DNA of 64,000 bases, taken from contig CAZHWM010000004.1 in NCBI GenBank assembly GCA_964535935.1, positions 47,569-111,568 of the forward strand. Direction: 5' to 3'. How positions within the stretch are numbered: position 1 is the stretch's first letter; each line of letters opens with the position of its first letter. Both the position numbers and the translations under genes were made by a program. Positions 1 to 64,000 of this stretch are shown piece by piece. Source of the stretch: an uncultured Planctomycetales bacterium (GTDB taxonomy: Bacteria; Omnitrophota; Gorgyraeia; Zapsychrales; Zapsychraceae). The notes under the pieces were generated by a model. The model had not been told where the DNA came from, made no database searches, and was given only the letters and a program-made list of their open reading frames with translations.

Positions 1-25
1 CATATAAAGGTATATAAAATAAACT

Positions 26-460
26 ATGGTAGAAAAAACTTATATGTTAAAAGAAAAGGATATCAACCCGAGTTGTTATCTGATTGATGCATCTGGGAAG
101 GTATTAGGTAAAGTGGCAGTTAAGGCAGCAGAGATTTTACGTGGGAAGCATAAACCTACGTATACCCCGCATGTTGCCTGTGGTGATATGGTAGTGATTA
201 TTAATGCAGAAAAGGTAAGAGTAACTGGTAAGAAGATGGAACAGAAAGAATATCAGAGATATTCTGGATTTCATGGTGGCCAGAAGGTTTTAAAATTAAA
301 AGAGCTTCTTGCCAAGTCTCCCGAACAGGTTTTGCGTTTGGCAGTGAATCGTATGATTCCCAGTGGTCCTCTTGGGAATAAAATAAGAAGACGACTTAAG
401 GTTTATGCTGGTGCTGAACATCCTCATCAGGCACAGAAACCCATTCTTTTGGAAGTATAG
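26..460 (+). CDS. rplM: 50S ribosomal protein L13
   Basis: 144 aa; conserved L13 N-terminal and C-terminal regions; followed by S9 as in the conserved rplM-rpsI operon. Confidence 0.9.
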   Translation: MVEKTYMLKEKDINPSCYLIDASGKVLGKVAVKAAEILRGKHKPTYTPHVACGDMVVIINAEKVRVTGKKMEQKEYQRYSGFHGGQKVLKLKELLAKSPEQVLRLAVNRMIPSGPLGNKIRRRLKVYAGAEHPHQAQKPILLEV

Positions 461-522
461 GGTTAGCAAATAGAAGAATAATGGTTTAATATAAATCTTT
501 AATTTTGGAGAGAGCAGGGGCT

Positions 523-918
523 ATGGTGGAAATAGTAAAATATGGAGCAACAGGTCGAAGAAAAAGTTCTGTAGCAAGAGTAAATATTACTCCGGGTACA
601 GGAAGAATAGTTGTTAATAAGCGACCGTTTGAGAAATATTTTCCAAGAGAGGTTGATAGGATTGTTATTTTAGAGCCTATGGCTATCACGAACACACTTA
701 ATAAATTTGATGTGGAGGCAAAGATTACAGGTGGTGGGATTACAGGTCAGGTAGGTGCCTTCAGGCTGGGGTTATCAAGGGCGTTGGCATTATGCGATCC
801 AGAGAATAAGGCAATATTGAGAAAGGCTGAGATGTTGAGGCGCGACCCAAGGATGAAAGAGAGGCAGAAGCCAGGTCAGAAAGGTGCAAGGAAGAAGTTT
901 CAGTGGGTTAAGCGTTAG
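523..918 (+). CDS. rpsI: 30S ribosomal protein S9
   Basis: YGTGRRK motif and basic C-terminus ending KR; the listed ORF begins at a TTG; the ATG at 523 is preceded by GGAGAGAG. Confidence 0.9.
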   Translation: MVEIVKYGATGRRKSSVARVNITPGTGRIVVNKRPFEKYFPREVDRIVILEPMAITNTLNKFDVEAKITGGGITGQVGAFRLGLSRALALCDPENKAILRKAEMLRRDPRMKERQKPGQKGARKKFQWVKR

Positions 919-1083
919 TTTACATTAGCAGCAACAGCAAGAGTTGTTTTGAACTGTATTTATTCAAATAAAATTTAGAACCGTGTTAAAATGCACGGAG
1001 ATAATGAAGTTAAATAACCTATCTCTGAGGGATGGCTGTTGTAAGCTACGGATATACCCATGGCTTTTACAGTCATAAAAAAG

Positions 1084-1112
1084 TTGACGAGATAGGTTTT
1101 TTATTTTAATAT
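1084..1112 (+). promoter_or_regulatory. sigma70-type promoter candidate for the arg operon (TTGACG, 17 nt, TAATAT)
   Basis: -35 TTGACG at 1084-1089, 17-nt spacer, -10 TAATAT at 1107-1112, about 145 bp upstream of argC. Confidence 0.4.
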
Positions 1113-1258
1113 ACTTATCATTTATATCGTCGGATCAAAAAAATAATAAAATTTTATTATAAGATATGATGGTTATATCTTTTAAGAATAACTACGTATG
1201 GTTTTTTGTAAATAATATACGATAGATTGGGCATAAAAAAATAGGAAAGGGTTTGATT

Positions 1259-2278
1259 ATGATAAGAGTAGGGATTGTAGGGGTAAGTGGCTATACAGGT
1301 ACTACTATATTGGAGCTATTATTGAGGCATCCAGATGTGCATATTTCTTATGTAAGCGCTAATGATGTTTCTGGTAGGTTGCAGGATATTTTACCTCAGT
1401 TAAAGTATGCTCCCAATCTTGAGGTTAAAAATTATGATGATGGTCCGGCAATAGAGTTATGCGATGTTGTTTTTTTGGCCGTTCCACATAGAGTGGCTAT
1501 GGGGATAGCGCCGAAATTGATTAGGGCAGGTAAACGTGTTATTGATTTAAGTGCAGATTATAGACTTGATAAGGCAATCGAATATAAAAAGTGGTATGGG
1601 GTAAAGCATATAGATCAGGCTAATCTCCGTAAAGCAGTTTATGGTCTGCCTGAATTGTATAGGATTAATATACGTGATGCAAAGCTAATTGCAAATCCTG
1701 GTTGTTATCCTACAGCAGCTATATTGGCATTGGCACCTATTGTATCTGTATATGGAGCAGATATTAGTTCGATTATTGTTGATGCGAAGACAGGGGTAAG
1801 TGGGGCTGGGAGAAAGGCTAATCTAAGTTTAATGTTTTGTGAGGTCAATGAAAATTGTAGGGCTTATAAAGTATTAAAACACCAGCATACCCCAGAGATT
1901 GATTTATATTTGTCAAAGATTTCGGCAAAACCCATTCATATAGATTTTGTGCCCCATTTATTGCCGATAAATCGGGGTATATTGGAGACGATTTATGTTA
2001 GACTGGATCAAAAAATTTCTTTTTCTTCTTTGGTGACTATTTACAAAAGGTTTTATAAGACTGAACATTTTGTCCGTATTTTCGATACAGGCACACAGCC
2101 AGAGTTAAAGAATGTAGTACGTAGTAATTATTGTGACATAGGATTAGAGATAGGAGATGATGGTCATATAGCAGTTATAACAAGCGCAATTGATAATTTG
2201 GTCAAAGGTGCAGCAGGACAGGCAGTACAGAATATGAATATTATGTATGGAGTTAAAGAAGAGACTGCATTAATATAA
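1259..2278 (+). CDS. argC: N-acetyl-gamma-glutamyl-phosphate reductase
   Basis: N-terminal GIVGVSGYTG Rossmann motif and catalytic Cys region (PGCYPT); first ATG at 1259 with AGGAAAGGG RBS; the listed ORF begins at TTG 1253. Confidence 0.9.
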   Translation: MIRVGIVGVSGYTGTTILELLLRHPDVHISYVSANDVSGRLQDILPQLKYAPNLEVKNYDDGPAIELCDVVFLAVPHRVAMGIAPKLIRAGKRVIDLSADYRLDKAIEYKKWYGVKHIDQANLRKAVYGLPELYRINIRDAKLIANPGCYPTAAILALAPIVSVYGADISSIIVDAKTGVSGAGRKANLSLMFCEVNENCRAYKVLKHQHTPEIDLYLSKISAKPIHIDFVPHLLPINRGILETIYVRLDQKISFSSLVTIYKRFYKTEHFVRIFDTGTQPELKNVVRSNYCDIGLEIGDDGHIAVITSAIDNLVKGAAGQAVQNMNIMYGVKEETALI

Positions 2279-2291
2279 GAGAAGGTGTATT

Positions 2292-3431
2292 ATGAACATA
2301 ATAAAAGGCGGAGTAACCAAACCACAAGGATTTAAGGCTAACGGACTTTGTTGTGGGATAAAGCGTTCTGGAAAGCCCGATCTGGGATTGATTTTTTCTG
2401 AAAAGGAAGCAGTTACGGTAGGGGTTTTTACCAGAAATTCTATTAAAGCTGCACCTCTTAAGGTAAGTCAACGACATTTAAGGGATAATAAGGCAAGGGC
2501 TATTATTGTTAATAGTGGTAATGCTAATTGTCTTACTGCTTGTGGTATTGATTATGCAGAGCGGACAGCTAAACTTATTGCAGAAAAACTTAATATAGGC
2601 GTAACAGATGTGGTTGTAGCATCCACAGGTATTATTGGGAAACCTTTGCCTTATAAGAAAATAGAGAACTCTGCATCAAGATTAGTTGAAGGGTTGAGGA
2701 CACGTAATGCAGATGAGTTCGCTAGGTCCATTCTCACTACAGATACAAGAACGAAACAGGTATGTGTCCGTCTTTCTGTCGGCGGTACTCATGTTACTAT
2801 TGGTGCTTGTGCAAAAGGGTCAGGTATGATTGCTCCTGATATGGCAACCATGTTGGCTTTTATTACCACTGATGTTGCAATTACTGCTAAAATGTTAAAA
2901 CTGGCTTTAAAAAAGGCAACAGAACGATCTTTTAATTGCATAAGTATTGATGGATGTATGAGTACAAATGATATGGTAGTAGTTATGGCTAATGGTTTAG
3001 CCTCTAATAGGTTGATTGGATGTGAGGGGCAAGATTTTGATTCGTTTTGCAAAGGATTGGAGTTTGTATGTCTGGAGCTTGCAAAAAAGATAGTTTTGGA
3101 TGGGGAAGGTGCCACCAAGTTTATAGAAATAAACGTGAATGGTGCCAAGACTTCTACTCAGGCAAAAAAGATTGCTATGGCTGTGGCTAATTCCAGTCTG
3201 GTTAAGACTGCTGCTTATGGCAGTAATCCTAATTGGGGGCGTGTGGCAGCAGCGGTAGGCTCATTAGGAATTTCTAATATTACTGAAGAGACAATGAAAA
3301 TAAATTTTTCTCCTTTCTCTAGAAAAAATATTACTATAAGTATTGCTCTATCTTTAGGAGATGGAGAGGCTACTGTTTATACCTCTGATTTAAGTAAGGA
3401 GTATATAGAGATAAATGGACGATATAATTAA
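2292..3431 (+). CDS. argJ: Bifunctional glutamate N-acetyltransferase/ornithine acetyltransferase
   Basis: 379 aa; ATML autoproteolytic cleavage site (…APDMATMLAFITTD…) typical of ArgJ. Confidence 0.9.
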   Translation: MNIIKGGVTKPQGFKANGLCCGIKRSGKPDLGLIFSEKEAVTVGVFTRNSIKAAPLKVSQRHLRDNKARAIIVNSGNANCLTACGIDYAERTAKLIAEKLNIGVTDVVVASTGIIGKPLPYKKIENSASRLVEGLRTRNADEFARSILTTDTRTKQVCVRLSVGGTHVTIGACAKGSGMIAPDMATMLAFITTDVAITAKMLKLALKKATERSFNCISIDGCMSTNDMVVVMANGLASNRLIGCEGQDFDSFCKGLEFVCLELAKKIVLDGEGATKFIEINVNGAKTSTQAKKIAMAVANSSLVKTAAYGSNPNWGRVAAAVGSLGISNITEETMKINFSPFSRKNITISIALSLGDGEATVYTSDLSKEYIEINGRYN

Positions 3432-4269
3432 AAAGGCTGCTGTTCTCATTGAGGCTATCCCTTATATACACGCATTTCGCAAAAAGATATTTGTGATAAA
3501 GTATGGGGGCAGTATATTAGATAATGATGGAATTAGAAAAAATGTTCTTGAGGATGTAGTTTTTTTAAGTTATGTAGGAATTCGTACAGTAGTAGTTCAT
3601 GGAGGAGGCCCACATATAAGTAGTCGTTTAAAAAAAGCAGGCTTGAAGTCGGAATTTCATCAGGGCATTCGTGTTACAGATGAAGCAACTCTTAGGATAG
3701 TAAGTGAGGAGCTTAGTAAACTTAATAGGAAACTTGTTAAGGAAATAACGGACTTGAAGGGAGATGTTACTGGTTTAGAGGGAGATGAGAATTTAATTCG
3801 TGTTAAGAAGCGTGAGGCATCTAAGGATTTAGGTTTTGTTGGCAGTATAACCTCTATTGATAAGAATGCCTTTGATGTTCATTTACGCCAAGGACTTATT
3901 ACTGTTGTTTCCCCTATGGGAATTACTGAAGATGGGCAACTTTATAACATTAATGCAGATGAGGTTGCCAGTGCTATAGCAATTGAGATGAAGGCAGAGA
4001 AATTGGTTTTACTGACTAATGTCGTAGGTGTTCTTCGTGAATCTGATAACTCAGAGTCTCTTATTTCTACTCTTACTGTGGATGAAATAGAGGATCTTAT
4101 AAAAATGAATGTTATTCAAGGAGGGATGATACCAAAGGTTAATGCATGTATTGAGGCTCTTGAAGGTGGTGTTAAGAAAACACATATTTTGGACGCAAGA
4201 ATACAGCATGCGCTTTTGCTTGAGTTTTTTACCAATCAGGGTATAGGTACCCAGATATTGAAGCAATAA
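3415..4269 (+). CDS. argB: Acetylglutamate kinase
   Basis: VIKYGGS amino-acid kinase motif; overlaps argJ by 17 nt. Confidence 0.9.
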   Translation: MDDIIKKAAVLIEAIPYIHAFRKKIFVIKYGGSILDNDGIRKNVLEDVVFLSYVGIRTVVVHGGGPHISSRLKKAGLKSEFHQGIRVTDEATLRIVSEELSKLNRKLVKEITDLKGDVTGLEGDENLIRVKKREASKDLGFVGSITSIDKNAFDVHLRQGLITVVSPMGITEDGQLYNINADEVASAIAIEMKAEKLVLLTNVVGVLRESDNSESLISTLTVDEIEDLIKMNVIQGGMIPKVNACIEALEGGVKKTHILDARIQHALLLEFFTNQGIGTQILKQ

Positions 4270-4346
4270 AGTATTATATAATATATAATACTTTATTATA
4301 CAAATAAATTTTGTAACTTTATAAAAAATATATAGTTATTATAATC

Positions 4347-5558
4347 ATGAAGAAACAGGACATTATTAGCAATTATGATAAATATATCCTATCAACATAT
4401 ACACGAACGCCTGCGATTTTTGTTAAAGGTAAGGGAATGACGCTTATAGATATATCAGGGAAGAAATATCTTGATTTTTTCCCTGGATGGGGTGTGAGTA
4501 ATGTAGGCCATTGCCATCCGAAGGTTATGAGTGCTGTGCGTGATCAGGTTTCTAAGCTAATTCACATACCTAACAATTTTTATCATCCAAATCAGGTAAA
4601 ACTAGCAAAAGAAATTATTCGCTGTTCATTTCCAGGCAAGGTTTTCTTTTGTAACAGTGGTGCAGAAGGGTGTGAGGCTGCTATTAAGTTTGCAAGGGCA
4701 TATGGTAATAAATGTCCTTCGTCGCAGGATAAGAGTAAGCTACGCTATAAGATAATAACAATGAAAGGGTCTTTTCATGGTAGAACGTTAGCTGCACTTG
4801 CTGCGACAGGGCAGGAGAAATATCAACAGGGGTTTCATCCATTGCCTGAGGGGTTTAAGGCAGTAGATTTTAATGATATCAATGCATTATCTTCTGCTGT
4901 TGATGATGAGACAGTTGCAGTAATGATGGAATTGGTGCAGGGAGAAGGCGGGGTTAATGTAGCTGATAAAGAATATGTCAGGGCTGTTAGGAAGTTGTGT
5001 GATGAGAAGCAAATTTTGCTAATTTTCGATGAGGTCCAGACAGGTATGGGGAGGACAGGTGAGATGTTTGCGTTTAAGCATTATGGGGTTACGCCTGATT
5101 TAATGGTATTGGCAAAGGCATTAGGAGGAGGTTTACCTATAGGGGCGTTGGTGGCAAAAGAAGAAATAGCTGATACCTTTAAACCTGGAATGCATGCCTC
5201 TACTTTTGGTGGGAGCCCATTGGTGTGTAAGGCAGCATTGGGTGTATTTAAGGCAATACATTCAGATAAGATGCTTCGTAATGCTAGAGAGATGGGTGTA
5301 TATATGATGGAACGGTTGCAAGAGTTAAAGAATATATTTGGTTGTATAATAGATGTGCGCGGGCTTGGTCTAATGATAGGGATAGAATTGGATAGAGATG
5401 GGGTACCAATAGTTGATGAGTGTTTTAAGAACGGTCTTATTATTAATTGTACGCAGGGCAATATTTTGCGGTTTATGCCTGCATTAAATGTAGGCAAGAA
5501 ACAGGCAAATAAGGCATTGTATATTTTAGAAAATGCCTTTAAAAAAATAATGGGGTAA
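4347..5558 (+). CDS. argD: Acetylornithine aminotransferase (class III PLP aminotransferase)
   Basis: 403 aa; class III aminotransferase motifs (DEVQTG…, PLP-lysine region); sits inside the arg operon. Confidence 0.85.
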   Translation: MKKQDIISNYDKYILSTYTRTPAIFVKGKGMTLIDISGKKYLDFFPGWGVSNVGHCHPKVMSAVRDQVSKLIHIPNNFYHPNQVKLAKEIIRCSFPGKVFFCNSGAEGCEAAIKFARAYGNKCPSSQDKSKLRYKIITMKGSFHGRTLAALAATGQEKYQQGFHPLPEGFKAVDFNDINALSSAVDDETVAVMMELVQGEGGVNVADKEYVRAVRKLCDEKQILLIFDEVQTGMGRTGEMFAFKHYGVTPDLMVLAKALGGGLPIGALVAKEEIADTFKPGMHASTFGGSPLVCKAALGVFKAIHSDKMLRNAREMGVYMMERLQELKNIFGCIIDVRGLGLMIGIELDRDGVPIVDECFKNGLIINCTQGNILRFMPALNVGKKQANKALYILENAFKKIMG

Positions 5559-5596
5559 AATACAATATTGTTTAATTTATATTTTAAGTATATAAA

Positions 5597-6517
5597 ATGA
5601 AAAGAGACTTGATAAGCCTTAAGAACCTTACAAGGCAAGAGATACTTGGTATTATAGAACTTACAGAATCTTTAAAGAATGGAGAATTAAAAGAGTGTGG
5701 CCAACTTAATGGGCAATCAGTAGCCCTTTTATTTCAAAAACCATCTAATCGGACCCGCGTCTCTTTTGAGGTCGGGATATGGCAGTTAGGAGGCAATTGT
5801 ATTTACTTGGGGCCTAAGGAGATACGACTTGGCGTAAGAGAGTCGGCAAAAGACGTTGCCAAGACATTAAGCAGATACCTTGACGCCATTGTGGCAAGGA
5901 CATATACTCATCAGGATGTTGTAAACTTGGCAGAGAATGCAGATATACCTATTATAAATGGTCTTTCAGATATGTTTCATCCGTGTCAGGCATTAACAGA
6001 TATTTTTTCAATAAAAGAGAAGTTTGGCAGGATAGATGGTATCAAGATAGCTTATGTGGGAGATGGTAATAATGTATGTCATTCATTAATGCTTGCATGT
6101 TCTAAGATAGGAATGGATATCAATATTGCTACACCTAAAGGATATGAACCAAAACAGGAAGTTGTAACACTTGCAAACGAATCTGCATCATTGACAGGTG
6201 CTAATATTACATTAACTAATAATCCAGAACAGGCAGTCGAAGGTGTAGATGTTGTATATGCAGATGTATGGGTGAGCATGGGGCAGGAGGCGGAAGAAGA
6301 AAAAAGATTGACAGATTTTGAGGGATTCCAGATTAATTCTAAACTTATAGAATTTGCAAATAAAAATTATATCTTTATGCACTGTCTGCCAGCACATCGA
6401 GGGCAAGAGGTTGCTGATGATATTATAGATGGCCAACATTCCATAGTCTTCGACCAGGCAGAGAACAGACTACATATGCAGAAGGCTATCCTTTTATTTT
6501 TATTAGGCAGAAATTAG
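5597..6517 (+). CDS. argF: Ornithine carbamoyltransferase
   Basis: SxRTR carbamoyl-phosphate motif (SNRTRVSFE) and HCLPAHRGQE. Confidence 0.9.
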   Translation: MKRDLISLKNLTRQEILGIIELTESLKNGELKECGQLNGQSVALLFQKPSNRTRVSFEVGIWQLGGNCIYLGPKEIRLGVRESAKDVAKTLSRYLDAIVARTYTHQDVVNLAENADIPIINGLSDMFHPCQALTDIFSIKEKFGRIDGIKIAYVGDGNNVCHSLMLACSKIGMDINIATPKGYEPKQEVVTLANESASLTGANITLTNNPEQAVEGVDVVYADVWVSMGQEAEEEKRLTDFEGFQINSKLIEFANKNYIFMHCLPAHRGQEVADDIIDGQHSIVFDQAENRLHMQKAILLFLLGRN

Positions 6518-6601
6518 TAGAAGTGTTTTAGTGCAATTTTAAATTAAGGTTGGGCTATTGAAAGATTTTTATAGATTTTATTTGGACTGAAAGGGATACA
6601 T

Positions 6602-7771
6602 ATGAAAAAGATTATTCTTGCTTATTCCGGGGGATTGGACACTTCATGTGCGATTAAATGGCTGAAAGATAAAGGCTATGATGTTGTTGCCTTTATTGCA
6701 GATGTTGGGCAACAAGATGATTTCAAAAAAATAGAAAAACGTGCACTTAAAACAGGTGCATCGAAAGTCTATGTTCTTGATCTTAAAAAAGAGTTTGTAG
6801 TAGATTATGTTTTCCCTGCATTAAGGGCGTCTGCAGTTTATGAGAAAAAGTATTTGCTTGCTACGGCTCTTTCTAGACCATTGATTGCCAAACATCAGGT
6901 CAAGATAGCTCGTAAAGAAAAGGCAAAGGCTATTGCACATGGATGTACAGGCAAGGGAAATGACCAAGTAAGATTTGAGGCAACAGTATCTCTTCTGGCC
7001 CCTAAACTTGAGCAGATAGCGCCTGTGCGCATATGGGAGTTTAATACACGAGAAGAAGAGATAGAGTATGCCAAAAAATATAATATCCCGGTTGATGTGA
7101 CCAAGAAAAGCCCTTATAGTATTGATAAGAATCTTTACGGTAGATCCATTGAATGTGGTGTGTTGGAAGATCCATGGCATGAACCGCCAGAGGAGATATA
7201 TCAGATGACAGTATCTCCTGAAGATGCGCCGGCCAAGCCGGCATATATCGAGATAGATTTTACTCATGGACTACCCAAATTAGTGAACGGTAAAAAATAC
7301 AGTCCGGTTGATTTGATATGTATGCTTAACAGAATAGGTGGACAGAATGGTGTGGGTCGTGTTGATATGGTTGAAAACAGATTAGTAGGGATAAAGTCTA
7401 GAGAGATTTATGAGAATCCTGCAGGGACCATATTGCATATTGCACATGAGGCATTAGAAGACCTTGTCCTTGATAGGGAAACACTTCATTATAAACAGGC
7501 ATTGTCTATGAAGTATGCTGAATTGGTTTATTATGGATTATGGGAAACACCGTTGAGGTGCCAATTGGATGCATATTTTTCTGAAGTTCAAAAAGAGGTT
7601 ACAGGTACGGTTAGGCTAAAACTTTATAAAGGCAACTGTATAGTAGTAGGCCGCAAATCTCCTTATTCAAGATATAAAGAAGAGATGGCTACATATGGGG
7701 ATAAAGATGCCTTTGATCATAAAATGGCAGAAGGCTTTATTCGGCTATGGACAATGCCATTTCAAAAATGA
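6602..7771 (+). CDS. argG: Argininosuccinate synthase
   Basis: AYSGGLDTS PP-loop motif; 389 aa. Confidence 0.9.
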   Translation: MKKIILAYSGGLDTSCAIKWLKDKGYDVVAFIADVGQQDDFKKIEKRALKTGASKVYVLDLKKEFVVDYVFPALRASAVYEKKYLLATALSRPLIAKHQVKIARKEKAKAIAHGCTGKGNDQVRFEATVSLLAPKLEQIAPVRIWEFNTREEEIEYAKKYNIPVDVTKKSPYSIDKNLYGRSIECGVLEDPWHEPPEEIYQMTVSPEDAPAKPAYIEIDFTHGLPKLVNGKKYSPVDLICMLNRIGGQNGVGRVDMVENRLVGIKSREIYENPAGTILHIAHEALEDLVLDRETLHYKQALSMKYAELVYYGLWETPLRCQLDAYFSEVQKEVTGTVRLKLYKGNCIVVGRKSPYSRYKEEMATYGDKDAFDHKMAEGFIRLWTMPFQK

Positions 7772-9165
7772 AAAAAGATAAAAATACAATTACAGCAAAA
7801 TTTTGGGGGAGCCGTTTTTCAAAAAAAACAGATAAACTAGCAGATAAGTTTAGTTTTAGTATCTCATATGATAGCAGACTAGGAGTATATGATTGTCTTG
7901 TAGGTATTGCCCACGCAAAGATGTTAGGGCAATGTAAGATAATAGGTAAAAAAGACAGTCAGGCTATCGTATCAGGACTAAGGCATATCCTTCAGCAGAT
8001 AAAAAAAGGCGAATTTGTATTTGATCCAACAGCAGAAGATGTTCATACCAGTATTCAATCCGCACTTAAGCAGCTTATTGGCCCTGCCGCAGACAGGCTA
8101 CATACTGCACGTTCCAGAAATGATCTTATAGTTTCTGACATGAAACTATATTGCAGGGATGAGGTCTCCTGTATAGTTGAGGCGGTTAAAAAATTGCAGG
8201 TTTCCATTGTAAGATTTGCCGAAAAAAATCAAGATGTAATTATACCTGCATATACTCATCTACAATCAGCTCAGGTGGTGTTGTTATCTCATCATATGTT
8301 GGCTTATGTAGAGATGTTTCAACGCGATAGGGAGCGGCTTTTGGATGCCTTTAAGCGTATGGATACAATGCCGTTGGGGAGCTGTGCATTATCAGGCACA
8401 TCCCTTCCCATTGACAGGGGCTCTGTTGCAAAACAATTAGGGTTTGGATCACCAACACCTAATAGTATAGATTCGGTAAGCGACAGGGATTTTATTATTG
8501 AGTTGATATCAGCGTTGGCCATAATGCATATGCATTTTTCCCGTATAGCAGAAGATCTTATTTTATGGGCGACAAGTGAGTTTAATTTTATAGACATAGA
8601 TTTTTCAATGTGCACAGGCTCATCAATTATGCCTCATAAGAAAAACCCTGATATATTAGAGCTTATTAGAGGAGAGACTGCGGGTGCATACAGCAGGCTT
8701 AATGAGATACTTGTCCTTATGAAAGGCTTGCCATTCACATATAATCGTGACATGCAGTTGGACAAACCGCCTCTTTTTTTGTCAATCGATAAGGCAAAAG
8801 ATATACTTGAATTGTTTGCAAGGCTGTTTTCTGGACTTAAGGTAAAAGAAGAAATTTTATCTAATTGCACAAATAACGAGTCGTTCTTTTCTGTTGATAT
8901 TATGGAATACTTGATAAAGAAAGGTGTTGCATATCGACAAGCACATGACATAGTGGGGTCTATGATAAGAGAATGCCTTGATAAAGGACGTAAAATATCA
9001 TCCCTTACAAAAGAAGAATTAAAGAGATTCTCACCTGAATTTGATGAGGATGTAAAACAACTTCTAAATCCTCAAACCTCTGTTAAGATTAAAGCCTCCT
9101 TTGGTTCAACAAATCCGGGAATGGTTAAAAAACAGATTGAGGCATGGAAGAAGAGGTTAAAGTGA
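7747..9165 (+). CDS. argH: Argininosuccinate lyase
   Basis: 472 aa fumarate lyase family with GSSIMPHKKNPD signature; overlaps argG by 25 nt. Confidence 0.9.
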   Translation: MDNAISKMKKDKNTITAKFWGSRFSKKTDKLADKFSFSISYDSRLGVYDCLVGIAHAKMLGQCKIIGKKDSQAIVSGLRHILQQIKKGEFVFDPTAEDVHTSIQSALKQLIGPAADRLHTARSRNDLIVSDMKLYCRDEVSCIVEAVKKLQVSIVRFAEKNQDVIIPAYTHLQSAQVVLLSHHMLAYVEMFQRDRERLLDAFKRMDTMPLGSCALSGTSLPIDRGSVAKQLGFGSPTPNSIDSVSDRDFIIELISALAIMHMHFSRIAEDLILWATSEFNFIDIDFSMCTGSSIMPHKKNPDILELIRGETAGAYSRLNEILVLMKGLPFTYNRDMQLDKPPLFLSIDKAKDILELFARLFSGLKVKEEILSNCTNNESFFSVDIMEYLIKKGVAYRQAHDIVGSMIRECLDKGRKISSLTKEELKRFSPEFDEDVKQLLNPQTSVKIKASFGSTNPGMVKKQIEAWKKRLK

Positions 9166-9628
9166 AGCTATATTTGTATAGGTATTTTGGAGATGAGTTA
9201 TGTTATAAAATTACTCCGTCCGTTTTATATAAATTTAGGCAAAAGATATATAAAATTTTCGAAGATATATTTCCTTGATACAGGTTTGTTGTGTCATTTT
9301 TGGGGATACGGTCTTCTAAAGAAATAGGTTTTCATGCATTAAGAGGCGATATATTTGAATCCTTGAAAGTAGGTTTTAATAAAAGAATAAAAAATTTTTA
9401 AAATGGTGTTTGTTTTTATAAGTGGAAAAATTTTAATAAAGACCAAAAATATTTTGGCTAAGAAATTAAAAAATCCTTTTTTGACGAGGAGGTTGTAATA
9501 TTTAATTAATTTGACCGGGCTTATCAGTTGTGATACATTGTACTTGAGGTATAAACTTCTATAAGAATGTAGAAGTAATGCATTATTTTTGAGGTTGCTC
9601 ACATAAAGAAAAAATAGGATGGAATTTA

Positions 9629-10921
9629 ATGGTAGTTGATAAAGACATGCATAAAGATAATTTTATATTCAAAAACAAAGAGTTGTATTGCGAAGGGGTT
9701 AGAGTTGCAGATATTGCCAAGGAAGTCGGAACGCCTTTTTATCTTTATAGTTATAAAGCATTAGTTGACCGTTTTAATGAGATTAAGTCAGCCTTTAAAG
9801 AGGTTTATCCTGTTATTTGTTTTTCTATGAAATCAAATAATAATATAGCTGTCTTAAAGGCATTGGTGGATAAAGGGGCAGGGTTGGATATAGTTTCAGG
9901 TGGGGAGCTTAAAAAGGCCTTGATGGCGGAGTGTCCTGCTGAAAGGATTGTATTTGCTTCTGTAGGAAAGACATCAGATGAGATAATCTCAGCAATTAAG
10001 GCTGGTATATTATTTTTTAACGTCGAATCCATAGCAGAGCTGGAAGAGATTAATATTTTGGCAGAGAGGTTGGGTAAGAAGGTTCAGGTAGTATTGCGTA
10101 TTAATCCGGATGTTGAGGCAGCTACTCATGATGCCATTAAAACAGGTACGCTTGAGAAGAAGTTTGGAATAGATTTGATGAATGCATATAAGATATTTAT
10201 GTCAAAAGATACATATCCTAGTCTTAAGTTAAGTGGGATACATATACATATAGGCTCACAGATTACATCTATACGTCCGTTTGTCTCTGCAATAAAAAAG
10301 ACGGTTGCATTTATAGATAGGCTTAAAAAAGATGGCATTTGTCTTGAATATTTTGATATAGGCGGTGGGTTTGGTATAAGGTATAAGGATGAAAAGCTAC
10401 AGCCTGTTAGCAAGTTTGCTGCGGCAATAATCCCATATCTTAAAAAGGCAGGCTTAAAGATAGTTATAGAACCTGGCAGATTTATAGCAGGGAATGCAGG
10501 GATTTTTGTAACGAGTGTTTTATATTTTAAAGACAATGGTGTTAAAAAGTTTTTTATTGTTGATGGTTCTATGAGTGAGCTTATCAGACCCTCGCTTTAC
10601 AGCGCGTATCATAAGATAATCCCTGTGAAAGAAACTACAGTAAAAAAGATAAAGGTTGATGTTGTTGGCCCTGTTTGTGAAAGTGGTGATTTCTTGGGAA
10701 AGGATAGATTATTGCCTGAGCTTGATAAAGGACAGCTGCTTGCTGTGATGAGTGCAGGAGCATATGGTTATGTAATGGCAAGCAATTATAATATGCGTCC
10801 GCGACCCGCTGAGGTCATGGTGAAAGGCAATCGGTTCGATATAGTAAGAAGGAGAGAATCTTTTAAAGATCTTATTAAAACAGAAAAAATACCGGAGTTT
10901 TTAAAAGATGAAAACAGTTAA
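9629..10921 (+). CDS. lysA: Diaminopimelate decarboxylase
   Basis: 430 aa Orn/DAP/Arg decarboxylase fold; GTPFYLY, PLP-lysine region, CESGD motif. Confidence 0.85.
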   Translation: MVVDKDMHKDNFIFKNKELYCEGVRVADIAKEVGTPFYLYSYKALVDRFNEIKSAFKEVYPVICFSMKSNNNIAVLKALVDKGAGLDIVSGGELKKALMAECPAERIVFASVGKTSDEIISAIKAGILFFNVESIAELEEINILAERLGKKVQVVLRINPDVEAATHDAIKTGTLEKKFGIDLMNAYKIFMSKDTYPSLKLSGIHIHIGSQITSIRPFVSAIKKTVAFIDRLKKDGICLEYFDIGGGFGIRYKDEKLQPVSKFAAAIIPYLKKAGLKIVIEPGRFIAGNAGIFVTSVLYFKDNGVKKFFIVDGSMSELIRPSLYSAYHKIIPVKETTVKKIKVDVVGPVCESGDFLGKDRLLPELDKGQLLAVMSAGAYGYVMASNYNMRPRPAEVMVKGNRFDIVRRRESFKDLIKTEKIPEFLKDENS

Positions 10922-11729
10922 ATTCACAAAGATGGTTGGGGCAGGTAATGATTTTATTGTTGTGGATGCGCAGACAGGGATGAATTACAAACGTCTTGCC
11001 AAGCTGATATGTGATAGGAAAACAGGGATAGGCGCTGATGGTCTTCTGGTATGGGATAAGTCAAGGCGTGCTAATTATAAGATGCGTATAATTAATAGTG
11101 ATGGCTCTGAGGCAGAGATGTGTGGTAATGGCGTACGGTGTATGGCAATTTATATACTTCATGAAAAGCAATTTAAGAAGAGGGAATTCAGGGTTGAGAC
11201 AAAGGCTGGTATTATACATTGCCATACAGATGGAGCAAGTGCAGCGGTCCGTTTATCTGAACCGTTTGGTTTACAGGAAGACATCCCTTTGAAGATTAAT
11301 AGGAGAAAGATACGGGTAAATTATATTGATACAGGTGTGCCGCATGTGGTTATTTTTGTTGAAGACATAGATGGTATTGATGTGCCTAAAATCGGAAGGG
11401 TTATACGTATGCATAAAAGGTTCTGGCCTAAGGGCGTAAATGTAAATTTTTGCGAGCAGGTTGATAGAAAGACGATATCTGTGCGTACATATGAAAGGGG
11501 TGTTGAGGATGAGACATTGGCATGCGGAACAGGGAGTGCGGCATCTGCTATAATTACATATCTTAAGGCTAACCCAAAGGTTACTAACAAGACTAATGTA
11601 GGGATGAAAGTAAAGACATATAGTGGTGAGATTTTACGTATTAGTTTTGATTTGGTTGACAGGCGTGTTACTAATGTATGGCTCAAGGGAGCTGCAAAGT
11701 TTATTGCCAAGGGCCAGTATTATTGGTGA
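10908..11729 (+). CDS. dapF: Diaminopimelate epimerase
   Basis: 273 aa; two catalytic Cys regions (MCGNGVRC, ACGTGS); overlaps lysA by 14 nt. Confidence 0.85.
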   Translation: MKTVKFTKMVGAGNDFIVVDAQTGMNYKRLAKLICDRKTGIGADGLLVWDKSRRANYKMRIINSDGSEAEMCGNGVRCMAIYILHEKQFKKREFRVETKAGIIHCHTDGASAAVRLSEPFGLQEDIPLKINRRKIRVNYIDTGVPHVVIFVEDIDGIDVPKIGRVIRMHKRFWPKGVNVNFCEQVDRKTISVRTYERGVEDETLACGTGSAASAIITYLKANPKVTNKTNVGMKVKTYSGEILRISFDLVDRRVTNVWLKGAAKFIAKGQYYW

Positions 11730-11823
11730 AAAAATTTTAGGATTAACTGGTAATATTAGTTAAGTAACAACGATTACGGAATTATATAGTATAATAATAT
11801 AGCAAAAACAAGGAGAGGTAAAG

Positions 11824-12702
11824 ATGTTTAAAGGTTCTATAGTTGCATTGGTTACACCGTTTAAGAATAACCGTGTGGATGAGAAGAAGCTGTCAGAATT
11901 AGTTGAATTTCATATAAAAAAAGGGACTGATGGGATTCTACCTTGTGGGACAACAGGTGAGTCGCCTACATTGTCTCATGAAGAACATAAGCGCGTAGTT
12001 GAGGTGTGTATTGAGGCTGCAGCTGGCCGTATTCCCGTTATTGCAGGCACAGGGTCTAATTCTACAGCAGAGGCTATTGAGCTGACGAAGCATGCTGCTA
12101 AGGCAGGGGCTGATGCAGCCCTTGTTGTAACTCCTTATTATAATAAACCTACGCAGAAGGGGTTGTATTTACATTTTAAGGCGATTGCTGATGCAGTTGA
12201 TATCCCTATCATTCTTTATAATATCGCAGGCCGTACTGCAAGGAATATCGAGACCCCTACTGTTGCAAAATTAGCCTATGATTGCAAAAATATTATAGGA
12301 GTAAAAGAGGCTTCAGGTAGTCTTGATCAGATGCAGGCCGTTAAATTAGCATGTCCTAAAGATTTCCTTCTTATTTCTGGGGATGATGCATTAACACTTC
12401 CAATTTTAAGTGTAGGGGGGGTAGGGGTTATATCTGTTGTTGCGAATATAATTCCTTCTGATACTGCTAAGGTTATTAAGCTATTTGAGCAAGGAAATAT
12501 AAAAGAGGCTCGCAGGCTTCATTTTAAGATGTTACCTTTAATTAAGGCCATGTTTCTTGAAACAAATCCTATCCCTGTGAAGAAGGCAATGGATATTCTT
12601 GGTCTATGTTCATCTAAATTGAGGTTGCCACTCTGTGATATGAGTGGGGAGAATACAAAAAAATTAAAGACAGCATTGAGAGAATATGGGGTGTTGAAAT
12701 GA
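11824..12702 (+). CDS. dapA: 4-hydroxy-tetrahydrodipicolinate synthase
   Basis: 292 aa; GTTGE motif and YN…P region of the DapA/NAL family. Confidence 0.85.
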   Translation: MFKGSIVALVTPFKNNRVDEKKLSELVEFHIKKGTDGILPCGTTGESPTLSHEEHKRVVEVCIEAAAGRIPVIAGTGSNSTAEAIELTKHAAKAGADAALVVTPYYNKPTQKGLYLHFKAIADAVDIPIILYNIAGRTARNIETPTVAKLAYDCKNIIGVKEASGSLDQMQAVKLACPKDFLLISGDDALTLPILSVGGVGVISVVANIIPSDTAKVIKLFEQGNIKEARRLHFKMLPLIKAMFLETNPIPVKKAMDILGLCSSKLRLPLCDMSGENTKKLKTALREYGVLK

Positions 12703-12737
12703 TGGTTTAATTAACAAAGAGAGAAAGGATCTTGGTT

Positions 12738-13457
12738 ATGTTGAAGTTAGCAGTTACAGGTTGTTATGGTCGTATGGGGAAAAGAATTACCCATCTGGCC
12801 TTAGAAGATAGTGCTTTTAAGGTTGTTTGTCTTCTTGAACATGCGGATAGATGTAGGGAAACGGATAATGTGGCAGGTATTAGTGTTGGCAGTAATATTG
12901 ATGCTGTTAAGGATGCTGATGTTCTTATTGATTTCACAACACCTGAGGCTACTATGGAGAATGTTGCAAAATGTCTGGAGCATTCAGTAAAGATGGTCAT
13001 AGGGACAACAGGCCTTAACGTTGAACAACAGCAGAAGATAAAACAAGCATCAGAAAAGATAGCTATTGTATTTTCATCTAATATGTCTGTAGGCGTTAAT
13101 ATCCTTTTTAAACTAACACAGATAACAGCAGCTAAGACAGCAGGTGTATATAAGATTAGAATAGAAGAGGCGCATCATGTGCATAAAAAAGATGCTCCGT
13201 CAGGTACGGCAAAAACACTGGCAAATATTGCTGAAGAGGCATCTTCAAACAAGGTTGAGGATATTAAATCTATTCGTGAAGGTGAGATTATAGGTGATCA
13301 TACAATCACTTTTGAAAGCGATGAGGATATTATTATCCTTTCTCATCATGCAAAGACTAGGGATATTTTTGCAAAAGGTGCTTTGGTTGCAGCAAAATTT
13401 GTGTTTGAGAAGGATAATGGCCTATACAATATGCAAGATGTATTAGGTTTAAATTAA
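12738..13457 (+). CDS. dapB: 4-hydroxy-tetrahydrodipicolinate reductase
   Basis: GCYGRMG NAD(P)-binding motif and HHxxKxDAPSGTA motif; the listed ORF starts at TTG 12732; ATG at 12738 follows GAGAAAGGA. Confidence 0.85.
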   Translation: MLKLAVTGCYGRMGKRITHLALEDSAFKVVCLLEHADRCRETDNVAGISVGSNIDAVKDADVLIDFTTPEATMENVAKCLEHSVKMVIGTTGLNVEQQQKIKQASEKIAIVFSSNMSVGVNILFKLTQITAAKTAGVYKIRIEEAHHVHKKDAPSGTAKTLANIAEEASSNKVEDIKSIREGEIIGDHTITFESDEDIIILSHHAKTRDIFAKGALVAAKFVFEKDNGLYNMQDVLGLN

Positions 13458-13518
13458 GCTATATTTTAGATGTAGCTTTTGTATGGATATTTTGGTAGAA
13501 GAAAAGGAGATATTATCT

Positions 13519-14685
13519 ATGTCTTTTGAGATTGAATTTTCCGATAGATTAAAAGAATTACCACCCTATTTGTTTGTTGAGATAGATAAGGCTAAGAGGA
13601 AGGCATTAAGTGAGGGACGTGATGTAATAGATCTTGGCATAGGTGATCCGGATTATCCTACACATCCTCATATTGTAGAAGCATTGAAGAAGGCTGCAGA
13701 AGATGGGGACAACCATCATTATGCATTGGATAGCGGTATGCCAGAACTAAGGCAGGAGATTGCCTCTTGGTTTAAGAAGAGATTTTCTGTTGAGATGTCT
13801 CCGGATACTGAGATATATCCACTCATAGGATCTAAGGAGGGGTTGGCTCATCTGCCTTTGGGGATTATTAATCCAAAAGATAAAGTGCTTATAACAGATC
13901 CCGGATACCCTGCCTATCAATCATCTATTATCTTTGCAGGAGGCAAGATTACTTACATTCCTTTAAAGGCAGGCAATGATTTCCTTCCTAATCTCTCGCA
14001 GGTAGAAAAGATTAATGGTGTAAAGATGATGATAATTAATTACCCTAATAATCCAACAGCTGCGGTTGCAAATAAAAAGTTTTATGAAGACTTGGTTAAT
14101 TTGGCGAAAGATAAAGGCTTTATTATTGTTTCAGATATGGCCTACTCTGAGGTATATTTTGATGACGAAAAACCTATGAGTGTATTTGAGGTAGATGGGG
14201 CAAAGGATGTTGCGATAGAATTTCATTCTTTCTCAAAGACTTATTATATGACTGGCTGGCGTATTGGATGGGCAGTAGGAAATGGAAAGTTGATAGCCAC
14301 GCTTGCTAAGGTCAAGTCTAATTTTGACTCAGGCATATTTCAGGCAATACAGATCGCAGGTATTGCTGCTCTTAGAAGTGATGATGAGATAACAGAGGAT
14401 ATGCGGACACTTTATCAGGAGCGTAGAGATTATTTGATAAATGGATTAAGAAGTTTAGGATGGAAAATACCCGCACCAAAGGCAACGTTTTATGTATGGG
14501 CAAAGATACCTAAGGGGTTTTCTTCTTCTATGGAGACTGCTAAGACATTTTTAGAAAAGGCAGATATTATTGTTACTCCCGGTAATGGTTTTGGCAAGGA
14601 AGGCGAAGGGTATGTTCGTATGGCATTGACTGTTTCTAAGGACAGGATTAATGAGGCAGTAGATAGGTTAAGAAAGGTATTATAG
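13519..14685 (+). CDS. dapL: LL-diaminopimelate aminotransferase (DapL-type class I aminotransferase)
   Basis: N-terminal FSDRLKELPPYLF…IDLGIGDPD pattern of the DapL family; lies with the dap genes; the start could be 13483, but the ATG at 13519 has an AAGGAG RBS. Confidence 0.7.
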   Translation: MSFEIEFSDRLKELPPYLFVEIDKAKRKALSEGRDVIDLGIGDPDYPTHPHIVEALKKAAEDGDNHHYALDSGMPELRQEIASWFKKRFSVEMSPDTEIYPLIGSKEGLAHLPLGIINPKDKVLITDPGYPAYQSSIIFAGGKITYIPLKAGNDFLPNLSQVEKINGVKMMIINYPNNPTAAVANKKFYEDLVNLAKDKGFIIVSDMAYSEVYFDDEKPMSVFEVDGAKDVAIEFHSFSKTYYMTGWRIGWAVGNGKLIATLAKVKSNFDSGIFQAIQIAGIAALRSDDEITEDMRTLYQERRDYLINGLRSLGWKIPAPKATFYVWAKIPKGFSSSMETAKTFLEKADIIVTPGNGFGKEGEGYVRMALTVSKDRINEAVDRLRKVL

Positions 14686-14721
14686 TAATAGGTGAATTTT
14701 TTATTTAAAGATTTTTAGTCT

Positions 14722-15153
14722 ATGCCTATAGCGTATCTTGGTTTGGGCTCTAATGTTGGTCGACGTAAAAAGAATATCCTTATGGCGATTTCTCTTTTAA
14801 ATAGAAGAGGGATAAAGGTGTTGAATTGTTCTTCTATTATAGAGACTGAACCAATAGGAGGGCCTCTTCTGCAAAGAAAATATCTTAATGCTGTTATTAG
14901 GGTGAAGACTGTCTTATCCCCGTTGGGTTTATTGGAAGCTATAAAACATATAGAACATTTTCTTGGTCGTGTAAGAACAATAAAAAATGGACCTAGGACT
15001 ATTGATATAGATATTCTTCTTTATGGTCATACAGTTATGCATACTCCTGAGTTGACCATTCCTCATCCCCGTATGTTTAGCCGTGATTTTGTAATGGCAC
15101 CGCTTATGGAGATATATCCTGAGGTAAAAGGAATGTTTTATGCGTATAATTAG
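14722..15153 (+). CDS. folK: 2-amino-4-hydroxy-6-hydroxymethyldihydropteridine pyrophosphokinase (HPPK)
   Basis: 143 aa; AYLGLGSN…, IDIDILLYG, HPR motifs. Confidence 0.85.
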   Translation: MPIAYLGLGSNVGRRKKNILMAISLLNRRGIKVLNCSSIIETEPIGGPLLQRKYLNAVIRVKTVLSPLGLLEAIKHIEHFLGRVRTIKNGPRTIDIDILLYGHTVMHTPELTIPHPRMFSRDFVMAPLMEIYPEVKGMFYAYN

Positions 15154-15985
15154 AAAAATAAAGACCATTCAATCGTTAGTGAAAAAATTAAGACAACAAA
15201 ATAAAAAGATTGGTTTTGTCCCTACCATGGGGGCGTTACATGAAGGTCATTTATCTCTTATACGTCGTTGCCGACGAGAGAATGATATAGTAGTCTTAAG
15301 TATATATGTTAATCCCACTCAGTTCGCTCCGGGGGAGGATTTTGATAGATATCCAAGGCAAGAAAAAAAAGATAAATTATTGTCGAGGAAGGAAAAAGTT
15401 GATATAATATTTTATCCGACGGATAAAGAAATGTATCCCGACGGTTATCTTACTTATGTAGAGGTGAAGAAGATAACAGAATGTTTATGCGGGCTATCAA
15501 GACCAGGACATTTTAGAGGAGTTACGACAGTTGTTTCCAAACTCCTTAATATTGTTTTGCCTGATGTATTATATTTGGGACAGAAGGATGCTCAGCAGGC
15601 CGTAGTATTAACTCGAATGGTCCAGGATTTAAATTTTCCTGTTAAGGTAAAGATATGCCCTACTGTGAGAGAACCTGATGGTTTGGCAATGAGTTCACGT
15701 AATAGTTATCTTGATCCTATTCAGAGACAAGAGGCTGTTGCACTATATGCTTCATTGAGACAAGCAAAAAGAAAAGTAGAAAACGGGAGTAGAAATGCAT
15801 CAGATATAGTAAGTTTTATTGAATCGTATATTAGAGAGAATACGTCAGCTGATATTGATTATATAGAATGTGTTAATGTAGATAGTTTAGAAAGATTGGA
15901 TGTCGTTTCCGGCAAGGTAATGATAGCATTGGCTGTCAAATTTGGGAATACACGGCTTATTGATAATATTATATTTAAGGTATAG
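15140..15985 (+). CDS. panC: Pantoate--beta-alanine ligase
   Basis: PTMGALHEGH HIGH-type motif; 281 aa. Confidence 0.9.
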   Translation: MRIIRKIKTIQSLVKKLRQQNKKIGFVPTMGALHEGHLSLIRRCRRENDIVVLSIYVNPTQFAPGEDFDRYPRQEKKDKLLSRKEKVDIIFYPTDKEMYPDGYLTYVEVKKITECLCGLSRPGHFRGVTTVVSKLLNIVLPDVLYLGQKDAQQAVVLTRMVQDLNFPVKVKICPTVREPDGLAMSSRNSYLDPIQRQEAVALYASLRQAKRKVENGSRNASDIVSFIESYIRENTSADIDYIECVNVDSLERLDVVSGKVMIALAVKFGNTRLIDNIIFKV

Positions 15986-15994
15986 AAGGTTAAT

Positions 15995-16816
15995 ATGCGC
16001 AGTAAAAGGATTAATATAGGTATTATTGGATGTGGTGCAATAGGTTCTCGTATTGCCGAAAGTGTTAAAAAGGATATGACTCGGCAGGCTAAGGTTAGTG
16101 CCTTGTATGATGTGGATGAACAGAGAGCAATGGCCCTTGCGCGTAAGTTGTCTATCAAGGGAGTGGTAAAGAGTTCGTTGCAAGAGGTGGTTGATAATTG
16201 TGATTTAATGGTTGAGGCCGTAAGTGCAGCTAATACACGTAGCATAATTCGAACAGCCCTTCTTGCCAAGAAAAATGTTCTTGCCATGAGTGTCGGAAGG
16301 TTATTGAATTCCCAATCTTTGTTTGATTTAGCAAAAAGGCAGGGATGTTCCATCCTTTTACCTTCAGGCGCGATATGCGGTATAGATGCAATAAAGGCTG
16401 CTGCTATTGTGGGAATTGATTCAATTACTATTACTACACGCAAACCACCAGCAGGGCTTGCAGGTAATCCTTATTTTGAAAGTAAGGGTATAAGGTTATC
16501 TAAAATAAAAAAAGAAACATTGGTCTTTGAGGGCAGTGTAGATGAGGCAGTAAAGTATTTCCCTAGAAATATTAATGTTGCTGCTACATTGGCCTTGGCC
16601 TCTGGTGTAAAAGACAAGATTATAGTTAGGATTTTGACCTCACCTAAATATGTTTCTAATACTCATGAGATTGAGGTGAAGGGCAGTTTTGGCCGAATAT
16701 GGACACGTACCGATAATGTAGTGTGCCCAGATAATCCAAAGACTAGTTATTTAGCGGTGTTGTCTGGGATGCAGACTTTAAGGCAGTTTTGTTCTGGGAT
16801 TGTAATAGGTACGTGA
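15995..16816 (+). CDS. L-aspartate dehydrogenase-like (NadX family) oxidoreductase
   Basis: 273 aa with N-terminal IGIIGCGAIG Rossmann motif and the length and architecture of the aspartate dehydrogenase family. Confidence 0.55.
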   Translation: MRSKRINIGIIGCGAIGSRIAESVKKDMTRQAKVSALYDVDEQRAMALARKLSIKGVVKSSLQEVVDNCDLMVEAVSAANTRSIIRTALLAKKNVLAMSVGRLLNSQSLFDLAKRQGCSILLPSGAICGIDAIKAAAIVGIDSITITTRKPPAGLAGNPYFESKGIRLSKIKKETLVFEGSVDEAVKYFPRNINVAATLALASGVKDKIIVRILTSPKYVSNTHEIEVKGSFGRIWTRTDNVVCPDNPKTSYLAVLSGMQTLRQFCSGIVIGT

Positions 16817-16926
16817 TTTTATAGATTTGCGGGAGGAGGATCCTGCCCTTCTAAAAGGGGATCTAAAAAAATTTGGAACAATATTGTTATTTTTAGGATA
16901 TGGCTGTAAAGATAACCTGAAAGGAG

Positions 16927-17385
16927 GTGTTAGGCATGGCCAAAAAAGTAGCTAAGGTAGGCATAAAAAAAGAACCGGGGTATTTGTATTTTGTTGATAA
17001 GGATGGTGATGTATCATGTGCGGTAATGGCTCGTGGGACTAAGAAAGGCGGCAAGCCGAAGAAGGTTGCAAAGGTAGGAATAACAAAAGAGGCAGGGTAT
17101 TTGTATTTTATTGATAAGAATGGAGATATATCATGTGCCAAGATGGTACGAGGTGGGAAGAAAAAGAAGACGGCTGCTAAGAAAACAGCTGCTAAGAAAA
17201 AGACAACCGCTGCAACTAAAAAGACTGCTGTTAAGAAGACAGTAAAAAAGGCCACAGTAAAGAAGACTGCTGCTAAGAAGACAGTAAAAAAGGCCATAGT
17301 AAAGAAGACTGTTGCAAAAAAGAAGGCTTCAGCTAAGAAGGTCTCTACAAAGAAGAAGGTAACCAAAAAGGCTAGAAAGAGATAG
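16927..17385 (+). CDS. Histone H1-like / AlgP-like lysine-alanine-rich DNA-binding protein with a duplicated N-terminal module
   Basis: C-terminal half is AKKT/AAKK low-complexity repeats; the N-terminus is two copies of a ~39-aa module (KVAKVGIxKExGYLYFxDKxGDxSCAxMxRG); RBS GGAGG. Confidence 0.7.
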   Translation: MLGMAKKVAKVGIKKEPGYLYFVDKDGDVSCAVMARGTKKGGKPKKVAKVGITKEAGYLYFIDKNGDISCAKMVRGGKKKKTAAKKTAAKKKTTAATKKTAVKKTVKKATVKKTAAKKTVKKAIVKKTVAKKKASAKKVSTKKKVTKKARKR

Positions 17386-17416
17386 TAAATAATTTTTTTA
17401 TAGAGGTTTTGTTTAT

Positions 17417-17492
17417 AAAGCCACAAGGAGGTCAGGATCGGTTACTCGATCGTTGTTGTGTTTTGACATCCTTGTGGCTTTCTGGTTTTTTT
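17417..17492 (+). terminator. Rho-independent terminator (13-bp stem, structured loop, U-run)
   Basis: AAAGCCACAAGGA…TCCTTGTGGCTTT followed by CTGGTTTTTTTG, immediately downstream of the H1-like gene. Confidence 0.6.
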
Positions 17493-17523
17493 GTAACTAT
17501 CTATATAATAACATGTTAGGGCA

Positions 17524-20313
17524 ATGAAATCTGATTATATTGTTATCCGTTCAGCAAAAGAACATAATCTTAAAGGGATTGATCTTAAGATACCAAGGAA
17601 TAAATTTGTTGTTATCACTGGATTGAGTGGTTCAGGAAAGTCTTCTTTAGCTTTTGATACTATTTATGCTGAAGGACAGCGTAGATATGTGGAAAGTTTG
17701 TCTGCATATGCAAGACAGTTTTTAGAACAGTTGCGCAAACCTGATGTAGAAGCTATTGAAGGGTTATCTCCTACTATTTCTATTGAGCAGAAGACTACTA
17801 GCCGTAATCCCCGTTCTACAGTAGCCACACAGACTGAGATATATGATCATCTGCGTCTATTTTATGCAAGGGTTGGGGAACCTTTTTGTTATAAGTGTGG
17901 TAAGAAGATAGAACGGCAGTCTGCACAGGAGATAGTTGAACAAATATTACACGCTAAAGAAGGTGAGCGTGTAATGATATTGACACCTATTATTCGTGGG
18001 AAAAAAGGGGAGTATAAGGATATTTCAAAGAAGATAGCTCGGGCAGGATTTTCACGGTTCAGGGCAGATGGCAAGATTTATTCAGTTGGCGAGAGTATCA
18101 GTCTGGATAGGTACAAGGTTCATCATATAGAGGCAGTGGTAGATCGTATTACAATTAAACCCTCAATAAAAAAAAGATTAACAGATTCTGTAGAAACTGC
18201 CTTGCAGATGTCATCAGGTATTGTTATAGTTTACTATGAGACTGAGCAGATGGATAGAATTTTTAGCGAGAGGTATGCGTGTATCGATTGTGGTATTAAT
18301 ATAGCGGAGATGTCACCGCGTATGTTTTCGTTTAATTCTCCTTATGGAGCATGTGAACATTGTAATGGTTTGGGGACAAGGATGGAAATAGATCCTGAAT
18401 TGCTTGTTCCGGATGAGAATAAACCATGGATAAATGCTATAGCTCCTTCCAAAAGAGGTAGGCGAGCTTATCTTATGTATTACCGTTCTGTTATGAGACA
18501 GTTGGCATCAATTTATGGAGTGGATACACATATACCGTTTCATAGTCTTAACAATAAGTTTAAAAAGCTACTTTTTTACGGCTCTAACGATGTTATATGG
18601 GGGAAGGTTTATGAAGGCGTTGTTAATTATCTTGAACGGATGTTTAGGACAACGGATAGTGATTGGCTTAAGGATGAATTATCAAAGTATATGTCTGTGC
18701 TTTCATGCCCAGTATGTAATGGAGCTAGGTTAAAGAAAGAGGTATTGGCGGTTAGGATAGCAGGGGTTAATATAGCAGAAGTAACAGGTTTTTCTATAAA
18801 GAAGGCAAGGGAATTTTTTTCTAAGTTAAAATTCCCTAAAGAGAAAGAGATAATCAGTCAGCCCATTTTAAAGGAGATATGCAGGCGGCTTGACTTTTGT
18901 ATTAATGTAGGGCTTGGTTATTTAACCCTAGATAGAAGAAGTTCCTCTCTGTCTGGAGGTGAGGCTGAGCGTATACGTTTAGCCACTCAGGTTGGTTCCG
19001 GGTTAGTAGGAGTTATTTATATACTGGATGAGCCAAGCATAGGTTTACATCAGAGAGATAACGAACGACTTTTAAAAACTCTTCATTCATTACGAGATAT
19101 TGGTAATACCCTTATTGTAGTGGAACATGATGAGGCAACCATAAGAAGTAGTGATTATGTTATTGATTTAGGCCCTGGTGCAGGAGAGTATGGAGGAGAG
19201 GTAATATATGCAGGCAAAGTTTCTGGTTTATTAAAGAGCAATCGTTCTTTTACAGGAAGATATTTAAGTGGTCAGTTACATATTCATACCCCTACTCAAC
19301 GTAGGGAAATCAAGAATTGTAAATATTTGAAAATTATAGGGGCAAGAGAGAATAATCTTAAAGATATAGATGTGGCTATTCCGCTAGGAAGGTTTGTGTG
19401 TGTCACAGGTGTCTCAGGGTCAGGAAAATCTACTCTTGTTGAGGAAATACTTTATAAGGGATTGGTCCAACGACTTCATAATTCTAGGCAAAAGCCGGGG
19501 TTGCATAAAAAAATATTGGGTATAGAATATATTGATAAAGTAATAGAGGTTGATCAATCTCCAATAGGCCGTACACCAAGATCTAATCCTGCTACCTATA
19601 CAGGAGTATTTAGTCATATTAGGCAGCTTTTTAGCCAGCTGCCAGAATCAAAGATGCGAGGGTATAAGCCAGGACGGTTTAGTTTTAATGTTAAGGGAGG
19701 TCGTTGTGAGGCATGTAAGGGGGACGGAATATTAAAGATAGAGATGCATTTCCTCCCGGATGTATATGTTGAATGTGAGGTTTGTGGTGGCAAAAGATTT
19801 TCTGAGCAGACATTAAGTATTGAATTCAAAGGCAAAAACATAGCAGATATTCTTGATTCTTCTGTTGGAGAATGTATGAAAATTTTCGATAATATACCTC
19901 CTATAATGAGAATCTTAGCCACTTTGTATGATGTGGGGTTGGGGTATATAAAATTAGGTCAACCAGCCCCCACCTTGTCGGGCGGAGAGGCACAGCGAGT
20001 TAAACTTGCGAGTGAATTATGCAGGCAGTCTACGGGAAAGACATTTTATATCTTAGATGAACCAACAACGGGGCTGCATTTTGCAGATGTAGATAAACTC
20101 CTTTCTATATTGCATAGATTAGTTGATAAGGGTAATACAGTACTTGTTATAGAACATAATATGGATGTAATTAAAAGTGCTGATTATATTATTGATCTTG
20201 GACCAGAGGGCGGAGATAGTGGAGGGGAGGTTGTTTTTGCTGGAACACCAGAGGATTTAGTTAATCATAAGCAGTCATATACAGGAGAATATCTTTCAAG
20301 AATATTAAGCTAA
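17524..20313 (+). CDS. uvrA: Excinuclease ABC subunit A
   Basis: 929 aa; two ABC ATPase modules (GLSGSGKSSL, GVSGSGKSTL), zinc-finger Cys clusters, LSGGE signatures. Confidence 0.95.
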   Translation: MKSDYIVIRSAKEHNLKGIDLKIPRNKFVVITGLSGSGKSSLAFDTIYAEGQRRYVESLSAYARQFLEQLRKPDVEAIEGLSPTISIEQKTTSRNPRSTVATQTEIYDHLRLFYARVGEPFCYKCGKKIERQSAQEIVEQILHAKEGERVMILTPIIRGKKGEYKDISKKIARAGFSRFRADGKIYSVGESISLDRYKVHHIEAVVDRITIKPSIKKRLTDSVETALQMSSGIVIVYYETEQMDRIFSERYACIDCGINIAEMSPRMFSFNSPYGACEHCNGLGTRMEIDPELLVPDENKPWINAIAPSKRGRRAYLMYYRSVMRQLASIYGVDTHIPFHSLNNKFKKLLFYGSNDVIWGKVYEGVVNYLERMFRTTDSDWLKDELSKYMSVLSCPVCNGARLKKEVLAVRIAGVNIAEVTGFSIKKAREFFSKLKFPKEKEIISQPILKEICRRLDFCINVGLGYLTLDRRSSSLSGGEAERIRLATQVGSGLVGVIYILDEPSIGLHQRDNERLLKTLHSLRDIGNTLIVVEHDEATIRSSDYVIDLGPGAGEYGGEVIYAGKVSGLLKSNRSFTGRYLSGQLHIHTPTQRREIKNCKYLKIIGARENNLKDIDVAIPLGRFVCVTGVSGSGKSTLVEEILYKGLVQRLHNSRQKPGLHKKILGIEYIDKVIEVDQSPIGRTPRSNPATYTGVFSHIRQLFSQLPESKMRGYKPGRFSFNVKGGRCEACKGDGILKIEMHFLPDVYVECEVCGGKRFSEQTLSIEFKGKNIADILDSSVGECMKIFDNIPPIMRILATLYDVGLGYIKLGQPAPTLSGGEAQRVKLASELCRQSTGKTFYILDEPTTGLHFADVDKLLSILHRLVDKGNTVLVIEHNMDVIKSADYIIDLGPEGGDSGGEVVFAGTPEDLVNHKQSYTGEYLSRILS

Positions 20314-20326
20314 GAGTTCAATAGAG

Positions 20327-22975
20327 ATGAAAAAAAATATTTTTTATAAGAGACAGTTAAGATTGATAGTTGCAGTGTTATTGTTGATATCTCTATGCAT
20401 AGTAACAAGGGTATATGCAGTTCAGGAAGCGAAGGAGTTATTTTTTGTCGCTCAGGAGGCATTTGAGGATGGTTTCTATGATGTAGCTATTCGTTATATT
20501 AACCAACTTTTGGAAAAATATCCTGATACGGAACGTAATGTTAAAGCGAAATTGTTGTTGGGGCAATGTTATTTTTTTAAAAAAGAATATTTAAAGGCAT
20601 ATGATACCTTTCATGATTTACTTCAATACACAGAGTTGAAGGACGCGACCTTGTTTTGGTTAGGGGAGACTTATCTTAAGGGAGCGGATTATAAAGAGGC
20701 AGAAAAACATTATAAAGAGTTAATCGAATTGTATCCTGATTCTATATATACGCCACAGGCATATTATTCGTTAGGCTGGCTTTATTTTGACCAGAAAGAA
20801 TTCAAGAAGGCTGGTAAGATGTTCAAAAAGTTGGTGCATAAATTTCCAAAACACCAATTATGTGAAGAGGCAAGATTTAAATTAGGAGAAATTAAATTTG
20901 ATCGAGGTAAATATAAGGAGGCTTTACGATATTTTGAAGAATATTTAAAAGCCTATCCTCAGTCTACCCGGAGGGCTGATGCATATTTTATTATGGGGGA
21001 GTCTTGTTATAGCCTTAATGATTTCCTTACAGCTATTACTTATTATACTAAAGCGGCTGATATAGCATATGATAGTAATTTGATATTAATGGCTAAGGTA
21101 AGTTTAGGCTGGTGCTATTTAAAGCTTGGCAAGTATAATATATCTCAGAAATATTTTGATGCCGCAGAAAAATTTGCTAAACAAAAGGGGATTGATTCAG
21201 ATGATATATATTTAGGGAAAGCGAGTTTATTTACAGAAACAGGTGAGTATAAAAAAGCATTGGATGCATATTCCCAATTGATAGAACGGTTCCCTAAAAG
21301 TAAGAGGATTTTTGAGGCATATTTGGGTAAGGCAAATACTTATTATAAATTAAAACAATACTTATTTGCTATCCGTACTTATAAAGAATTAATTAATAAG
21401 TTATCCGTCTTGGATAGAGGAGCAAGTACAGTTGCAGGTAGTAGGTCTACTAGAATGTATTATGGGCAAGGTGCCACGGCATCTGAGATTGTAAATAATC
21501 ATAATAGTCCTTTATTAAACACTTCTTCATTGTCTTATACAAAACATCAACCACTTTCTAAGGATTATAAGGATATATTAGAAAAGGCATATTTTGGCCT
21601 TGCTTGGTCATATCTAAAATCAGGTGATGTTGATTCCTCTATAAAGATATTTCGTACAGTAAAAGATAAAACCGATAATGAGATAGTAGAAATAAGTGCT
21701 CTAGCCCAGATAGGAGATGCTTATCAAGATATAGGACAGTATAATAAGGCAATAGAAGTTTATGATGAGATATTAAAGGAATATTCTAATAGCCCTTATT
21801 TAGATTATGTCCAGTATCGCCAGGGAATAGCTCTTTTAAAATCTGATAAAGTAAAGGCTGCAGTCCTTTCTTTTGAAACTCTTAAGGCAAATTTTCCGGA
21901 GAGTAAATTTCTTAAAGATGTAAAGTATTACTTGGCAGTGTCATATTTTAAGATGGGGGATTGGTCAAATACGATTGAGCAAATGAATGATTTCATAGCT
22001 TCTTCCTCTGAAAAGGATAAACGTTCTATAGGGGAGGCCTATTATATTCTGGCATTAGCAGAGTTTAATATAGCTGAATATAAAAAGGCCTTAAAGAGTT
22101 TTAATTATATTATTAAACAATATAAATCTGAAGATAGGTTGATTGGGAAGTCAGAGATAGGGATTGCTAAGTGCTATTATAGAATAGGCAAGGTAGATGA
22201 GTCGATAAAGAGATTTAAGATTTTGGTTTATAAATATCCGAATTCTTCAATAGAGGCAGATGCGTTGATTTGGTTAGGGGATTATTATTTAGGAGTTTCG
22301 GACTTTGATAATGCCATTGATTATTATTCCCAATTCGTTAAGGAGTTTCCTGAGCATAAACAGATAAATATGGTCCTTTACGATTTGGGACAGGCATATT
22401 TTGCAAAAGAGGAATATGATAAGGCCTTAAATGCTTTTAAAAGAATTGACAGGAAAGACATTGAATTGTATGCTAAGGCAAGACTTGTTATTGCAGAAAT
22501 ATTTTCCCGTAAATTGGAGCCAGATGCTGCTATAGATACATACAATAGCATTATAAAAACTTCTCCAGAATTTAAACGTGATGCCTATGTGAAGATAGCG
22601 GAAATTTATAAGGGATTGGGAGAGTATAATAAAGCTATTGCTGCATATAAATCCGCTCTTTCAGCAAAATTAGGACGTAGCAGAACAGAGGCAGTCGAGA
22701 TACGGTTTCTTATTGGTGATGCTTATGAGTTGATGGGTAATCCTTTAAAGGCAGTAGATGAATATTTTAAAATACCATATCTTTATAAAAATAAAAAACA
22801 TTGGGTTGTTAAGGCATATCTTAATATTGCTAAGGTGTTCGAGAATGAGGGGAAGTGGTCTGAAGCTAAAAAGATATATGAAAAGATTATTGGGTTACAT
22901 ACCGATGAAGCAAAATTTGCAAAAGAGAGAATTGAGTGGATGAGAGCACATAATTTGATTGGATGGGAAGGATAG
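20327..22975 (+). CDS. Large tetratricopeptide-repeat protein with N-terminal signal/anchor
   Basis: 882 aa; numerous TPR-like Y/A/L-rich 34-aa repeats; hydrophobic N-terminus; 13 bp after uvrA and directly upstream of exbB. Confidence 0.7.
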   Translation: MKKNIFYKRQLRLIVAVLLLISLCIVTRVYAVQEAKELFFVAQEAFEDGFYDVAIRYINQLLEKYPDTERNVKAKLLLGQCYFFKKEYLKAYDTFHDLLQYTELKDATLFWLGETYLKGADYKEAEKHYKELIELYPDSIYTPQAYYSLGWLYFDQKEFKKAGKMFKKLVHKFPKHQLCEEARFKLGEIKFDRGKYKEALRYFEEYLKAYPQSTRRADAYFIMGESCYSLNDFLTAITYYTKAADIAYDSNLILMAKVSLGWCYLKLGKYNISQKYFDAAEKFAKQKGIDSDDIYLGKASLFTETGEYKKALDAYSQLIERFPKSKRIFEAYLGKANTYYKLKQYLFAIRTYKELINKLSVLDRGASTVAGSRSTRMYYGQGATASEIVNNHNSPLLNTSSLSYTKHQPLSKDYKDILEKAYFGLAWSYLKSGDVDSSIKIFRTVKDKTDNEIVEISALAQIGDAYQDIGQYNKAIEVYDEILKEYSNSPYLDYVQYRQGIALLKSDKVKAAVLSFETLKANFPESKFLKDVKYYLAVSYFKMGDWSNTIEQMNDFIASSSEKDKRSIGEAYYILALAEFNIAEYKKALKSFNYIIKQYKSEDRLIGKSEIGIAKCYYRIGKVDESIKRFKILVYKYPNSSIEADALIWLGDYYLGVSDFDNAIDYYSQFVKEFPEHKQINMVLYDLGQAYFAKEEYDKALNAFKRIDRKDIELYAKARLVIAEIFSRKLEPDAAIDTYNSIIKTSPEFKRDAYVKIAEIYKGLGEYNKAIAAYKSALSAKLGRSRTEAVEIRFLIGDAYELMGNPLKAVDEYFKIPYLYKNKKHWVVKAYLNIAKVFENEGKWSEAKKIYEKIIGLHTDEAKFAKERIEWMRAHNLIGWEG

Positions 22976-23065
22976 CCCTTTCAAAAGTTGTAGGTTTTGT
23001 CTTGGTTTTTATTCCCAGATTGTGATTTATCTTTAATTAGAATAAGTAATTAGGAGGAAAAGCTA

Positions 23066-23722
23066 ATGAATGGACTTTGGCAGATGAATATATGGACTAT
23101 GATAAAGGCGGGTGGCCCAATTATGATTCCAATATTGTTGTGTTCTTTTTTTGGTGTAGCTATTATTATTGAAAAATTACTATATTTTAGAAGTATTAAG
23201 GACGATATAGTTAGACTTAAGCAACATGTCTTTGAGTTTATTAAAGAAAATAGAATGAAGGAAGCGATAGAGCTTTGTGATAGAAGCCCTTCCCCGGTTG
23301 CTAAGATAATGAAGGCAGGTATTATTAAATTCGGTTGTTCTAGGGAAGAGATAAAGGAAAGTATGGAGGATGCGAGTTTGTTTGAGATCCCAAAATTAGA
23401 AAGTAAGATAAGCGCCTTGGCAACGATAGCACATATAAGTCCGTTATTAGGGCTTTTAGGTACTGTTACGGGGATGACTGCTAGTTTTAGTATGATACAG
23501 AGACAGGCAGCTTCTCTTAATCCTGTAACTCCTGGTGATTTGGCAGGGGGTATCGGAGAGGCGCTTTTGACAACAGTAGCGGGTCTTATTGTGGCTATTC
23601 CTGCTTTTGTCGCATATAATTATTTTGTAAATCGCATTAATCATTTTATCTTGGATATGGAGAGGGCAGCCACTGAGTTGGTTAATTATATGTGTCAAAT
23701 TGCAGAGCAAGGAGTTGATTAG
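23066..23722 (+). CDS. MotA/TolQ/ExbB family proton channel
   Basis: 218 aa, three TM segments, conserved TolQ/ExbB C-terminal region; AGGAGG RBS. Confidence 0.85.
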   Translation: MNGLWQMNIWTMIKAGGPIMIPILLCSFFGVAIIIEKLLYFRSIKDDIVRLKQHVFEFIKENRMKEAIELCDRSPSPVAKIMKAGIIKFGCSREEIKESMEDASLFEIPKLESKISALATIAHISPLLGLLGTVTGMTASFSMIQRQAASLNPVTPGDLAGGIGEALLTTVAGLIVAIPAFVAYNYFVNRINHFILDMERAATELVNYMCQIAEQGVD

Positions 23723-23769
23723 TTTTAAAATAGCTTTAATATTTAATAATATTTAACTTAAGATAACAA

Positions 23770-24174
23770 ATGAAATTTAGGAGACATACCAAATTAGAAT
23801 ATGGGTTGGAGCAGATAGATATAGCTCCTCTTATAGATGTAATTTTTCAGTTGTTGATATTTTTTATGTTGTCTTCCTCCTTTACTTTTCAGACTGGAAT
23901 TAAGGTGAGTCTGCCAAAGGCAGTGACTAGTGATGCAATAAAGGATGAGAATCTTATTATAACTATTACGCGTGAAAATGTTATTTATCTGAATGGTAAA
24001 GTAGCAACTATGGAAGAATTACGGCATCAGCTTAGCAAAGCAGCAGACAATGGTAGGGCATTATTGATAAAGGCAGATAGACGGGCATCTGTAGGTAGAA
24101 TAGTTGATGTCTGGGATTTGTGTAGAAATTTGGGTATTGAGAAGATAAATATAGCTACAAACCAAGGAAGCTAA
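23770..24174 (+). CDS. ExbD/TolR family biopolymer transport protein
   Basis: 134 aa, single N-terminal TM (IDVIFQLLIFFML) plus periplasmic domain typical of ExbD/TolR. Confidence 0.85.
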   Translation: MKFRRHTKLEYGLEQIDIAPLIDVIFQLLIFFMLSSSFTFQTGIKVSLPKAVTSDAIKDENLIITITRENVIYLNGKVATMEELRHQLSKAADNGRALLIKADRRASVGRIVDVWDLCRNLGIEKINIATNQGS

Positions 24175-24236
24175 AGGATTAGGGAATAACATTAGGGGTT
24201 GATAAAATTTTAGGTGGAATTAATTATTTTTAAGAT

Positions 24237-24662
24237 ATGTCACTACGACAACATGGATTGTTCCTTTTGTCATTAACGTTTTCAATATTCGCACAATTTT
24301 TGCTATTTAAAAAGATAGTGATTGTGCCGATAGAGTATCATCCAGGGGAAAAACCCCAGATAGTATTTTTAGGTGCAATTTTAAAAAATGTGAGGACTCC
24401 ATTGATAACGACGGATAACTATGTAAGCAAGTATTTTGTTTATAATGATATAATACCTATTTCAAATGAAGATTTTCGTAATATATTAGTAGATAAACCT
24501 ATTTGTTATGTAACAGATGAAGGGAAATATCCTAAGGGTTATCCCCCAAAGACAGTGTTTCCTTTAAAGCCAATAGTAGAAGATAATGAAACTTTAGACA
24601 TGGAAAATAGTGGTATCTTAAAGATACAACCATATCTGCCATTACGATTTTATATAAAATGA
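24237..24662 (+). CDS. Hypothetical membrane-anchored protein (possible TonB/TolA-like partner)
   Basis: 141 aa, N-terminal TM helix, Pro-rich stretch (YPKGYPPKTVFPLKP); its position after exbBD suggests an energy-transducer partner, but nothing in the sequence confirms this. Confidence 0.3.
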   Translation: MSLRQHGLFLLSLTFSIFAQFLLFKKIVIVPIEYHPGEKPQIVFLGAILKNVRTPLITTDNYVSKYFVYNDIIPISNEDFRNILVDKPICYVTDEGKYPKGYPPKTVFPLKPIVEDNETLDMENSGILKIQPYLPLRFYIK

Positions 24663-24898
24663 TACAACTTACTATAAATACTGCTGTTGCTATTTATGTT
24701 TCTTTTTTTATTTTTCTTGTATTTAGTTTATGGTTATTTTATGATTATAATGAAAAAATTGGCATATATGACGTTAAGTTTTTAAGACAGTGTCCATTTT
24801 GTACATATTTATTTTTTTATTATAATAATAAAGGAAAGGATGAAACTATTTTATGTCCGAGATGTAAAAGTCATTTTGAATATATACCCAAAAAATGA
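24659..24898 (+). CDS. Hypothetical small membrane protein with C-terminal zinc ribbon
   Basis: 79 aa; one TM helix; CPFC…(x21)…CPRC; start overlaps the upstream stop (ATGA). Confidence 0.4.
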   Translation: MIQLTINTAVAIYVSFFIFLVFSLWLFYDYNEKIGIYDVKFLRQCPFCTYLFFYYNNKGKDETILCPRCKSHFEYIPKK

Positions 24899-24926
24899 GA
24901 TAGGGACATTTATTTGATGGCTTATT

Positions 24927-25268
24927 ATGTTAAAAGAATTAAGAAAGGATAATGAAGGTGTTGTTTTTGTTACGGTTATAATGATAATAACGGTAGTGAT
25001 AGCACTTGTTGTGAGTATATTAGGGCTAAATACTACACGTGTTAAAACCACAGAAAGTGAGATAAGACAGATACAGTCGGAATTATTGGCTGAAGGGGCC
25101 TTAGATTTATTTTTATCAAATCAACTTTCAGATTCCGCAGGGAATTTTATTAGTGATTCCCTATATATAGGTCCTTATTTATTTAATATAAGTGCTAATC
25201 TTTATAGTAGTGGGACAGGTATTTTTGGGACTTCAAAACTGAATATAGATGTAGTTTATTCAGAATAA
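24927..25268 (+). CDS. Hypothetical pilin-like protein (N-terminal hydrophobic helix, no canonical prepilin site)
   Basis: 113 aa; N-terminus KDNEGVVFVTVIMIITVVIALV resembles a minor pseudopilin lacking Glu+5; lies just upstream of pilM. Confidence 0.3.
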   Translation: MLKELRKDNEGVVFVTVIMIITVVIALVVSILGLNTTRVKTTESEIRQIQSELLAEGALDLFLSNQLSDSAGNFISDSLYIGPYLFNISANLYSSGTGIFGTSKLNIDVVYSE

Positions 25269-25307
25269 GATGTTGTTTAATACTACCTTTAAAGATAAAC
25301 TGGGAAG

Positions 25308-26837
25308 ATGATGGAACAAGGAACACAGATAGGTATGTTTTGGGCTAGTAATTATTTGTTTTTTGTAGAAGCCCGAGGGATAGATATCGTTAAGACCTTT
25401 AAAGTTTCAATTAAAGCAAAGCTATCTGGCGGGATAGGTGTAGCTAAGATAGAGGAGGGTATACAGTTGGCTTCTATCCCCCCAGAAGATCTTCCTGATA
25501 ATAGTCTTATTAATATTTCTTTGCCCGCACAAGATATTCTTTTCCGTTCTTTTGTTGTTCCATGGGTAAGTGCAAATGAGATAAAGTCAGTGGTAGAGTT
25601 TGAGGTTTTGAAATATATTCCATTTAGCCTGGAAGATTTGGTTTATTCTTTCCATTCTACAGTATGCACCAAAGATAATCTTCGATCATTGCGTATAATT
25701 TTTGTTGGTATAAAAAATACGGTGTTACAAAGATATTTGAACTATGTAAGGGAGGCAGGTAAAGAGCTTAATTATGTTGAACCAGGGGCAGTGGCTTTAA
25801 TTAGAGGTCTTTTGGTCAAGGATATTATTTCCATAGAACAAACTATTGCTATCGTAGAGAAAGATGATAAGGATGGAAAAATAATTATAACGACTCAGGG
25901 TGAACCGTTGTTTGTTAGAGAGTTTCAATTAAGACCAGCTTATGAAGAAGGGGAAGAGGATAACGATAGATGGAGTACTCGACTTATAGATGAGGTGAAT
26001 ATTTCATTGGATTACTTTTGCAGACAGGAAAATATGCCAAGTGTAGAGAAGGTTATATTTTTATCGATAATCCCATCCGATATAGTGATAAAGAAATTAG
26101 AGGGGAAGATATCGTTACCTATACAGGTAGTTTCTGTTCAGGAGATATTTCATGATGATGGACTTAATTCAATAAGTTTTCTAAAGGCTTATGGTTCTGC
26201 TGTAGCGGGACAGAAACTTCCTGTATATTTTGAGTTATCAGGCGAGAAGAAAAATCCACATATTCAAATTTCGTCTTATGATGAAGGGTTGGGTTATAAA
26301 GAAATTGCTAAGACAGCGGTAGTGTGTGTATTGGCTATTATATTAACTTTGGTTGTTACTAATAATTTGCTCAGGGAACATAGACATAAGATTGATATGT
26401 TAAGAAAAGATTTAGGAGAATATCAAAGTGTTTCCATAGATAAGGTTAGGGTGAAGAACATAAATTTAAAAAATAGATTAAAAATGTTAAAAGATATTCG
26501 CTTAAAGAGTGATGTCCATTTTTTTTTAAAACTCATACCTACGCTGTTGCCATCGGGGACATGGATTAAGGATATAGATATTACTTATTTAGATACATTT
26601 AAAAAAAATAAAAAAGGTAAAGAGTCAGAAGGGGGGAAAGGGGAAATTAGTATTAGTATGTCAGGTTATGCTTACTTAGATGACATAAAGGAACAGTTTA
26701 GGCAGGTTAATGAATTATTGAAGAATTTAAAGGATGAAAAACGATTTTCAAGATTTTTTGATAATATTAATTTAGAAACTAATATTACAAGATTAGATGA
26801 TTACACTGTGACAGTGTTTAAGATTCAATGTAGATAA
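25308..26837 (+). CDS. Type IV pilus assembly PilM-PilN fusion protein
   Basis: 509 aa: an N-terminal ~320-aa actin-like PilM-like region (…VEPGAVALIRGL…), then a TM helix (AVVCVLAIILTLVV) and a coiled-coil/periplasmic PilN-like tail. Confidence 0.6.
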   Translation: MMEQGTQIGMFWASNYLFFVEARGIDIVKTFKVSIKAKLSGGIGVAKIEEGIQLASIPPEDLPDNSLINISLPAQDILFRSFVVPWVSANEIKSVVEFEVLKYIPFSLEDLVYSFHSTVCTKDNLRSLRIIFVGIKNTVLQRYLNYVREAGKELNYVEPGAVALIRGLLVKDIISIEQTIAIVEKDDKDGKIIITTQGEPLFVREFQLRPAYEEGEEDNDRWSTRLIDEVNISLDYFCRQENMPSVEKVIFLSIIPSDIVIKKLEGKISLPIQVVSVQEIFHDDGLNSISFLKAYGSAVAGQKLPVYFELSGEKKNPHIQISSYDEGLGYKEIAKTAVVCVLAIILTLVVTNNLLREHRHKIDMLRKDLGEYQSVSIDKVRVKNINLKNRLKMLKDIRLKSDVHFFLKLIPTLLPSGTWIKDIDITYLDTFKKNKKGKESEGGKGEISISMSGYAYLDDIKEQFRQVNELLKNLKDEKRFSRFFDNINLETNITRLDDYTVTVFKIQCR

Positions 26838-26891
26838 GGAATATATTTTATTTATAAAAATTGTGTTGTTTATAGTCTGTGGAGAGGATGG

Positions 26892-27506
26892 ATGAATATA
26901 AAAGATCTAAGTAAGATAGATGTAAAGGATTTAAAGGATATAGATTTTAATGCACTTTTAAAGGATCTGCAGGGACGCCCAACTCTTTTAGTTAATATTT
27001 TATTGATTATTATTACTTTATTTGTAATAATACAAATTATAGTAGGGTATAAAACTAAAGTAAAAATTATACATAAAGAGATTCCAACTTTGGAAGAGAA
27101 GAAACAGGTGATCCAAGAGGCACAAAAGATAAAAAAAAATTATAAAACATTTTGGGATAAGCTTCCTCCTACAATATCTAAGGATAAGTTTATAGAATTA
27201 ATTTCAGATTTGGCTATAGCTAATAATATACAGATAATTTCTTTGTCACCAGTTGATAAAAGAGATGATGAGAATAAGGAGATACTGACCACATCTTTAA
27301 CTATTTTGGCTACTTCTAAGAATAATTATGATGATTTATTATCATTTATTAAGGCATTAGAGAATACTCTTTATGCAATAAGAATAGATGAATGGACTGT
27401 GAAGACAGGTGGACATGTTTTTCATCGCTTTTCAGCAAAAAAGCAGGATAGTAGTTCTATAAAATCGAGGTTGAAAATTACAGCAATTAATCTTAAACAT
27501 GATTAG
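26892..27506 (+). CDS. PilO-like pilus assembly protein
   Basis: 204 aa, single N-terminal TM (LLVNILLIIITLFVIIQIIV) then a coiled-coil/periplasmic domain; position after PilN. Confidence 0.5.
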   Translation: MNIKDLSKIDVKDLKDIDFNALLKDLQGRPTLLVNILLIIITLFVIIQIIVGYKTKVKIIHKEIPTLEEKKQVIQEAQKIKKNYKTFWDKLPPTISKDKFIELISDLAIANNIQIISLSPVDKRDDENKEILTTSLTILATSKNNYDDLLSFIKALENTLYAIRIDEWTVKTGGHVFHRFSAKKQDSSSIKSRLKITAINLKHD

Positions 27507-27987
27507 ACTATTTGTTATATTATATTTTATTTGTTATTTGGGATTTTTTCAAATAGGTGTTTTATGGGCATGGACATATAATCCATTTAAACCCAAGTTG
27601 CCTGAATGGCCGGGAAAAAAGACAGTTCCTCACAAAAAGAAGAAAAAGATTAAACCTAAAAAAATACGACCCATTCTACCTAACCCTATTCCTTCTATCA
27701 AAAATGAATATCATAAAAAAAATAAATATTATAGGAAAAAAAAGATAGGGGATAAAAGATCTAAACAACCAGTAACAAGACAAAAATCATTAAGTCCAGT
27801 TCCTCCTTTGCCAAGATTAGAAGTTACAGGTGTGGTTTGGAATAGTGATAGGCCCCAAGCTATTATTAATAATACAGTGGTAGGGATTGGGGATATTATT
27901 GAGAATACTAAAATAAAGGTGGTAGATATAAGAAAGGATGCGATTGATATAATATTTGCGGGAAAGAAAATTACTATTACTCCATGA
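27499..27987 (+). CDS. PilP-like periplasmic pilus assembly protein
   Basis: 162 aa; signal peptide, Lys/Pro-rich linker, C-terminal beta domain (…EVTGVVWNSDRPQAIINN…KVVDI…); directly upstream of the secretin. Confidence 0.45.
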   Translation: MIRLFVILYFICYLGFFQIGVLWAWTYNPFKPKLPEWPGKKTVPHKKKKKIKPKKIRPILPNPIPSIKNEYHKKNKYYRKKKIGDKRSKQPVTRQKSLSPVPPLPRLEVTGVVWNSDRPQAIINNTVVGIGDIIENTKIKVVDIRKDAIDIIFAGKKITITP

Positions 27988-28061
27988 AACTTGACAGGAT
28001 GTTTTATTAGAAGTAAAATAATATTTTCTAAAGAAGGCAAGATAAAAGGAGTTTTTTTATA

Positions 28062-29543
28062 ATGATAAAAAAAATTATAATATATATTATTATAATAGGA
28101 ATAGCTGCGCTATCATGGTGTTTCAGAGTTTTTGCAATGGAAGATTATTATTCAGATTTATACGGTTATGAAAAACCTCAGAAAACAATCTCAATGGATT
28201 TTAAAAATGCCTCTTTAAGTGATGTGCTTAAAATTTTTTCTCAACAATCAGGACTCAATTTTATCGCATCTGCTGATATTTCTAATAAAAAGATTAATCT
28301 CTATCTAGATCACGTACCAGTAGAGGAGGCACTCGAACGTATATTGTCTGCTAATAATTTAACCTATGAGATAAAAGAAGGAAGTAATATTTTTGTGGTT
28401 AAAAGACTACAGAAACCGGTTAAAGAACTAATGACAAGAGTATATAGATTAAAATATGCAACTGTATCTAATTCTAAATTGAATTTTACTTTAAGTAAAG
28501 ATCCAGAGTCTGGGGGTGGGACTCCTTCATTTAATAAGAGGAGAGCAGATGGTATTGTTGCCGCTGTAAGAGCACTTCTTACGCCAGATGGTCGTTTAGT
28601 AGAAGATAGTAGAACAAATAGCATTATAGTTACAGATGTGCCTAGTGTTTTCCCTGAAATAGAACAGACAATAGCTAGGCTGGATGTAAAGGTACCCCAG
28701 ATATTAATTGAAGTTGAGATGTTGGATGTTTCCAAAAATGATATTGATAAATTAGGAGTGGAATTTGGAGAAACTCCAGTTGCTTTCAGTGGAGGAGCTA
28801 GAGAGGATGTTTGGCCGTTTAATACTGATAATGCTAAGGATGATGGATATTCTATTGGAAGCGATAGGTATCAGACAAGTAAGATTGATTTTACTGGACT
28901 TAAATTTTGGCTTAGTTTTTTAAAAAGTTGTTCAGATACTAAGAGTTTAGCTCGCCCCAAAATTCTTACTTTGAATAATCAAACGGCTATTATTCAAATT
29001 AAAACAGACGAAGCGATAGGAGTGGCTTCTGTGACAACTACAGCAGGATCTCAGGGAATAACTACTGCAGAGGCGGAGCGAGTTGAGACAGGGGTGATTC
29101 TTAAAGTTACGCCTCAAGCTAACCTTGCTACCCGAGAGATAGTTATGGCTATAGAACCTAGAGTTATAGCAACAGGAGAAGACGTCACTTTTTCTACAGG
29201 AGCAGGGACAGCCTCTTTTAAGAATCCAGAAGAACGTAGTACACGTTCTATTCTACGAGTGAAAGATGGGGATACTGTAATTATTGGAGGGCTTGTTCGA
29301 AGTGAGGCTTCTAAAAAAAAGTTGAGAGTTCCTTTATTAGGGAGTATTCCTATATTAGGTATGGCATTTAGGAATAAGGATGATTCAGCTAAAGAGAGAG
29401 AATTAATGATATTTATTACTCCAACCATAATTGATGATACCCTGCCACAAAGGGTTGCCTCCGAAGAGTTTATTAGAGAAAGAAGTTTGCCTGCCCAAAA
29501 AGTAATGGCAATTAATAAAGAATTTTCACGTTTTTCAAAATAA
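28062..29543 (+). CDS. Secretin (PilQ/GspD family), compact
   Basis: 493 aa; signal peptide, two secretin_N-like domains, C-terminal secretin domain (…VPLLGSIPILGMAFRNK…ELMIFITPTII). Confidence 0.85.
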   Translation: MIKKIIIYIIIIGIAALSWCFRVFAMEDYYSDLYGYEKPQKTISMDFKNASLSDVLKIFSQQSGLNFIASADISNKKINLYLDHVPVEEALERILSANNLTYEIKEGSNIFVVKRLQKPVKELMTRVYRLKYATVSNSKLNFTLSKDPESGGGTPSFNKRRADGIVAAVRALLTPDGRLVEDSRTNSIIVTDVPSVFPEIEQTIARLDVKVPQILIEVEMLDVSKNDIDKLGVEFGETPVAFSGGAREDVWPFNTDNAKDDGYSIGSDRYQTSKIDFTGLKFWLSFLKSCSDTKSLARPKILTLNNQTAIIQIKTDEAIGVASVTTTAGSQGITTAEAERVETGVILKVTPQANLATREIVMAIEPRVIATGEDVTFSTGAGTASFKNPEERSTRSILRVKDGDTVIIGGLVRSEASKKKLRVPLLGSIPILGMAFRNKDDSAKERELMIFITPTIIDDTLPQRVASEEFIRERSLPAQKVMAINKEFSRFSK

Positions 29544-29560
29544 GTAATAGAGGGGAATTT

Positions 29561-31309
29561 ATGGCCCGTCTTAGATTAGGTGAGATTTTAGTAAAACAAG
29601 GTCTCATTACAGAAGAACAATTACAGAAAGCTATTGAGACGCAGAAAGTAGAGAAGGGACGTATTGGTGAGATTTTAATAAAGTTAGGTATGATTGATGA
29701 GGAGGGTATGACCGCTGCATTGGGGGCGCAGTTAGGGATTCCTTATTATACCTCTAATAATCCGGATCTATTGAAGCCACAGGATGATCAAGAATTAGAA
29801 AAATTAGTGCCCGCGGACTTTGCCCATAAAAATTGTGTCTTGCCACTTTCAAAACATATGAATTCTTTGACTTGTGCGGTATATGATCCCTTGGATTTAC
29901 TTTTGTTAGATAATTTGCGTCGTATTACAGGTTGTACAATTAATTTGGTTATTGCTCCGCGTTCTGTTTTGCAGAAGGCTATTACGAATTTTTACTATAA
30001 GAGTTCCTCCGGAGAAGGCAAGAGTTCCATGCTTGATCAAGAGGTGGAGAAGTCGTATAGCCATGAGGGAGAGGATGGTCTTATAGCGACGGCAAATTAT
30101 AGCCCGGTGGAAGATACGTCTTCAGATCTTAGTTTGGATAGAATAATAGAAAAGGCAGAACAGGCACCAGTTATTAAATTGGTGGACTTGATTATTCGTC
30201 AGGCTATAGATGAGAGGGCTAGTGATATTCATATAGAACCGTTTGAGAAAAAGATAAGTTTACGTTATAGAATAGACGGTAGGTTATATAATATTCCTCC
30301 TCCTGCTCCACATTTCCATTTACCCATAGTATCAAGGATTAAGATTTTGGCCAAATTAGATATAGCAGAAAAACGGCTCCCACAGGATGGTGCTATAACA
30401 GCTAAGTTAGAGGATAGAACTGTAGATATACGTATATCTACTATTCCTACAGTATGGGGAGAAAAGGTTGTTATGCGTATTCTTGATAAAAGTGCTACAC
30501 CGCTTGAATTATCTTCTTTGGGTTTTGATGTAAAACAAGTGGACCTTATAAAAAAGGCTCTTAAAAGTTCATATGGTTTATTTTTTGTAACAGGACCTAC
30601 GGGTAGTGGTAAGTCTACAACTCTATATTCTTCTTTAAAAGAGACTTTTGACCCACATAAAAATATCATGACAGTTGAAGATCCTGTGGAATATAAGATG
30701 GATGGGATAAATCAGGTAGCAGTCCGTTCAGAAATAGGCTTAACATTTGCAACTGCATTACGTTCATTTTTACGTCAAGACCCTGATATTATAATGGTGG
30801 GGGAGGTTAGAGATCTTGAGACCGCTTCTATATGCGTAAGAGCAGCACTTACTGGACATTTTGTATTAAGCACCCTTCATACTAATGATGCTGCCTCTGC
30901 TATAACACGTTTGATAGATATAGGAATACCGCATTATTTATTAACACCTTCATTGACCATGGTTGTAGGCCAGCGGTTAGCAAGAAAACTTTGTCCTAAG
31001 TGTAAAGAACCTTACGAGCCATCGGCAGAGAATCAGAGTGATATAAAATTTAAAAGTGATTTAATATATAAGGCTAAAGGATGTGAGCAGTGTAATAATA
31101 CCGGCTATAAAGGCCGTATTGTTATAGCAGAGGTGTTGCCTGTGGATGATGAAATTCGTGCTCTTATTACAAAGGGTGCTAGTAGTAATGAGATAAATGA
31201 TGCAGCGCGAAGGAAAGGTATGACCACTATATTTGAGTCGGGAATAAGGCTTGTTGAACAAGGTATATCAAGTTATGATGAAATATGTAGGGTGAGTATA
31301 AGTAGTTAG
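29561..31309 (+). CDS. Type IV pilus / type II secretion assembly ATPase (PilB/GspE family)
   Basis: 582 aa; N-terminal GSPII_E_N-like domain (GEILVKQGLITEEQL), Walker A GPTGSGKSTT, Asp box, His box, tetracysteine motif. Confidence 0.9.
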   Translation: MARLRLGEILVKQGLITEEQLQKAIETQKVEKGRIGEILIKLGMIDEEGMTAALGAQLGIPYYTSNNPDLLKPQDDQELEKLVPADFAHKNCVLPLSKHMNSLTCAVYDPLDLLLLDNLRRITGCTINLVIAPRSVLQKAITNFYYKSSSGEGKSSMLDQEVEKSYSHEGEDGLIATANYSPVEDTSSDLSLDRIIEKAEQAPVIKLVDLIIRQAIDERASDIHIEPFEKKISLRYRIDGRLYNIPPPAPHFHLPIVSRIKILAKLDIAEKRLPQDGAITAKLEDRTVDIRISTIPTVWGEKVVMRILDKSATPLELSSLGFDVKQVDLIKKALKSSYGLFFVTGPTGSGKSTTLYSSLKETFDPHKNIMTVEDPVEYKMDGINQVAVRSEIGLTFATALRSFLRQDPDIIMVGEVRDLETASICVRAALTGHFVLSTLHTNDAASAITRLIDIGIPHYLLTPSLTMVVGQRLARKLCPKCKEPYEPSAENQSDIKFKSDLIYKAKGCEQCNNTGYKGRIVIAEVLPVDDEIRALITKGASSNEINDAARRKGMTTIFESGIRLVEQGISSYDEICRVSISS

Positions 31310-31341
31310 TTTTTTATATTTGTCTTTAGGAGAATTGTCTT

Positions 31342-32571
31342 ATGCCTAAATTTGTTTATATAGTAAAGAATAAGGAAGGGAAGAGTTTTAAGAATGTAAT
31401 TGAGGTAGAAAATAAAAAGATTTTGATTTCTAGGTTACAGAAACAGGGCTATTTTATTGTAAGTATTAAAGAATTATCAGATAAAAGAATCTCACGTAAA
31501 AGAAGAAAGAGATCAACTAAAAGAAAATTTTCTCATAACGGGGTCAAATTAGATGATTTATTGACGTTTTCAAGACAACTGGCCACAATGTTAAATGCGG
31601 GGGTAACCTTGGTTAGGGCATTAGATGTTGTTTTATCACAGGCACAGAGTAAGAGGTTTTATGAGATCTTGACAAAGGTAAAAGAGGATGTAGAGCAAGG
31701 GAAACCTTTAAGTAGGGCATTAAGTCGTTATCCTGATGTATTTAGCCAATTCTGGTGTAGTCTTATAGAGGTAGGAGAGGCATCTGGAACATGTCCTAAT
31801 GTGTTGGAGAAATTAGCTTTTTACTTAGAGCAACAAGCGGCATTTAAATCTGCTATTATTTCAGGTATTTTGTATCCTGCTATTTTGTGCTTTGTAGCAG
31901 TTACAGTTATTGTAATATTCGCATTTTTTATAGCCCCAAAATTTCAACAGATATACAATAGTATGCATGCGAGTTTGCCTGTATTTACAAGGATTATTTT
32001 AAATGTATTTGATTTCTTGAAGGCCAAATTTTTATATATAATAGGTTTTCTATGGATTTTGGGTATAGCGTTCAAACAATACATTAAGACTTATAATGGA
32101 AGGCTTCAATTTGAAAACTTTATTTACTCATTACCGAAGATTGGAGAAATATATAAATTGATAGTCGTAGAACGTTTTTGTTCTCAGATGTCTATTTTAG
32201 TTGAATCAGGCGTTCCTATCTTGCAGGCATTGGATATTACTGAAAGATTGGTATCTAATCAAACATGTGCACTTATTGTAAATGATATAAAAGAAGGTGT
32301 TAAGGCAGGCGAACTTATTGTAGCTCCTATGGGACGAAGTGGGTTTTTCCCCCCGATGGTAATTCAGATGATAATGGTAGGAGAAGAAACAGGTGAACTC
32401 AGTCAGATGTTAAAACATGTCGCAGATTTTTATCAAAATAATGTCAAGACATTTATGGAAAGATTTTCGACCGTTATTGAGCCTATTATGATTATATTTA
32501 TGGGGCTTGTTATTGGTATGTTAGTGATGGCAATGTTTTTACCATTATTTAATATTACTCAGATGGCATAG
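31342..32571 (+). CDS. Type IV pilus inner-membrane platform protein (PilC/GspF family)
   Basis: 409 aa, two GspF-type repeats, three TM segments. Confidence 0.85.
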   Translation: MPKFVYIVKNKEGKSFKNVIEVENKKILISRLQKQGYFIVSIKELSDKRISRKRRKRSTKRKFSHNGVKLDDLLTFSRQLATMLNAGVTLVRALDVVLSQAQSKRFYEILTKVKEDVEQGKPLSRALSRYPDVFSQFWCSLIEVGEASGTCPNVLEKLAFYLEQQAAFKSAIISGILYPAILCFVAVTVIVIFAFFIAPKFQQIYNSMHASLPVFTRIILNVFDFLKAKFLYIIGFLWILGIAFKQYIKTYNGRLQFENFIYSLPKIGEIYKLIVVERFCSQMSILVESGVPILQALDITERLVSNQTCALIVNDIKEGVKAGELIVAPMGRSGFFPPMVIQMIMVGEETGELSQMLKHVADFYQNNVKTFMERFSTVIEPIMIIFMGLVIGMLVMAMFLPLFNITQMA

Positions 32572-32698
32572 AGAATAAATTTAATTTTATCTTTTGATTT
32601 TTCCCCATTTAGTATATACTATCTTCGACGTAATTATATACATATTTGCGGATTTTTTAGGTTAAGATAAAGAAAGGGAAAAATAAAAGAATTCTTTT

Positions 32699-32727
32699 TT
32701 GACACCAGCAGATAAATATCTTATACT
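32699..32727 (+). promoter_or_regulatory. sigma70-type promoter candidate for the major pilin gene (TTGACA, 17 nt, TATACT)
   Basis: -35 TTGACA at 32699-32704, 17-nt spacer, -10 TATACT at 32722-32727, ~100 bp upstream of the pilin ATG. Confidence 0.4.
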
Positions 32728-32825
32728 TTTAATAGCATTTAGTAGCAAAAGGAGAAAGTGGGGAAAAGAGAGTAATATATAAGGGATAATAAAAATCAAA
32801 TTTAATAAAGAAAGGAGAAGGTAAA

Positions 32826-33239
32826 ATGAATCTTAAGAGCAGAAAAGGCTTCACGTTATTGGAACTTATGATCGTACTAATTATTATTGGTGTATTAGCC
32901 AGTCTTGCTCTTCCACGTATGTTTGGTATGGTTGAAAAGTCCCGTGGTAACGAGGCTATGAGTTTTATTAGAGAGATAAGAAATTCTCTTGAAAGATGTT
33001 ATACAGAAAAGGCAGGGACATATGTTGATTGTGATAATTTTTCTAATTTAGATGTGGACCTTTCTGCACCCAATCAGCATTTTACATATACAATAACAGG
33101 TGTTAGTACCACAGGATATACAATTACGGCAACAAGAAATACTTTAGACGGTGGAGATGGTACAAGTACTATAACTGTTACTCAAGACTCCAGCGGTTAT
33201 ACGAGGACAGGGACAGGTCCATGGTCAAGCTGGCATTAA
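32826..33239 (+). CDS. Type IV (pseudo)pilin, major pilin candidate
   Basis: Class III signal peptide MNLKSRKG|FTLLELMIVLIIIG with Glu+5; 137 aa. Confidence 0.85.
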   Translation: MNLKSRKGFTLLELMIVLIIIGVLASLALPRMFGMVEKSRGNEAMSFIREIRNSLERCYTEKAGTYVDCDNFSNLDVDLSAPNQHFTYTITGVSTTGYTITATRNTLDGGDGTSTITVTQDSSGYTRTGTGPWSSWH

Positions 33240-33350
33240 TAAATATAATTTATATGATATGAATGTTGGACTGGTGGTGTAATTATTATGTAACAAAAAG
33301 ATAAGGTAACAGAAGGCATCGAAGCTCTGATATAGGGGTAAAGGGTTTCG

Positions 33351-33758
33351 ATGTTTCTGTTTATGATTGGTTTTATGGATAAAGAAACAATTGGAGTAAC
33401 TTTGTTTGAATTACTCCTTGTAATTATAATTATAGGTGTAATCGCTGCCCTTGCGTTTCCTCGTTTCTTTTATGTTATAGAAAAGTCCCATGCCTCTGAG
33501 GGAGTGGAGGTCCTTAGGTCGTTGTTAGCAGCACAGAGGTTATATGCCTTTGACAATAATGGTAATTATGCGAGTTCTTTAAATTCTTTAGATGTGACTA
33601 TCCCTTCTTTATCTTATTTTAATCAGCCTAATGTATTTAACAATGCAGCTGCTGTAGCTACTATTCAACGTAATACAGGTGCATATACCTTATCTATTAA
33701 CAGTAATGGAGATATTTCATGTGACGTCCCCAGTATTTGTAGTAAGTTAGGTTTTTAG
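33351..33758 (+). CDS. Prepilin-type pseudopilin
   Basis: …ETIG|VTLFELLLVIIIIGVIAALA prepilin N-terminus; the start could be the internal ATG at 33375. Confidence 0.7.
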   Translation: MFLFMIGFMDKETIGVTLFELLLVIIIIGVIAALAFPRFFYVIEKSHASEGVEVLRSLLAAQRLYAFDNNGNYASSLNSLDVTIPSLSYFNQPNVFNNAAAVATIQRNTGAYTLSINSNGDISCDVPSICSKLGF

Positions 33759-33794
33759 TCTAGGTAAATATTATATTTAGTTCCTTAAGAAACT

Positions 33795-34148
33795 ATGTTA
33801 AAGGTACTTAAAGAAGATGGACAGTCTATGGTAGAGGTAATTGTAACTGCTATTATCTTTATTATAGCTACAGTAGGTATTATGTCTACCTTACCTGTGT
33901 TAGCCCCTAAGGGCAGGGAGGTTGATAAAAGAATAACGGCTGCATATATAGGAAAAAGTGTTATAGAGTCGTTAAGGAATAGTATAGATCCAACGACATG
34001 GGATGACTCTACTGGTCCTTTGGCCACAGGAGTGCTACATACTATTTTAAAAGGTAGTAATAATGAATATGTAGTAAATTATTATTTAGTAGATCTCCCT
34101 GGAACAAACGTTAGACAGATTTTTATGAATATTTATTATCCAGACTAG
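33795..34148 (+). CDS. Prepilin-type minor pseudopilin
   Basis: …EDG|QSMVEVIVTAIIFII with Glu+5; 117 aa. Confidence 0.6.
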   Translation: MLKVLKEDGQSMVEVIVTAIIFIIATVGIMSTLPVLAPKGREVDKRITAAYIGKSVIESLRNSIDPTTWDDSTGPLATGVLHTILKGSNNEYVVNYYLVDLPGTNVRQIFMNIYYPD

Positions 34149-34150
34149 TT

Positions 34151-34741
34151 ATGAGCAAATATATTGAGGGGCTGACTTTAACAGAATTATTGGTTTCTAC
34201 TATCCTTATAGGCATTGTAATGTTAGGGGTTGTTGGGTTTAGTTTGTCTATAAAACAATTTCAGGATTCTGCAAGTAGAACTACTACTTTGCGTATGCGA
34301 CTTGCTTCTGCGATGGATCTCCTTGTCGAGGATGCCAAATTAGCTGTAGGAGATACTATAAATCCAGGGATAGCTGTATATCAGAATTCGACTGATCAAT
34401 CTATTTGTTTTAGACATGATGTAAACGATCCGTCATCATATGCTGATGATATTTGGATATGTTATTATCATGGTACAACTTATTCGCTATACAGGTATGT
34501 AGGCACATCATCAGCTAATGTGCCTTGTTCATCAGCATCTACATGTTCGGTTGGAACTACTTCTATAGAACATGTTATTGATCTGGTGCATGAAGGCGAC
34601 GGAGAATTTTTTCAGTTTTTAAGTGACGGTAGTATTGAGTTTACTATTAAGACTTCTTATGAGCCCAGCAAATTATCACATCCTATAGATAATCCGGAAT
34701 ATAGTCTCACTACTAGAGTAATGCCGTTGGCTCATAGTTGA
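34151..34741 (+). CDS. Prepilin-type minor pseudopilin (PilW/FimT-like size)
   Basis: MSKYIEG|LTLTELLVSTILIGIV prepilin N-terminus; 196 aa. Confidence 0.65.
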   Translation: MSKYIEGLTLTELLVSTILIGIVMLGVVGFSLSIKQFQDSASRTTTLRMRLASAMDLLVEDAKLAVGDTINPGIAVYQNSTDQSICFRHDVNDPSSYADDIWICYYHGTTYSLYRYVGTSSANVPCSSASTCSVGTTSIEHVIDLVHEGDGEFFQFLSDGSIEFTIKTSYEPSKLSHPIDNPEYSLTTRVMPLAHS

Positions 34742-34762
34742 ACTTATTCTTCTATTATTTTT

Positions 34763-34835
34763 GGGTCGGTAGCTCAATTGGGAGAGCGCTTGGTTCGCAA
34801 TCAAGAGGTTGGGGGTTCGATTCCCCTCCGATCCA
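34763..34835 (+). tRNA. tRNA-Ala (anticodon CGC)
   Basis: Hand-folded cloverleaf: 7-bp acceptor stem with G3:U70, D-stem GCTC/GAGC, anticodon loop TTCGCAA, T-arm GGGGG TTCGATT CCCCT, discriminator A73, no encoded CCA. Confidence 0.8.
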
Positions 34836-34942
34836 TAAAATATATATAAGGATATAGATGTTTTAGATGTAATAAATAAAAGTTTGTTTTTTTTCGTATA
34901 AAGAGGTATAATAGTACCTGTTTACTTAAAAAGAGATTTACT

Positions 34943-35374
34943 ATGAATAATTTACTTAGAATATCAGAAGCAACCTTATTGGCCCTTCATGGAATGGTCT
35001 ATCTTGTCCATCGCGCAGATAGAGATATTGTCTCTATAAAGGATATGGCCGTGGCATTAAATGTATCAGAGAATCATTTGTCTAAAGTATTTCAGCGTAT
35101 GAGTAAGGTGGGATTAGTTAGATCTGTTAGAGGACCTCATGGAGGGTTCCTACTTGCTATGCCTCCAACACGGATAAGACTATTTGATATATTTACTGCA
35201 ATAGAAGGAGAGTTTAAAATAGAAGAATGTCTTTTGCCAAAAAGAATATGCCGAAAGAATATGTGTATATTAGGTCAGCTTATAGGTAATATTAATAAAG
35301 AAGTCCTTCACTATTTAAAGGTAAAAAAACTATCCGATTTTAAGGGTATTTATAAAAGGGATAAGACATTATAA
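34943..35374 (+). CDS. Rrf2 family transcriptional regulator (NsrR/IscR-like)
   Basis: 143 aa; N-terminal Rrf2 HTH (…ALHGMVYL…IKDMAVALNVSENHLSKVFQRM…); three C-terminal Cys that could ligate an Fe-S cluster; upstream of hcp. Confidence 0.8.
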   Translation: MNNLLRISEATLLALHGMVYLVHRADRDIVSIKDMAVALNVSENHLSKVFQRMSKVGLVRSVRGPHGGFLLAMPPTRIRLFDIFTAIEGEFKIEECLLPKRICRKNMCILGQLIGNINKEVLHYLKVKKLSDFKGIYKRDKTL

Positions 35375-35451
35375 TGAAAAGAGGATAAACAGAAGATAAT
35401 AAAGATAATATAAATGGAAGTCACAATAGTTTAGGAACATTAGGAGAGATT

Positions 35452-36018
35452 ATGAAACAGGAAAATTTATATGATAAAAAATTAAAGGATATGCTTGTCA
35501 GTGAGATGCAGAGGATATTTGGTGAGGATATTCGGCGTATCAATCATGCTATGAATGTGTTGAGTTATGCGTTGAAAATATTAGCTAAGGAAGGAGGTAA
35601 TGGCAACGTGGTTGTGGCTTCTGCTATCCTTCATGATATAGGTATTCATGAGGCAGAGAGGAAATACGGGGACTGTAGTGGTGTATATCAGGAAATAGAA
35701 GGGCCGTTGATAGCAGGACCTATTCTTAAAAGAACAATGATGTTAGATGATGATATTAAGCATATACTTAAAATTATAGCAAATCATCATTCTGCCAGAG
35801 ATATTGATACTTTAGAGTTTCGTATTTTATGGGATGCAGACTGGCTTGTTAATTTTTATGATTTATTGCCTGCGTTTAAGGGGAATAAGGAGTTACTAGA
35901 AGAGAAAATAAACCACATTTTTAAGACAGTGACTGGTAGAACTATTGCCAAGACAGAGTTTATTATTAATAATAAATTAATTAAAAAAGGAGGAAATGAT
36001 GTTTTGTTTTCAATGTGA
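35452..36018 (+). CDS. HD-domain phosphohydrolase
   Basis: 188 aa; H…HD…HH…D metal-binding pattern (INHAMNV…LHDIGIHE…ANHH…DAD). Confidence 0.7.
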   Translation: MKQENLYDKKLKDMLVSEMQRIFGEDIRRINHAMNVLSYALKILAKEGGNGNVVVASAILHDIGIHEAERKYGDCSGVYQEIEGPLIAGPILKRTMMLDDDIKHILKIIANHHSARDIDTLEFRILWDADWLVNFYDLLPAFKGNKELLEEKINHIFKTVTGRTIAKTEFIINNKLIKKGGNDVLFSM

Positions 36019-37606
36019 AGAGACTGCAAAAGGAAGTGGATGTACGATTAGGGGCGTATGTGGGAAAGAATCAGCTACAGCAGCCTTGCAGGATTTATTA
36101 GTAGAGGTATGTAAGGGCATCGCTCAATATGTAGTGCGTTCGGGTAGACGAGATACTGAAGTAGATAGGTTTATTTTTCGTGCTTTATTTTCTACTCTAA
36201 CAAATGTAAATTTTGATCCTGTTCGTTTTCAACAGTTTCTACAAGAGGCGATTCAGATGAGGGATCGGGTAAGAGATAATGGCCCTCTCCTTGAAGGAGC
36301 GGCCTCCATTGTTTTATCAGATTCCTTAGACGAATTAATAAAACAGGGAGAGCAGGTTGGTATAGAAAAACGTAAACAGGAATTAGGTGAGGATATAGCA
36401 GGTTTGTATGAGCTTATCATATATGGTCTTAAGGGTATTGCTGCATACGGATATCATGCGTCTATTTTGGGAAAGGAATCTGATGAGATATATACATTTG
36501 TACACGATACATTAGCATTTTTGACAAGACCGGAGTTTAGCATAGATGAATTATTTGAATTAGCTATGAAGACAGGTGAGATTAATTTAAAGGTTATGGA
36601 GATACTTGATGAAGGGAATACTGAGGTTTATGGCCATCCTGAACCTACACAGGTAAGGGTTACTCCTAAGAAAGGAAAGGCTATTTTGGTATCAGGTCAT
36701 GATCTTAAGGATTTGGAAGAATTGTTAAAACAGACAGAGGGTAAAGGCATAAATGTATATACACATGGAGAGATGTTGCCATGTAATGCCTACCCCGGAC
36801 TTAAGAAATATCCGCATTTGGTCGGTAACTATGGTGGTGCATGGTGGCAGCAGGTGAATGAGTTTGACCGGTTTCCTGGGCCTATCGTTATGACAACAAA
36901 TTGTCTGCAGCAGCCACGCGATTCGTATAAAGAGCGTATTTTTACTACAGGTGTAGTTGGTTGGCCAGGGGTAAAACACATTGAGGGGTATGATTTTTCT
37001 CCTGTAATTGAGGCGGCACTTGCGGCAGATGGTTTTACTGAGGATATGGAAGAAAAATATATAACTATAGGTTTTGCCAGAAATACTGTTTTGGGAGTAG
37101 CAGATAAGGTTGTTGAGGCAGTTAAATCAGGGGCAATGAGGCACTTTTTCTTAGTGGGGGGGTGTGATGGTCGTAAAAAAGGAAGAGAGTATTATACAGA
37201 ATTTGTTAGACTCATCCCTGATGATTGTGTTGTTCTTACATTAGGATGTGCTAAATACAGAATTAACAATCTTCAATTAGGAGAAATAGGAGGCATTCCA
37301 AGATTGTTGGATTGCGGACAGTGTAATGATGCTTATTCTGCTATACAGATCGCTATTGCTCTGGCAAAGGCATTTGATACTGACATAAATAGTCTTCCTC
37401 TTTCGTTAAATGTGGCATGGTATGAACAGAAGGCCGTGGCTATATTGCTTACTTTGTTATATCTTGGGATCAAGAATATTAAATTAGGACCATCTTTACC
37501 AGCATTTATATCACCATCAATATTAGATGTACTTGTTGAGAGGTTTAATATTTCGGGGATTACTACACCAGAAGAAGATTTAAAACAGATGTTAGGGAAG
37601 ATTTAG
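35996..37606 (+). CDS. hcp: Hybrid cluster protein / hydroxylamine reductase
   Basis: 536 aa; N-terminal MFCFQCEET…C…C Cys cluster characteristic of Hcp; overlaps the HD gene by 23 nt. Confidence 0.9.
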   Translation: MMFCFQCEETAKGSGCTIRGVCGKESATAALQDLLVEVCKGIAQYVVRSGRRDTEVDRFIFRALFSTLTNVNFDPVRFQQFLQEAIQMRDRVRDNGPLLEGAASIVLSDSLDELIKQGEQVGIEKRKQELGEDIAGLYELIIYGLKGIAAYGYHASILGKESDEIYTFVHDTLAFLTRPEFSIDELFELAMKTGEINLKVMEILDEGNTEVYGHPEPTQVRVTPKKGKAILVSGHDLKDLEELLKQTEGKGINVYTHGEMLPCNAYPGLKKYPHLVGNYGGAWWQQVNEFDRFPGPIVMTTNCLQQPRDSYKERIFTTGVVGWPGVKHIEGYDFSPVIEAALAADGFTEDMEEKYITIGFARNTVLGVADKVVEAVKSGAMRHFFLVGGCDGRKKGREYYTEFVRLIPDDCVVLTLGCAKYRINNLQLGEIGGIPRLLDCGQCNDAYSAIQIAIALAKAFDTDINSLPLSLNVAWYEQKAVAILLTLLYLGIKNIKLGPSLPAFISPSILDVLVERFNISGITTPEEDLKQMLGKI

Positions 37607-37639
37607 TCGTAATGGAAAGGTTATAATAACGCTCCGTTT

Positions 37640-37671
37640 AAAAGGTGCGCCATTAAAATGGCGCACCTTTT
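37640..37671. terminator. Bidirectional rho-independent terminator
   Basis: AAAAGGTGCGCCATT…AATGGCGCACCTTTT: perfect GC-rich hairpin with A-run and T-run on either side, between convergent hcp (+) and the flavin reductase gene (-). Confidence 0.8.
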
Positions 37672-37723
37672 ATTATGGCAGTATTTTAAAATAATATGAT
37701 TAAAATTTATAAGAATACTATTA

Positions 37724-38263
37724 CTAAGAAATAGTTTTTGCATGTCTATATGTAGGGGCATTTTTTGGGGTTTTACCTTTTCTATTATGGTATTCTAGAT
37801 AAGTGAGGGGGGTGCCTTTACCAAGAGAGATAGTATCTATGATGTTTGCGATAAAAAGAGTATGGGTCCCTATATCTAATTTTTTTGTTACCTTTGCCTC
37901 GATTGCTGAGAGAGTATGTTCTGTAAGTATAGGACAACCTGTTGTCCCTATTTTAAATGAGATATTAACAAGTTTATTCACATCTCTTCCTGACTTGAAG
38001 CCGAAAGGGAGGATATAATTCATAGGAGCTGATTCTGATATAACAGATACAGCTAGGACCCCACTTTTTCCTATATATTCGTGTGTTAGATTATCTTTAT
38101 GTATCCCCACTGCAATCCGTTCTGGTTCAGCAGTAACTTGAAAGACAATATTCGCTAATTGGGCGTTTAATTTCCCGTTGAAACAGGAGGATATTATATA
38201 GACTCCATAGCTAAGTGTCTGTAATACATATTCGTTAATTTTAGTCATTTTTATCATTTTCAA
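37724..38263 (-). CDS. Flavin reductase-like (FMN-binding split-barrel) protein
   Basis: 179 aa; flavin reductase-like domain pattern; last gene of the minus-strand stress operon; the start may be the internal ATG at 38248. Confidence 0.6.
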   Translation of the reverse strand: MKMIKMTKINEYVLQTLSYGVYIISSCFNGKLNAQLANIVFQVTAEPERIAVGIHKDNLTHEYIGKSGVLAVSVISESAPMNYILPFGFKSGRDVNKLVNISFKIGTTGCPILTEHTLSAIEAKVTKKLDIGTHTLFIANIIDTISLGKGTPLTYLEYHNRKGKTPKNAPTYRHAKTIS

Positions 38264-39494
38264 TACATATTTTATTAAGCTGTGTGCCTATTGAACGCCC
38301 AAGTTGTTGGCAGGATAGAAGATCTTCATTTTTTGGAACATATTTTATTTTTATAGGTTCGCTGATAAGCTTTACTTCCATATCTTCCAATATTTGTTTT
38401 ATTTGACTTGTCGCCTCCCCACTCCAGCCATATGAACCAAATACAGCACCTATTAATTTTGTGGGATTTAATCCTTTTATATAAGTTAATAGGTCAGCAA
38501 CAGTTGGAAACATATTATTGTTTAGAGTAGGAGAGCCTACAATTAACGCTCCAGCCTTTAGTAATGCTGCAGCTATATCGCTTCTATGAGATGATTGCAG
38601 AGGATACAGTGCAGCGGTCGCACCTGTTAGCTCAATTCCCTCTGCAATAGCACGGGCCATAACATCTGTAGTTTGCCACATAGTGTCATATACGATAACA
38701 GCAGTCTTAGATATTGTTTTTTTCGATGCCCATGACGAGTACATATTTGATATCCATTCTATATCCTTTGAACTTCGGTATATAGGGCCGTGATCAGGAG
38801 CAATTATATCTATTTGTAGATTAATAGAATTTATTTTTTCTATAAGTTTTAAGATAAACTTGGAATAGGGCATGAGTATATTTGCATAATATTTACTTGC
38901 CTCTTCGCAGAGTATATATTTATCCATTTCATCTGCAAATCGTTTGCCAGAGGCAAGATGCATACCAAAGGCATCTTGCGAAAACAGAATTCGTTTTTCT
39001 TTTAGATAGGAAAACATACTGTCAGGCCAATGGAGCATGGGTGTATTTATAAAAGATAAATTAAGGTCTCCTCCTATATTAAGCTCTGATCCATCTTCAG
39101 CAGTTATTATGTCATTTAATCCATAGTGTGCATTAAGTGCTTTAACTCCCATCTTTGACGCAAACACTTTTTCTGGATTGACTTTGTCTATTATCCATTT
39201 AAGTGCACCTGTATGATCTGGTTCGGCGTGGTTCGAGATTATATAGCAAATATCTTTTGGATTTATGACAGAAGAGATCCTTGCAAGCATTTCATCTCTG
39301 AAAGGGAATTTTACTGTATCTATTAAAGTAACTTTTTCACCTATGATAAGATATGCATTGTAAGTTGTCCCGCGGCTTGTATTATATCCATGGAAGTTTC
39401 TTGTAGTCCAATCTATTGCTCCAACCCAGAACACATCGTTTGTAAGCCTGACAGCATTGAAGCTTGAGGTGGTAATGTCTGTTCTCTTTGTCAT
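38241..39494 (-). CDS. Flavodiiron protein (type A flavoprotein; rubredoxin:oxygen / NO reductase family)
   Basis: 417 aa; N-terminal metallo-beta-lactamase-like diiron domain (HAEPDHTG) plus C-terminal flavodoxin domain. Confidence 0.85.
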   Translation of the reverse strand: MTKRTDITTSSFNAVRLTNDVFWVGAIDWTTRNFHGYNTSRGTTYNAYLIIGEKVTLIDTVKFPFRDEMLARISSVINPKDICYIISNHAEPDHTGALKWIIDKVNPEKVFASKMGVKALNAHYGLNDIITAEDGSELNIGGDLNLSFINTPMLHWPDSMFSYLKEKRILFSQDAFGMHLASGKRFADEMDKYILCEEASKYYANILMPYSKFILKLIEKINSINLQIDIIAPDHGPIYRSSKDIEWISNMYSSWASKKTISKTAVIVYDTMWQTTDVMARAIAEGIELTGATAALYPLQSSHRSDIAAALLKAGALIVGSPTLNNNMFPTVADLLTYIKGLNPTKLIGAVFGSYGWSGEATSQIKQILEDMEVKLISEPIKIKYVPKNEDLLSCQQLGRSIGTQLNKICIENDKND

Positions 39495-39551
39495 ATTTTT
39501 TCTCCCTTTAGGGAAAAGATGATAGTATCTTTTTAGTCGTATAGTTTTATT

Positions 39552-40082
39552 TTATTGACTTTTGCTAGAGGGAGATTGCTTGGTCCTTGTAGCCAGTTCA
39601 CGATCTATCATAAACATGCCATTTTGTGAGCCTTCTATCAGTTTAAGTTGTTGTACAATAGCCTTTACAGAGGCTTCTTCTTCAACTTGTTCATTTACGA
39701 ACCATTGCAAAAAGACTTCAGTTGCCAAATCATTCTCTTTTCTTGCAATATCTACGAGTTCTGATATCATTGCTGTTATTTTTTGCTCATGATTATATGC
39801 TGCTTTAAATGCATCTAAGGCAGATTCCCATTTTAAAGGAGGGTTTTCTATGGCTTGTAATATTACTCTTCCATCACGTTCTTTTATATAATCAAATATT
39901 TTTTCTGCATGGATTATTTCTTCAGTATATTGTATTCTCATCCAGTTAGCCGCACCGGGCATATCTATGGAATCGAACCATGCAGACATAGCAAGATAGA
40001 GATAGGCAGAATAAAACTCGGCATTGACTTGTTTGTTTAGGGCCTCTTGCATTTTTCCTGTTATCATTCTTAATTCCTCCAT
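39552..40082 (-). CDS. Non-heme ferritin
   Basis: 176 aa; ferritin-like four-helix diiron signature (E…EExH…E…QxxEE). Confidence 0.8.
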   Translation of the reverse strand: MEELRMITGKMQEALNKQVNAEFYSAYLYLAMSAWFDSIDMPGAANWMRIQYTEEIIHAEKIFDYIKERDGRVILQAIENPPLKWESALDAFKAAYNHEQKITAMISELVDIARKENDLATEVFLQWFVNEQVEEEASVKAIVQQLKLIEGSQNGMFMIDRELATRTKQSPSSKSQ

Positions 40083-40459
40083 AATCCGTGCAGATTACAG
40101 TATGCACGTACTTCTATTATATTTATATTTTCATCTGCATTAATTTCAAATTTTGCTTCAGGGATGTCCCCAGGATTAAAAAATTCCCTATATGATTTAT
40201 TTCCTGTGTTAATTTGTATCCATTCTATATAATGTGCATCTTCCATAGGATGGGGGCTGCTGCCTACTTTTACAATAATCCCATTTGTTGTTTTCTCAAG
40301 AATAGGAACATGTTTTTCTGTAGAGGCGTCTATGGAATTCTCTGTGCAAAGTGTCATTGGTTTTTCACAACATACCAGAGCAGGTTTACCTGTATGGACT
40401 ACTTCTACTATGTTACCGCATATTTCACATTTGTAGATTTGAAGTTTTTTTACAGTCAT
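40070..40459 (-). CDS. dfx: Desulfoferrodoxin (2Fe superoxide reductase)
   Basis: N-terminal desulforedoxin motif YKCEICGNIVEV…LVCCEKPM and C-terminal SOR domain (…HP…H…C..H); start placed at the ATG at 40459 after GAGGGAAG; the listed ORF extends further upstream. Confidence 0.85.
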   Translation of the reverse strand: MTVKKLQIYKCEICGNIVEVVHTGKPALVCCEKPMTLCTENSIDASTEKHVPILEKTTNGIIVKVGSSPHPMEDAHYIEWIQINTGNKSYREFFNPGDIPEAKFEINADENINIIEVRAYCNLHGLWRN

Positions 40460-40481
40460 GATCTTCCCTCTTTTTGCAGGG

Positions 40482-40510
40482 TTTATATAATATAATAGAT
40501 TTATAGGCAA
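40482..40510 (-). promoter_or_regulatory. sigma70-type promoter candidate for dfx (TTGCCT, 17 nt, TATAAA)
   Basis: On the minus strand: -35 TTGCCT (40510-40505), 17-nt spacer, -10 TATAAA (40487-40482), ~22 nt upstream of the dfx ATG. Confidence 0.3.
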
Positions 40511-40552
40511 GATTTAATGGGCTTGCTATATTTATGTAGAGATATTGGCCTA

Positions 40553-41125
40553 TTACCAATTTTCCCCAAGCAGTTCAAAATGTGCCTGTGGATGTGCACA
40601 TGCTGGGCATTTTTCAGGGGCCTCTTCACCTTCATGGAGGTAGCCGCAGTTTCTGCATCGCCATATTACTTTACCATCTCGTTTAAATACTCTACCTGCT
40701 TCTATGTTTGCAGCAAGCTCTTTATAGCGTTTTTCATGTTGTTTTTCTGCTACTGCTATTGCCTCAAATATTTTTGCTATGTCTTCGAATCCCTCTTCAC
40801 GTGCTATTTTGGCAAACTCAGGATACATTTTTGTATGTTCATAGTTTTCTCCTGCCGCGGCGGCTTTGAGGTTTTCTAGTGTTGTCCCGATTATACCTGC
40901 GGGGAATGTTGCGGTAATTTCGACTTCCCCACCTTCGAGCAACTTAAATAATCTTTTAGCATGTTCTTTTTCTTGATTTGCAGTTTCTTCAAATATAGCT
41001 GCCATTTGAATCAATCCTTCTTTTCGCGCTTTGGCTGAAAAGTAGGTATAACGGTTGCGTGCCTGTGATTCACCTGCAAAAGCTGTGAGGATATTTTTTT
41101 CTGTTTTTGTTCCTTTTAAAGACAT
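40553..41125 (-). CDS. rbr: Rubrerythrin
   Basis: 190 aa; ferritin-like diiron domain plus a C-terminal rubredoxin-like CxxC…CxxC (WRCRNCGY…CPAC). Confidence 0.9.
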   Translation of the reverse strand: MSLKGTKTEKNILTAFAGESQARNRYTYFSAKARKEGLIQMAAIFEETANQEKEHAKRLFKLLEGGEVEITATFPAGIIGTTLENLKAAAAGENYEHTKMYPEFAKIAREEGFEDIAKIFEAIAVAEKQHEKRYKELAANIEAGRVFKRDGKVIWRCRNCGYLHEGEEAPEKCPACAHPQAHFELLGENW

Positions 41126-41158
41126 TGTATTGCCCCCTTTTTTTTGTTTGTTATAGAT

Positions 41159-41974
41159 TTATAGAAATGGCACTATATCCATTTCATCCCTAATGCCAAG
41201 TCTAGTTAAAGCAAAGTCATATTTTACGGGATCATTAGGTTGTATGTATTTGAATTTCTCTGTAATCTCAATAGCTGTTTTAAGGTCAACATTTTTTCTT
41301 TTTGTGAAGCCAAGGGTATGTGCTATCGTAAACATATGTGTGTCAACTGGTACGATAAGTATAGAAGATGGAATACCTTCCCAGCAGCCCGGATCTACTT
41401 TATCACTACGTACCATCCATCGCAAGAATAGATTGAATCTTTTGCAAGCACTTCCTTTAGAAGGGGAGGGAATAAGAAAGTTAATCTTATTACCAGAAGC
41501 CTTTTTTATCTCCTCACAGAACCCCATTAGCGCATAAATTATTTTGGGATGTTTTTTATTGTTAAGATGAGATTTAAATCCTGTTTCCAAAGAACCATAT
41601 TGTTTGATTATCCCTCTTATTCCAATGAGTAATGAAAACATGTCTTCTTCTGTTGTAAATCTATATTTAAATCCTAATATATCTTTTTTTATCTCAGAAG
41701 GAGATTTCGTCATTAAATATAGCCTTGGTCTTTTCCCTAATATATTTAGGATTTTTTGTACATTTTTTAATATTTGGTTTACTTTCCCGTATGCCAAGCT
41801 GGATGCTATTAATCCAACGATTTCTTGATCCAATCTGTCTTTATAGTTATATAAAAATTCAAGAGGATCAGGATGTATAAATTTGTAATGATTATAATAA
41901 TCGTATAATCTATTGAGTTGTATCTTTAATTCATCAGTGTGGCTCAGTTTTTTGTTTTGTTTTTTGTAAGTCAT
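41159..41974 (-). CDS. Conserved hypothetical protein (DUF2400/TIGR02757-like by recollection)
   Basis: 271 aa; co-directional and tightly packed between the Fur-family gene and rbr; the family assignment is from memory and unverified. Confidence 0.35.
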   Translation of the reverse strand: MTYKKQNKKLSHTDELKIQLNRLYDYYNHYKFIHPDPLEFLYNYKDRLDQEIVGLIASSLAYGKVNQILKNVQKILNILGKRPRLYLMTKSPSEIKKDILGFKYRFTTEEDMFSLLIGIRGIIKQYGSLETGFKSHLNNKKHPKIIYALMGFCEEIKKASGNKINFLIPSPSKGSACKRFNLFLRWMVRSDKVDPGCWEGIPSSILIVPVDTHMFTIAHTLGFTKRKNVDLKTAIEITEKFKYIQPNDPVKYDFALTRLGIRDEMDIVPFL

Positions 41975-42374
41975 TGGATTTGTCTTTACATTTAGGACAG
42001 ATTCCCCAAAATTCTACATTATGTTTAACCATTTTATAACCATATTTTTTTTCGATGATTTTATCTACTGCTATATTTTGTTTTAGAGATATATCATCTA
42101 TTTTTCCACAGTTTGTACATTTGATATGATAGTGTGGATGAGTATGACTGTCATAGCGAGCAGGACTCCCATCTATATCTAGTTTTAGTATTACTCCTTC
42201 ATTCACTAGTTTTTCAAGATTCCTATATATTGTACTTAAGCTTACTTTAGGTAGTCTTTTTTTTACTTTTTCATAAAGTTCTGTTGCATCAGGATGTGTG
42301 TATGTTTTTGTAAGTTCTTCTATAATAATCTGCCCTTGGGTTGTTTTTCTTGTTTTTTTTATATTATTTATCAT
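41934..42374 (-). CDS. Fur family transcriptional regulator (PerR-like)
   Basis: 146 aa; Fur-family HTH (…LSTIYRNLEKL…) and metal sites (HxHxH, CxxC…CxxC); heads the oxidative-stress operon. Confidence 0.8.
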   Translation of the reverse strand: MINNIKKTRKTTQGQIIIEELTKTYTHPDATELYEKVKKRLPKVSLSTIYRNLEKLVNEGVILKLDIDGSPARYDSHTHPHYHIKCTNCGKIDDISLKQNIAVDKIIEKKYGYKMVKHNVEFWGICPKCKDKSNDLQKTKQKTEPH

Positions 42375-42387
42375 AGTTTATTATCGC

Positions 42388-42408
42388 TAATGCTAATCAT
42401 TAGCATTA
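42388..42408. promoter_or_regulatory. Perfect 9-1-9 palindrome (TAATGCTAATCATTAGCATTA): candidate PerR/Fur-family operator
   Basis: AATGCTAAT-C-ATTAGCATT inverted repeat 14 bp upstream of the PerR-like start; same spacing as the classical 19-bp Fur box. Confidence 0.55.
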
Positions 42409-42690
42409 ATATATATTTTTTATTAATTTTGTCAAGTTATATTTAAAGAATTCAAGGATCCCAATAATTATTGTTATTTTTTTATTGATGTTATAAAAAA
42501 TATTAATGTATTGTATATTTTATTTGAATGTTTTTAAAATAGTTTATAAAATTCTTGTTTCTGATTATGATATATTTTAAAGTTTTTATTTATGTTAAAA
42601 AACGACAGAAATATTATTTAACATTTTACAAAATTTATTTTTACAGAACTATACATATCTTAATTTTTATATATGGAATGGGTATAATTT

Positions 42691-44208
42691 ATGTCAGAAA
42701 GGAACAATGGTAGGATTGCTTTTTTAAATTCACCTTACATATTAAAAGAAGATTTTCATCAACATATGCCACCGCTTTCTCTTCTCTATCTTGCTACTTA
42801 CATGAAAAGCAATGGATTTGATGTACGGATTTATAATTTAGATAGGTTTGTTAGGGATAAAGGATTTCGATACCTAGGCTATAATCTTAATAGTTTATTT
42901 AATAATCTTTCTTTGTTTAACCCTCAGATGATAGGCATAACATGTCAATATTCCGCAAGATGGCCATTTGTACAGAGGCTGATTGAGATAATTAAAAGAT
43001 GGTTTAAAGATATTCCTGTTGTGATAGGTGGAATTCATCCTACGTGTTTCCCTGAATATTGCCTCTGTTCAAGTAAGGCAGACTACATAATTTTAGGAGA
43101 AGGCGAGTTTAGTTGCTTGGAATTATTTAAACATGTTCTCTCAAGAACGACACCTTCTGGTTTAGATGGTGTGGCTTTTAGAGATAATAGTAAAATTATC
43201 TGCAACCCAAAGAAGAGTTTTATAACTGACCTTGATACTTTGCCTTTTCCTGATTATTCTTTGATTGATATAAATAGATATAAACAGCTTTGCAGGAAAG
43301 ATTATATAGCTCAATTAAAGGGAATGTATTTCCCAGTTTTAACTTCTAGGAGTTGTCCTAATCAGTGTAGGTATTGTAATTTATATCTTGTGCATGGTAG
43401 AAAATGGAGGGCGAGAAGTCCTGATAATGTAGTTAAGGAACTCAGCTATTTGGTGGAAACATATAAGGTAAGACAGTTTGCATTTGTAGATGATAATTTT
43501 TCATTCTCAAGAGAGCGTACTATTGCTATACTTAAAGAGATAGTTAATGGTAAAATAGGTCCTATTAAGTTTATCCCTTTAAATGGCTTATCAGTAAAGA
43601 CTTTGGATGATGAGGTTATATGGTATTTAAAGAAAGCAGGAGCACTTGAGGTATCCTTAGCGATTGAATCAGGAAGTGAATATATAAGAAATACTGTTTA
43701 TAATAAAAAGGTGTCTACGAAAAAGATAATAGAAGTAGTGAGGGCATGTAAAAAATACAATTTAATATGTAAGGCCTTTTTTATGGTAGGTGCACCAGAA
43801 GAGACAGATGATACTATTAAAGAGAGTATAGATTTGATGCGGGAGATTAGAATACCTGCTAGTTTTAGTATTACAACTCCTTTTAAGGGGACAAAGTTAT
43901 ATGATTATTATATGAAAAAAAAACTTATTAGTGAAGACGAGCTTAAGCGAGGTTACTTTTTGGATCTTCGTTTACCTATAGGAAATACAAAAAGTTATAC
44001 GCAGATTATTCAGTGGAGAAGAAAACTTATGATTTATAATATATGGTATTCGTTACCGGAGCTACTTAAACACTCAAAACTACTTACATTTCATAATTTT
44101 AATAGACTTTTGGCAACGGTTTTATTTCCAAAGAAACTTACTATGGATATTATAAATTATGCTATGGATAAGTATATGCCGTTATTTCGATATCGAAAAA
44201 ATGTATAA
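42691..44208 (+). CDS. B12-binding-domain radical SAM protein
   Basis: 505 aa; N-terminal cobalamin-binding-like domain and CxxxCxxC (SCPNQCRYC) radical SAM motif. Confidence 0.8.
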   Translation: MSERNNGRIAFLNSPYILKEDFHQHMPPLSLLYLATYMKSNGFDVRIYNLDRFVRDKGFRYLGYNLNSLFNNLSLFNPQMIGITCQYSARWPFVQRLIEIIKRWFKDIPVVIGGIHPTCFPEYCLCSSKADYIILGEGEFSCLELFKHVLSRTTPSGLDGVAFRDNSKIICNPKKSFITDLDTLPFPDYSLIDINRYKQLCRKDYIAQLKGMYFPVLTSRSCPNQCRYCNLYLVHGRKWRARSPDNVVKELSYLVETYKVRQFAFVDDNFSFSRERTIAILKEIVNGKIGPIKFIPLNGLSVKTLDDEVIWYLKKAGALEVSLAIESGSEYIRNTVYNKKVSTKKIIEVVRACKKYNLICKAFFMVGAPEETDDTIKESIDLMREIRIPASFSITTPFKGTKLYDYYMKKKLISEDELKRGYFLDLRLPIGNTKSYTQIIQWRRKLMIYNIWYSLPELLKHSKLLTFHNFNRLLATVLFPKKLTMDIINYAMDKYMPLFRYRKNV

Positions 44209-44304
44209 ATAGATAATGATATTTTGTATTCGGTGATTATGGGTTGTTGCCCTTGCTATTTTGAAATAGTATTTTTATAAATTTTAGTTAAGCAGGAGTG
44301 AGTT

Positions 44305-45066
44305 ATGTATAGGTTTTATTGTCCAGGGGTAAATTTTAGCTCCACATCAGTATGTTTATCTAATCCTGATGAAGTGCATCATTTGCGGATAGTGTTAAGG
44401 TTGAAGGAAGGAGATAAGATATATCTGTTCGATGGCAAGGGGAATGAGGCAGAAGGTATTATTTCATCAGTTGGGATGAGAAAGGTGATAGTTAATATTA
44501 TTTCTGTTAAACAATATATAAGAAATTCACCCGATATTATTTTGGCATGTGCTGTGCCTAAAAGAGGGAAGTTCGAGGTTATTGTAGAAAAGGCAACAGA
44601 ATTGGGAGTGACTGAAATTATCCCGTTAGAGACAGAGCGAACGGAGATTATTTTCAATAAAGATAAATTATTACATAAGCTCGAACGTTTTAAAACAATA
44701 GCGATTAATGCATCAAAACAATCTGGGAGAAGTATTATTCCTATTATCCATACTCCTATGGAATTCTCAGTGGCACTTGATTTGTTGACGAAGTCAGGAG
44801 TTGCTATTATACCAAGTCTTATAGGGGAACGAAAAAATTTATTATATATTTTAAAAAATTTGCAGATACCATCTAAAATATCTTTTTTTATTGGTCCTGA
44901 AGGAGACTTTACAGAAGCCGAGTATGAGATGGCTAAAGAGAAAGGTTGTGTTCCTGTGAGCTTAGGTAATACTATATTAAGGGTAGAGACAGCTGCTATT
45001 ACGGTTGTTGCCTGTGCACACCTATTTTTTTCTGTGGATAGCACAAAAGGACCTTTATTATTGTAA
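44305..45066 (+). CDS. rsmE: 16S rRNA (uracil1498-N3)-methyltransferase
   Basis: 253 aa; RsmE-family N-terminal PUA-like and C-terminal SPOUT motifs (GPEGDFT). Confidence 0.8.
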   Translation: MYRFYCPGVNFSSTSVCLSNPDEVHHLRIVLRLKEGDKIYLFDGKGNEAEGIISSVGMRKVIVNIISVKQYIRNSPDIILACAVPKRGKFEVIVEKATELGVTEIIPLETERTEIIFNKDKLLHKLERFKTIAINASKQSGRSIIPIIHTPMEFSVALDLLTKSGVAIIPSLIGERKNLLYILKNLQIPSKISFFIGPEGDFTEAEYEMAKEKGCVPVSLGNTILRVETAAITVVACAHLFFSVDSTKGPLLL

Positions 45067-45071
45067 AACAT

Positions 45072-46886
45072 ATGCACTTATTTAATATTTTGCGTACATC
45101 TTTTAATAGCCTTCGTAGACCGGCAGTTTTGATATTTTTTTTAGCCTACATTGTTAGGCTTTTAATGAATGATGCATTGATGAGGCATTATTTCTTCTAT
45201 TTTAATCCCAGTTCAGATGTCATTTATTATGATAATTGGGCAAGGGATATAGTTTATCATAATTGGATAGGCAGGGATGTGTTCTGGGGAATGCCGTTAT
45301 ATCCTTATTTCTTGGCAATACTTTACTCTATAACATTTTCTAATCCATATTTAATACGTATTATTCATATTTTAATTGGAGCAGTTAATTGTAGTCTTAC
45401 ATATTTGGTTGCCAGTAAGATATTTGATAAAAAGGTAGGAGTGGTTGCAGGAGTCCTTGTTGCAACTAATTTTACCTTGATTTGTTACGATTGTCTTATG
45501 ATGCCAGTAGGATTAAATATTTTTTTGAGTTTAAGCATTATCTATTTTTTCTTACATAGAGAGCAAATGAAGAAAAAGAGAGAGTGGTTTTTTTTAGGAA
45601 TTATTATTGGTTTGAGTGCATTAGGCGATGGGAAGATGTTGTTATTTTCTTTGGGTATTATTGCTTATTTTTTTGTGGTTTATAGGCATAAACTACAGAA
45701 ATATGTATTGAGAGCGTTAATTCCGTTAGGATTGGGTATTTTTATAATTTTATCAGGGGTTGGATTAAGAAATAAACTTATAGGCGGGGATTGGATATGG
45801 ATAAGTGCCCAGAGTGGGTTAAGTTTTTTTGTTGGGAATAATCCAGATGCCAATGGAGTCTTTAGTAATCCATCATTCATAAGACCTGATCATAGGGGAC
45901 AGGATGAGGATCAAAAAATTATTGCTAGCAAATATGCAGGTCGTAGTCTAAGACCGTCAGAGGTATCATATTTTTGGTTTAAAAAAGGGATTAATTATAT
46001 TTTATCTTCGCCAATATCTTATAGCAGACTTTTATTAAAGAAATTTTTACTTTTTTTTACTGATACAGAAGATGCCTATGATATGGATATGCTTTTTTTG
46101 CGTGACTGGAAGAATATGCTCGATATTAATCCTTTTAGTATAATCTGTTATCTTGCTATACTTGGCATTCTTTTTATGAGAAAAAAATATAAGGAGAGTA
46201 TTTTTATTAATATTATGATATTAAGCCAGTTAGTTTTTACATTAATTTTTTTCCTTACTAATAAGCATAGGGCATCTATTTTGCCATTTTTAATTATGTA
46301 TGAGACTTGTGCATTATTTTGGTTGGTAGAGCAAATAAGAGAGAGAAGATTATTAAGAATAACATGTGTTGTTATGTCTTTTTTTGTATTTGTCTTAATA
46401 TTTAAGCCCAAGCAGGTGGCTTCTAATATGATCGATTTCTTAAAGAATTCCAAAGAATGTGTGGTTTATGGTAGAAGGAATAATTATAAAAAGGCAGTAG
46501 AGGCATGTAAGAAGGCCTTGGCCATAAGGCCATATGATACGAATACATTGTATAATCTTGCAAATATTTATCTATTTAATAATGAATTTATAAAAGCAAG
46601 GCAATATTATAAGAGGGTATTAAATATTAATCCATATCAGGTTGATGCTATGTATAATCTTGCATATATATATAAACAGAAAGCAGATTATGACCGTGCC
46701 TTGCAATTATATAAATATATTCTTACTTTGAGAGAGAGTATAGATGTGCATTATCAGATGGCATCTATATATCATATTATGGGTAAGTGTGATAAGGCTA
46801 AAGAGCATTATCTACGTATTCAAGAGCTTGCCCCTCAGTTGGCCAAGAATATAGGGATTAGACAGGCCATTGCAGTTTGTAAATAG
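45072..46886 (+). CDS. GT-C (family 39/ArnT-like) glycosyltransferase fused to C-terminal TPR repeats
   Basis: 604 aa; ~400-aa polytopic N-terminal domain then a TPR region (…YNLANIY…YNLAYIY…). Confidence 0.55.
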   Translation: MHLFNILRTSFNSLRRPAVLIFFLAYIVRLLMNDALMRHYFFYFNPSSDVIYYDNWARDIVYHNWIGRDVFWGMPLYPYFLAILYSITFSNPYLIRIIHILIGAVNCSLTYLVASKIFDKKVGVVAGVLVATNFTLICYDCLMMPVGLNIFLSLSIIYFFLHREQMKKKREWFFLGIIIGLSALGDGKMLLFSLGIIAYFFVVYRHKLQKYVLRALIPLGLGIFIILSGVGLRNKLIGGDWIWISAQSGLSFFVGNNPDANGVFSNPSFIRPDHRGQDEDQKIIASKYAGRSLRPSEVSYFWFKKGINYILSSPISYSRLLLKKFLLFFTDTEDAYDMDMLFLRDWKNMLDINPFSIICYLAILGILFMRKKYKESIFINIMILSQLVFTLIFFLTNKHRASILPFLIMYETCALFWLVEQIRERRLLRITCVVMSFFVFVLIFKPKQVASNMIDFLKNSKECVVYGRRNNYKKAVEACKKALAIRPYDTNTLYNLANIYLFNNEFIKARQYYKRVLNINPYQVDAMYNLAYIYKQKADYDRALQLYKYILTLRESIDVHYQMASIYHIMGKCDKAKEHYLRIQELAPQLAKNIGIRQAIAVCK

Positions 46887-47037
46887 TAAGCTGAAAGAAA
46901 TTATTGGTTTTTATTATAAAAAGAGATATTTGGGAATCTTAAGTATATAATTTCTTAATCCACTTTTTTGTAATATTTTGTGAGCATTAGATTTTTTTTA
47001 TATGTATTAATTTTGAAAACATTAAGAAATTTAAAGC

Positions 47038-47088
47038 TTGACAGCATTTATTTTGTTTGTTATATTTGATAATGAAAACCATTATCAA
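47038..47088 (+). promoter_or_regulatory. sigma70 promoter (TTGACA, 17 nt, TATATT) overlapped by a Fur-box-like palindrome
   Basis: TTGACA 47038-47043, -10 TATATT 47061-47066; palindrome TTGATAATG-AAAAC-CATTATCAA at 47066-47088 matches 16/19 of the GATAATGATAATCATTATC consensus. Confidence 0.6.
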
Positions 47089-47104
47089 ATAGAAGGGATA
47101 AAAA

Positions 47105-47578
47105 ATGTCTGGTAATATGAATGCGAAACGACCGTGGTGGCATGGAAGATTTAGAGGATGTGGATATAGGATTACTGCAAGTAGGGAGGTTATATTGAAA
47201 GTGTTGTCGGAAACCAAAAAGCATCTTAGTGCAGAAGAAATATTTATTAGTGCTCATAAACTTAATCCGGCTATAGGTCTTACTACTATATATAGGACAT
47301 TAGATATATTGGTGAGTATGGGACTCATTTCTAAATTTGATTTTGGCGATGGCAGATCGAGATATGAGTTATCAGAAGGTCCAGATGGTAGTAGACATCA
47401 CCATCATCTTATATGTACATCGTGTAATAGAGTTATAGATTATACTGATTTTATAGATGAAGAGGTTGATTTATTAATACGGACAGAAAAAGGGCTTTCT
47501 GAGAAATATAATTTTAAGATATCACATCATTTAATTCAATTTTATGGTTTGTGTAGTAATTGTCAGAAGCGTAGTTAG
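47105..47578 (+). CDS. fur: Fur family metalloregulator
   Basis: 157 aa; Fur HTH (…LTTIYRTLDIL…), HHHH metal site, CxxC…CxxC. Confidence 0.85.
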   Translation: MSGNMNAKRPWWHGRFRGCGYRITASREVILKVLSETKKHLSAEEIFISAHKLNPAIGLTTIYRTLDILVSMGLISKFDFGDGRSRYELSEGPDGSRHHHHLICTSCNRVIDYTDFIDEEVDLLIRTEKGLSEKYNFKISHHLIQFYGLCSNCQKRS

Positions 47579-47621
47579 CGATTGTTTTTTGTTTGTTGAA
47601 AACAGCCAATTTTTATAAATA

Positions 47622-47648
47622 TTGATGAAAACGGTTATCATTATTATT
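47622..47648 (+). promoter_or_regulatory. Second Fur-box-like site (TTGATGAAAACGGTTATCATTATTATT)
   Basis: Shares the ATGAAAACnnTTATCA core with the site at 47066-47088; ~60 bp upstream of the DUF5320 gene. Confidence 0.35.
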
Positions 47649-47706
47649 AATATGTCTTTAAATTTTTACATTAAAAGGATATATATTTAAAGAAAGGAGG
47701 TGCTGT

Positions 47707-48030
47707 ATGCCAAGAGGAGATGGGACAGGTCCGGCAGGTGCAGGCCCCATGACAGGTGGCGGTTGGGGATATTGTGCAGGATTTAATGTCCCTGGATATC
47801 TGAATGTAGGTGCCGGGGGATTTGGTTTTCCTTCTGGTCGTGGACTAGGATTAGGCTTGAGGGGCAGGAGAGGGTTTAGAAATATGTTCTATGCAACAGG
47901 TCTGCCTGCTTGGGCAAGAGGAGAATATCCTCAAAAACAAGATGCCTCTGTATTGAAAGCCGAAGAGGAGGCTTTAAAAAAGAGGTTAGAGGCAGTTCGT
48001 AAGCAACTTGATAGTTTAGAACAGTCATAA
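47707..48030 (+). CDS. DUF5320-like glycine-rich protein
   Basis: 107 aa; N-terminal MPRGDGTGPxGxGPMTGGGxGYCAGF…GYxNxG…GLPxWAR motif string plus a C-terminal coiled coil; GGAGG RBS. Confidence 0.6.
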   Translation: MPRGDGTGPAGAGPMTGGGWGYCAGFNVPGYLNVGAGGFGFPSGRGLGLGLRGRRGFRNMFYATGLPAWARGEYPQKQDASVLKAEEEALKKRLEAVRKQLDSLEQS

Positions 48031-48045
48031 GATTAATAGCTTAAT

Positions 48046-48120
48046 GCTATTCTGCACTATTTAACCTTGTTAAATAGTGAAAAATGCACAAATCAACAAG
48101 GTTAAATAGTGCAGAATAGC
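48046..48120. repeat. Perfect 26-bp inverted repeat with a 23-nt loop (large hairpin)
   Basis: GCTATTCTGCACTATTTAACCTTGTT (48046-48071) and its exact reverse complement at 48095-48120. Confidence 0.9.
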
Positions 48121-48157
48121 GGAATAGGGAATTTAGTGAATTGTGAAGGGAGTGATT

Positions 48158-48550
48158 ATGCGTATTGCAATTTCTACAGATAACGGTATGGTATCTGCAC
48201 ATTTTGGTAGGTGTCCTGTTTTTACGATTGTAGAAATAGAGAATGGTAATATTCTTAAAAAAGAACAAATAGAGAATCCAGGTCATCAACCAGGGCTTAT
48301 ACCGCAATTTTTACATGAGAAGGGGATAAATTGTATTGTAGCAGGTGGTATGGGTATGAGAGCAAAGGGTTTTTTTGAGGAGTTTGGTATAGAAACCATA
48401 ACGGGTATATCAGGAAGTGTTGATGATGTTATAGATGAACTGATTAATGGTACTTTGAAAGGGACAGATAGTTTGTGTATTCCGGGTGAAGGAAAAGGTT
48501 ATGGTTTGGATAAACAGATATGCGATCATGGTTATAACCATGGTTGTTAA
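48158..48550 (+). CDS. NifX/NifB-C-terminal-like dinitrogenase FeMo-cofactor-binding domain protein (Nitro_FeMo-Co family)
   Basis: MRIAISTDNG…FGRCPVF…GINCIVAGGMG pattern of the Nitro_FeMo-Co family; ATG at 48158 after GAAGGGAG. Confidence 0.7.
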   Translation: MRIAISTDNGMVSAHFGRCPVFTIVEIENGNILKKEQIENPGHQPGLIPQFLHEKGINCIVAGGMGMRAKGFFEEFGIETITGISGSVDDVIDELINGTLKGTDSLCIPGEGKGYGLDKQICDHGYNHGC

Positions 48551-48573
48551 TTATGATGGTGGGGGAGGTATTT

Positions 48574-48897
48574 ATGAAAATATGTGTCACATCAGAAGGA
48601 AATAATTTGGACGCTATGGTTGATCAGCGTTTTGGCAGGTGTGCCTATTTTATTTTTGTTGATACAGATACTATGGAATATGAGTCTGTGGAAAATACTA
48701 ATGTATCAGCAACTGGTGGGGTAGGAATTAAATCTGCCCAGCTTGTGTCTGAGAAGGGGGCTAGTGTGGTATTGACTGGGAAAGTTGGACCCAATGCTGC
48801 TAAGGCATTAGAGGCAGCTGGCATTGAGGTTATCACAGATGTATCTGGTCCGGTGAAAGATGCTATAGAAAGATATAAGGAAGGTAGGGGCGCTTAG
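48574..48897 (+). CDS. Second NifX-like Nitro_FeMo-Co domain protein
   Basis: MKICVTSEG…FGRCAYF…GASVVLTGKVGPNA; ATG at 48574 after GGGGGAGG. Confidence 0.7.
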   Translation: MKICVTSEGNNLDAMVDQRFGRCAYFIFVDTDTMEYESVENTNVSATGGVGIKSAQLVSEKGASVVLTGKVGPNAAKALEAAGIEVITDVSGPVKDAIERYKEGRGA

Positions 48898-49512
48898 TTG
48901 GATAATGAGCTTATTGAGAATTATAATAAATATACTGAAAGATTCTTACTTTTTAAACGCTTTGGTTATGATATAGAGAAGGAACGACAGGTTATTATAG
49001 AAAAGGCATTACCTTTAAACGGAAAGATACTAGAGATAGGCACTGGTAAAGGGTATTTGACTCTACAGTTAGCACAAAATGGTTATAAGTTTGTTTCGAT
49101 AGATATTTCTAAGGAAGAACAGAGATTTGCAAAAATGAGGTTGAGATATTTGGGGTTGGAGAACTATGTAACCTTTTTGGTATCAGATGCAGGAAATACA
49201 GATTTTTCAGATGGGGAGTTTGATGTAATTTTTTCAGTTAACTTAACCCATCATCTTAGTCAACCTTTTAATGTTATAGATGAAATGATAAGGATATTAT
49301 CGCCTTCCGGTAAGATAGTTTTAAGTGATTTTTCTGAAAAAGGCTTTGCCTTGGTGGATAATATTCATAAAAGTGAAGGGCGGGTTCATACAAGATCTCC
49401 TTATGCCCTTAATGAGATAGCAGATTATTTATTGAAAAGGAATTTTAAGATTGAGGAGTATAGAGGTATATTTCAGGATACTTTTATAGCTACAAATAAA
49501 CAGATAAGGTGA
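48898..49512 (+). CDS. Class I SAM-dependent methyltransferase
   Basis: ILEIGTGKGYLTL motif I; likely TTG start abutting the previous stop. Confidence 0.65.
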   Translation: MDNELIENYNKYTERFLLFKRFGYDIEKERQVIIEKALPLNGKILEIGTGKGYLTLQLAQNGYKFVSIDISKEEQRFAKMRLRYLGLENYVTFLVSDAGNTDFSDGEFDVIFSVNLTHHLSQPFNVIDEMIRILSPSGKIVLSDFSEKGFALVDNIHKSEGRVHTRSPYALNEIADYLLKRNFKIEEYRGIFQDTFIATNKQIR

Positions 49513-49516
49513 ATTT

Positions 49517-50374
49517 ATGATTATTTCAATTGCCAGTGGTAAGGGGGGAACAGGAAAGACTACCGTTGCAGTGTCAATGGCGTTGTCTTTGAATAATGTC
49601 CAATTTCTTGATTGCGATGTAGAGGCTCCTAATGCGCATATTTTTTTAAATCCACGTTTTTATAAAAGAACTTCGGGGTATATTACTGTACCGAAAATAG
49701 ATGAAGACAAATGTACTTATTGTGGAAAATGTGCTGAGGCTTGCAATTATAATGCTATTGCTGTAATGAGCAATAATGACAACAGCCGTAGGCGTATTTT
49801 ACATTTTCCTAATCTTTGTCATGGGTGTGGCGTGTGTGGCTACGTTTGTCCTGTAAATGCTATAAAGGATAGTAAAAGAGAGATAGGTATAATAGAAGAA
49901 GGTGGTGTAGGATGTGATATTGAGTTCATTCATGGGGAATTGCATATATCTGAGGCTATAGCATCTGCCTTAATAAGGCAGGTTAAAGACCTTATCAGAA
50001 AAGAAAAGCTGGTTATAATTGATGCTCCACCTGGTACATCTTGTCCTGTTATAAATGCAGTCTCAGGCAGTAATTTTTGTATATTGGTGACTGAACCAAC
50101 TCCCTTTGGTTTTAATGATTTTGTATTGGCCTCAGAATTGATGAGGGAAATGAATATAGCCTTTGGGGCAATTATTAATCGATGTGATTTGGGCGATAAT
50201 AAAGTAGAGGAATATTGCAGAAAAGAGGATATTCCTATATTGTTGAAGATACCCTTTGGGAAGGATATAGCAGCTGCCTATTCAAAGGGGGAGCCTCTTG
50301 TAAAGATACTGCCAGAATATAAACAGATATTTAGGGATATCTTTTACAAAATAGAAAGGATTTGCAAAGCGTGA
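49517..50374 (+). CDS. MinD/Mrp-type P-loop ATPase with an inserted 2x[4Fe-4S] ferredoxin domain
   Basis: Deviant Walker A SGKGGTGKTT, CxxCxxCxxxCN and CHGCGVCGYVCP ferredoxin motifs. Confidence 0.8.
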   Translation: MIISIASGKGGTGKTTVAVSMALSLNNVQFLDCDVEAPNAHIFLNPRFYKRTSGYITVPKIDEDKCTYCGKCAEACNYNAIAVMSNNDNSRRRILHFPNLCHGCGVCGYVCPVNAIKDSKREIGIIEEGGVGCDIEFIHGELHISEAIASALIRQVKDLIRKEKLVIIDAPPGTSCPVINAVSGSNFCILVTEPTPFGFNDFVLASELMREMNIAFGAIINRCDLGDNKVEEYCRKEDIPILLKIPFGKDIAAAYSKGEPLVKILPEYKQIFRDIFYKIERICKA

Positions 50375-51234
50375 GGCAGGTTATTATACTTAGTGGCAAG
50401 GGGGGGACAGGTAAGACTGTTATAACAGCTGCTTTTGCCTATCTAGTACATAATAAGGTATTGGCAGATTGTGATGTAGATGCGGCCAATATGCACATAC
50501 TTTTATCCCCAGAAATAAAAGAACGGTATGTTTTTCATGGGGGACAGCGTGCTTTTATTGACAGTTCAAAATGTCTAAGATGTGGTAGGTGTAGGCAGTA
50601 TTGTCGTTTTACTGCTATTAACGATAATTTTTTAGTGGATGGTAGTATGTGTGAGGGGTGTGGGTTTTGTAAATTAGTATGTCCTGCAGAGGCTGTATCT
50701 ATGAAAGAGGTAATATCTGGAGAATGGTTTGTATCATCAACTAGATATGGGAAGATGGTTCATGCCCGGCTCGGTATAGCAGAGGAGAATTCGGGGAAAT
50801 TGGTTGCTTTGGTGAGAAAGAAGGCTAAACAGATAGCAGAGGAAGATAATTGCGATTGGGTTATTATAGATGGTCCACCTGGGATAGGGTGTCCTGTAAT
50901 ATCTTCTTTATCAGGAGTAGATTATGCATTGGTTGTAACAGAGCCCACCCTTTCAGGGTTGCATGATGCGGATAGGGTTATAAAAGTTGCTAGGCATTTT
51001 GGTATATCTGTAGGTGTTGTTATTAACAAATATGATTTGAATAAAGAAATGGCAGATAAAATAGAACGCTATTGTGATCAGAACAATGTGGCCTTTTTAG
51101 GTAGAATAGCATTTGATAGGGCTGTTGTGGATGCTGTTGTCTCTGGTAAAACTATAATGGAAGTCTCAGGTCTTGATGCTTCTTATGAGATTACCTGTAT
51201 TTGGGATAAAATAACCCAGGGATTGTCTAATTAA
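50362..51234 (+). CDS. Second MinD/Mrp-type P-loop ATPase with a ferredoxin-like Cys-rich insert
   Basis: SGKGGTGKTV, CLRCGRCRQYC / CEGCGFCKLVCP; non-ATG start (TTG 50362 or GTG 50371); overlaps the upstream gene. Confidence 0.75.
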   Translation: MQSVRQVIILSGKGGTGKTVITAAFAYLVHNKVLADCDVDAANMHILLSPEIKERYVFHGGQRAFIDSSKCLRCGRCRQYCRFTAINDNFLVDGSMCEGCGFCKLVCPAEAVSMKEVISGEWFVSSTRYGKMVHARLGIAEENSGKLVALVRKKAKQIAEEDNCDWVIIDGPPGIGCPVISSLSGVDYALVVTEPTLSGLHDADRVIKVARHFGISVGVVINKYDLNKEMADKIERYCDQNNVAFLGRIAFDRAVVDAVVSGKTIMEVSGLDASYEITCIWDKITQGLSN

Positions 51235-51269
51235 TATATAAAATTTATAGAATGAGAGGTTTTGTATAT

Positions 51270-52142
51270 ATGAGGACATATCTTGAATGTATTCCATGCT
51301 TTTTAAGGCAAGTGTTGGAGATTGGTAGGTTGATTACATCTGATGAAACGGTGCATAAGTCTTTGATTGATGAAGCCTGTATGCTTGTTCCGGAGATTTC
51401 TATGAATATGCCTCCGCCTGAGATAGCCCCACGTATTTATAGTATGATTAAGGCTAAATGTGGAGATAGAGATTTTTATCGGGATATAAAGGAAAAAAGC
51501 AATAGAATGGCATTAAATCTTTATCCAAAATTAAAGAGAAAGATTGAGGCATCTGATGATAGACTTCTTACAGCTTTAGAGTTAGCTATAATGGGTAATA
51601 TAATAGACTATGCAGCTAAAAATACATTAGATATCGATTCAGAGATAGAAAAGTTGTTTAATGGCGAATTAGACAGTATTAAGAAGACAACGTTTCATTA
51701 TGATTTATTTAGGGAGGATTTAAGTAAGGCTAAAATAGTATTGTATTTAGGAGATAACGCAGGAGAAGTAGTTTTTGATAGGGCTTTTATAGAGGAGTTT
51801 TATAAGGAGAAGGAGGTTTTCTTTGCAGTTAGAGGATCTGCAGTAATCAATGATGTATTGATAGAGGATGCACATGTAGCCGGTATTGATAAAGTGGCAA
51901 AGGTTATTTCAAGCGGTGTGGATACTCCTGGGCTTGTTTTGAATAGATGTTCAGAGGATTTTTTACAGATTTTCAGAGAAGCAGATATTATTATCAGTAA
52001 AGGGCAGGGAAATTATGAGGCATTAGATGGTGTTGATACTGATAGACGGATATATTTTCTTTTCAGAGTTAAATGTCCGGTGATTGCCAAACATGCAGGG
52101 GTTAGTTTAGGAGAGATAGCCTTGCTTAAAGGTGATAGATAA
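51270..52142 (+). CDS. DUF89 family (ARMT1-like damage-control phosphatase / metal-dependent sugar phosphatase) protein
   Basis: N-terminal YLECIPCFLRQ motif and overall DUF89 architecture; the alternative start is 51252. Confidence 0.6.
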   Translation: MRTYLECIPCFLRQVLEIGRLITSDETVHKSLIDEACMLVPEISMNMPPPEIAPRIYSMIKAKCGDRDFYRDIKEKSNRMALNLYPKLKRKIEASDDRLLTALELAIMGNIIDYAAKNTLDIDSEIEKLFNGELDSIKKTTFHYDLFREDLSKAKIVLYLGDNAGEVVFDRAFIEEFYKEKEVFFAVRGSAVINDVLIEDAHVAGIDKVAKVISSGVDTPGLVLNRCSEDFLQIFREADIIISKGQGNYEALDGVDTDRRIYFLFRVKCPVIAKHAGVSLGEIALLKGDR

Positions 52143-52159
52143 GGAGGGATAAGTTGTAA

Positions 52160-52879
52160 ATGAAGATAACAGTATTATTTAATAGTAGAGCTGTTAGTAG
52201 TAGCTTACAGGTAGGATGGGGATTTTCTGCTCTTATTGGAGATAATATTATTTTTGATACAGGAGAGAAGGGAGAGTTTTTATTTCATAATATTAATGCA
52301 TTAGAGATAGATTTAAATATAATTACTACTGCTGTTATATCACATGAGCATTGGGATCATACCGGAGGCTTATGGCAGTTACTTGACTATAGAAAGGATA
52401 TAGATGTATACGCCTGTCCGGGTTTTAGTGATGAGTTTAAAAATAATGTTCGTCTACATGGTGGGAGACTTTTTGAAATGGAGAGTTTTTATGAGATAAC
52501 TCAGGACATCTGGGTTACTGGAGAAATCCCCGCTGTATATAAACGGGAAAAGACCCCAGAACAGGCCTTGATTATAGACACTGAAAGAGGGCTTATTGTG
52601 ATAACAGGATGTGCGCATCCAGGTATTATTAATATGCTGAATATTATCTCTGAACACTTTCAAGGTAGGCCGTTATATGCTGTTGTGGGAGGATTTCATT
52701 TGCTAAACAAGCCAGCATCTGTTTTTAATCTAATCGTAGAGACGTTTAAAGATATGGGGATAAAGAAGGTAGGGCCTACGCATTGTACAGGAAGTGAAGC
52801 AGAGAATGTATTTAGACAAGTTTACAGAGAAGATTTTTTTAATATGAGTGTTGGTACGGTGTTGAATATTGGTTATTAG
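52160..52879 (+). CDS. MBL-fold metallo-hydrolase
   Basis: HEHWDHTGG motif; 239 aa. Confidence 0.7.
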   Translation: MKITVLFNSRAVSSSLQVGWGFSALIGDNIIFDTGEKGEFLFHNINALEIDLNIITTAVISHEHWDHTGGLWQLLDYRKDIDVYACPGFSDEFKNNVRLHGGRLFEMESFYEITQDIWVTGEIPAVYKREKTPEQALIIDTERGLIVITGCAHPGIINMLNIISEHFQGRPLYAVVGGFHLLNKPASVFNLIVETFKDMGIKKVGPTHCTGSEAENVFRQVYREDFFNMSVGTVLNIGY

Positions 52880-52937
52880 TTTTGTAATAATCTGAGTTCT
52901 TTATAATTTTTAATTTAAAATATCTTTAGCTGTGGTC

Positions 52938-52966
52938 TTGACAAAATATATTTTTTTTGGTATATA
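52938..52966 (+). promoter_or_regulatory. sigma70-type promoter candidate (TTGACA, 17 nt, TATATA) with a ~210-nt leader before the MIPS gene
   Basis: -35 TTGACA at 52938-52943, -10 TATATA at 52961-52966. Confidence 0.35.
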
Positions 52967-53179
52967 TTAGCAGTCTAGCTTTAGGAGTGCTAAAATTATA
53001 TTAATTAAGCAGGGAATTCAAAATAATTATAATTTTCTTTGAGTGCTTATCATATAATTACTCATCTTTAAAAATATATTTAAGGATTATTTTTTCTTAA
53101 ATATTTTACCTCTATTTTATTATAACTCTTAAATTTTTGTTTGTTTTTATTTATATCTTTAAAAAGGAGGTGTATTATT

Positions 53180-54283
53180 ATGGATGCTGTTAAGGTGTTT
53201 ATTATTGGTATAGGAAACTGTGCCAGTTCTTTAATCCAAGGAATTCATTATTATAAGAACAAATCTGCAAATGATGCAATAGGGCTAATGCATTGGAAGA
53301 TAGGTAACTATTTGCCTTCTGATATTCAGGTAGTAGGTGCATTTGATATTGATAAGAGAAAAGTGGGTAAAGATGTGCACGAAGCGATATTTTCTTTGCC
53401 CAACTGTACGGCTGTATTTTGTCCTAATATCCCTCCTTCAGGAGTAACGGTGCATATGGGTAGAATTTTAGATGGTTTTTCTGAACATATGAAAAATTAT
53501 AATGAGAAAAATACATTTGTTTTGGCAGAGAAAGCAGAGCCTAATAAAGATGAGGTCGTACGTCTCTTGAAAGACAGTCAGGCAGATATGGTACTGAATT
53601 ATCTGCCTGTTGGATCAGAAGAGGCTACTAAATTTTATGCTGAATGTGCATTGGAGGCAGGTGTGGCATTTATTAATAATATACCAGTCTTTATTGCAAG
53701 TGATCCTATATGGGCCAAACGGTTTAAGGAGAAGAATATCCCTATAGTAGGTGATGACATTAAAGCTCAACTTGGTGCTACTATTACACATAGGACACTT
53801 ACTGATTTATTTAAGAAACGAGGTGTAAAACTGGATAGAACCTATCAGCTTAATACTGGGGGAAATACTGATTTTCTTAATATGCTTAATCACAGCAGAT
53901 TGGCATCTAAAAAGGAATCTAAGACTGAGGCAGTGCAGTCTGTTGCTGCTGAACGTTTAGATGAGGAGAATATTCATGTTGGTCCAAGCGATTATGTCCC
54001 ATGGCAAAAGGATAATAAGGTATGCTTTCTACGTATGGAAGGAAGGTTATTTGGAGACGTACCTATGAATTTGGAATTACGGTTATCTGTTGAGGATTCG
54101 CCAAATTCTGCAGGAGTGGCTATTGATGCTATACGATGTACAAAACTTGCGCTTGAGCGTGGGATAGCTGGTGTATTGGAAGCTCCTTCTGCTTATTTTT
54201 GTAAGCATCCGCCAAAACAATATCCTGATGATGAGGCATTTCGTAGGGTAGAGGCATTTATATCAGGAGGAGATAGTGAGTAA
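53180..54283 (+). CDS. myo-Inositol-1-phosphate synthase (archaeal/bacterial type)
   Basis: IIGIGNCASSLIQGIHYY N-terminal NAD-binding motif and overall MIPS architecture; ATG at 53180 after AAGGAGG. Confidence 0.8.
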   Translation: MDAVKVFIIGIGNCASSLIQGIHYYKNKSANDAIGLMHWKIGNYLPSDIQVVGAFDIDKRKVGKDVHEAIFSLPNCTAVFCPNIPPSGVTVHMGRILDGFSEHMKNYNEKNTFVLAEKAEPNKDEVVRLLKDSQADMVLNYLPVGSEEATKFYAECALEAGVAFINNIPVFIASDPIWAKRFKEKNIPIVGDDIKAQLGATITHRTLTDLFKKRGVKLDRTYQLNTGGNTDFLNMLNHSRLASKKESKTEAVQSVAAERLDEENIHVGPSDYVPWQKDNKVCFLRMEGRLFGDVPMNLELRLSVEDSPNSAGVAIDAIRCTKLALERGIAGVLEAPSAYFCKHPPKQYPDDEAFRRVEAFISGGDSE

Positions 54284-55604
54284 ACTGAAATGCCTCATTA
54301 TTGCTGCTGGCCGAGGCAGCAGGCTTAAACAGGAATGTGATTGTAAACCTTTATACCCTTTGGCAGGTATCCCGTTAATTGAGCGTAGTATAAGATCTGC
54401 CATGGAGGCAGGTGCTGATGATTTTTATGTAGTGGTAGGATACAAGGCTGATGAGGTAAGTAGTTTTTTATCTGTCTTGGCTAGCAGGTTAGGTATTAAT
54501 ATTACTACCATTTATAATGAAGAATGGGCAAGTAGGGAAAACGGCTTCTCAGTACTTAAGGCTCAGAGATATCTGGGGGAGCCGTTTCTCCTTCTTATGT
54601 CCGATCATCTTTTTGCTCCTTCTATTGCCTCAGCTGTTGTTTCGTGTGGGGTATGTAAGGATGAAATAGCATTAGCAGTTGATAGGGATATAGATAATCC
54701 TAATATAGATATAAATGATGTTACTAAGGTTAATGTATGCTCAGGTAAGGTTAAGGCTATAGGTAAGGATTTGATTGAGTATAATGGGTTTGATACAGGG
54801 GTTTTTTATTGTTTTCCTGCTATATTTAGTGCTTTGCATAAGGCAGTATCTTTATCTGATAGTTCTTTGTCAGCTGCAGTAAAACTGATGGCAGATAATG
54901 CTAAGGTAAAGGCAGTAGATGTTAGTGGTTCTTTTTGGATTGATGTAGATGACTCCAATAGTGTTAGAAAGGCAGTTTCTGGATTGTTAATTAATTGTGC
55001 AGGTAAAGGAAATGATGGGCCTGTTTCTAAATGGTTAAACAGACCGTTATCTAGACGAATTTCGTCTATACTCATAAATTACCCTGTTACACCTAATCAT
55101 ATAAGTGTATTTTCGTTTGCTATTTCTGTTATTGCTGCCTTATTGTTTATGTTAAATGGATATATTTCATTGCTGATAGGTGGCATTTTAGCCCAGTTTG
55201 CATCTATTGTGGATGGTTGTGATGGTGAGATAGCACGTATAAAATTTATGCGAAGTTGCTACGGTGGATGGCTTGATGCGGTTTTAGATCGTTATGCAGA
55301 TGCATTGTTGTTGTTTGGATTGATGTGGCATGAATGGAAGAGATCAGGTATGGAGATAGTTTTATTAGTAGGTTTTGCTGCAGTTATTGGTTCATTTATG
55401 CTTAGCTATACTGCAGACAAATATGACGGGCTTATGAGAGATAAGTTTTCTCCTTCTGTTTCCGGTTTAAGGCTGGGACGCGATGTGCGTGTTTTTTTGA
55501 TATTTCTTGCAGCATTGTTTAATAAATCATATTGGGCATTGATTATAATAGCAGTGATAATGAATTTAGAAACAGTACGTAGGATGATTGTATGCCGTAA
55601 ATAA
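54276..55604 (+). CDS. Bifunctional CTP:inositol-1-phosphate cytidylyltransferase / di-myo-inositol-1,3'-phosphate-1'-phosphate synthase (IPCT/DIPPS)
   Basis: N-terminal nucleotidyltransferase (IIAAGRGSRL) fused to a C-terminal membrane CDP-alcohol phosphatidyltransferase domain with DGxDGxxAR…G…D…D; lies next to MIPS. Confidence 0.7.
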   Translation: MSKLKCLIIAAGRGSRLKQECDCKPLYPLAGIPLIERSIRSAMEAGADDFYVVVGYKADEVSSFLSVLASRLGINITTIYNEEWASRENGFSVLKAQRYLGEPFLLLMSDHLFAPSIASAVVSCGVCKDEIALAVDRDIDNPNIDINDVTKVNVCSGKVKAIGKDLIEYNGFDTGVFYCFPAIFSALHKAVSLSDSSLSAAVKLMADNAKVKAVDVSGSFWIDVDDSNSVRKAVSGLLINCAGKGNDGPVSKWLNRPLSRRISSILINYPVTPNHISVFSFAISVIAALLFMLNGYISLLIGGILAQFASIVDGCDGEIARIKFMRSCYGGWLDAVLDRYADALLLFGLMWHEWKRSGMEIVLLVGFAAVIGSFMLSYTADKYDGLMRDKFSPSVSGLRLGRDVRVFLIFLAALFNKSYWALIIIAVIMNLETVRRMIVCRK

Positions 55605-55675
55605 TACTAAATTAGATATTGATATTGGGGATTTGACAGGACTAAAGTTTAATGTTAATCAAAGGGGGGATAAGC

Positions 55676-57523
55676 ATGGGTGATAAAAGAAAAGAGACAT
55701 TTGAGTATAAGGCAGAAATGAAGCAGTTGCTTCATTTGATTATACATTCCTTATATACACATCCGGAGATATTTTTAAGGGAATTGATATCCAATGCATC
55801 TGATGCCTTGCATAAGGTTCGTTATCTACAGTTAACTAATAGCGATATTATCGATAAAGACAAGGACTTAGAGATAAAGATTAAGGTAGATGAGACAAGT
55901 AGAGAGTTTTCCATAGAGGATAATGGTATAGGCATGACAAGAGATGATCTTCTTCAGGGAATAGGTACGATCGCCCGTTCAGGGACATTAGAATTTCTGG
56001 AAAAGATGAAAAAGGAGAATAAAAATGTGGGAGAGCTTATAGGTCAGTTTGGTGTGGGGTTTTATTCGGTATTTATGGTGACTGATAAGGTTGTTGTTGA
56101 AACAAGACATGCGGATAGTAATTCAAAAGGGTTCCGGTGGGTATCTTCAGGAGAAGGTAATTTTACTATAGAAGAGATTGATAAACCATCGCGAGGTACA
56201 ATTATATCTTTTAAGTTAAAGGAATCTGCTAAGGAGTTTGCTAGAGAATCTAGAATAAAAGAGATTATAAAGAAGTACTCCAACTTCGCTGATTTTCCTA
56301 TATATGTAGGTAAAGAAAGGGTCAATACTATTGAACCGTTATGGAGGAAGAACTCATCTGAACTTAAACCTGATGAGCTGAATGAGTTTTATAAATTTAT
56401 TACGAATGATTATGAGGAGCCTTTAGCATATCTACCCTTGTCAATTGAAAGTGTTGGTGCGGAGTTTAAGGCCTTGTTGTTTATTCCTAGAAAGGCTCCA
56501 TTTGAATTGATGCGTCTATCCCAGCATAAGACATTACAGTTATATAGTAATAAGATTCTTATAATGGATGACTGTAAAGATCTTTTACCTGAGTACTTGC
56601 ATTTTATACGTGGGGTTGTGGATACTAACGATATCCCTTTGAATGTCTCACGGGAGATGATTCAGTCATCTGATGTTATTGGTAAAATTAAAACCACATT
56701 GACAGGTAAGATACTTCAATGGTTACAGAGGATGGCTAATAAGGAGAAAGAAAAATATCTTTTGTTTTATAGAAGATTCTCTCCATTGTTTAAGACAGGT
56801 GTTAACTCTGATCTTGCAAATAGACAGAAGCTTATAGATCTCCTTAGGTTTGAAAGTTCTAAATTAAAACGGGCTGAGATGACATCATTTAAGGAATATG
56901 TAGGAAGGATGAATGAAAAGCAGAAGGAAATATATTATTTGTCAGGCGATAGTAGGGAACAGGTAGAAGCTAATCCTAATTTGGAATATTTTAAAAAGCA
57001 TGATATAGAGGTGTTGTTCCTTCTTGAGCCAGTAGATGTTTTTGTGGTTCCATCTATAGGAGAGTATGATAAGAAACCAATAAAGGCTATTGATAAGGAT
57101 GATCTTGATCTTAGTGCATATGGGGAAGATAAACAGCAAGAGGATAATCTTTCTAAGTCTCTTATAGGGTTATTTAAGGATACATTAAGAGATAGGGTTG
57201 AAGATGTGAGGATTTCTCATAGATTGGTTGATTCGGCAGTAGCATTATTAACATCAAAGGCAGGGATGGATAGACAGATGGAACGTGTGATGAGGATGAT
57301 GGGGCAGGATGTTCAGTCATCAAAGAGGGTTATGGAGGTTAATATAAATCATCCTGTAATAAAAAATTTATCAAAAAGGTATCTTGCAAATGCCTCAGAT
57401 CCTTTTATCAAGAAATGTATTATCCAGTTATATGAGAGTGCACAGCTAATGGATGGTGAATTGCCTTCTCGTGCGGATTATGTGAAACGTATGATGGAAA
57501 TTATGGAGGAGGCAACTAAATAA
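55676..57523 (+). CDS. htpG: Molecular chaperone HtpG (Hsp90)
   Basis: ELISNASDAL, GQFGVGFYS motifs; ATG at 55676 after GGGGGG. Confidence 0.9.
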   Translation: MGDKRKETFEYKAEMKQLLHLIIHSLYTHPEIFLRELISNASDALHKVRYLQLTNSDIIDKDKDLEIKIKVDETSREFSIEDNGIGMTRDDLLQGIGTIARSGTLEFLEKMKKENKNVGELIGQFGVGFYSVFMVTDKVVVETRHADSNSKGFRWVSSGEGNFTIEEIDKPSRGTIISFKLKESAKEFARESRIKEIIKKYSNFADFPIYVGKERVNTIEPLWRKNSSELKPDELNEFYKFITNDYEEPLAYLPLSIESVGAEFKALLFIPRKAPFELMRLSQHKTLQLYSNKILIMDDCKDLLPEYLHFIRGVVDTNDIPLNVSREMIQSSDVIGKIKTTLTGKILQWLQRMANKEKEKYLLFYRRFSPLFKTGVNSDLANRQKLIDLLRFESSKLKRAEMTSFKEYVGRMNEKQKEIYYLSGDSREQVEANPNLEYFKKHDIEVLFLLEPVDVFVVPSIGEYDKKPIKAIDKDDLDLSAYGEDKQQEDNLSKSLIGLFKDTLRDRVEDVRISHRLVDSAVALLTSKAGMDRQMERVMRMMGQDVQSSKRVMEVNINHPVIKNLSKRYLANASDPFIKKCIIQLYESAQLMDGELPSRADYVKRMMEIMEEATK

Positions 57524-57549
57524 CAAAATGTGTATAAGATAGAATAAGA

Positions 57550-57594
57550 GGGCATAGCTTTTTTAAGTATAAATATGATATTTAAGCTATGCCC
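57550..57594. terminator. Hairpin (11-bp stem GGGCATAGCTT/AAGCTATGCCC, 23-nt loop); candidate bidirectional terminator
   Basis: Between htpG (+) and the convergent ferredoxin gene (-); flanked by A/T-rich runs. Confidence 0.45.
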
Positions 57595-57644
57595 TTTAGA
57601 TATGGAATGTTTTTTGTTATATCAATAATTTTGTGTGGATGTTA

Positions 57645-57815
57645 TTATTCTTGAATTATGGCCTCTACAGGGCATACTGCAGCACATGCTCCGCAGTCAG
57701 TGCAGAGATCAGGATCGATAACATAAATAGGATCGCCTTCGCTGATAGCTTCTACAGGACATTCTGGTTTGCATGTCCCGCATGCTGTACATTGGTCTGT
57801 AATTTTGTATGCCAT
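57645..57815 (-). CDS. 2x[4Fe-4S] ferredoxin (56 aa), not in the ORF track
   Basis: Manual minus-strand translation MAYKITDQCTACGTCKPECPVEAISEGDPIYVIDPDLCTDCGACAAVCPVEAIIQE; two CxxCxxCxxxCP motifs; AGGAG RBS 8 nt upstream. Confidence 0.8.
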   Translation of the reverse strand: MAYKITDQCTACGTCKPECPVEAISEGDPIYVIDPDLCTDCGACAAVCPVEAIIQE

Positions 57816-58071
57816 AATATTACTCCTTTTTTAGTATATTTATATTTAGTTAAAACTTAATTTATTTTTTTACGGGTTGTATTTTGTCACATATCTCATG
57901 TTTAATTAATCTTACTACAAAAAAATAATATGACAATATAATTTTGATAATAATTTTTTTTGTTTGATAAAATTTCACTTTAACGGAAAGCTACTCTACA
58001 GTATAATAAAAAATTAATATAATCTTTTAATAAATATAAATTTTATAGGAGTATGTAAGAAAGAGGGTTGT

Positions 58072-58632
58072 ATGAAATTATTTTATTATATTATTATTTC
58101 AATAGTGTTAATGATTACTCCTATTGCTACTTTTGCCCAGACTGGAAAGCAGGTTTTTCATATGGCATTTGATAATTGTAATAGATATAAAGATGTGGTA
58201 GTTGATGAGGTGTTGTCTGTTAATACATTCAGGTTAAAGGATGGGGAGAAGGTTAGACTTATAGGTCTACGTGTACCAAAAGAATTTGTATTGAAAAAGA
58301 AAGATAAAAAGAGACGTGATAAATATGGGTTTGTAATTAAAGAAAAAGAGCCTCCATTTACTCCTTTTAATGAAAAGGCTATTAATTTTGTCCGAAATTT
58401 AATAGAAGGTAAGCATGTCAGGCTTGAATTTGATGTAAAAAAGACAGATGAGAATTATGTTACATTGGCGTATGCTTTCTTGATAAAAGATAATACCTTT
58501 GTCAACGGAGAGATATTACGTCAAGGATTTGCCTACTTGTCATTAGGGCCTTTAAATAAAAAATACGAGAAACAGTTAAAGTCAGCATATCAGGAGGCGA
58601 AAAGAGAACTGCGAGGTGTTCATGGTCAATAA
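58072..58632 (+). CDS. Secreted thermonuclease (SNase-like) family protein
   Basis: Signal peptide, then conserved SNase core (…FRLKDGEKVRLIGL…VTLAYAFL…GEILRQGFA). Confidence 0.7.
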   Translation: MKLFYYIIISIVLMITPIATFAQTGKQVFHMAFDNCNRYKDVVVDEVLSVNTFRLKDGEKVRLIGLRVPKEFVLKKKDKKRRDKYGFVIKEKEPPFTPFNEKAINFVRNLIEGKHVRLEFDVKKTDENYVTLAYAFLIKDNTFVNGEILRQGFAYLSLGPLNKKYEKQLKSAYQEAKRELRGVHGQ

Positions 58633-58723
58633 TTTATTTCTTATCTTTTGGCCTAATTCTTATCAGATATCTTTTTCTCATAGAACGTGATTGGGAAGTC
58701 AGGAAGCATTTTTAAGGCATATT

Positions 58724-59716
58724 ATGGATTTAGTTGTTTCGGTTAAAAACAGTATTATATGTAATGGATTGGTAAGTGCGGGGGATAAGATTATTATAGG
58801 TGTTTCTGGGGGGCCGGATTCAGTTGCTCTTCTTTATGCTATGAATAGGCTTAAATATGAATTAGGGATACAGTTGCATATTGCTCATTATAATCACTGT
58901 ATGCGTAAATCTTCTGATGCAGATCAGAGGTTTGTTGAAGCTTTGTCAAATAGGCTTAATATATCATGTACGATTGGCATATGGAAAGGTTATAATGATA
59001 ATCTAAGATATGGTTCTTTGGAAGAGTCGGCACGGAAAGCACGGTTTGATTTTTTTATTCAGGTAGCACTAAAACAAAATGCAGCGGCTGTTGCATTGGC
59101 ACACAATGCAGATGACCAGGCAGAAACTATATTAATGCGTATTTTAAGAGGGACCGGAGCCCTAGGTATACGTGGCATGTTGCAGGACAGAAAGATAAAC
59201 AATGTTAGGTTTATAAGACCTATGTTACAAGTAAGTCGTTGCGATATAGAAAGATATCTTAAGGACAATAATATATCATTTAGGATAGATCCTACCAATA
59301 AACAACTTAAATTTTTTCGTAATAAGATAAGACATAAATTGCTCCCACTTATTGAGGCTGAATATAATAGTGGTGTTAAAGGCGTTTTATCAAATCTTGC
59401 AGATGTTGCGGCTGCTGATTACGATTATATTGAACAGCAGGCAGAAAAGGCCTTTTTAAAGATAGTTCAGTGTAAGAAAAAAGGTGTGTATATAGACTTA
59501 AAACGATTTATGAGAAAGCATGTTGCTTTAAGGAGAATGATTTTACGTATGGCCATAGAATATGTTAAAGGAGATATTAGGCGTATAGAGCTAAGACATA
59601 TGAAAGAAATAGAGAATATGATTAGGAATCGTCCTGTTGATAGTGTTGTTAATCTACCTGCAGGAATTAGTGTAGTAAAGGTTAGTAAAGATATTGTAAC
59701 CATAAGACAAAATTGA
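58724..59716 (+). CDS. tilS: tRNA(Ile)-lysidine synthetase
   Basis: GVSGGPDSVALL PP-loop; the listed ORF starts at TTG 58691; the first ATG is at 58724. Confidence 0.8.
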   Translation: MDLVVSVKNSIICNGLVSAGDKIIIGVSGGPDSVALLYAMNRLKYELGIQLHIAHYNHCMRKSSDADQRFVEALSNRLNISCTIGIWKGYNDNLRYGSLEESARKARFDFFIQVALKQNAAAVALAHNADDQAETILMRILRGTGALGIRGMLQDRKINNVRFIRPMLQVSRCDIERYLKDNNISFRIDPTNKQLKFFRNKIRHKLLPLIEAEYNSGVKGVLSNLADVAAADYDYIEQQAEKAFLKIVQCKKKGVYIDLKRFMRKHVALRRMILRMAIEYVKGDIRRIELRHMKEIENMIRNRPVDSVVNLPAGISVVKVSKDIVTIRQN

Positions 59717-59906
59717 ATTTTATGCTAAGCTAAGAAATCAGTTATTTTAAATATTTATAGTAATATTTCTTGGAAAGTGTATTTAATTCCTTGCATAAAT
59801 TGTATAATAGATTATAATCGTTAACAATTGGTAATAAAAAAATATAATGTAATTAATTAAAAATATAAATTATAAAAAGTATTATTAAAAGAAAGAAGAA
59901 CAGACA

Positions 59907-61925
59907 ATGGCAGAATCAGAATATAAACCAGAATTAAATAAACGAAGAGTAAAAAAACGGTTGGGGAAAAATAATCAGCCTGCTGGGAATTGGCTATTTT
60001 GGATATTGGCCTTTACGTTTTTAATAATAATGAGTCAGCCTGGGCCTATGACAGGAGGGATTGGTTCTGTAAAGGAGATAAGTTATAGCGATTTTTATTC
60101 AAGTCTTCTACATAATAAAGAGACAGGTAAGATACAGAGCCTTGAATTAATTGAAGATACAGAAAATATAATCAGGGGAAAATTTAGTGATGGTTCTAGA
60201 TTTGAGGTAAATATTCCAAAAGATGATCCTAAGATTATTGAATTGATAAGGAAGAATGTGCCGGAATTTTATGTGAGGCCTCCACATACTTTATTGGGTA
60301 ATATATTTTTTAATTTTATGCCGGTGTTTCTTATTATAGCATTTTTTTGGTATCTATCTAATAGAGGGGCACAGATAGGTAATAAATTATGGTCTTTTGG
60401 AAAGTCTCGGGCAAGGATGAGTACAAAGGATAACAAGGTTACTTTTAAAGATGTTGCAGGAGTGGATGAGGCTAAAGAAGAGTTACAGGAGGTTATAGAG
60501 TTTTTAAAGGATCCTAAGAAATTTCAACGTTTGGGAGGTAAGATTCCCAAAGGTGTCTTGTTGATAGGTCCGCCTGGAACGGGTAAGACTTTGTTAGCAA
60601 AGGCAGTTGCCGGTGAGGCAGGAGTTCCTTTCTTCTCCTTAAGTGGTTCTGATTTTGTTGAGATGTTTGTGGGGGTTGGAGCATCTCGTGTCCGTGATTT
60701 GTTTGAGCAAGGTAGAAAGGCATCTAAGACATCAGGTAAAGGGGCGATTATATTTATCGATGAAATTGATGCTGTGGGTCGCCAGCGTTTTTCAGGTATA
60801 GGTGGCGGCAACGATGAGAGAGAACAAACTTTAAATGCCCTTTTGGTAGAGATGGATGGGTTTTCAACTCAAGGGGGGCTTATACTTATAGCTGCTACTA
60901 ATAGACCTGATACATTAGATCCTGCTTTGTTAAGACCCGGTAGGTTTGATAGGCGGATAGTGGTGGGATTGCCAGATATTAAAGGCCGGGAAGGCATATT
61001 AAAGGTGCATGCAAAGGAAATAGTGTTGGATAAGGATGTTGATTTAAAGAAAATAGCAAGGCAGGCGGTATATTTTTCAGGAGCAGATTTGGCTAATGTG
61101 TGTAATGAGGCTGCACTTTTGGCTGCACGAAGAGGTAAATCTGCGGTAGGAATGGACGAATTCTATGCAGCAGTTGAACGGGTTACTATGGGACCAGAGA
61201 AAAAAAGTAGAACCATTTCAAAAGAAGAACGAGAAATAACAGCATATCATGAATCTGGTCATGCCCTTTTATCTCTGTTAATTGATGAGGTCGATACCTT
61301 TACCAAGGTATCTATTATCCCTAGAGGAATAGCAGGAGGATACACTCTTACTCCACCAAAAGAAGATAGGCATTATTTAAATACAAAACAAATAAAAGGG
61401 CAGATGGCTGTAATGTTAGGGGGGATGGTCGCAGAAAAACTACATTTTGGTGATACTTCTACGGGTGTATCTAATGATTTGGAGAATGTAACAAAGTTGG
61501 CACGTAGTATGGTGTGTGATTATGGTATGAGCGAGGGATTAGGGTCGCTTTCTTATGGTCAACATGAACATGCGCGTTTTTTAGGTAGGGATATTTTTGA
61601 TCAGAGATTATATAGTGAGGAAACTGCAAAAAGGATTGATGAGGAGATGCAACGAATAGTGAAAGAGGCATATGCACGAGCAGAGAAGTTGTTAAAAGAA
61701 AATATAGATAAACTTGATTTATTGGCTACAAGGCTTATCCAGAAAGAGGTTATAAGTATAGAAGAGGCTATGGAATTGTTGGGAATAGAATCTAAGGATG
61801 AAAATAAAGAAGCTGACGAGGATAATGAAGATTCAATGCAAGAAGGTGATTCCAATAGCTCAGAACAATCAGAAGAGTCGGGTGAAGAGGGAAAAGATTT
61901 TGAGAGTACCCAATCAGCAACTTAA
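59907..61925 (+). CDS. ftsH: ATP-dependent zinc metalloprotease FtsH
   Basis: N-terminal TMs, AAA Walker [17 protein letters not shown] zinc site (HESGHAL); acidic C-terminal tail. Confidence 0.95.
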
Positions 61926-62004
61926 GAGAAAAAGAAGATGGCGTAGAGATTTTGTTGTTTGCTGTGGTAATTATAAGTTGTCTCTTGGAAAACGTACTGT
62001 TGTG

Positions 62005-62811
62005 ATGGGTATAATTAATTGTACTCCTGATTCGTTCAGTAAAGACGGGTGTCTGAGTCCATCATATGAAAATCGGGATAATTTTGTCCATAAGGCAGAA
62101 CGTCGTGCATTAAAATTTATTAAAGAGGGTGCTGATATTATTGATATAGGTGGTGAGTCTAGCCGACCAGGAGCAAGTCGTATAACTGCAAGAGAAGAGG
62201 CTGAGAGGGTTATTCCTGTAATTAAGTCGCTTGTCAAAAAGATACGGGTGCCTATTTCTGTAGATACCTATAAACCCCTTGTAGCTAAAAAGGCACTGGA
62301 TGTGGGGGCATGTATAATAAATAATATTATGGGGACAAGATTGGATGATAGATTGCTGTCTATGGTAAGAGATTATGGGGCAGCAATAATATTGATGCAT
62401 ATTCGCGGCACGCCTTCTACTATGCAAAAGAATATTTCTTATAATAATCTTATAAATGATATTATATGTGAACTTAAGGATTCTATTAACAGGTGTTTGG
62501 ATATAGGTATAGACCCGGCTAGGATTATAATTGATCCAGGCATAGGATTTGGCAAAACGGTTGAAGATAATCTTAAGATAATAAATAGATTGGAAGAATT
62601 TGGAAAATTAAAATATCCTATTTTGATAGGTCCCTCACGCAAATCTTTTATAGGAAAGATACTTGATAAACAAGTAAATAAACGGCTGGCAGGGACTATA
62701 GCCTCTGTATGTGCATCGGTTGTTAGAGGAGTACATATTGTTCGAGTACATGATGTCAGGGCAGTTAAGGAAGCGGTTACTATAATGGATGAAGTGCTAA
62801 ATTCTGAATAA
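62005..62811 (+). CDS. folP: Dihydropteroate synthase
   Basis: MGIINCTPDSFS…DIGGESSRPG motifs; the true start may be TTG 61978; the listed ORF extends back into ftsH. Confidence 0.8.
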   Translation: MGIINCTPDSFSKDGCLSPSYENRDNFVHKAERRALKFIKEGADIIDIGGESSRPGASRITAREEAERVIPVIKSLVKKIRVPISVDTYKPLVAKKALDVGACIINNIMGTRLDDRLLSMVRDYGAAIILMHIRGTPSTMQKNISYNNLINDIICELKDSINRCLDIGIDPARIIIDPGIGFGKTVEDNLKIINRLEEFGKLKYPILIGPSRKSFIGKILDKQVNKRLAGTIASVCASVVRGVHIVRVHDVRAVKEAVTIMDEVLNSE

Positions 62812-62838
62812 TTTTATATAGTAAGGGCGTGTGTTGTT

Positions 62839-63618
62839 ATGTCTCTTTCTGTAGTATGGGGAATAATAAAACCAGGACTTGAGATAATAATTTTGTGGAT
62901 TGTATTTTATAGAATACTTGTTTTTTTTGAGGGAACAAGGGCGTTTCAGGTTTTGAAAGGTATTACTTATCTGCTTGTTATATTTTTAATATCTCAGTTA
63001 TTAGGTTTTGAGATATTAAACTGGCTTTTGACCAAATTTTTTGCTATATCAATAATCGCCTTTCTTATTATATTTCAACCTGAATTAAGGCAGGGATTGG
63101 CACGTCTGGGACAACAGCATCTTTTTTCTATAGGCCTTGAGGAATCTGAGATAGTAGAGATCATAGAAGAGATTGTGGCTGCAGTACATAAACTCTCACG
63201 TAAGAAAACAGGTTGTCTTATAGCTATAGAGAGAGAAACTAAGCTACGACCTTATATTGAGACAGGGGTACATATAGATACTAAGATATCATCTGAATTG
63301 ATACAAAGTATATTTAATTCACAGTCGCCATTGCATGATGGAGGGCTCATTATACGGGGGGACCGTATGGTCGCTGCATCGTGTCTTTTCCCTCTTTCTG
63401 ATAATCCTAATTTTAATAAAATAATAGGTACTCGACATAGGGCAGCACTCGGTATTACGGAACAGACAGATGCTATAGTGGTGATGGTTTCGGAAGAGAC
63501 TGGGGATATTTCTCTTGCTGCTGATGGGAGGTTTATTCCAATTGTAAATAGAGAACGACTTGTCAATCTGTTAAAAGGACTTTTGGTTAGAGAACGAAAA
63601 GGAAAGAAGAAATCATGA
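62839..63618 (+). CDS. cdaA: Diadenylate cyclase (c-di-AMP synthase)
   Basis: Three N-terminal TM helices, DAC domain with DGG(L) and RHRAA(L)G motifs. Confidence 0.9.
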   Translation: MSLSVVWGIIKPGLEIIILWIVFYRILVFFEGTRAFQVLKGITYLLVIFLISQLLGFEILNWLLTKFFAISIIAFLIIFQPELRQGLARLGQQHLFSIGLEESEIVEIIEEIVAAVHKLSRKKTGCLIAIERETKLRPYIETGVHIDTKISSELIQSIFNSQSPLHDGGLIIRGDRMVAASCLFPLSDNPNFNKIIGTRHRAALGITEQTDAIVVMVSEETGDISLAADGRFIPIVNRERLVNLLKGLLVRERKGKKKS

Positions 63619-63713
63619 AAGAGAAATTATTATATAATTTAGGATTAAAGTTAATTGCATTGGGGTTGGCTATTATAACGTGGATTTACGTTCATGGTGA
63701 GTTGGTTAAGTAA
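63615..63713 (+). CDS. 32-aa single-TM mini-protein (possible vestigial CdaR/YbbR N-terminus)
   Basis: MKEKLLYNLGLKLIALGLAIITWIYVHGELVK; its ATG overlaps the cdaA TGA (ATGA), the arrangement used for cdaA-cdaR coupling. Confidence 0.35.
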   Translation: MKEKLLYNLGLKLIALGLAIITWIYVHGELVK

Positions 63714-63773
63714 GAGATAAGTAAGAGAAGTTTTTTACTAAATATGAATAGAATTAGATAAGGAGAATTTAAT

Positions 63774-64000
63774 ATGCCTAAACTAGGAGTGAATATTGAC
63801 CATGTTGCGACCTTGCGGCAGGCAAGAAAAGAATTTGACCCTGATCCTGTGATGGCAGCAGAGGTTTGCGAGGCAGCAGGTGCTGATAGTATTGTTGCAC
63901 ATTTGCGGGAGGATAGGAGGCATATTAATGATAATGATATTGTTTTATTGAGAAAAAAAATAAAGACAAAGTTTAATTTGGAGATGTCTATTAATAAAGA
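63774..64000 (+). CDS. pdxJ: Pyridoxine 5'-phosphate synthase (5' partial; continues beyond the window)
   Basis: [19 protein letters not shown]-terminus diagnostic of PdxJ; AGGAG RBS. Confidence 0.8.

Follow-up and report, generated by a model that had tools for sequence, protein, structure and literature searches.

An Omnitrophota type IV pilus locus joined to an ExbB/ExbD accessory block

Why does a proton channel of the ExbB/ExbD type stand directly upstream of a set of type IV pilus genes, and might it serve the pilus? The question arises from a locus in a 64,000-nucleotide stretch of DNA (the window, analysed as a whole) from a Candidatus Omnitrophota bacterium. An earlier, sequence-only reading listed a run of co-directional genes here, and suggested a pilus or secretion machine coupled to the proton-motive force (PMF) or, alternatively, a Tol-like envelope system. 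The ORF list and domain profile searches bear out its inventory, with 16 of the 16 genes in place and carrying the domains described.

Two joined parts and their genes

The locus is made of two joined parts. One is a type IV pilus machine conserved in Omnitrophota, which comprises a PilM-PilN fusion, a PilO-like protein, a PilP/GspC-like protein, an N0-N1 secretin, a PilB/MshE-type ATPase, PilC, and one major and three minor pilins. The other is a six-gene accessory block encoding a secreted TPR protein, the two subunits of an ExbB/ExbD proton channel, a TonB/TolA-type anchor, a TM/zinc-ribbon protein and a PilX/GspK-like minor pilin. The features are as follows.

20327-22975, plus strand: secreted TPR protein, 882 aa (Pfam TPR_6 1e-76; TIGR02795 246 bits across 11 stretches)
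23066-23722, plus strand: ExbB/TolQ-type proton-channel subunit, 218 aa (PF01618 MotA_ExbB 4e-31)
23770-24174, plus strand: ExbD/TolR-type subunit, 134 aa (PF02472 ExbD 1e-29)
24237-24662, plus strand: putative short TonB/TolA-like anchor, 141 aa (family alignments; no Pfam or NCBIfam match)
24659-24898, plus strand: bitopic TM plus zinc-ribbon protein, 79 aa (alignment of 35 members; no family match)
24927-25268, plus strand: putative PilX/GspK-type minor pilin-like protein, 113 aa (weak NCBIfam match to the GspK N-terminus, 2.6e-6)
25308-26837, plus strand: PilM-PilN fusion, 509 aa (weak T2SSL 3.4e-5, PilM 1.6e-6)
26892-27506, plus strand: PilO/GspM-like bitopic protein, 204 aa (Pfam PilO 0.0026, under cut-off)
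27499-27987, plus strand: PilP/GspC-like protein, 162 aa (weak T2SSB 1.8e-4, T2SSC 2.4e-4, GspC 0.002)
27991-28019, plus strand: sigma-70-like promoter candidate between the PilP-like and secretin genes, TTGACA-17-TAAAAT (11/12 consensus, by consensus match alone)
28062-29543, plus strand: compact secretin, 493 aa (Pfam STN 2e-11, Secretin_N 5e-13, Secretin 3.5e-38)
29561-31309, plus strand: PilB/GspE/MshE-type assembly ATPase, 582 aa (T2SSE 5e-136)
31342-32571, plus strand: PilC/GspF platform protein, 409 aa (T2SSF 8e-62, two stretches)
32699-32727, plus strand: sigma-70-like promoter candidate within the 254-bp gap 5' of the major pilin gene, TTGACA-17-TATACT (11/12 consensus)
32826-33239, plus strand: major pilin, 137 aa, G/FTLLE (N_methyl 1e-8, ComP_DUS 8e-9)
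33351-33758, plus strand: minor pilin, 135 aa, G/VTLFE (GspG/PilA N-terminal matches; sequence)
33795-34148, plus strand: minor pilin, 117 aa, G/QSMVE (class-III signal peptide from sequence; position conserved in loci)
34151-34741, plus strand: minor pilin, 196 aa, G/LTLTE (N_methyl 0.0019; weak PilV/GspH)

Relatives keep this order, namely TPR, ExbB, ExbD, a ~140-aa anchor, TM/zinc-ribbon, PilX-like pilin, PilM-N, PilO, PilP-like, secretin, ATPase, PilC and pilins, as counted over the ~30 non-redundant loci whose contig extends upstream. Small intergenic gaps are general in this compact genome.

The motor block and its putative anchor

The TPR protein carries about 20 TPR_6/YbgF-type repeats behind a Sec signal peptide read from the sequence (...RVYA/VQE). 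Its conservation profile peaks in TPRs 41-160 and marks residues ~361-405 as a lineage-specific insertion; the gene lies 5' of ExbB in every locus whose contig covers that stretch. The ExbB-type subunit falls under both equivalog cut-offs, with TolQ (TIGR02796) giving the better score (116 bits, cut-off 221) over ExbB (76 bits, cut-off 206), and its top PDB matches are TolQ (4e-12) and ExbB (4e-11). Identity is 68-77% among its best 120 database matches, with a median of 69% over loci; that of ExbD is 70.5%. The TM aspartate of ExbD is intact (PLIDV), and the protein aligns to the 7ajq ExbD with this residue included.

Two proteins of the block gain a type here that the sequence-only reading had missed. 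First, the Pro-rich 141-aa protein encoded directly 3' of exbD is predicted to be a TonB/TolA-type anchor, the third subunit beside ExbB/ExbD. It has an N-terminal TM helix with an S-x3-H position, followed by a KPxFxFLGxIL segment and a disordered linker, and ends in a PYxPLR peptide, with segment and peptide both conserved; in family alignments the His and Y133 are each conserved in at least 90%, and L136 is invariant. The window's own protein has Gln at the His position (codon 20 is CAA), where an 88%-identical relative has His. Pfam and NCBIfam searches gave no match, a TonB_C or TolA-III domain is absent, and comparison with TonB gave no demonstrable homology (hhalign probability 1%; no PDB match). 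In the AF2 model helix 3-24 alone is confident, the remainder having pLDDT <50. Second, the 113-aa protein would be a PilX/GspK-type minor pilin. Its alignment shows a leader with an invariant final Gly, then (I/V)VFVTVL, where +5 is not Glu; a small beta domain follows, and 13 of 18 family members match Pfam PilX_N (best 1.4e-5). Between the two lies the 79-aa protein, whose gene is joined to the anchor gene by an ATGA overlap and precedes the PilX-like gene by a median of 1 bp across loci; it keeps this place in every orthologous locus examined. Here an N-terminal TM helix is followed by a CxxC...CxxC ribbon (conserved as QCPYCT...CPRCKSYI in 35 members), which from this placement is probably cytoplasmic.

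What would such a block do by itself? It could maintain the envelope as a reduced Tol-like (or general Ton/Tol) system that stands beside the pil genes through frozen ancient synteny, the pilus being independent. We regard this alternative of the sequence-only reading as a serious rival, if a somewhat doubtful one. TolQ, TolR and a short TolA would then be encoded here, next to a CpoB-like TPR protein: the motor subunit scores best with TolQ, YbgF/CpoB-type TPR_6 units make up the TPR protein, and the tolQ-tolR-anchor order is that of tolQRA. Reduced Tol systems have, moreover, been reported in PVC-type phyla (PMC8871954). However, neither TolB nor Pal was found across the window and a further 16 kb of its flanks, nor in the 6-10 kb annotated flanks of six related loci; TolA domain III is absent; the 882-aa TPR protein is not a CpoB orthologue; and the PilX-like gene lies inside the module at a tight translational-coupling distance.

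The pilus machine

PilM-N consists of an actin-like cytoplasmic domain, a TM/coiled-coil helix and a periplasmic ferredoxin-like domain (core pLDDT 70-85 in the AF2 model). The fusion is now recognised as genuine, and a frameshift artefact is excluded, since each of the 37 related loci encodes it as one ORF; the one apparent split, in L044, is a run of N. The family holds 474 representative clusters at E<=1e-30, of which the best 150 are nearly all full length (500-556 aa). Foldseek ranks PilM structures best (5e-11 to 1e-8), then FtsA (1e-5) and PulL (3.5e-5). The PilO-like protein, with relatives weakly annotated PilO, and the PilP-like protein, with its TM anchor, Lys/Pro-rich linker and C-terminal HR-like beta domain, are both conserved in position across loci.

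The secretin was rightly called compact: it has a signal peptide, N0/STN, a single N1 and the secretin domain, and by Pfam lacks AMIN, N2 and N3. It falls under the PilQ, GspD and MshL equivalog cut-offs, with PilQ scoring best. A new observation is that N0/STN is its best-conserved part, at 70.7% identity, on par with ExbB/ExbD, against 57% for the secretin domain. Also new is a tandem MshEN c-di-GMP-binding motif predicted in residues 5-57 of the ATPase (RLGEILVKQGLI...Q and RIGEILIKLGMI...Q); the enzyme is under both the PilB (610 bits) and GspE (595 bits) cut-offs and passes NF053729 (63 bits vs a cut-off of 38). The platform protein is likewise under both cut-offs (GspF 352 bits, PilC 327 bits). 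The pilins at 33351, 33795 and 34151 have class-III signal peptides with G/xxxxE, as read from sequence.

It is unlikely that this machine is a functional type II secretion system or short pseudopilus exporter and not a surface pilus, which would make the ExbBD question secondary. Its gene set does map one to one onto GspC, D, E, F, G, H, I, J, K, L and M, and such a system needs no retraction ATPase, in keeping with the lack of PilT within 10 kb of PilM-N in any of 37 loci. The fused PilM-N has a GspL architecture (with the weak T2SSL match, 3.4e-5), the PilP-like protein has a TM anchor, as GspC does, and matches T2SSC/T2SSB, and PilB and PilC scores are close to those of GspE and GspF. However, the fold of the cytoplasmic domain is nearer by far to PilM (5e-11) than to PulL (3.5e-5), the PilQ-scoring secretin has N0 and N1 only and not N0-N3, the major pilin bears a ComP_DUS-type domain, and candidate substrates are not encoded nearby. 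In addition, a published survey assigns these clusters to type IVa pili, citing a report of V. archaeovorus expressing such pili (PMC10066038).

Neither PilT nor PilD was found in the window, as had been noted: all ORFs of 100 aa or more are assigned to other families, bar one Pfam-less basic protein resembling neither. The same holds for 10 kb past the right end and 6 kb past the left end (~80 kb in all), and none of the 37 loci has a second T2SSE-family ATPase less than 10 kb from its PilM-N gene. It is common for PilT genes to lie apart from pil operons, so their absence nearby says little, since PilT could sit elsewhere in the genome; many type IV pili, MSHA and Com pili among them, retract with no local ATPase dedicated to the task. 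We thus reject the missing PilT, the fusion (PilM-like by fold, in a large family) and the compact secretin as pointers to a PMF-driven pilus. It is very improbable that the ExbBD motor takes the place of a PilT ATPase and itself directly powers retraction, rotation or extrusion, for although a complete stator-plus-anchor set with a pilin-like gene in it adjoins a cluster with no PilT nearby, a normal assembly ATPase is encoded.

How far the two parts belong together

The exbBD-pilMN juxtaposition proved to be conserved: it recurs in each of the ~30 orthologous, non-redundant Omnitrophota loci with upstream coverage, which span PilM-N identities of 28-39%, and ExbB-anchored look-ups (33 contigs) likewise place the module directly 5' of pilMN. 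The link is retained where the upstream flank has been replaced (L004/L005), which speaks against the Tol-like alternative, and where insertions separate UvrA from the TPR gene (L029, L051). Nevertheless, the unrelated HPPK, PanC, AspDH, UvrA and a histone-like gene share the same synteny block, and only 13 bp lie between the end of UvrA and the TPR gene. Conserved synteny is therefore weak evidence of coupling, and neither order nor spacing is specific. The reach of the block to PanC, AspDH and UvrA favours the Tol-like alternative, as does the UvrA-level conservation of ExbB and ExbD (69-72%), which is expected for housekeeping genes. Also on the side of that alternative, their rates do not track those of pilus proteins: no covariation signal appeared with AspDH as control, and the negative control failed. 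Finally, L043, a distant paralogous cluster of the same type and the sole one without ExbBD, shows that such pil genes can occur with no module beside them, another point for the Tol-like alternative. It also lacks the PilX-like and zinc-ribbon genes, so these move with the motor and not with the pil core.

In the window, 39 bp separate the accessory block from pilMN. No terminator-like site lies in any intergenic gap from 22975 to 32826, nor was one found before 24237, where it had been envisaged as cutting off the ExbBD genes; 10 such sites were found vs 8.9 expected, and all plus-strand ones in 22975-32826 are intragenic. The 254-bp gap 5' of the major pilin gene contains no sigma-54 site. 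About two thirds of relatives have a ~350-bp gap with a separate HTH_17 small gene between the PilX-like gene and pilMN, which suggests separate transcripts for the ExbBD block and pilMN; this probable break again favours the Tol-like alternative.

On balance, we tentatively favour an ExbB/ExbD module that serves the pilus as an accessory PMF transducer of the PocAB-TonB3 kind, where we infer the coupling step. It is favoured because the parts are identified by HMM, fold and motif and the module is directly 5' of pilMN in all upstream-reaching loci; because this link survives flank replacement and insertions; because a PilX/GspK-like gene is embedded in the module, 1 bp (median) from a zinc-ribbon gene that abuts the anchor gene; because the anchor, encoded directly 3' of exbD, carries the S-x3-H position of TonB/TolA; because the secretin N0/STN is as conserved as ExbB/ExbD; and because of the 39-bp, terminator-free spacing. 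It is weakened by the nonspecific synteny, the HTH_17 gap in most relatives, L043 and the null covariation, as well as by the anchor's lack of demonstrable TonB homology and the Gln at its key position. The sequence-only reading is upheld in part, for its inventory and the conserved juxtaposition.

If the module does serve the pilus, pilin polymerisation on PilC would be switched on when the ATPase binds c-di-GMP, and would proceed via the PilM-N/O/P cage and the secretin. Proton flow through ExbB5-ExbD2 would move the anchor, whose extended periplasmic tail and C-terminal PYxPLR peptide would touch a periplasmic partner. Candidates are the TPR protein, through its conserved N-terminal repeats, and the secretin, through its unusually conserved N0/STN. 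This contact may help assemble, position or open the outer-membrane part of the machine.

Related arrangements are known. The H. pylori flagellar motor is encircled by a cage of PilM/N/O homologues, with torque from a ring of stator units (PMC10823254), and loss of tonB2 lowers transformation in A. baumannii (PMC8811193). The proposed role would be akin to the one that PocA-PocB-TonB3 play in Pseudomonas aeruginosa, where PocAB-TonB3 is required for production and localisation of the type IVa pilus and a contact between TonB3 and PilQ N0 has been proposed (PMC5285504).

The gene cluster and its setting

The window has a G+C content of about 35% and a strongly positive GC skew, with nearly all genes on the plus strand. 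ORF calling yielded 16 co-directional ORFs between 20327 and 34741, matching exactly the list of the sequence-only reading. The named parts were confirmed by Pfam and NCBIfam searches, namely the 882-aa TPR protein, a T2SSE ATPase (5e-136), a T2SSF platform protein (8e-62) and an N_methyl pilin (1e-8). Pfam also identifies the two motor subunits: ExbB matches PF01618/MotA_ExbB at 4e-31 and ExbD matches PF02472 at 1e-29, with the Asp of its PLIDV segment aligned to the transmembrane (TM) aspartate of ExbD. Pilin leaders (G/FTLLE, G/VTLFE, G/QSMVE and G/LTLTE) were read in four proteins; the three besides the N_methyl pilin are class-III signal peptides with Glu at +5. The PilM-PilN fusion (PilM-N), PilO and the PilP-like protein were assigned from weak HMM matches (PilO, 0.0026; T2SSL, 3.4e-5; T2SSC, 2.4e-4). 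With NCBIfam, the ATPase scores 610 bits against a cut-off of 676 for PilB, and the platform protein 327 against 700 for PilC, which indicates family-level membership rather than equivalogs. Since all pilus components fall below their equivalog cut-offs, the system is a divergent one.

The PilM-N fusion, which could have been a frameshift artefact, is real: it is a single ORF in every locus, the sole apparent split being a run of N. In an exhaustive profile search the family ran to 474 representative clusters at E<=1e-30; among the best 150, full-length proteins (500–556 aa) make up nearly all, so the frameshift explanation fails. The secretin is compact, as first read, with STN (N0), one Secretin_N and the Secretin domain in 493 aa. 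It lacks AMIN domains, and its best model is PilQ (190 bits, cut-off 284). Its N0/STN domain is its most conserved part, with a median identity of 70.7% against 57% for the secretin domain; no conserved TonB-box-like strand was found ahead of N0, where the segment is variable. At its N-terminus the ATPase has a tandem pair of MshEN c-di-GMP motifs (NF053729 at residues 5–57: 63 bits, cut-off 38), both readable in the sequence; the MshEN consensus is RLGxx(L/V/I)(L/V/I)xxG(L/V/I)(L/V/I)xxxxLxxxLxxQ.

The best promoter-like sites precede the secretin gene and the major pilin gene, the latter site lying in a gap of 254 bp; a sigma-54 promoter was sought ahead of the pilin gene and none was found. 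The downstream end of the cluster is marked by a tRNA gene, past which lie Rrf2, HD and hybrid-cluster-protein genes that are syntenic in the closest relative only. This gene and three other features of the window are as follows.

34762-34836, plus strand: tRNA-Ala(CGC), starting 21 nt past the stop of the last minor pilin gene.
16927-17385, plus strand: basic protein of 152 aa with two repeats of the form ...GYLYF[VI]DK[DN]GD[VI]SCA... and a Lys/Ala-rich tail like histone H1; no Pfam match.
37724-42374, minus strand: genes for a flavin reductase, an FprA-like flavodiiron protein, ferritin, desulfoferrodoxin, rubrerythrin, DUF2400 and a Fur-family regulator.
47105-51234, plus strand: Fur-family gene, then DUF5320, two NifB/NifX-like (Nitro_FeMo-Co) genes and a methyltransferase, together with two MinD/ParA-type ATPases bearing inserted 4Fe-4S ferredoxin domains.

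The basic protein is a possible nucleoid protein; its gene keeps its place between those of AspDH and UvrA in some 18 Omnitrophota loci. The minus-strand genes form the only sizeable island on that strand, coincide with the only dip in GC skew, and make up an oxidative-stress cluster of an anaerobe.

The initial statement that the window holds no PilT or PilD also stands, there being none among ORFs of at least 100 aa and no peptidase A24 match. Every other ORF of that size was assigned elsewhere, including arginine and lysine biosynthesis, UvrA, oxidative-stress genes, FtsH, DHPS and CdaA, the one exception being the Pfam-less basic protein, which is unlike PilT and PilD; PilT, PilD, TolB and Pal are therefore absent from the window. 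None of the four appears among the annotated genes in the 10 kb past its right end or the 6 kb past its left end, and in each of 37 loci the surroundings of the PilM-N gene, out to 10 kb, hold no PilT.

The proteins encoded with ExbB and ExbD

The 141-aa protein encoded after ExbD belongs to a family of anchors with poorly conserved sequence and constant architecture. A short cytoplasmic N-terminus is followed by a TM helix with a Ser-x3-His motif, a conserved KPxFxFLGxIL segment about 20 residues past that motif, a linker that is variable and rich in Pro and Lys, and PYxPLR, a peptide conserved at the C-terminus. Across 30 family members the His is at least 90% conserved and the Ser is present in the majority. 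In the window, and in this lineage only, the His is replaced by Gln (codon 20, CAA, 24294-24296); an 88%-identical relative and the 67–68%-identical one keep it. Neither the anchor nor its relatives match any Pfam or NCBIfam model, and they have no TonB_C and no C-terminal globular domain. In the AF2 model the TM helix alone is confident and the tail is predicted to be disordered; the model fits a disordered tail and identifies no partner.

We looked for sequence homology of the anchor to TonB or TolA and could not show any. Its profile gave only chance TM matches against the PDB and, in a large protein database, retrieved six Omnitrophota proteins only, none with TonB_C. Using hhalign, the S-x3-H falls in register with S16/H20 of E. 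coli TonB, at a probability of only 1%. As no homology to TonB is demonstrable, we call the anchor TonB/TolA-like by position and motif, not as a family member.

The 79-aa protein consists of a TM helix and a CxxC...CxxC zinc ribbon, predicted from the sequence to be cytoplasmic, and is kept in all orthologous loci. In the 113-aa protein, an invariant Gly closes a basic leader and is followed by (I/V)VFVTVL; as in GspK and PilX, there is no Glu at +5. Pfam PilX_N is matched by 13 of the 18 members of its family, and the window copy matches the GspK N-terminus at 2.6e-6.

The TPR protein scores 246 bits with TIGR02795 (cut-off 90), as 11 separate repeat matches in 882 aa, and 73 bits with the full-length CpoB model (cut-off 383); it is about three times as long as CpoB. 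Its N-terminal TPRs (residues 41–160) are its most conserved part, at 63–75%. In this lineage only, the TPR array is split by a low-complexity insertion rich in Ser, Thr, Gly and Asn at residues ~361–405.

Conservation in Omnitrophota and the role of the motor

Homologues of PilM-N come almost all from Candidatus Omnitrophota genomes; an exact-sequence look-up of PilM-N matched no record. The ORFs of the first 45 loci fetched were searched with all window proteins. The juxtaposition of exbBD and pilMN, pointed out at the start from this window, proved to be conserved: all of the roughly 30 non-redundant loci whose contig reaches far enough upstream share the order UvrA, TPR protein, ExbB, ExbD, a gene of 130–190 aa, the 79-aa and 113-aa proteins, PilM-N, PilO, PilP-like protein, secretin, ATPase, PilC and pilins. 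Two look-ups anchored on ExbB gave the same order in 33 contigs; the best 120 ExbB matches listed were orthologues only, at identities of at least 68%. The module stays joined to the pil genes in two loci where the upstream flank has been replaced (L004 and L005), and where genes are inserted between UvrA and the TPR gene. One such locus has an extra 656-aa TPR gene there (L051:1321-3291), and another, L029, has at the same place a gap of ~1.5 kb between 3471 and 4978 that may hold the same gene.

Order and spacing are not specific evidence, because the synteny covers unrelated genes and small gaps are normal. Thus, the conserved block runs upstream through UvrA, the histone-like gene, AspDH, PanC and HPPK; the stop of UvrA lies 13 bp ahead of the TPR gene, and gaps of 10–100 bp between unrelated genes are normal in the window. 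From exbB through the PilX-like gene the packing is tight, with overlaps or gaps of 1–4 bp. In about two-thirds of the relatives, a gap of ~350 bp separates the PilX-like gene from pilMN and holds a highly conserved 60-aa HTH_17 gene, found at these places.

L004:9783-9968: HTH_17 (excisionase/MerR-like) gene directly upstream of pilMN.
L006:5289-5471: the same gene in a second related locus.
L043:9825-9998: the same gene ahead of a pil cluster that lacks ExbBD.
About 20 other loci: the same gene, directly upstream of pilMN (58–67 aa over all loci).

In most loci the gene is ~78–97% identical to a consensus built from them, with two outliers at ~67%, and it is probably a regulator of the pil operon. 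It is absent from the window and from the closest relative (tblastn E>0.6), where only 39–48 bp lie between the blocks. The usual layout therefore comprises three blocks, and the near-fusion in the window is a derived state. The L043 cluster (9968-20018) is distant, at 25% identity, and has the same fused PilM-N. It is preceded by glycan-modification genes instead of TPR/ExbBD, lacks the zinc-ribbon and PilX-like genes, and probably represents another pilus type of the phylum, a paralogous second one. Because these two genes are missing from the sole pil cluster without ExbBD, they travel with the motor.

Several observations support coupling of the motor to the pilus. The module always adjoins the pil genes, even after the upstream flank has changed; the secretin N0 is unusually constrained; the PilX-like and zinc-ribbon genes travel with the motor; and gene packing is tight from exbB through to the PilX-like pilin. 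There are also published precedents: PocA-PocB-TonB3 of P. aeruginosa and tonB2 of A. baumannii, both described below, and H. pylori, in which homologues of PilM/N/O build a cage around a flagellar motor that draws its torque from a ring of stator units (PMC10823254). The case is weakened by the inclusion of unrelated genes, from UvrA to HPPK, in the conserved block, and by the HTH_17 gap that splits the module from pilMN in most relatives. ExbB and ExbD are conserved at ~70%, equal to UvrA and the ATPase, which fits a motor or a housekeeping role alike. Rate covariation, assessed by partial Mantel tests with UvrA or AspDH as control, was not discriminating. Under UvrA control the unrelated AspDH correlated with ExbB at 0.71; under AspDH control UvrA correlated with the pilus proteins at 0.5–0.6, and ExbB and ExbD at about zero. 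The TPR protein alone tracked the ATPase, PilM-N and PilO under both controls (0.56–0.76).

On this analysis we rank first, tentatively and at a little under an even chance, the reading that the module is an accessory PMF transducer serving the pilus, in the manner of the Poc proteins of Pseudomonas. If the module does serve the pilus, it would open a genomic route to the unexplained requirement of type IV pili for ExbBD/TonB-like proteins (PocAB-TonB3 in Pseudomonas), would define a minimal TonB-like adaptor without the C-terminal domain, and would make the secretin N0/STN a possible client of PMF transduction.

Second, and the less probable of the two while still a serious contender, is the proposal that the module is a reduced Tol-like envelope system, merely syntenic with the pil genes. 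ExbB scores best with TolQ, the TPR protein has YbgF-type repeats and the gene order resembles tolQRA; however, TolB and Pal were not found nearby and a pilin gene is embedded in the module. Were it correct, the locus would document a minimal Tol in a PVC-related phylum, consisting of TolQ and TolR with a tail-only TolA and a giant TPR protein, TolB and Pal being absent nearby.

Returning to a role in the pilus, a bolder form, which we think rather unlikely, makes a dedicated PMF transducer an integral part of Omnitrophota type IV pili. It would comprise an ExbB/ExbD stator, a reduced TonB-like anchor, a TM/zinc-ribbon adaptor and the PilX-like pilin, acting on the secretin N0/STN or the TPR scaffold. 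The anchor would consist of a TM helix joined by a flexible tether to a C-terminal docking peptide, and the action could be gating, positioning or PilT-independent retraction. If this is true, domain-less TonB-like adaptors would form a new class, and the locus would be the first with the enigmatic Poc-type dependence of pili on a Ton motor hard-wired into it. Whether the module serves the pilus or is a reduced Tol, the three small proteins initially left uncharacterised gain testable identities.

A further alternative concerns the pilus part, not the motor: the filament machine could be a type II secretion system, as the weak T2SSL, T2SSC and GspK matches would have it. We hold this to be improbable. 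In the AF2 model of PilM-N (modest confidence, core pLDDT 70–85), a long TM/coiled-coil helix lies between an actin-like domain and a periplasmic domain of ferredoxin-like fold. In Foldseek, PilM structures come first (5e-11 to 1e-8), followed by FtsA (1e-5) and PulL (3.5e-5), placing the cytoplasmic domain nearer PilM than PulL; on this fold evidence (PilM 5e-11 versus PulL 3.5e-5) a GspL identity was rejected in favour of a PilM-like one. The secretin, in addition, lacks the full N0-N3 set of GspD and scores 173 bits against a cut-off of 351 with the GspD model. Finally, a PMF-driven pilus in which the motor replaces the locally missing PilT is possible but unsupported, and we consider it very improbable.

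Comparison with known systems

Type IVa pilus (T4aP) clusters have been reported in nearly all Omnitrophota by Seymour et al. 2023 (PMC10066038) and are thus already known; a type IV pilus and a Ton/Tol-type motor are likewise known kinds, not a new category. These bacteria are ultra-small and largely host-dependent or predatory, and their type IV pili are thought to mediate host attachment (PMC10066038). In the Omnitrophota literature searched, we found no description of the ExbBD-pilus linkage, the tail-only anchor, the zinc-ribbon protein or the displaced PilX-like pilin. All core assembly parts of a T4aP (PilMNOPQ, PilB, PilC and pilins) are present here, with a PilB-type ATPase, PilC, pilins, a PilM/N/O/P complex and a PilQ secretin. 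Unlike the T4aP, the present cluster has PilM and PilN fused, a TM-anchored PilP-like protein, a secretin without AMIN and an ATPase with the MshEN c-di-GMP module, and has no local PilT or PilD.

The MSHA pilus of Vibrio, in which the gene order is MshI-J-K-L-M-N-E-G followed by the pilins, shares the succession of alignment proteins, secretin, ATPase and platform with a separate pilin block, as well as a c-di-GMP-sensing MshEN domain in the ATPase. MshI combines PilM- and PilN-like parts, and MshN is the TPR protein of that system. In contrast, the TPR protein here is much larger and lies upstream with ExbBD, MshM is missing, and the MshL model gives only 141 bits (cut-off 250).

The likeness to Tol-Pal lies in TolQ-like and TolR-like subunits followed by an anchor with S-x3-H, and in a periplasmic TPR protein with repeats of the YbgF/CpoB type. 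The scores stay below the equivalog cut-offs (TolQ, 116 versus 221 bits; TolR, 66 versus 127). Unlike TolA, the anchor lacks domains II and III; the module, the window as a whole, its added flanks and the related loci with annotation yielded neither these domains nor TolB or Pal.

Agl-Glt of Myxococcus and relatives (AglRQS, the TPR proteins GltD/E/C and the TonB-like GltG) has the same part list as the module. Its core of a TolQR-type motor, large TPR proteins and a bitopic TonB-like transducer is conserved as a linked set of unknown ancestral function (PMC3169522). The sequence relation that could be shown is limited to the TPR and MotA_ExbB families, the GltE match (1.7e-8) covering TPRs only. 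GltJ also has a cytoplasmic zinc-ribbon domain, recalling the 79-aa protein. Here, however, there are no Glt outer-membrane proteins and no TonB_C in the anchor, and the linkage is to a type IV pilus, not to gliding.

The Poc-type systems, comprising PocA-PocB-TonB3, TonBm-PocAB of P. putida and tonB2 of A. baumannii, use an ExbB/ExbD/TonB-type PMF transducer for a type IVa pilus and not for nutrient uptake (PMC5285504, PMC8811193, PMC8597729). In P. aeruginosa, the pilus is produced and localised only with PocA-PocB-TonB3, which are homologous to ExbB/ExbD/TonB, and contact between TonB3 and the N0 of PilQ was proposed because N0 resembles the FpvA signalling domain (PMC5285504); in A. baumannii, deletion of tonB2 lowers transformation (PMC8811193). 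Of the Ton features, our cluster has ExbB, ExbD with the TM Asp and S-x3-H in the anchor family, and has no TonB_C domain binding a TonB box. No TonB-dependent receptor (TonB_dep_Rec, Plug) was found in the window or annotated flanks, and the only STN domain is that of the secretin. The poc genes of Pseudomonas are not known to belong to the pil machinery operons, whereas the module, which is likened to Poc by gene type and proposed role rather than by sequence, abuts pilMN in all orthologous loci examined. It further differs from Poc in that its anchor has no TonB C-terminal domain, and in adding a giant TPR protein, a TM/zinc-ribbon protein and a PilX-like pilin.

Follow-up and report, generated by a model that had tools for sequence, protein, structure and literature searches.

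Gene content and layout of the operon

The window analysed here is a stretch of 64,000 nt from an uncultured anaerobe (Omnitrophota; assembly GCA_964535935.1, contig CAZHWM010000004.1, positions 47,569-111,568). Nine genes on the + strand occupy positions 47105-52879 (Table 1). The preliminary description of this DNA had named the families of nine genes in one co-directional operon; every ORF was found in its place, and Pfam searches recovered all the families: FUR, DUF5320, Nitro_FeMo-Co (twice), class I SAM methyltransferase, CbiA/ParA P-loop ATPase (twice, with two Fer4 motifs each), ARMT1-like/DUF89 and Lactamase_B. The gaps of 0-30 nt described at that time are true for genes 3-9 only; the fur/DUF5320 and DUF5320/NifX-A junctions measure 128 and 127 nt and are occupied by a second Fur box and a long hairpin, respectively. 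The likely true starts of NifX-A (48158), NifX-B (48574) and the DUF89 protein (51270) were chosen because of ribosome-binding sites and the N-termini of homologues. In agreement with the preliminary description, the window ORFs of ≥150 aa with a Pfam match included no nif gene; a few ORFs (at 25-28 and 34-36 kb) had no match at all.

Table 1. Genes and regulatory features of the operon, in window coordinates
Feature	Position	Strand	Characteristics
Sigma-70-type promoter	47038..47066	+	TTGACA-17 nt-TATATT, TG-extended; 11/12 consensus positions
Fur box 1	47067..47087	.	TGATAAT-GAAAACC-ATTATCA, TGATAATGAAAACCATTATCA; 17/19 vs consensus GATAATGATAATCATTATC
Fur-family regulator (fur)	47105..47578	+	157 aa; PF01475, 7e-31; HHHH...CxxC and C-terminal CxxC motifs
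Fur box 2	47621..47645	.	ATTGATGAAAACGGTTATCATTATT; fur-DUF5320 spacer; overlaps weak promoter-like hexamers
DUF5320 protein	47707..48030	+	107 aa; PF17253, 3e-27
Long hairpin	48046..48120	+	26 perfect base pairs, 23-nt loop, -46.5 kcal/mol
NifX-like A	48158..48550	+	130 aa; PF02579, 1.5e-21; stand-alone MrpORP (Orp9) 'Di-Nase' domain
NifX-like B	48574..48897	+	107 aa; Nitro_FeMo-Co, 3e-27; orange protein (ORP/Orp8) homologue
SAM-dependent methyltransferase, class I	48898..49512	+	204 aa; Methyltransf_11/25/31; accessory
MinD/Mrp-type P-loop ATPase 1	49517..50374	+	2x[4Fe-4S] ferredoxin insert; Orp3/Orp4 type
MinD/Mrp-type P-loop ATPase 2	50362..51234	+	2x[4Fe-4S] insert; start TTG 50362 or GTG 50371
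DUF89/ARMT1-like, subfamily I	51270..52142	+	PF01937, 9e-68; ORF opens at 51252
Metallo-beta-lactamase-fold (MBL) hydrolase	52160..52879	+	239 aa; HEHWDH motif; 7DCK / TM1679 / 2P4Z group

Promoter, Fur boxes and hairpin

The operon promoter was the top match in a promoter scan of the 46.5-53.4 kb region. Fur box 1 begins directly after its -10 hexamer and spans the likely transcription start. For the 19-bp Fur consensus, 0.09 matches with three or fewer mismatches are expected per window; this number of matches was never reached in 100 window shuffles, and none of 2000 spacer shuffles equalled box 1, which bears out the Fur-box-like palindrome reported earlier at the promoter of the first gene. 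The related site reported ahead of the second gene was confirmed as well: box 2, which includes TGATGAAAACGGTTATCA at 47623-47640, is identical to box 1 at 15 of 20 positions, and a match with four or fewer mismatches was seen in 8 of 2000 shuffles. Promoter-like sites near box 2 are located at 47596-47623 and 47612-47641.

We compared the window with six other Fur-headed loci; the seven together carry four phylum-level source labels (Omnitrophota, Aureabacteria, WOR-3 and Clostridia). The position of box 1 is kept in L001, L003, L004, L008, L011 and L019; a counterpart of box 2 is present in five of these (all except L011), and five (all except L001) have a TTGACA box 5' of fur in the corresponding position. 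In 13 of 14 spacers the best Fur-box match was equalled by <4% of composition-matched shuffles, in most by <0.5%. This conservation of predicted Fur boxes across further Fur-headed loci appears to be a new point.

The best NCBIfam model for the operon Fur is the Bacillus-type Fur (128 bits, under the 220-bit cut-off); as no NCBIfam equivalog cut-off was reached, the effector could be Fe, Mn, peroxide or another one. A second Fur paralogue, probably PerR-like, is encoded at 41934-42377(-) and adjoins rubrerythrin and ferritin.

Judging from the observed positions and conservation of the operators, Fur would act on two operators, one abutting the -10 box of the fur promoter and the other before DUF5320, with repression at plentiful iron and expression once iron falls. 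A repression-type operator implies induction at low iron, which fits an assembly or repair role.

The hairpin between DUF5320 and NifX-A is unique in the window; it is followed by no U-tract, and an Rfam search with it gave no family match. Hairpins of unrelated sequence are found at the equivalent position in L001, L008, L011 and L019. The hairpin is probably an RNA stabiliser, a processing site or a partial terminator, and it may cause the first two genes to be present at a different level from the remainder of the transcript.

Core genes and the ORP complex of sulfate reducers

The nine-gene operon corresponds to the ORP 'orange protein complex' cluster, placed under Fur control and extended by three enzymes. 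Its five core genes match the Desulfovibrio vulgaris cluster (Orp3, Orp4, Orp5, Orp8 and Orp9), with DUF5320 being only a putative counterpart of Orp5. The system is already described in sulfate reducers, hence it is not an undescribed one as had been proposed. The parallel statement that no function had been demonstrated for these proteins in such an arrangement is not supported either: the D. vulgaris Orp proteins co-purify (Orp3, Orp4 and Orp8 in the Desulfovibrio literature) and Fe-S clusters are passed to them by MrpORP in vitro (PMC6345978), while the ORP regulator OrpR has been characterized (PMC8359166).

We surveyed 83 loci anchored on the ATPase, from anaerobes of ∼25 bacterial and archaeal lineages, and saw that the ORP neighbourhood is kept in other genomes: the ATPase pair is present and adjacent in 81 loci (the usual overlap is 4 nt), NifX-B in 74 and NifX-A in 68. 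Gene order is shared with a 97%-identical Omnitrophota MAG, with other Omnitrophota and with Aureabacteria. The regulator differs by lineage, being Fur, DtxR, DUF134 or the sigma-54 activator OrpR; Fur, DtxR and OrpR (which carries a [4Fe-4S] cluster) are metal or Fe-S sensors. Same-strand Fe-S/iron genes within ∼6 kb include NifU_N/IscU-like (29 loci), Mrp/NBP35 (29 loci), DUF59 (6 loci) and FeoB (3 loci), at least one of which occurs in 20 of the 31 loci with full flanks; the L003 operon also has a ferredoxin gene and an EncFtn-like gene.

We characterized the operon as a Fur-controlled ORP-family cluster of strict anaerobes, and consider the iron-responsive assembly, carriage or mobilisation of iron-sulfur clusters to be its most likely function, with moderate confidence. 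The earlier proposal of a Fur-controlled module that handles metalloclusters independently of nitrogenase is supported. Some points count against the Fe-S carrier or assembly reading. No Mrp/NBP35 or IscU-like gene belongs to the operon, nor did any turn up in the rest of the window; the orange protein as isolated carries a Mo-Cu-S cluster, not Fe-S; and the ORP literature, where the function is called 'still unclear', has a cell-division role as working hypothesis.

The two ATPases share the architecture of Orp3/Orp4 (PMC6345978). They are paralogues (32% identity) with overlapping genes, and the Walker A motif and the ferredoxin cysteines are invariant in both. In ATPase 1 the positions invariant among 84 homologues include Walker A GKGGTGKT, the eight ferredoxin Cys, Cys33 (DCDV) and Cys176 (DAPPGTSCPV); in ATPase 2 conservation is 98% at the switch-II Cys177 and 62% at the switch-I Cys. 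The two proteins, with their conserved switch I and II cysteines, may pair as a heterodimer with four [4Fe-4S] clusters, and could use ATP hydrolysis and electron transfer to load or unload the carriers.

The initial proposal for the ORP complex of Desulfovibrio was a division or positioning role, in which the septum or a polar structure would be placed by the MinD-like ATPases and the metal centres would only sense redox state. Morphological defects of an orpR mutant, polar MrpORP and C-terminal amphipathic helices of Orp3/Orp4 are all on record, and the AF2 model of ATPase 1 (pLDDT 89.8) is closed by a long C-terminal helix (residues 267-284). The solved folds nearest to this model, none of which has the ferredoxin insert, are archaeal MinD, Cfd1, ApbC and ATPase-type HypB; MinD proteins are the closest, yet the other three are about equally close. 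The switch-II motif DAPPGTSC resembles the Mrp/NBP35 signature, and the recurrent neighbours are Fe-S/iron genes and metal-sensing regulators rather than minC/E, ftsZ or similar genes. We rate a division role as improbable.

Turning to the candidate carriers of Fe-S clusters, NifX-A aligns to positions 264-365 (the C-terminal domain) of the NCBIfam MrpORP model with 104.6 bits; it is a stand-alone copy of this one domain of MrpORP (Orp9). Its motifs (HFGRC, PGHQPGLIP, C...CDH) and the family consensus (HFGhC / H.PG..P / C-dh) agree with those published for the MrpORP domain, HFGxC / PHxPG / CDH (PMC6345978), and Mrp fusions of 400-496 aa are common among family members. From reported spectroscopy of the homologous domain, NifX-A would hold a small Fe-S cluster.

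The top PDB match of NifX-B is the orange protein of D. gigas (2WFB; 1.9e-23, full length, ∼50% identity); MTH1175, of the IssA clade, matches as well (1.6e-15). In the N-terminal part of DUF5320 (motif MPRGDGTGPxGxGPMTG..GYCAG) Gly makes up 32% of the residues and the net charge is +6; Cys24 is conserved, and the C-terminus is a coiled coil. In at least nine loci of other lineages the Gly/Arg-rich DUF5320 tail is fused to an ORP-like Nitro_FeMo-Co domain, an IssA-like architecture that appears not to have been pointed out before. Descriptions of IssA give it this domain together with a cationic Gly-rich tail, and NifX-B and DUF5320 may form a split IssA-like carrier of an anionic Fe-S species.

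The same observations, with the EncFtn-like gene of L003, would also suit storage, in which NifX-B and DUF5320 deposit a thioferrate-like iron-sulfide polymer like Pyrococcus IssA and the ATPases load or mobilise the store. We find this unlikely, though worth keeping in mind: IssA reportedly makes homomeric nanoparticles that need no ATPase, and the operator abutting the -10 box, which predicts repression at plentiful iron, sits awkwardly with IssA-like storage because IssA is made at abundant iron and sulfide.

The D. gigas protein was isolated with a [S2MoS2CuS2MoS2] cluster, so that its homologue NifX-B could bind a Mo(W)-Cu-S cluster and the operon detoxify or store thiomolybdate. However, the regulators found are Fur, DtxR and OrpR and no ModE-type regulator, and among the recurrent neighbours there are no genes for the transport of molybdate, tungstate or copper or for their cofactors. 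The orange-protein literature describes non-covalent binding and in vitro assembly of the cluster, which leaves its physiological relevance open and also argues against this quite improbable role.

Accessory enzymes

The preliminary description had regarded DUF5320, DUF89, the methyltransferase and the MBL hydrolase as obligate partners. The survey contradicts this: DUF5320 was found in 39 of 83 loci, MBL in 19, DUF89 in 16, and the methyltransferase and Fur in 10 each. All five are recurrent accessories, not obligate components.

One could argue that fur and the genes for the methyltransferase, DUF89 and MBL have no functional tie to the ORP core and are only carried on its transcript in this lineage; each is absent from most of the ORP loci, and the complete nine-gene order was seen in just two places, the window and the relative with 97% identity. 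Such an operon of convenience is very hard to reconcile with Fur heading ORP genes in loci labelled as Omnitrophota, Aureabacteria, WOR-3 and Clostridia, with the second operator directly before DUF5320, or with the conserved linkage of DUF89. The latter is shared by at least 10 lineages of bacteria and archaea, and in the reverse direction ORP core genes lie within 6 kb in 19 of 30 long DUF89-anchored loci. We estimate the probability of chance proximity as well under 1% for one ∼5-kb locus per genome. The linkage of DUF89 subfamily I and ORP genes, seen from both directions, appears to be a further new point.

The DUF89 protein has intact active-site motifs DNAGE and KGQGNYE and three invariant Cys (CxxC and KCP); its structure matches are PH1575 (2G8L; 2.4e-42) and AF1104 (2FFJ; 2e-38). 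It falls under the NCBIfam equivalog cut-offs, and the methyltransferase likewise reached none of them. The methyltransferase, the phosphatase-like DUF89 protein and the MBL hydrolase, which show statistical linkage to ORP genes, may constitute a lineage-variable accessory set that acts on some substrate. MBL homologues were present in 10 of the 30 long DUF89-anchored loci, and the methyltransferase is located directly 5' of the first ATPase in the Omnitrophota/Planctomycetota loci L001, L003, L007, L008, L016 and L076.

Gene content and relation to the orange protein complex

Every family named in the preliminary description was found again by Pfam in the nine ORFs of the operon, which are listed with the other features of the window in the first table. 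The choice of starts for NifX-A (a stand-alone 'Di-Nase' domain protein of the MrpORP type), NifX-B (an orange protein homologue) and DUF89 rests on ribosome-binding sites and on the N-termini of homologues. The gaps of 0-30 nt described earlier hold roughly for genes 3-9, where junctions range from -13 to +35 nt, but not for the first two junctions, of 128 and 127 nt. As a whole, the earlier observation of the sequence was confirmed. Its interpretation was supported in part: we see an ORP-type core with recurrent accessories, thus the words 'undescribed' and 'obligate' have to be given up. The same gene order and flanks occur in L001, a related Omnitrophota MAG (GCA_054039975.1) with a 97% identical ATPase; in the database, the nearest relatives of this ATPase come almost without exception from Candidatus Omnitrophota MAGs.

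Features of the window with positions, strands and supporting matches
Feature	Position	Strand	Match or remark
Nine-ORF interval	47038-52879	+	ORF calls, all co-directional
Sigma-70-type promoter	47038-47066		upstream of fur
Fur box 1	47067-47087		directly 3' of promoter
Gene 1, fur		+	Pfam FUR (PF01475), 7e-31
Fur box 2	47623-47640		fur-DUF5320 spacer
Gene 2, DUF5320		+	Pfam DUF5320, 3e-27
Hairpin	48046-48120		3' of DUF5320, before NifX-A
NifX-A and NifX-B	likely starts 48158 and 48574	+	Pfam Nitro_FeMo-Co twice, 1.5e-21 and 3e-27
Methyltransferase		+	Pfam, class I SAM methyltransferase
ATPases 1 and 2		+	Pfam, two CbiA/ParA-type P-loop ATPases, two Fer4 motifs in each
DUF89	likely start 51270	+	Pfam ARMT1-like/DUF89, 9e-68
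MBL		+	Pfam, Lactamase_B-fold hydrolase
ORFs with no Pfam match at 1e-8	25308-27987, 34151-36018		509, 204, 162, 196 and 188 aa
tRNA	34763-34835		sole Rfam match in window
Oxidative-stress island	38241-42404	-	
Second Fur-family gene	41934-42377	-	in oxidative-stress island
Palindrome upstream of second Fur-family gene	42386		
B12-binding radical SAM gene	42691-44208		lowest-GC stretch of window (0.29)
Inositol-phosphate genes with promoter	52937-55604		after MBL
Ferredoxin ORF, 61 aa	57645-57830	-	2x[4Fe-4S]

An NCBIfam match to 'MrpORP' directed us to published work on the orange protein (ORP) complex; the protein was reported in 2004 and the complex in 2011. In Desulfovibrio vulgaris Hildenborough the system includes MinD-like Orp3 and Orp4 with two [4Fe-4S] motifs each, the small Orp5, the orange protein Orp8 with a Nitro_FeMo-Co domain, and Orp9 (MrpORP), which joins Mrp/NBP35 to a 'Di-Nase' domain (PMC6345978; PMC8359166). 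The orp genes form two divergent sigma-54 operons, with an activator, OrpR, that senses redox state via a [4Fe-4S] cluster; Orp3, Orp4 and Orp8 co-purify, and MrpORP loads Fe-S clusters onto them in vitro (PMC6345978; PMC8359166). Such a physical complex that takes up Fe-S clusters is known for D. vulgaris alone. The describing group still called the role of ORP unclear in 2021 (PMC8359166).

We observed that NifX-B is similar over its full length to the orange protein of D. gigas (2WFB; 1.9e-23, about 50% identity). NifX-A aligns with the Di-Nase part of MrpORP (positions 264-365 of the NCBIfam model, 104.6 bits against a 450-bit cut-off), and the consensus of its family, HFGhC, H.PG..P and a C-terminal C-DH, repeats the motifs published for Di-Nase (PMC6345978). 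Many members of this family in Desulfobacterota-type loci are Mrp fusions of 400-496 aa. ATPases 1 and 2, encoded by adjacent, overlapping genes, have the Orp3/Orp4 architecture, each with a Walker A motif and two CxxCxxCxxxC motifs. These tests of NifX-A, NifX-B and the ATPases make homology near certain and argue very strongly that the core of the operon is an ORP-type system, matching the D. vulgaris cluster, rather than the undescribed system proposed before. The locus is a probably Fur-controlled form of ORP with a split architecture and with DUF89, MBL and methyltransferase accessories.

Common to this operon and the orp5-orp4-orp3 / orpR / orp7-orp8-orp9 cluster of D. vulgaris are two paralogous MinD-like ATPases with two [4Fe-4S] motifs each, an orange-protein homologue, the Di-Nase domain with its Cys/His/Pro motifs, an adjoining small Gly-rich protein, occurrence in anaerobes only and control through a sensor of either a metal or an Fe-S cluster. 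The arrangement differs, however. Where D. vulgaris has two divergent sigma-54 operons with OrpR and IHF, we see one operon with a sigma-70-type promoter and Fur boxes instead; sigma-54 activator genes adjoin ORP genes mostly in Desulfobacterota-type loci. The Di-Nase domain stands alone, whereas in D. vulgaris it is fused to Mrp/NBP35; no Mrp/NBP35 gene was found in the operon or in the remainder of the 64-kb window, and related loci carry a separate one. In the place of Orp5, a homologue of the Cys-rich, [2Fe-2S]-binding Dde_3197, the operon encodes DUF5320, a candidate counterpart in which a single Cys is conserved. It also has three additional genes, for the methyltransferase, DUF89 and MBL.

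Like NifX, NafY and the C-terminal domain of NifB, the NifX-like proteins have a PF02579 domain and recall the idea of a small protein that brings a complex metallocluster to an ATPase-driven assembly factor or takes it away. Still, they fall in the ORP, IssA or MrpORP branches, outside the NifX/NafY branch, and the family to which they belong spans many lineages with no nif genes found alongside. In line with the earlier statement, Pfam scans of the window ORFs detected no nitrogenase genes. A link to nitrogenase was rejected, no nif gene having been detected among the ORFs of the 64-kb window, a few of which have no Pfam match; none was seen among the recurrent neighbours in 83 loci either.

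Conservation of the operon and probable control by Fur

The ATPase family behind ORP is very common in anaerobes, with more than 8000 close database matches and at least hundreds of genome matches listed; from the latter, a search with the ATPase alignment (A1) gave 80 loci in species-representative genomes. By their source titles, these come from Omnitrophota, Planctomycetota, Chloroflexota, Desulfobacterota, Clostridia, Acidobacteriota, Ignavibacteria, Armatimonadota, WOR-3, Zixibacteria, methanogens, Bathyarchaeia, Thermoplasmatota, Asgard archaea and further lineages. In 83 loci, same-strand neighbours up to about 6 kb away were counted with profile HMMs for the window proteins and for neighbours that recurred without a label.

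Genes found near ORP-type ATPases, number of loci out of 83
Gene	Loci
ATPase 2	81
NifX-B type	74
NifX-A type	68
DUF5320	39
Small Cys-rich protein	34
Zn_ribbon_8	32
NifU_N/IscU-like	29
Mrp/NBP35	29
DUF134	19
MBL	19
DUF89	16
Radical SAM	13
Sigma-54 activator	12
DUF364	11
Methyltransferase	10
Fur	10
DUF59	6
DtxR	4
FeoB	3

The complete nine-gene order was seen in the window and L001 only, and so we regard DUF5320, DUF89, MBL and methyltransferase as recurrent accessories; the counts do not agree with their description as obligate partners. We consider it scarcely credible that the genes form an operon of convenience. At least one Fe-S assembly gene was present in 20 of the 31 loci with complete flanks. 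The type of regulator follows lineage. Loci of Omnitrophota, Aureabacteria and WOR-3, one Clostridia MAG, some Dehalococcoidales and one Planctomycetia locus have Fur. In Chloroflexota and archaea the regulator is DUF134, Desulfobacterota-type loci have sigma-54 activators, and a few archaeal loci and a single locus from Clostridia have DtxR.

An extended Omnitrophota operon, in locus L003 (5713-6371 and 8714-9958), adds a small ferredoxin, an EncFtn-like (encapsulated ferritin) gene, the small Cys-rich protein and NifU_N/IscU-like and Mrp/ParA genes, with HypA, thioredoxin, DnaJ, a second methyltransferase and NikR downstream.

Upstream of fur the promoter TTGACA-17-TATATT, the top sigma-70 match of the region scanned, is directly followed by TGATAATGAAAACCATTATCA, which keeps 17 of the 19 bp of the classical Fur box; by chance, 0.09 matches with three or fewer mismatches are expected per 64 kb. 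The related site TGATGAAAACGGTTATCA in the fur-DUF5320 spacer overlaps weak promoter-like hexamers. We compared every related locus headed by fur (by source names, L001, L003 and L008 from Omnitrophota, L004 from Aureabacteria, L011 from a Clostridia MAG and L019 from WOR-3). All six have an ATAATG(G/A)AAA(C/T)CATT(A/T)TCA-type site after the -10 box upstream of fur, and all but L011 have a second site just 5' of DUF5320. These sites are the only matches with four or fewer mismatches in 10-15 kb of L004, L008 and L011; one or two further such matches occur in L001 and L019. For 13 of 14 spacers the best match was attained by <4% of composition-matched shuffles, for most by <0.5%.

Given the conserved positions of these predicted operators, direct control by Fur, autoregulation included, appears likely, and is the most secure conclusion of this study. 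A Fur-family protein and a Fur box overlapping the promoter, as in a Fur regulon, are both present in the window, and the position of the operator predicts repression. The signal sensed is probably iron. The best NCBIfam model for this Fur paralogue was Bacillus-type Fur (128 bits against a 220-bit cut-off), and none of the Fur, PerR and Zur equivalog cut-offs was reached by the operon's Fur protein. The suf operon of Escherichia coli, which serves Fe-S handling and is repressed by Fur at a box on its promoter and switched on when iron is scarce, offers a regulatory analogy only: a Fur box covers the promoter of an Fe-S handling operon in both, but the proteins are unrelated, and here fur is the first gene and a second box would gate the downstream genes.

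Between DUF5320 and NifX-A we found a hairpin with a perfect 26-bp stem (-46.5 kcal/mol) and no U-tract. L001, L008, L011 and L019 likewise have hairpins at this position, with unrelated sequences; L003 and L004 have none. The hairpin is present in a single copy in the window, and its origin from a repeat or mobile element was rejected. An Rfam scan of hairpin and leaders assigned no family, and no convincing canonical intrinsic terminator was seen after DUF5320 or at the operon end. One could conjecture that the hairpin tunes the balance between the products of genes 1 and 2 and those of the other genes.

The second Fur-family gene of the window belongs to an oxidative-stress island with flavodiiron protein, ferritin, rubrerythrin and DUF2400 genes, an arrangement present also in L001. 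This paralogue is probably of PerR type, since genes for rubrerythrin and ferritin lie beside it and a palindrome of its own, GCTAATGCTAATCATTAGC, is located upstream. The B12-binding radical SAM gene is missing in L001, where rsmE comes directly after the second Fur gene, as if an insertion or deletion had taken place recently.

Candidate functions of the core proteins

DUF5320 and the small Cys-rich family, the latter absent from the window, have the N-terminal motif MPRGDGTGPxGxGPxTGRG in common; the N-terminal part of the window DUF5320 is 32% Gly, with a net charge of +6. In at least nine loci (L015, L018, L021, L024, L025, L026, L058, L067 and L076, the last with an extra ferredoxin), a DUF5320 tail, made up of the Gly/Arg-rich segment and the coiled coil, is joined to the C-terminus of an orange-protein-type domain; the source titles name Acidobacteriota, Dehalococcoidia, Syntrophobacterales, Methanobacteriota, Desulfobacterales and Sedimentisphaerales. 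Pfam detects both domains in Nitro_FeMo-Co/DUF5320 fusion proteins. Such 'Rosetta-stone' fusion speaks for a joint role of NifX-B and DUF5320.

IssA, the thioferrate store of Pyrococcus furiosus, consists of an IPR003731 domain with a cationic Gly-rich tail, is defined biochemically as a former of thioferrate nanoparticles and is induced by abundant iron and sulfide (PMC5524996). The pairing of an IPR003731/Nitro_FeMo-Co domain with a cationic Gly-rich segment, encoded by adjacent genes here and fused in the nine or more related loci, is alike, and the fusions speak for storage of the IssA kind. However, the window has two separate genes for what is one polypeptide in IssA, the DUF5320 tail adds a coiled coil and the conserved N-terminal motif, and the ATPases are always alongside. 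Predicted Fur repression, moreover, is the opposite of induction by iron and sulfide, and with this repressor logic IssA-like storage appears unlikely.

The ATPases have the deviant Walker A motif GKGGxGKT and the dimeric fold class of Mrp/NBP35 carriers (ApbC, Nbp35-Cfd1), HypB, CooC and NifH; like Nbp35-Cfd1, they come as paired paralogues. A Cys three residues past the switch-II DxPPG is 100% and 98% conserved in the two paralogues, and a switch-I Cys (DCD) is present in 99% of ATPase 1 and 62% of ATPase 2 sequences. Conserved Cys beside the nucleotide switches, as in SIMIBI ATPases, could hold a bridging cluster, and we infer that the paralogues would pair as a heterodimer whose interface contains a metal site coupled to the nucleotide, in parallel with other SIMIBI metallochaperones. 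The AF2 monomer model (pLDDT 89.8) has MinD, Cfd1, ApbC and HypB as nearest solved folds. These took the top ranks in Foldseek, which did not back assignment of the ATPases to a NifH-like class. The inserted two-cluster ferredoxin domain distinguishes the operon's ATPases from their SIMIBI relatives, being absent from all the nearest solved folds, and no solved structure was found within the subfamily. Unlike Mrp/NBP35, the ATPases have no C-terminal CxxC motif.

The best account of these data, which we hold with moderate confidence, is a Fur-repressed carrier or assembly module of ORP type. NifX-A would hold a small cluster, NifX-B with DUF5320 would carry anionic Fe-S species, and the [4Fe-4S]-rich heterodimeric ATPase would drive loading, reduction or transfer. 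Fe-S handling is favoured because of the iron- or Fe-S-sensing regulators, the IscU, Mrp, DUF59 and FeoB neighbours, the components that bind Fe-S clusters and the cluster transfer reported in vitro. This same context points to Fe-S cluster handling over two alternatives, a division or positioning system, which is improbable, and handling of Mo/W-Cu thiometalates, which is more improbable still.

The locus by itself would not surprise a specialist; the comparative leads make the function of ORP more directly testable. They are the wiring of ORP, by lineage, to iron sensors (Fur, DtxR) or to the Fe-S-based redox sensor OrpR; its travelling with IscU-like, Mrp/NBP35, DUF59 and FeoB genes; the repeated fusion of the orange-protein domain to a DUF5320 tail, an IssA architecture; and the recruitment of a DUF89 phosphatase-like protein. 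Should these hold, anaerobes would have in ORP a widespread Fe-S handling pathway specific to them, beside ISC, SUF and NIF, and both DUF5320 and DUF89 subfamily I, as domains of unknown function, would be given a context.

DUF89 and other genes of the window

The DUF89 protein belongs to subfamily I, with full-length similarity to PH1575 (2.4e-42) and AF1104 (2e-38) and with the metal-site motifs DNxGE and KGQGNYE kept. Its scores against the two NCBIfam 'damage-control phosphatase' equivalogs, 191.9 against 440 bits and 151.2 against 500 bits, are below cut-off. Known subfamily I members have reportedly been assayed as generic 'damage-control' phosphatases. ORP-linked DUF89 proteins have three invariant Cys (an N-terminal CxxC and a C-terminal KCP), which the alignment places in PH1575 as well; we know of no role described for them. 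What sets the operon's DUF89 clade apart from PH1575 and AF1104 is its position inside ORP clusters in most sampled loci.

We also scanned in reverse, from DUF89-anchored loci in metagenome contigs with at least 8 kb of flank (n = 30, among L086-L165). An ORP core gene lay within 6 kb on the same strand in 19 loci, a core or iron/Fe-S gene was present in 22 and MBL in 10. One recurrent order, with DUF89 amid the ORP genes, was sigma54-EBP, NifX-A, NifX-B, DUF89, DUF5320, small-Cys, DUF5320, Zn-ribbon, NifX-B and DUF1847. For a single locus of roughly 5 kb per genome, we estimate the chance of DUF89-ORP linkage at well under 1%. The literature search, with the key DUF89 paper outside it, gave no paper linking DUF89 to Fe-S metabolism, and searches on COG1149/COG1433, DUF5320, 7DCK/TM1679 and Fur with NifX-like proteins gave nothing relevant.

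The linkage of DUF89, MBL and methyltransferase to ORP genes suggests an organic phospho-ester or methylated ligand. One could speculate, though we find it doubtful, that the methyltransferase, the 7DCK/TM1679-type MBL and DUF89, which has a CxxC...C triad, are dedicated parts of an ORP machinery that builds or recycles a metallocluster or cluster carrier with an organic ligand. If so, ORP would go beyond plain Fe-S shuttling, to a cluster or carrier with a phospho-ester or methylated ligand such as a thiol cofactor (CoA or a 4'-phosphopantetheine derivative); DUF89 subfamily I would have its first physiological context, and the 20-year-old orange-protein puzzle a chemical handle.

Elsewhere in the window, Pfam identified genes for arginine and lysine biosynthesis, UvrA, a type II secretion/pilus block, hybrid-cluster protein, FtsH, chaperones and further unrelated genes. 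The first three of the five ORFs with no Pfam match (509, 204 and 162 aa) lie directly upstream of the secretin, T2SS-E and T2SS-F genes. After MBL, a strong promoter-like TTGACA...TATATA precedes genes for myo-inositol-1-phosphate synthase and a bifunctional NTP-transferase/CDP-alcohol phosphatidyltransferase of the di-myo-inositol-phosphate type, an osmolyte pathway known chiefly from thermophiles. HtpG follows 3' of these genes, and the small ferredoxin ORF is located between htpG and the next gene.

Follow-up and report, generated by a model that had tools for sequence, protein, structure and literature searches.

The REP/BIME sequences of Escherichia coli reportedly serve as intercistronic mRNA stabilisers and attenuators, for instance at malE-malF and in the histidine transport operon, a role attributed to work by Higgins, Newbury and Stern in the 1980s and by Espeli in 2001. 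Native intercistronic hairpins that act as decay barriers are also known, such as that of Rhodobacter capsulatus pufBA-LMX. REPINs, as described from Pseudomonas fluorescens SBW25 (GI-GIII) and E. coli, consist of two REP units, each an imperfect palindrome, that lie in inverted orientation around a spacer and together form a long hairpin. They are present as many dispersed, extragenic copies, and the gene of a Y1/HUH transposase (RAYT) is flanked by such copies. The definitions of REPINs and RAYTs and the roles of REP sequences have been set out in earlier publications, according to which the bases at the unit centres mark unit orientation and long singlets of the form a-palindrome-a^c are excision products (PMC3116915, PMC3337134, bioRxiv 10.1101/2021.07.10.451892).

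The hairpin analysed here lies in a stretch of 64,000 nucleotides (hereafter the window), inside an operon that encodes a Fur regulator, DUF5320, two NifX-like proteins, a SAM methyltransferase, two MinD/ParA ATPases (4Fe-4S), an ARMT1/DUF89 protein and an MBL-fold protein. Judged from the sequence, it appears to be a REPIN, for which a RAYT candidate was found; the lineage is uncultured and Omnitrophota-like. Systems of this kind are already known. Shared with them are the inverted pair of imperfect palindromes around a spacer, the long hairpin, orientation-marking centres (CTT...AAG here, TT...AA in SBW25), many dispersed extragenic copies (probably within one genome), a-palindrome-a^c singlets, a Y1/HUH gene flanked by copies, and persistence at one locus across related lineages. 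However, the host, to judge from protein similarity, is an uncultured Omnitrophota-like bacterium and not a proteobacterium, the element, at 73 bp, is shorter than known REPINs (about 100 bp), its spacer of 7 nt is very short, and its arm 5-mers form two discrete alleles (TATTT/AAATC) in all combinations. Its putative transposase also departs from known RAYTs in having 306 aa and a C-terminal HTH and in scoring below the NCBIfam cut-off. A compact REPIN family with a candidate HTH-tailed RAYT would thus be found outside the proteobacterial hosts (E. coli, Pseudomonas, Neisseria) that are central to the REPIN papers. As a whole, the locus is probably best explained by a REPIN copy that sits in a native hairpin slot and would have a role at the mRNA level.

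In its gene content downstream of the hairpin, the operon presumably resembles the orange-protein (orp) clusters of Desulfovibrio. NifX-like ORP proteins and MinD/Mrp-like Fe-S ATPases occur together there, as do NifX-like and MinD/ParA proteins with 4Fe-4S here, whereas the present cluster begins with a Fur paralogue and DUF5320, and no sigma-54 regulator was seen in it. The literature on DUF5320 function yielded incidental mentions only, none of them informative, and no solved structure of a DUF5320 homologue was found.

The hairpin and its repeat family

The segment 48046–48071 (GCTATTCTGCACTATTTAACCTTGTT) is the exact reverse complement of 48095–48120, and the two form a stem of 26/26 bp around a loop of 23 nt (48072–48094), precisely as an earlier note on this DNA had claimed. 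The coordinates also agree with that note in placing the hairpin in the 127-nt intra-operon gap between DUF5320 (stop codon at 48028–48030) and the first NifX-like gene, NifX1 (ATG at 48158), where it starts 15 nt past the stop and ends 37 nt ahead of the start. Within the 64 kb, the 26-mer arm occurs at these two places only, against 0 matches expected from shuffles, and no further arm copies allowing three mismatches were found elsewhere in the window. RNA folding, which the note had proposed as a check, predicts a very stable structure for 48031–48160, with a ΔG of −46.5 kcal/mol compared to −20.4 ± 3.3 for dinucleotide shuffles (z −7.9), of which 0/200 fold as well. The stem motif said to be repeated in the loop is indeed present, as GTTAAATAGTG occurs at 48069–48079, running into the loop, and at 48101–48111, with its complement at 48055–48065. 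Moreover, the loop holds a degenerate third arm copy, GTTAAATAGTGaAaAAT (48069–48085). A further reading of the region is a tandem repeat of 32 nt, and the direct repeat of the REP units shows a 75% match. An independent NCBI metagenome assembly (L002) carries the identical hairpin sequence. No separate native-type hairpin was detected in the DUF5320–NifX1 spacer of the window, of which the element is the sole structure. A search of the window against Rfam (E ≤ 1) returned only sub-threshold matches to plant and animal miRNA precursors (at most 40 bits versus 70–245), so that Rfam sees a generic hairpin. The features of the locus are listed in Table 1.

Table 1. Features at and around the hairpin, in positions of the window.
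Feature	Position	Strand	Basis or remark
Hairpin, very probably one REP doublet (REPIN) copy	48046–48120	+	family profile nhmmer match 48047–48119, E 1e-23
Left outer conserved flank CTATTCTG, complementary to 48112–48119	48047–48054	+	consensus cTATtCTGCAC...GTGCAGaATAg
REP unit 1: CACTATTTAAC-CTT-GTTAAATAGTG	48055–48079	+	perfect 11-bp palindrome, arms A, A, centre CTT
7-nt inter-unit spacer AAAAATG	48080–48086	+	other copies: AAAAATG or CATTTTT
REP unit 2: CACAAATCAAC-AAG-GTTAAATAGTG	48087–48111	+	imperfect palindrome, arms B, A, centre AAG; inverted relative to REP unit 1
Right outer conserved flank CAGAATAG	48112–48119	+	family copies and consensus
DUF5320 gene	47707–48030	+	PF17253, E 3e-27
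Shine-Dalgarno-like AAGGGAG of NifX1	48146–48152	+	25 nt past stem, 5 nt before ATG; read from sequence
First NifX-like (Nitro_FeMo-Co) gene, NifX1	48158–48550	+	PF02579
Fur-family regulator gene, upstream	47105–47578	+	PF01475, E 7e-31
Fur-box-like palindrome TTTGATAATG-N5-CATTATCAAA	47065–47089	.	overlaps promoter-like TTGACA-17-TATATT, 47038–47066
Weaker partial Fur-box-like sequence upstream of DUF5320	47622–47643		related to 47065–47089 palindrome

Metagenome contigs were scanned with the 19-nt arm TGCACTATTTAACCTTGTT, which has matches in at least 40 metagenome stretches. The listed matches are mostly on many large contigs of one JGI metagenome and on the NCBI assembly that holds the locus of the window. 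The locus of the window itself is not among the matches listed. Among them, at least 69 unique copies of the family were counted (50 doublets, 19 singlets), spread over 15 or more contigs of one metagenome. The unit of the family is a 25-nt imperfect palindrome, CAC(TATTT/AAATC)AAC(CTT/AAG)GTT(AAATA/GATTT)GTG, and the doublet has a 73-nt consensus, cTATtCTGCACaAtTtAACCTTGTTAAATAGTGAAAAATGCACAAATCAACAAGGTTAAATaGTGCAGaATAg, which the window copy matches. In the copies listed, the doublet centres are always CTT...AAG, that is, two units in inverted orientation with a 7-nt spacer, and the central module takes either orientation at about equal frequency (about 24 copies with AAAAATG versus 23 with CATTTTT). 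Relative to transcription, the A-rich form of the spacer is in the mRNA sense in 28 listed copies versus 14, a weak orientation bias. The 5-mers of the outer arms, which exist as two alleles, A and B, combine freely, being complementary in 13 and mismatched in 16 of the 29 scorable doublets listed. Long palindromic singlets of the form a-palindrome-a^c are also present among the copies listed and agree with the excision products published for REPINs.

Of 59 classifiable copies listed, 54 are intergenic and 53 lie between co-directional ORFs, while the 5 calls 'inside' a gene concern doubtful ORFs; the median distance is 15 nt to the upstream stop and 19 nt to the next start. The window itself holds a single family copy, as found by a mismatch search and an nhmmer profile. 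The tetranucleotide signatures of the carrier contigs correlate with that of the window at a median r of 0.974, compared to 0.990 between the two halves of the window, 0.83 for other species and 0.74 for two chance matches in unrelated organisms. By composition and the shared metagenome, the copy-rich contigs and the contig with the candidate RAYT probably belong to the same genome as the window.

Because the arm alleles combine freely, the perfect 26/26 stem represents just one of several combinations (A..A), and its perfection is not itself selected, since the outer arms mismatch in 16 of 29 scorable doublets. The loop repeats the stem motif because every REP unit is an imperfect palindrome of 25 nt in its own right. 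Hairpin size, perfection and loop repeat are thus explained without regulation by a copy of the REPIN family. The hairpin is very probably such a REPIN, a copy of a dispersed, extragenic repeat family, and not a bespoke regulatory hairpin. For annotation, this means that large 'perfect' intergenic hairpins of uncultured lineages should be checked against the repeat families of their own genomes before riboswitches or operators are called.

A stem-loop downstream of DUF5320 in orthologous operons

Orthologous operons were collected as 80 loci with 62–71% NifX1 identity, together with a few close relatives obtained by exact-protein look-up. The record labels of the 80 loci include Omnitrophota, WOR-3, TA06, Nitrospirota, Syntrophales, Elusimicrobia, Auribacterota, Spirochaetota and others, and the gene order Fur-DUF5320-NifX1-NifX2 is kept across them. 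Nearly all of their DUF5320-to-NifX1 spacers contain a single strong stem-loop, each of a different sequence, with medians of 8 nt from stop to stem, 15 pairs, a loop of 6 nt, 26 nt from stem to ATG and a ΔG of −20.6. The earlier note had held that orthologous loci lacking any comparable structure would speak against its proposal; most orthologous loci do carry a stem-loop at this position. The median fold z of the DUF5320-to-NifX1 spacers is −3.75, both for all lengths (n = 66, 65% below −3) and for those of 55–140 nt (n = 56, 68% below −3). It is −1.0 for the Fur-to-DUF5320 spacers (n = 56, 18% below −3) and −0.75 for other co-directional spacers of 55–140 nt at the same loci (n = 68, 9% below −3), the latter differing from the DUF5320-to-NifX1 spacers of the same length range with a Mann-Whitney p of 2.6e-15.

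Covariation, for which the note had also suggested looking, was found in a sequence-only MAFFT alignment of 30 loci. A helix of 13 pairs is 82% paired there, compared to 52–61% in slid registers, compensatory changes occur in 12/13 pairs, and 0/500 shuffles reach the observed scores. Furthermore, it is the sense strand that folds better in 47 loci and the antisense strand in 12 (p 2.5e-7), the sense strand having a twofold G-U content, a bias to which purine-rich Shine-Dalgarno (SD) regions contribute. The REPIN thus occupies a slot in which a hairpin is selected and covaries across phyla.

The native hairpin is tied to the 3' end of the DUF5320 gene. It lies 2–15 nt past the DUF5320 stop across orthologues, and 2–6 nt past it even at loci with a long spacer or with other genes in between (L040, L053, L055, L068, L069, L089). 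Loci in which tblastn missed DUF5320 possess a divergent DUF5320 followed by a hairpin, and at the sole locus where DUF5320 is truly missing (L019), a Fur box is present but a hairpin is not. In about six orthologous loci the spacer measures 11–29 nt and is free of a hairpin, and thus the structure is dispensable. The native hairpins are probably not dispersed repeats themselves, as a search of the 6-kb locus around each gave no further copy of its arms and one genome has different hairpins at two paralogous loci. Rfam at gathering score, applied to 20 orthologous loci, gave nothing at the hairpin and one tRNA elsewhere.

The native hairpins are also polar, with a purine fraction of 0.71 in the 5' arm and 0.29 in the 3' arm (50 loci versus 8, p 1e-9), and SD-like 4-mers are present in 45/59 of the 5' arms and anti-SD-like 4-mers in 37/59 of the 3' arms. 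Like the decay barrier of pufBA-LMX, they form a stem-loop after the first cistron, conserved in structure, free in sequence and devoid of a U-tract, but they differ from such barriers in the purine (5') and pyrimidine (3') polarity and the SD-like and anti-SD-like arms. To our knowledge, arm polarity of this kind is not a described feature of decay barriers. Polarity and placement suggest a translation-linked switch, in which the 5' arm would be melted by ribosomes that terminate on DUF5320, leaving the 3' arm available to cover the Shine-Dalgarno sequence of NifX1. In silico removal of the 5' arm raised the pairing of the NifX1 SD from 0.37 to 0.72, and a composition-preserving shuffle of the 3' arm gave 0.74; the SD-masking test is not discriminating, since the shuffled arm raises pairing equally. 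Alternatively, the hairpin could be a binding site of the RGG-rich DUF5320 protein. The stem-loop 3' of DUF5320 might then be a cis-acting RNA element, deeply conserved and so far undescribed, that belongs to a Fur-controlled DUF5320-NifX-MinD operon, a suggestion that is made with considerable reserve. The polarity of the REPIN in the window is opposite (purine fraction of the 5' arm 0.31). If polarity matters, the REPIN may not replace the native element and would be a tolerated or even disruptive insertion; if the switch is real, a REPIN of reversed polarity in this slot amounts to a natural swap experiment, which could tell whether structure by itself is enough. A covarying, polar RNA hairpin after DUF5320 in most orthologous operons, outside the Rfam families, is a new comparative result and, although a by-product, more novel than the REPIN. 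It provides a way into the regulation of a gene cluster of Fe-S and NifX-like proteins that is widespread, associated with anaerobes and still uncharacterised.

Possible roles at this site

With 37 nt from stem to ATG (orthologue median 26 nt), the stretch between the hairpin and NifX1 is too short for a promoter, so the element must be transcribed and the seven downstream genes need read-through. Co-transcribed with the operon, it would fold into a stem-loop of −46 kcal/mol that, like E. coli REP/BIME, would stop 3'-to-5' exonucleases, reduce read-through to some extent, or both. As a result, the mRNA of the promoter-proximal DUF5320 (and fur) would be longer-lived or more abundant than that of the distal NifX/MinD/ARMT1 genes. 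The likeness to E. coli REP/BIME comprises a transcribed palindromic repeat between co-directional cistrons, near the upstream stop and without a U-tract, with read-through needed downstream; the sequences are unrelated, and the likeness is one of position and stability. It is tentatively proposed, by analogy, that the REPIN between DUF5320 and NifX1 may act as an mRNA stabiliser or attenuator. The earlier note had likewise suggested an element of RNA stability, processing or attenuation, and such an RNA-level role is made plausible by the orthologous hairpins. The sequence, however, is not specific to the locus, as it is that of a REPIN copy.

The main rival as regards function is a neutral or mildly deleterious selfish insertion without a role in operon expression, as REPINs accumulate in short post-stop spacers; we consider it possible, if doubtful. 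Its main argument is the polarity, reversed against that of the native hairpins, to which may be added that 53 of the 59 listed copies are in co-directional spacers of many different operons, that the orientation bias relative to transcription is weak, that outer-arm complementarity is not maintained, and that some orthologues have no hairpin at all. Nevertheless, the slot is specifically enriched for hairpins across phyla, no native hairpin is left in the spacer beside the REPIN, and an mRNA stem of −46 kcal/mol is unlikely to be inert. A selfish element in a functional RNA slot is a natural test case. A locus-specific, selected cis-regulatory RNA hairpin that evolved in place would also agree with a slot where orthologues conserve a covarying stem-loop and with its persistence in relatives down to 83% NifX1 identity. 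This explanation is very unlikely and has been largely refuted by the dispersed copies, for the 73-nt sequence is found at about 70 other intergenic sites beside unrelated genes; its family-specific ends, the RAYT association and a polarity opposite to that of the native hairpins also argue against it. That the element is a factor-independent terminator ending the fur-DUF5320 transcript is unlikely, although it is a strong stem-loop right after a stop codon and some REPIN classes have been co-opted as terminators (PMC3337134). An intrinsic terminator has a G+C-rich stem of 5–20 bp, a short loop and a U-tract, whereas the present stem of 26 bp is AT-rich, the loop has 23 nt and the sequence past the stem (GGAATAGGGAA / GGAATAGGG) is without a T-run. 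A terminator scan gave no prediction at the hairpin, and the observation of the earlier note that this is not a terminator, for want of a U-tract, stands. Moreover, at least 6 T in the 10 nt past the stem occur in 4/66 orthologues, which is chance level, and the need of seven genes for read-through also weighs against termination here.

Recognition as double-stranded DNA has to be weighed as well, the earlier note having suggested a binding site of a Fur paralogue. Two tandem palindromic units of 25 bp with centres 32 bp apart, about three helical turns, could accommodate a dimeric regulator such as the Fur paralogue, and a Fur-family gene lies immediately upstream. However, the Fur-box motif (an AT-rich palindrome of about 19 bp related to GATAATGATAATCATTATC) is absent from 48046–48120. 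The Fur-box-like sites lie upstream of fur, where the palindrome is likely the operator of the Fur paralogue, and in weaker form upstream of DUF5320 (Table 1), and they are unlike the REP units. The locus without DUF5320 has a classical Fur box and no hairpin, and Fur orthologues are 60–75% identical, yet the orthologous hairpins share no sequence. Compensatory changes and the sense-strand G-U excess point to RNA, and the units recur in about 70 unrelated spacers. An operator at the hairpin, Fur-bound or otherwise tandem, is therefore highly improbable and was dropped. Hardly more credible is a phase-variable switch, in which the 23-nt centre would flip between the inverted arms and change expression. 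The centre is reverse-complemented between the window and a 95% relative, and in five Logan assemblies the short-read contigs end or start inside the element. Both orientations are, however, about equally common across the family copies listed, as expected of a near-symmetric element, so that a REPIN lying in the other orientation accounts better for the reversed centre; the breaks in the contigs follow from a repeat that is longer than k and present in many copies. Additionally, the neighbourhood yielded no invertase, and a segment of 23 bp would be unusually small for site-specific inversion.

Candidate transposase and close relatives

As a REPIN, the element would be non-autonomous mobile DNA, propagated as a single-strand hairpin by the Y1/HUH transposase RAYT. 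A motif scan of all ORFs gave one candidate for this enzyme, an ORF of 306 aa at 9469–10389 of contig L113 with the motifs YHIIQH, HLHLL and YIHLNPVKAG...WSS. Its protein scores 36 bits against Pfam Y1_Tnp (GA 23), and its top NCBIfam match is 'REP-associated tyrosine transposase' (REP_Tyr_transpos; E 1e-19), at 70.8 bits below the cut-off of 80; the C-terminal HTH extension is atypical. The gene has a doublet of the family directly at either end (9349–9421 and 10362–10434), and a third doublet is present at 10529–10601. These features make the ORF a candidate RAYT (Y1/HUH) transposase of the REPIN family. The tetranucleotide r of its contig to the window is 0.925, and by this composition the contig is putatively linked to the genome of the window. 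In another assembly (L120), the flanks are 99% identical and the RAYT segment is replaced by a single doublet, which reflects either recombination between REPINs or assembly collapse.

Close relatives suggest turnover of the element at the same site. A relative with 95% NifX1 identity (L005/L007) has the same arms with the centre reverse-complemented against the window and the outer 7 bp unpaired, and a 94% relative (L009) has only a single 32-nt unit at the hairpin site. The 95% relative (L005) carries an extra unit between MinD2 and ARMT1, which the window lacks. In a relative with 83% NifX1 identity, the contig starts with ...GAATTGTGCAGGATAG, a typical right end of the element. The element thus persists at the hairpin site in relatives down to this level of identity.

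Turnover of the element and contig breaks within it

The dispersed REPIN family to which the element belongs shows variation even among close relatives. In L005, a relative with 95% NifX1 identity, an extra REP unit lies between MinD2 and ARMT1 (6091-6131), inside the longer palindrome ACCCAAATGTCAC...GTGACATTTGGGT. The corresponding spacer of the window (51235-51251) is only 17 nt long and has no REP unit, and the unit is therefore a presence/absence polymorphism within the same operon. A RAYT-like Y1 transposase gene, whose 306-aa product carries a C-terminal HTH, is bordered on both sides by REPIN doublets in one family carrier (L113, VAPK010939693.1, 9349-10601). In another assembly (L120, Ga0256914_1000029, 1-777), the RAYT segment is missing and one doublet bridges flanks that are 99% identical to those of L113. 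This difference reflects either recombination between REPINs or assembly collapse.

The same bases inside the element are also recurrent contig ends or starts in short-read assemblies (Logan, ENA), a pattern that fits the tangling of de Bruijn graphs by a multi-copy repeat. As contigs break inside the element (see the table), its locus is split across several public assemblies.

Positions of sites, hairpins, inverted repeats and contig breaks
Feature	Position	Remark
Fur-box-like palindrome TTTGATAATG-N5-CATTATCAAA	window 47065-47089	upstream of fur
Weaker related sequence TTGATGAAAACGGTTATCATTA	window 47622-47643	upstream of DUF5320
Native stem-loop	L016 1162-1230	example
Native stem-loop	L058 2938-3000	example
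Native stem-loop	L015 2934-3000	example
Inverted repeat, 16-bp perfect arms TAAAAGGTGCGCCATT/AATGGCGCACCTTTTA	window 37639-37672	A/T flanks
Inverted repeat, 18-nt arms, 94%	window 17417-17481	
AT-only palindrome, 16 bp	window 4265-4297	
Contig break within element	L001 end (6368)	
Contig break within element	L003/L004 start	
Contig break within element	L006/L008 start	
Contig break within element	L009 start	

The native stem-loop and the DUF5320 protein

Most orthologous operons, from many phyla, carry a covarying stem-loop in the DUF5320-NifX1 spacer (L011-L090), with its position kept at 2-15 nt past the DUF5320 stop. The 5' arm is purine-rich and Shine-Dalgarno (SD)-like, and the 3' arm is pyrimidine-rich and anti-SD-like. 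Rfam holds no family for this stem-loop, as judged by scanning 20 orthologous loci at the gathering score. Long outer stems on GTCATTGCGA...TCGCAATGAC are common to the DUF5320 3' hairpins of six Nitrospirota-labelled loci (L021, L035, L042, L046, L056, L067) and of L083. As L083 is Omnitrophota-labelled, the shared 10-mer may represent another repeat family.

The N-terminal half of DUF5320 (window 47707-47900) contains a Gly/Arg-rich, RGG-like region, GRGLGLGLRGRRGFRN, and a coiled coil occupies the C-terminal part. Neither a solved homologue nor informative literature on its function was found. Speculatively, the protein could bind the 3' hairpin RNA of its own gene.

Fur paralogues, Fur-box-like sites and other inverted repeats

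The Fur paralogues share a conserved N-terminal extension, ...PWWHG(K/R)FRGCGYR (window 47105-47170; Fur ORFs of L011-L022). Several of them share their opening motif, MPxxDGTGP, with DUF5320 (MPRGDGTGP...GYC); DG[TS]GP or PWWH occurs in 24 of 70 Fur ORFs, and DG[TS]GP in 48 of 73 DUF5320 sequences. Upstream of fur, the Fur-box-like palindrome overlaps a promoter-like TTGACA-17-TATATT, and the predicted Fur-box-like sites suggest that fur is autoregulated and the operon under Fur control.

On the opposite strand some 5 kb upstream, at window about 41934-42374 (- strand; L001 228-668), is another gene of the Fur family. Its neighbours encode a DUF2400 protein and a B12-binding radical SAM protein (42691-44208). 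With it, the neighbourhood contains two Fur paralogues.

Besides the element, the strong inverted repeats of the window are the three tabulated, and the one with 16-bp perfect arms looks like a bidirectional terminator.
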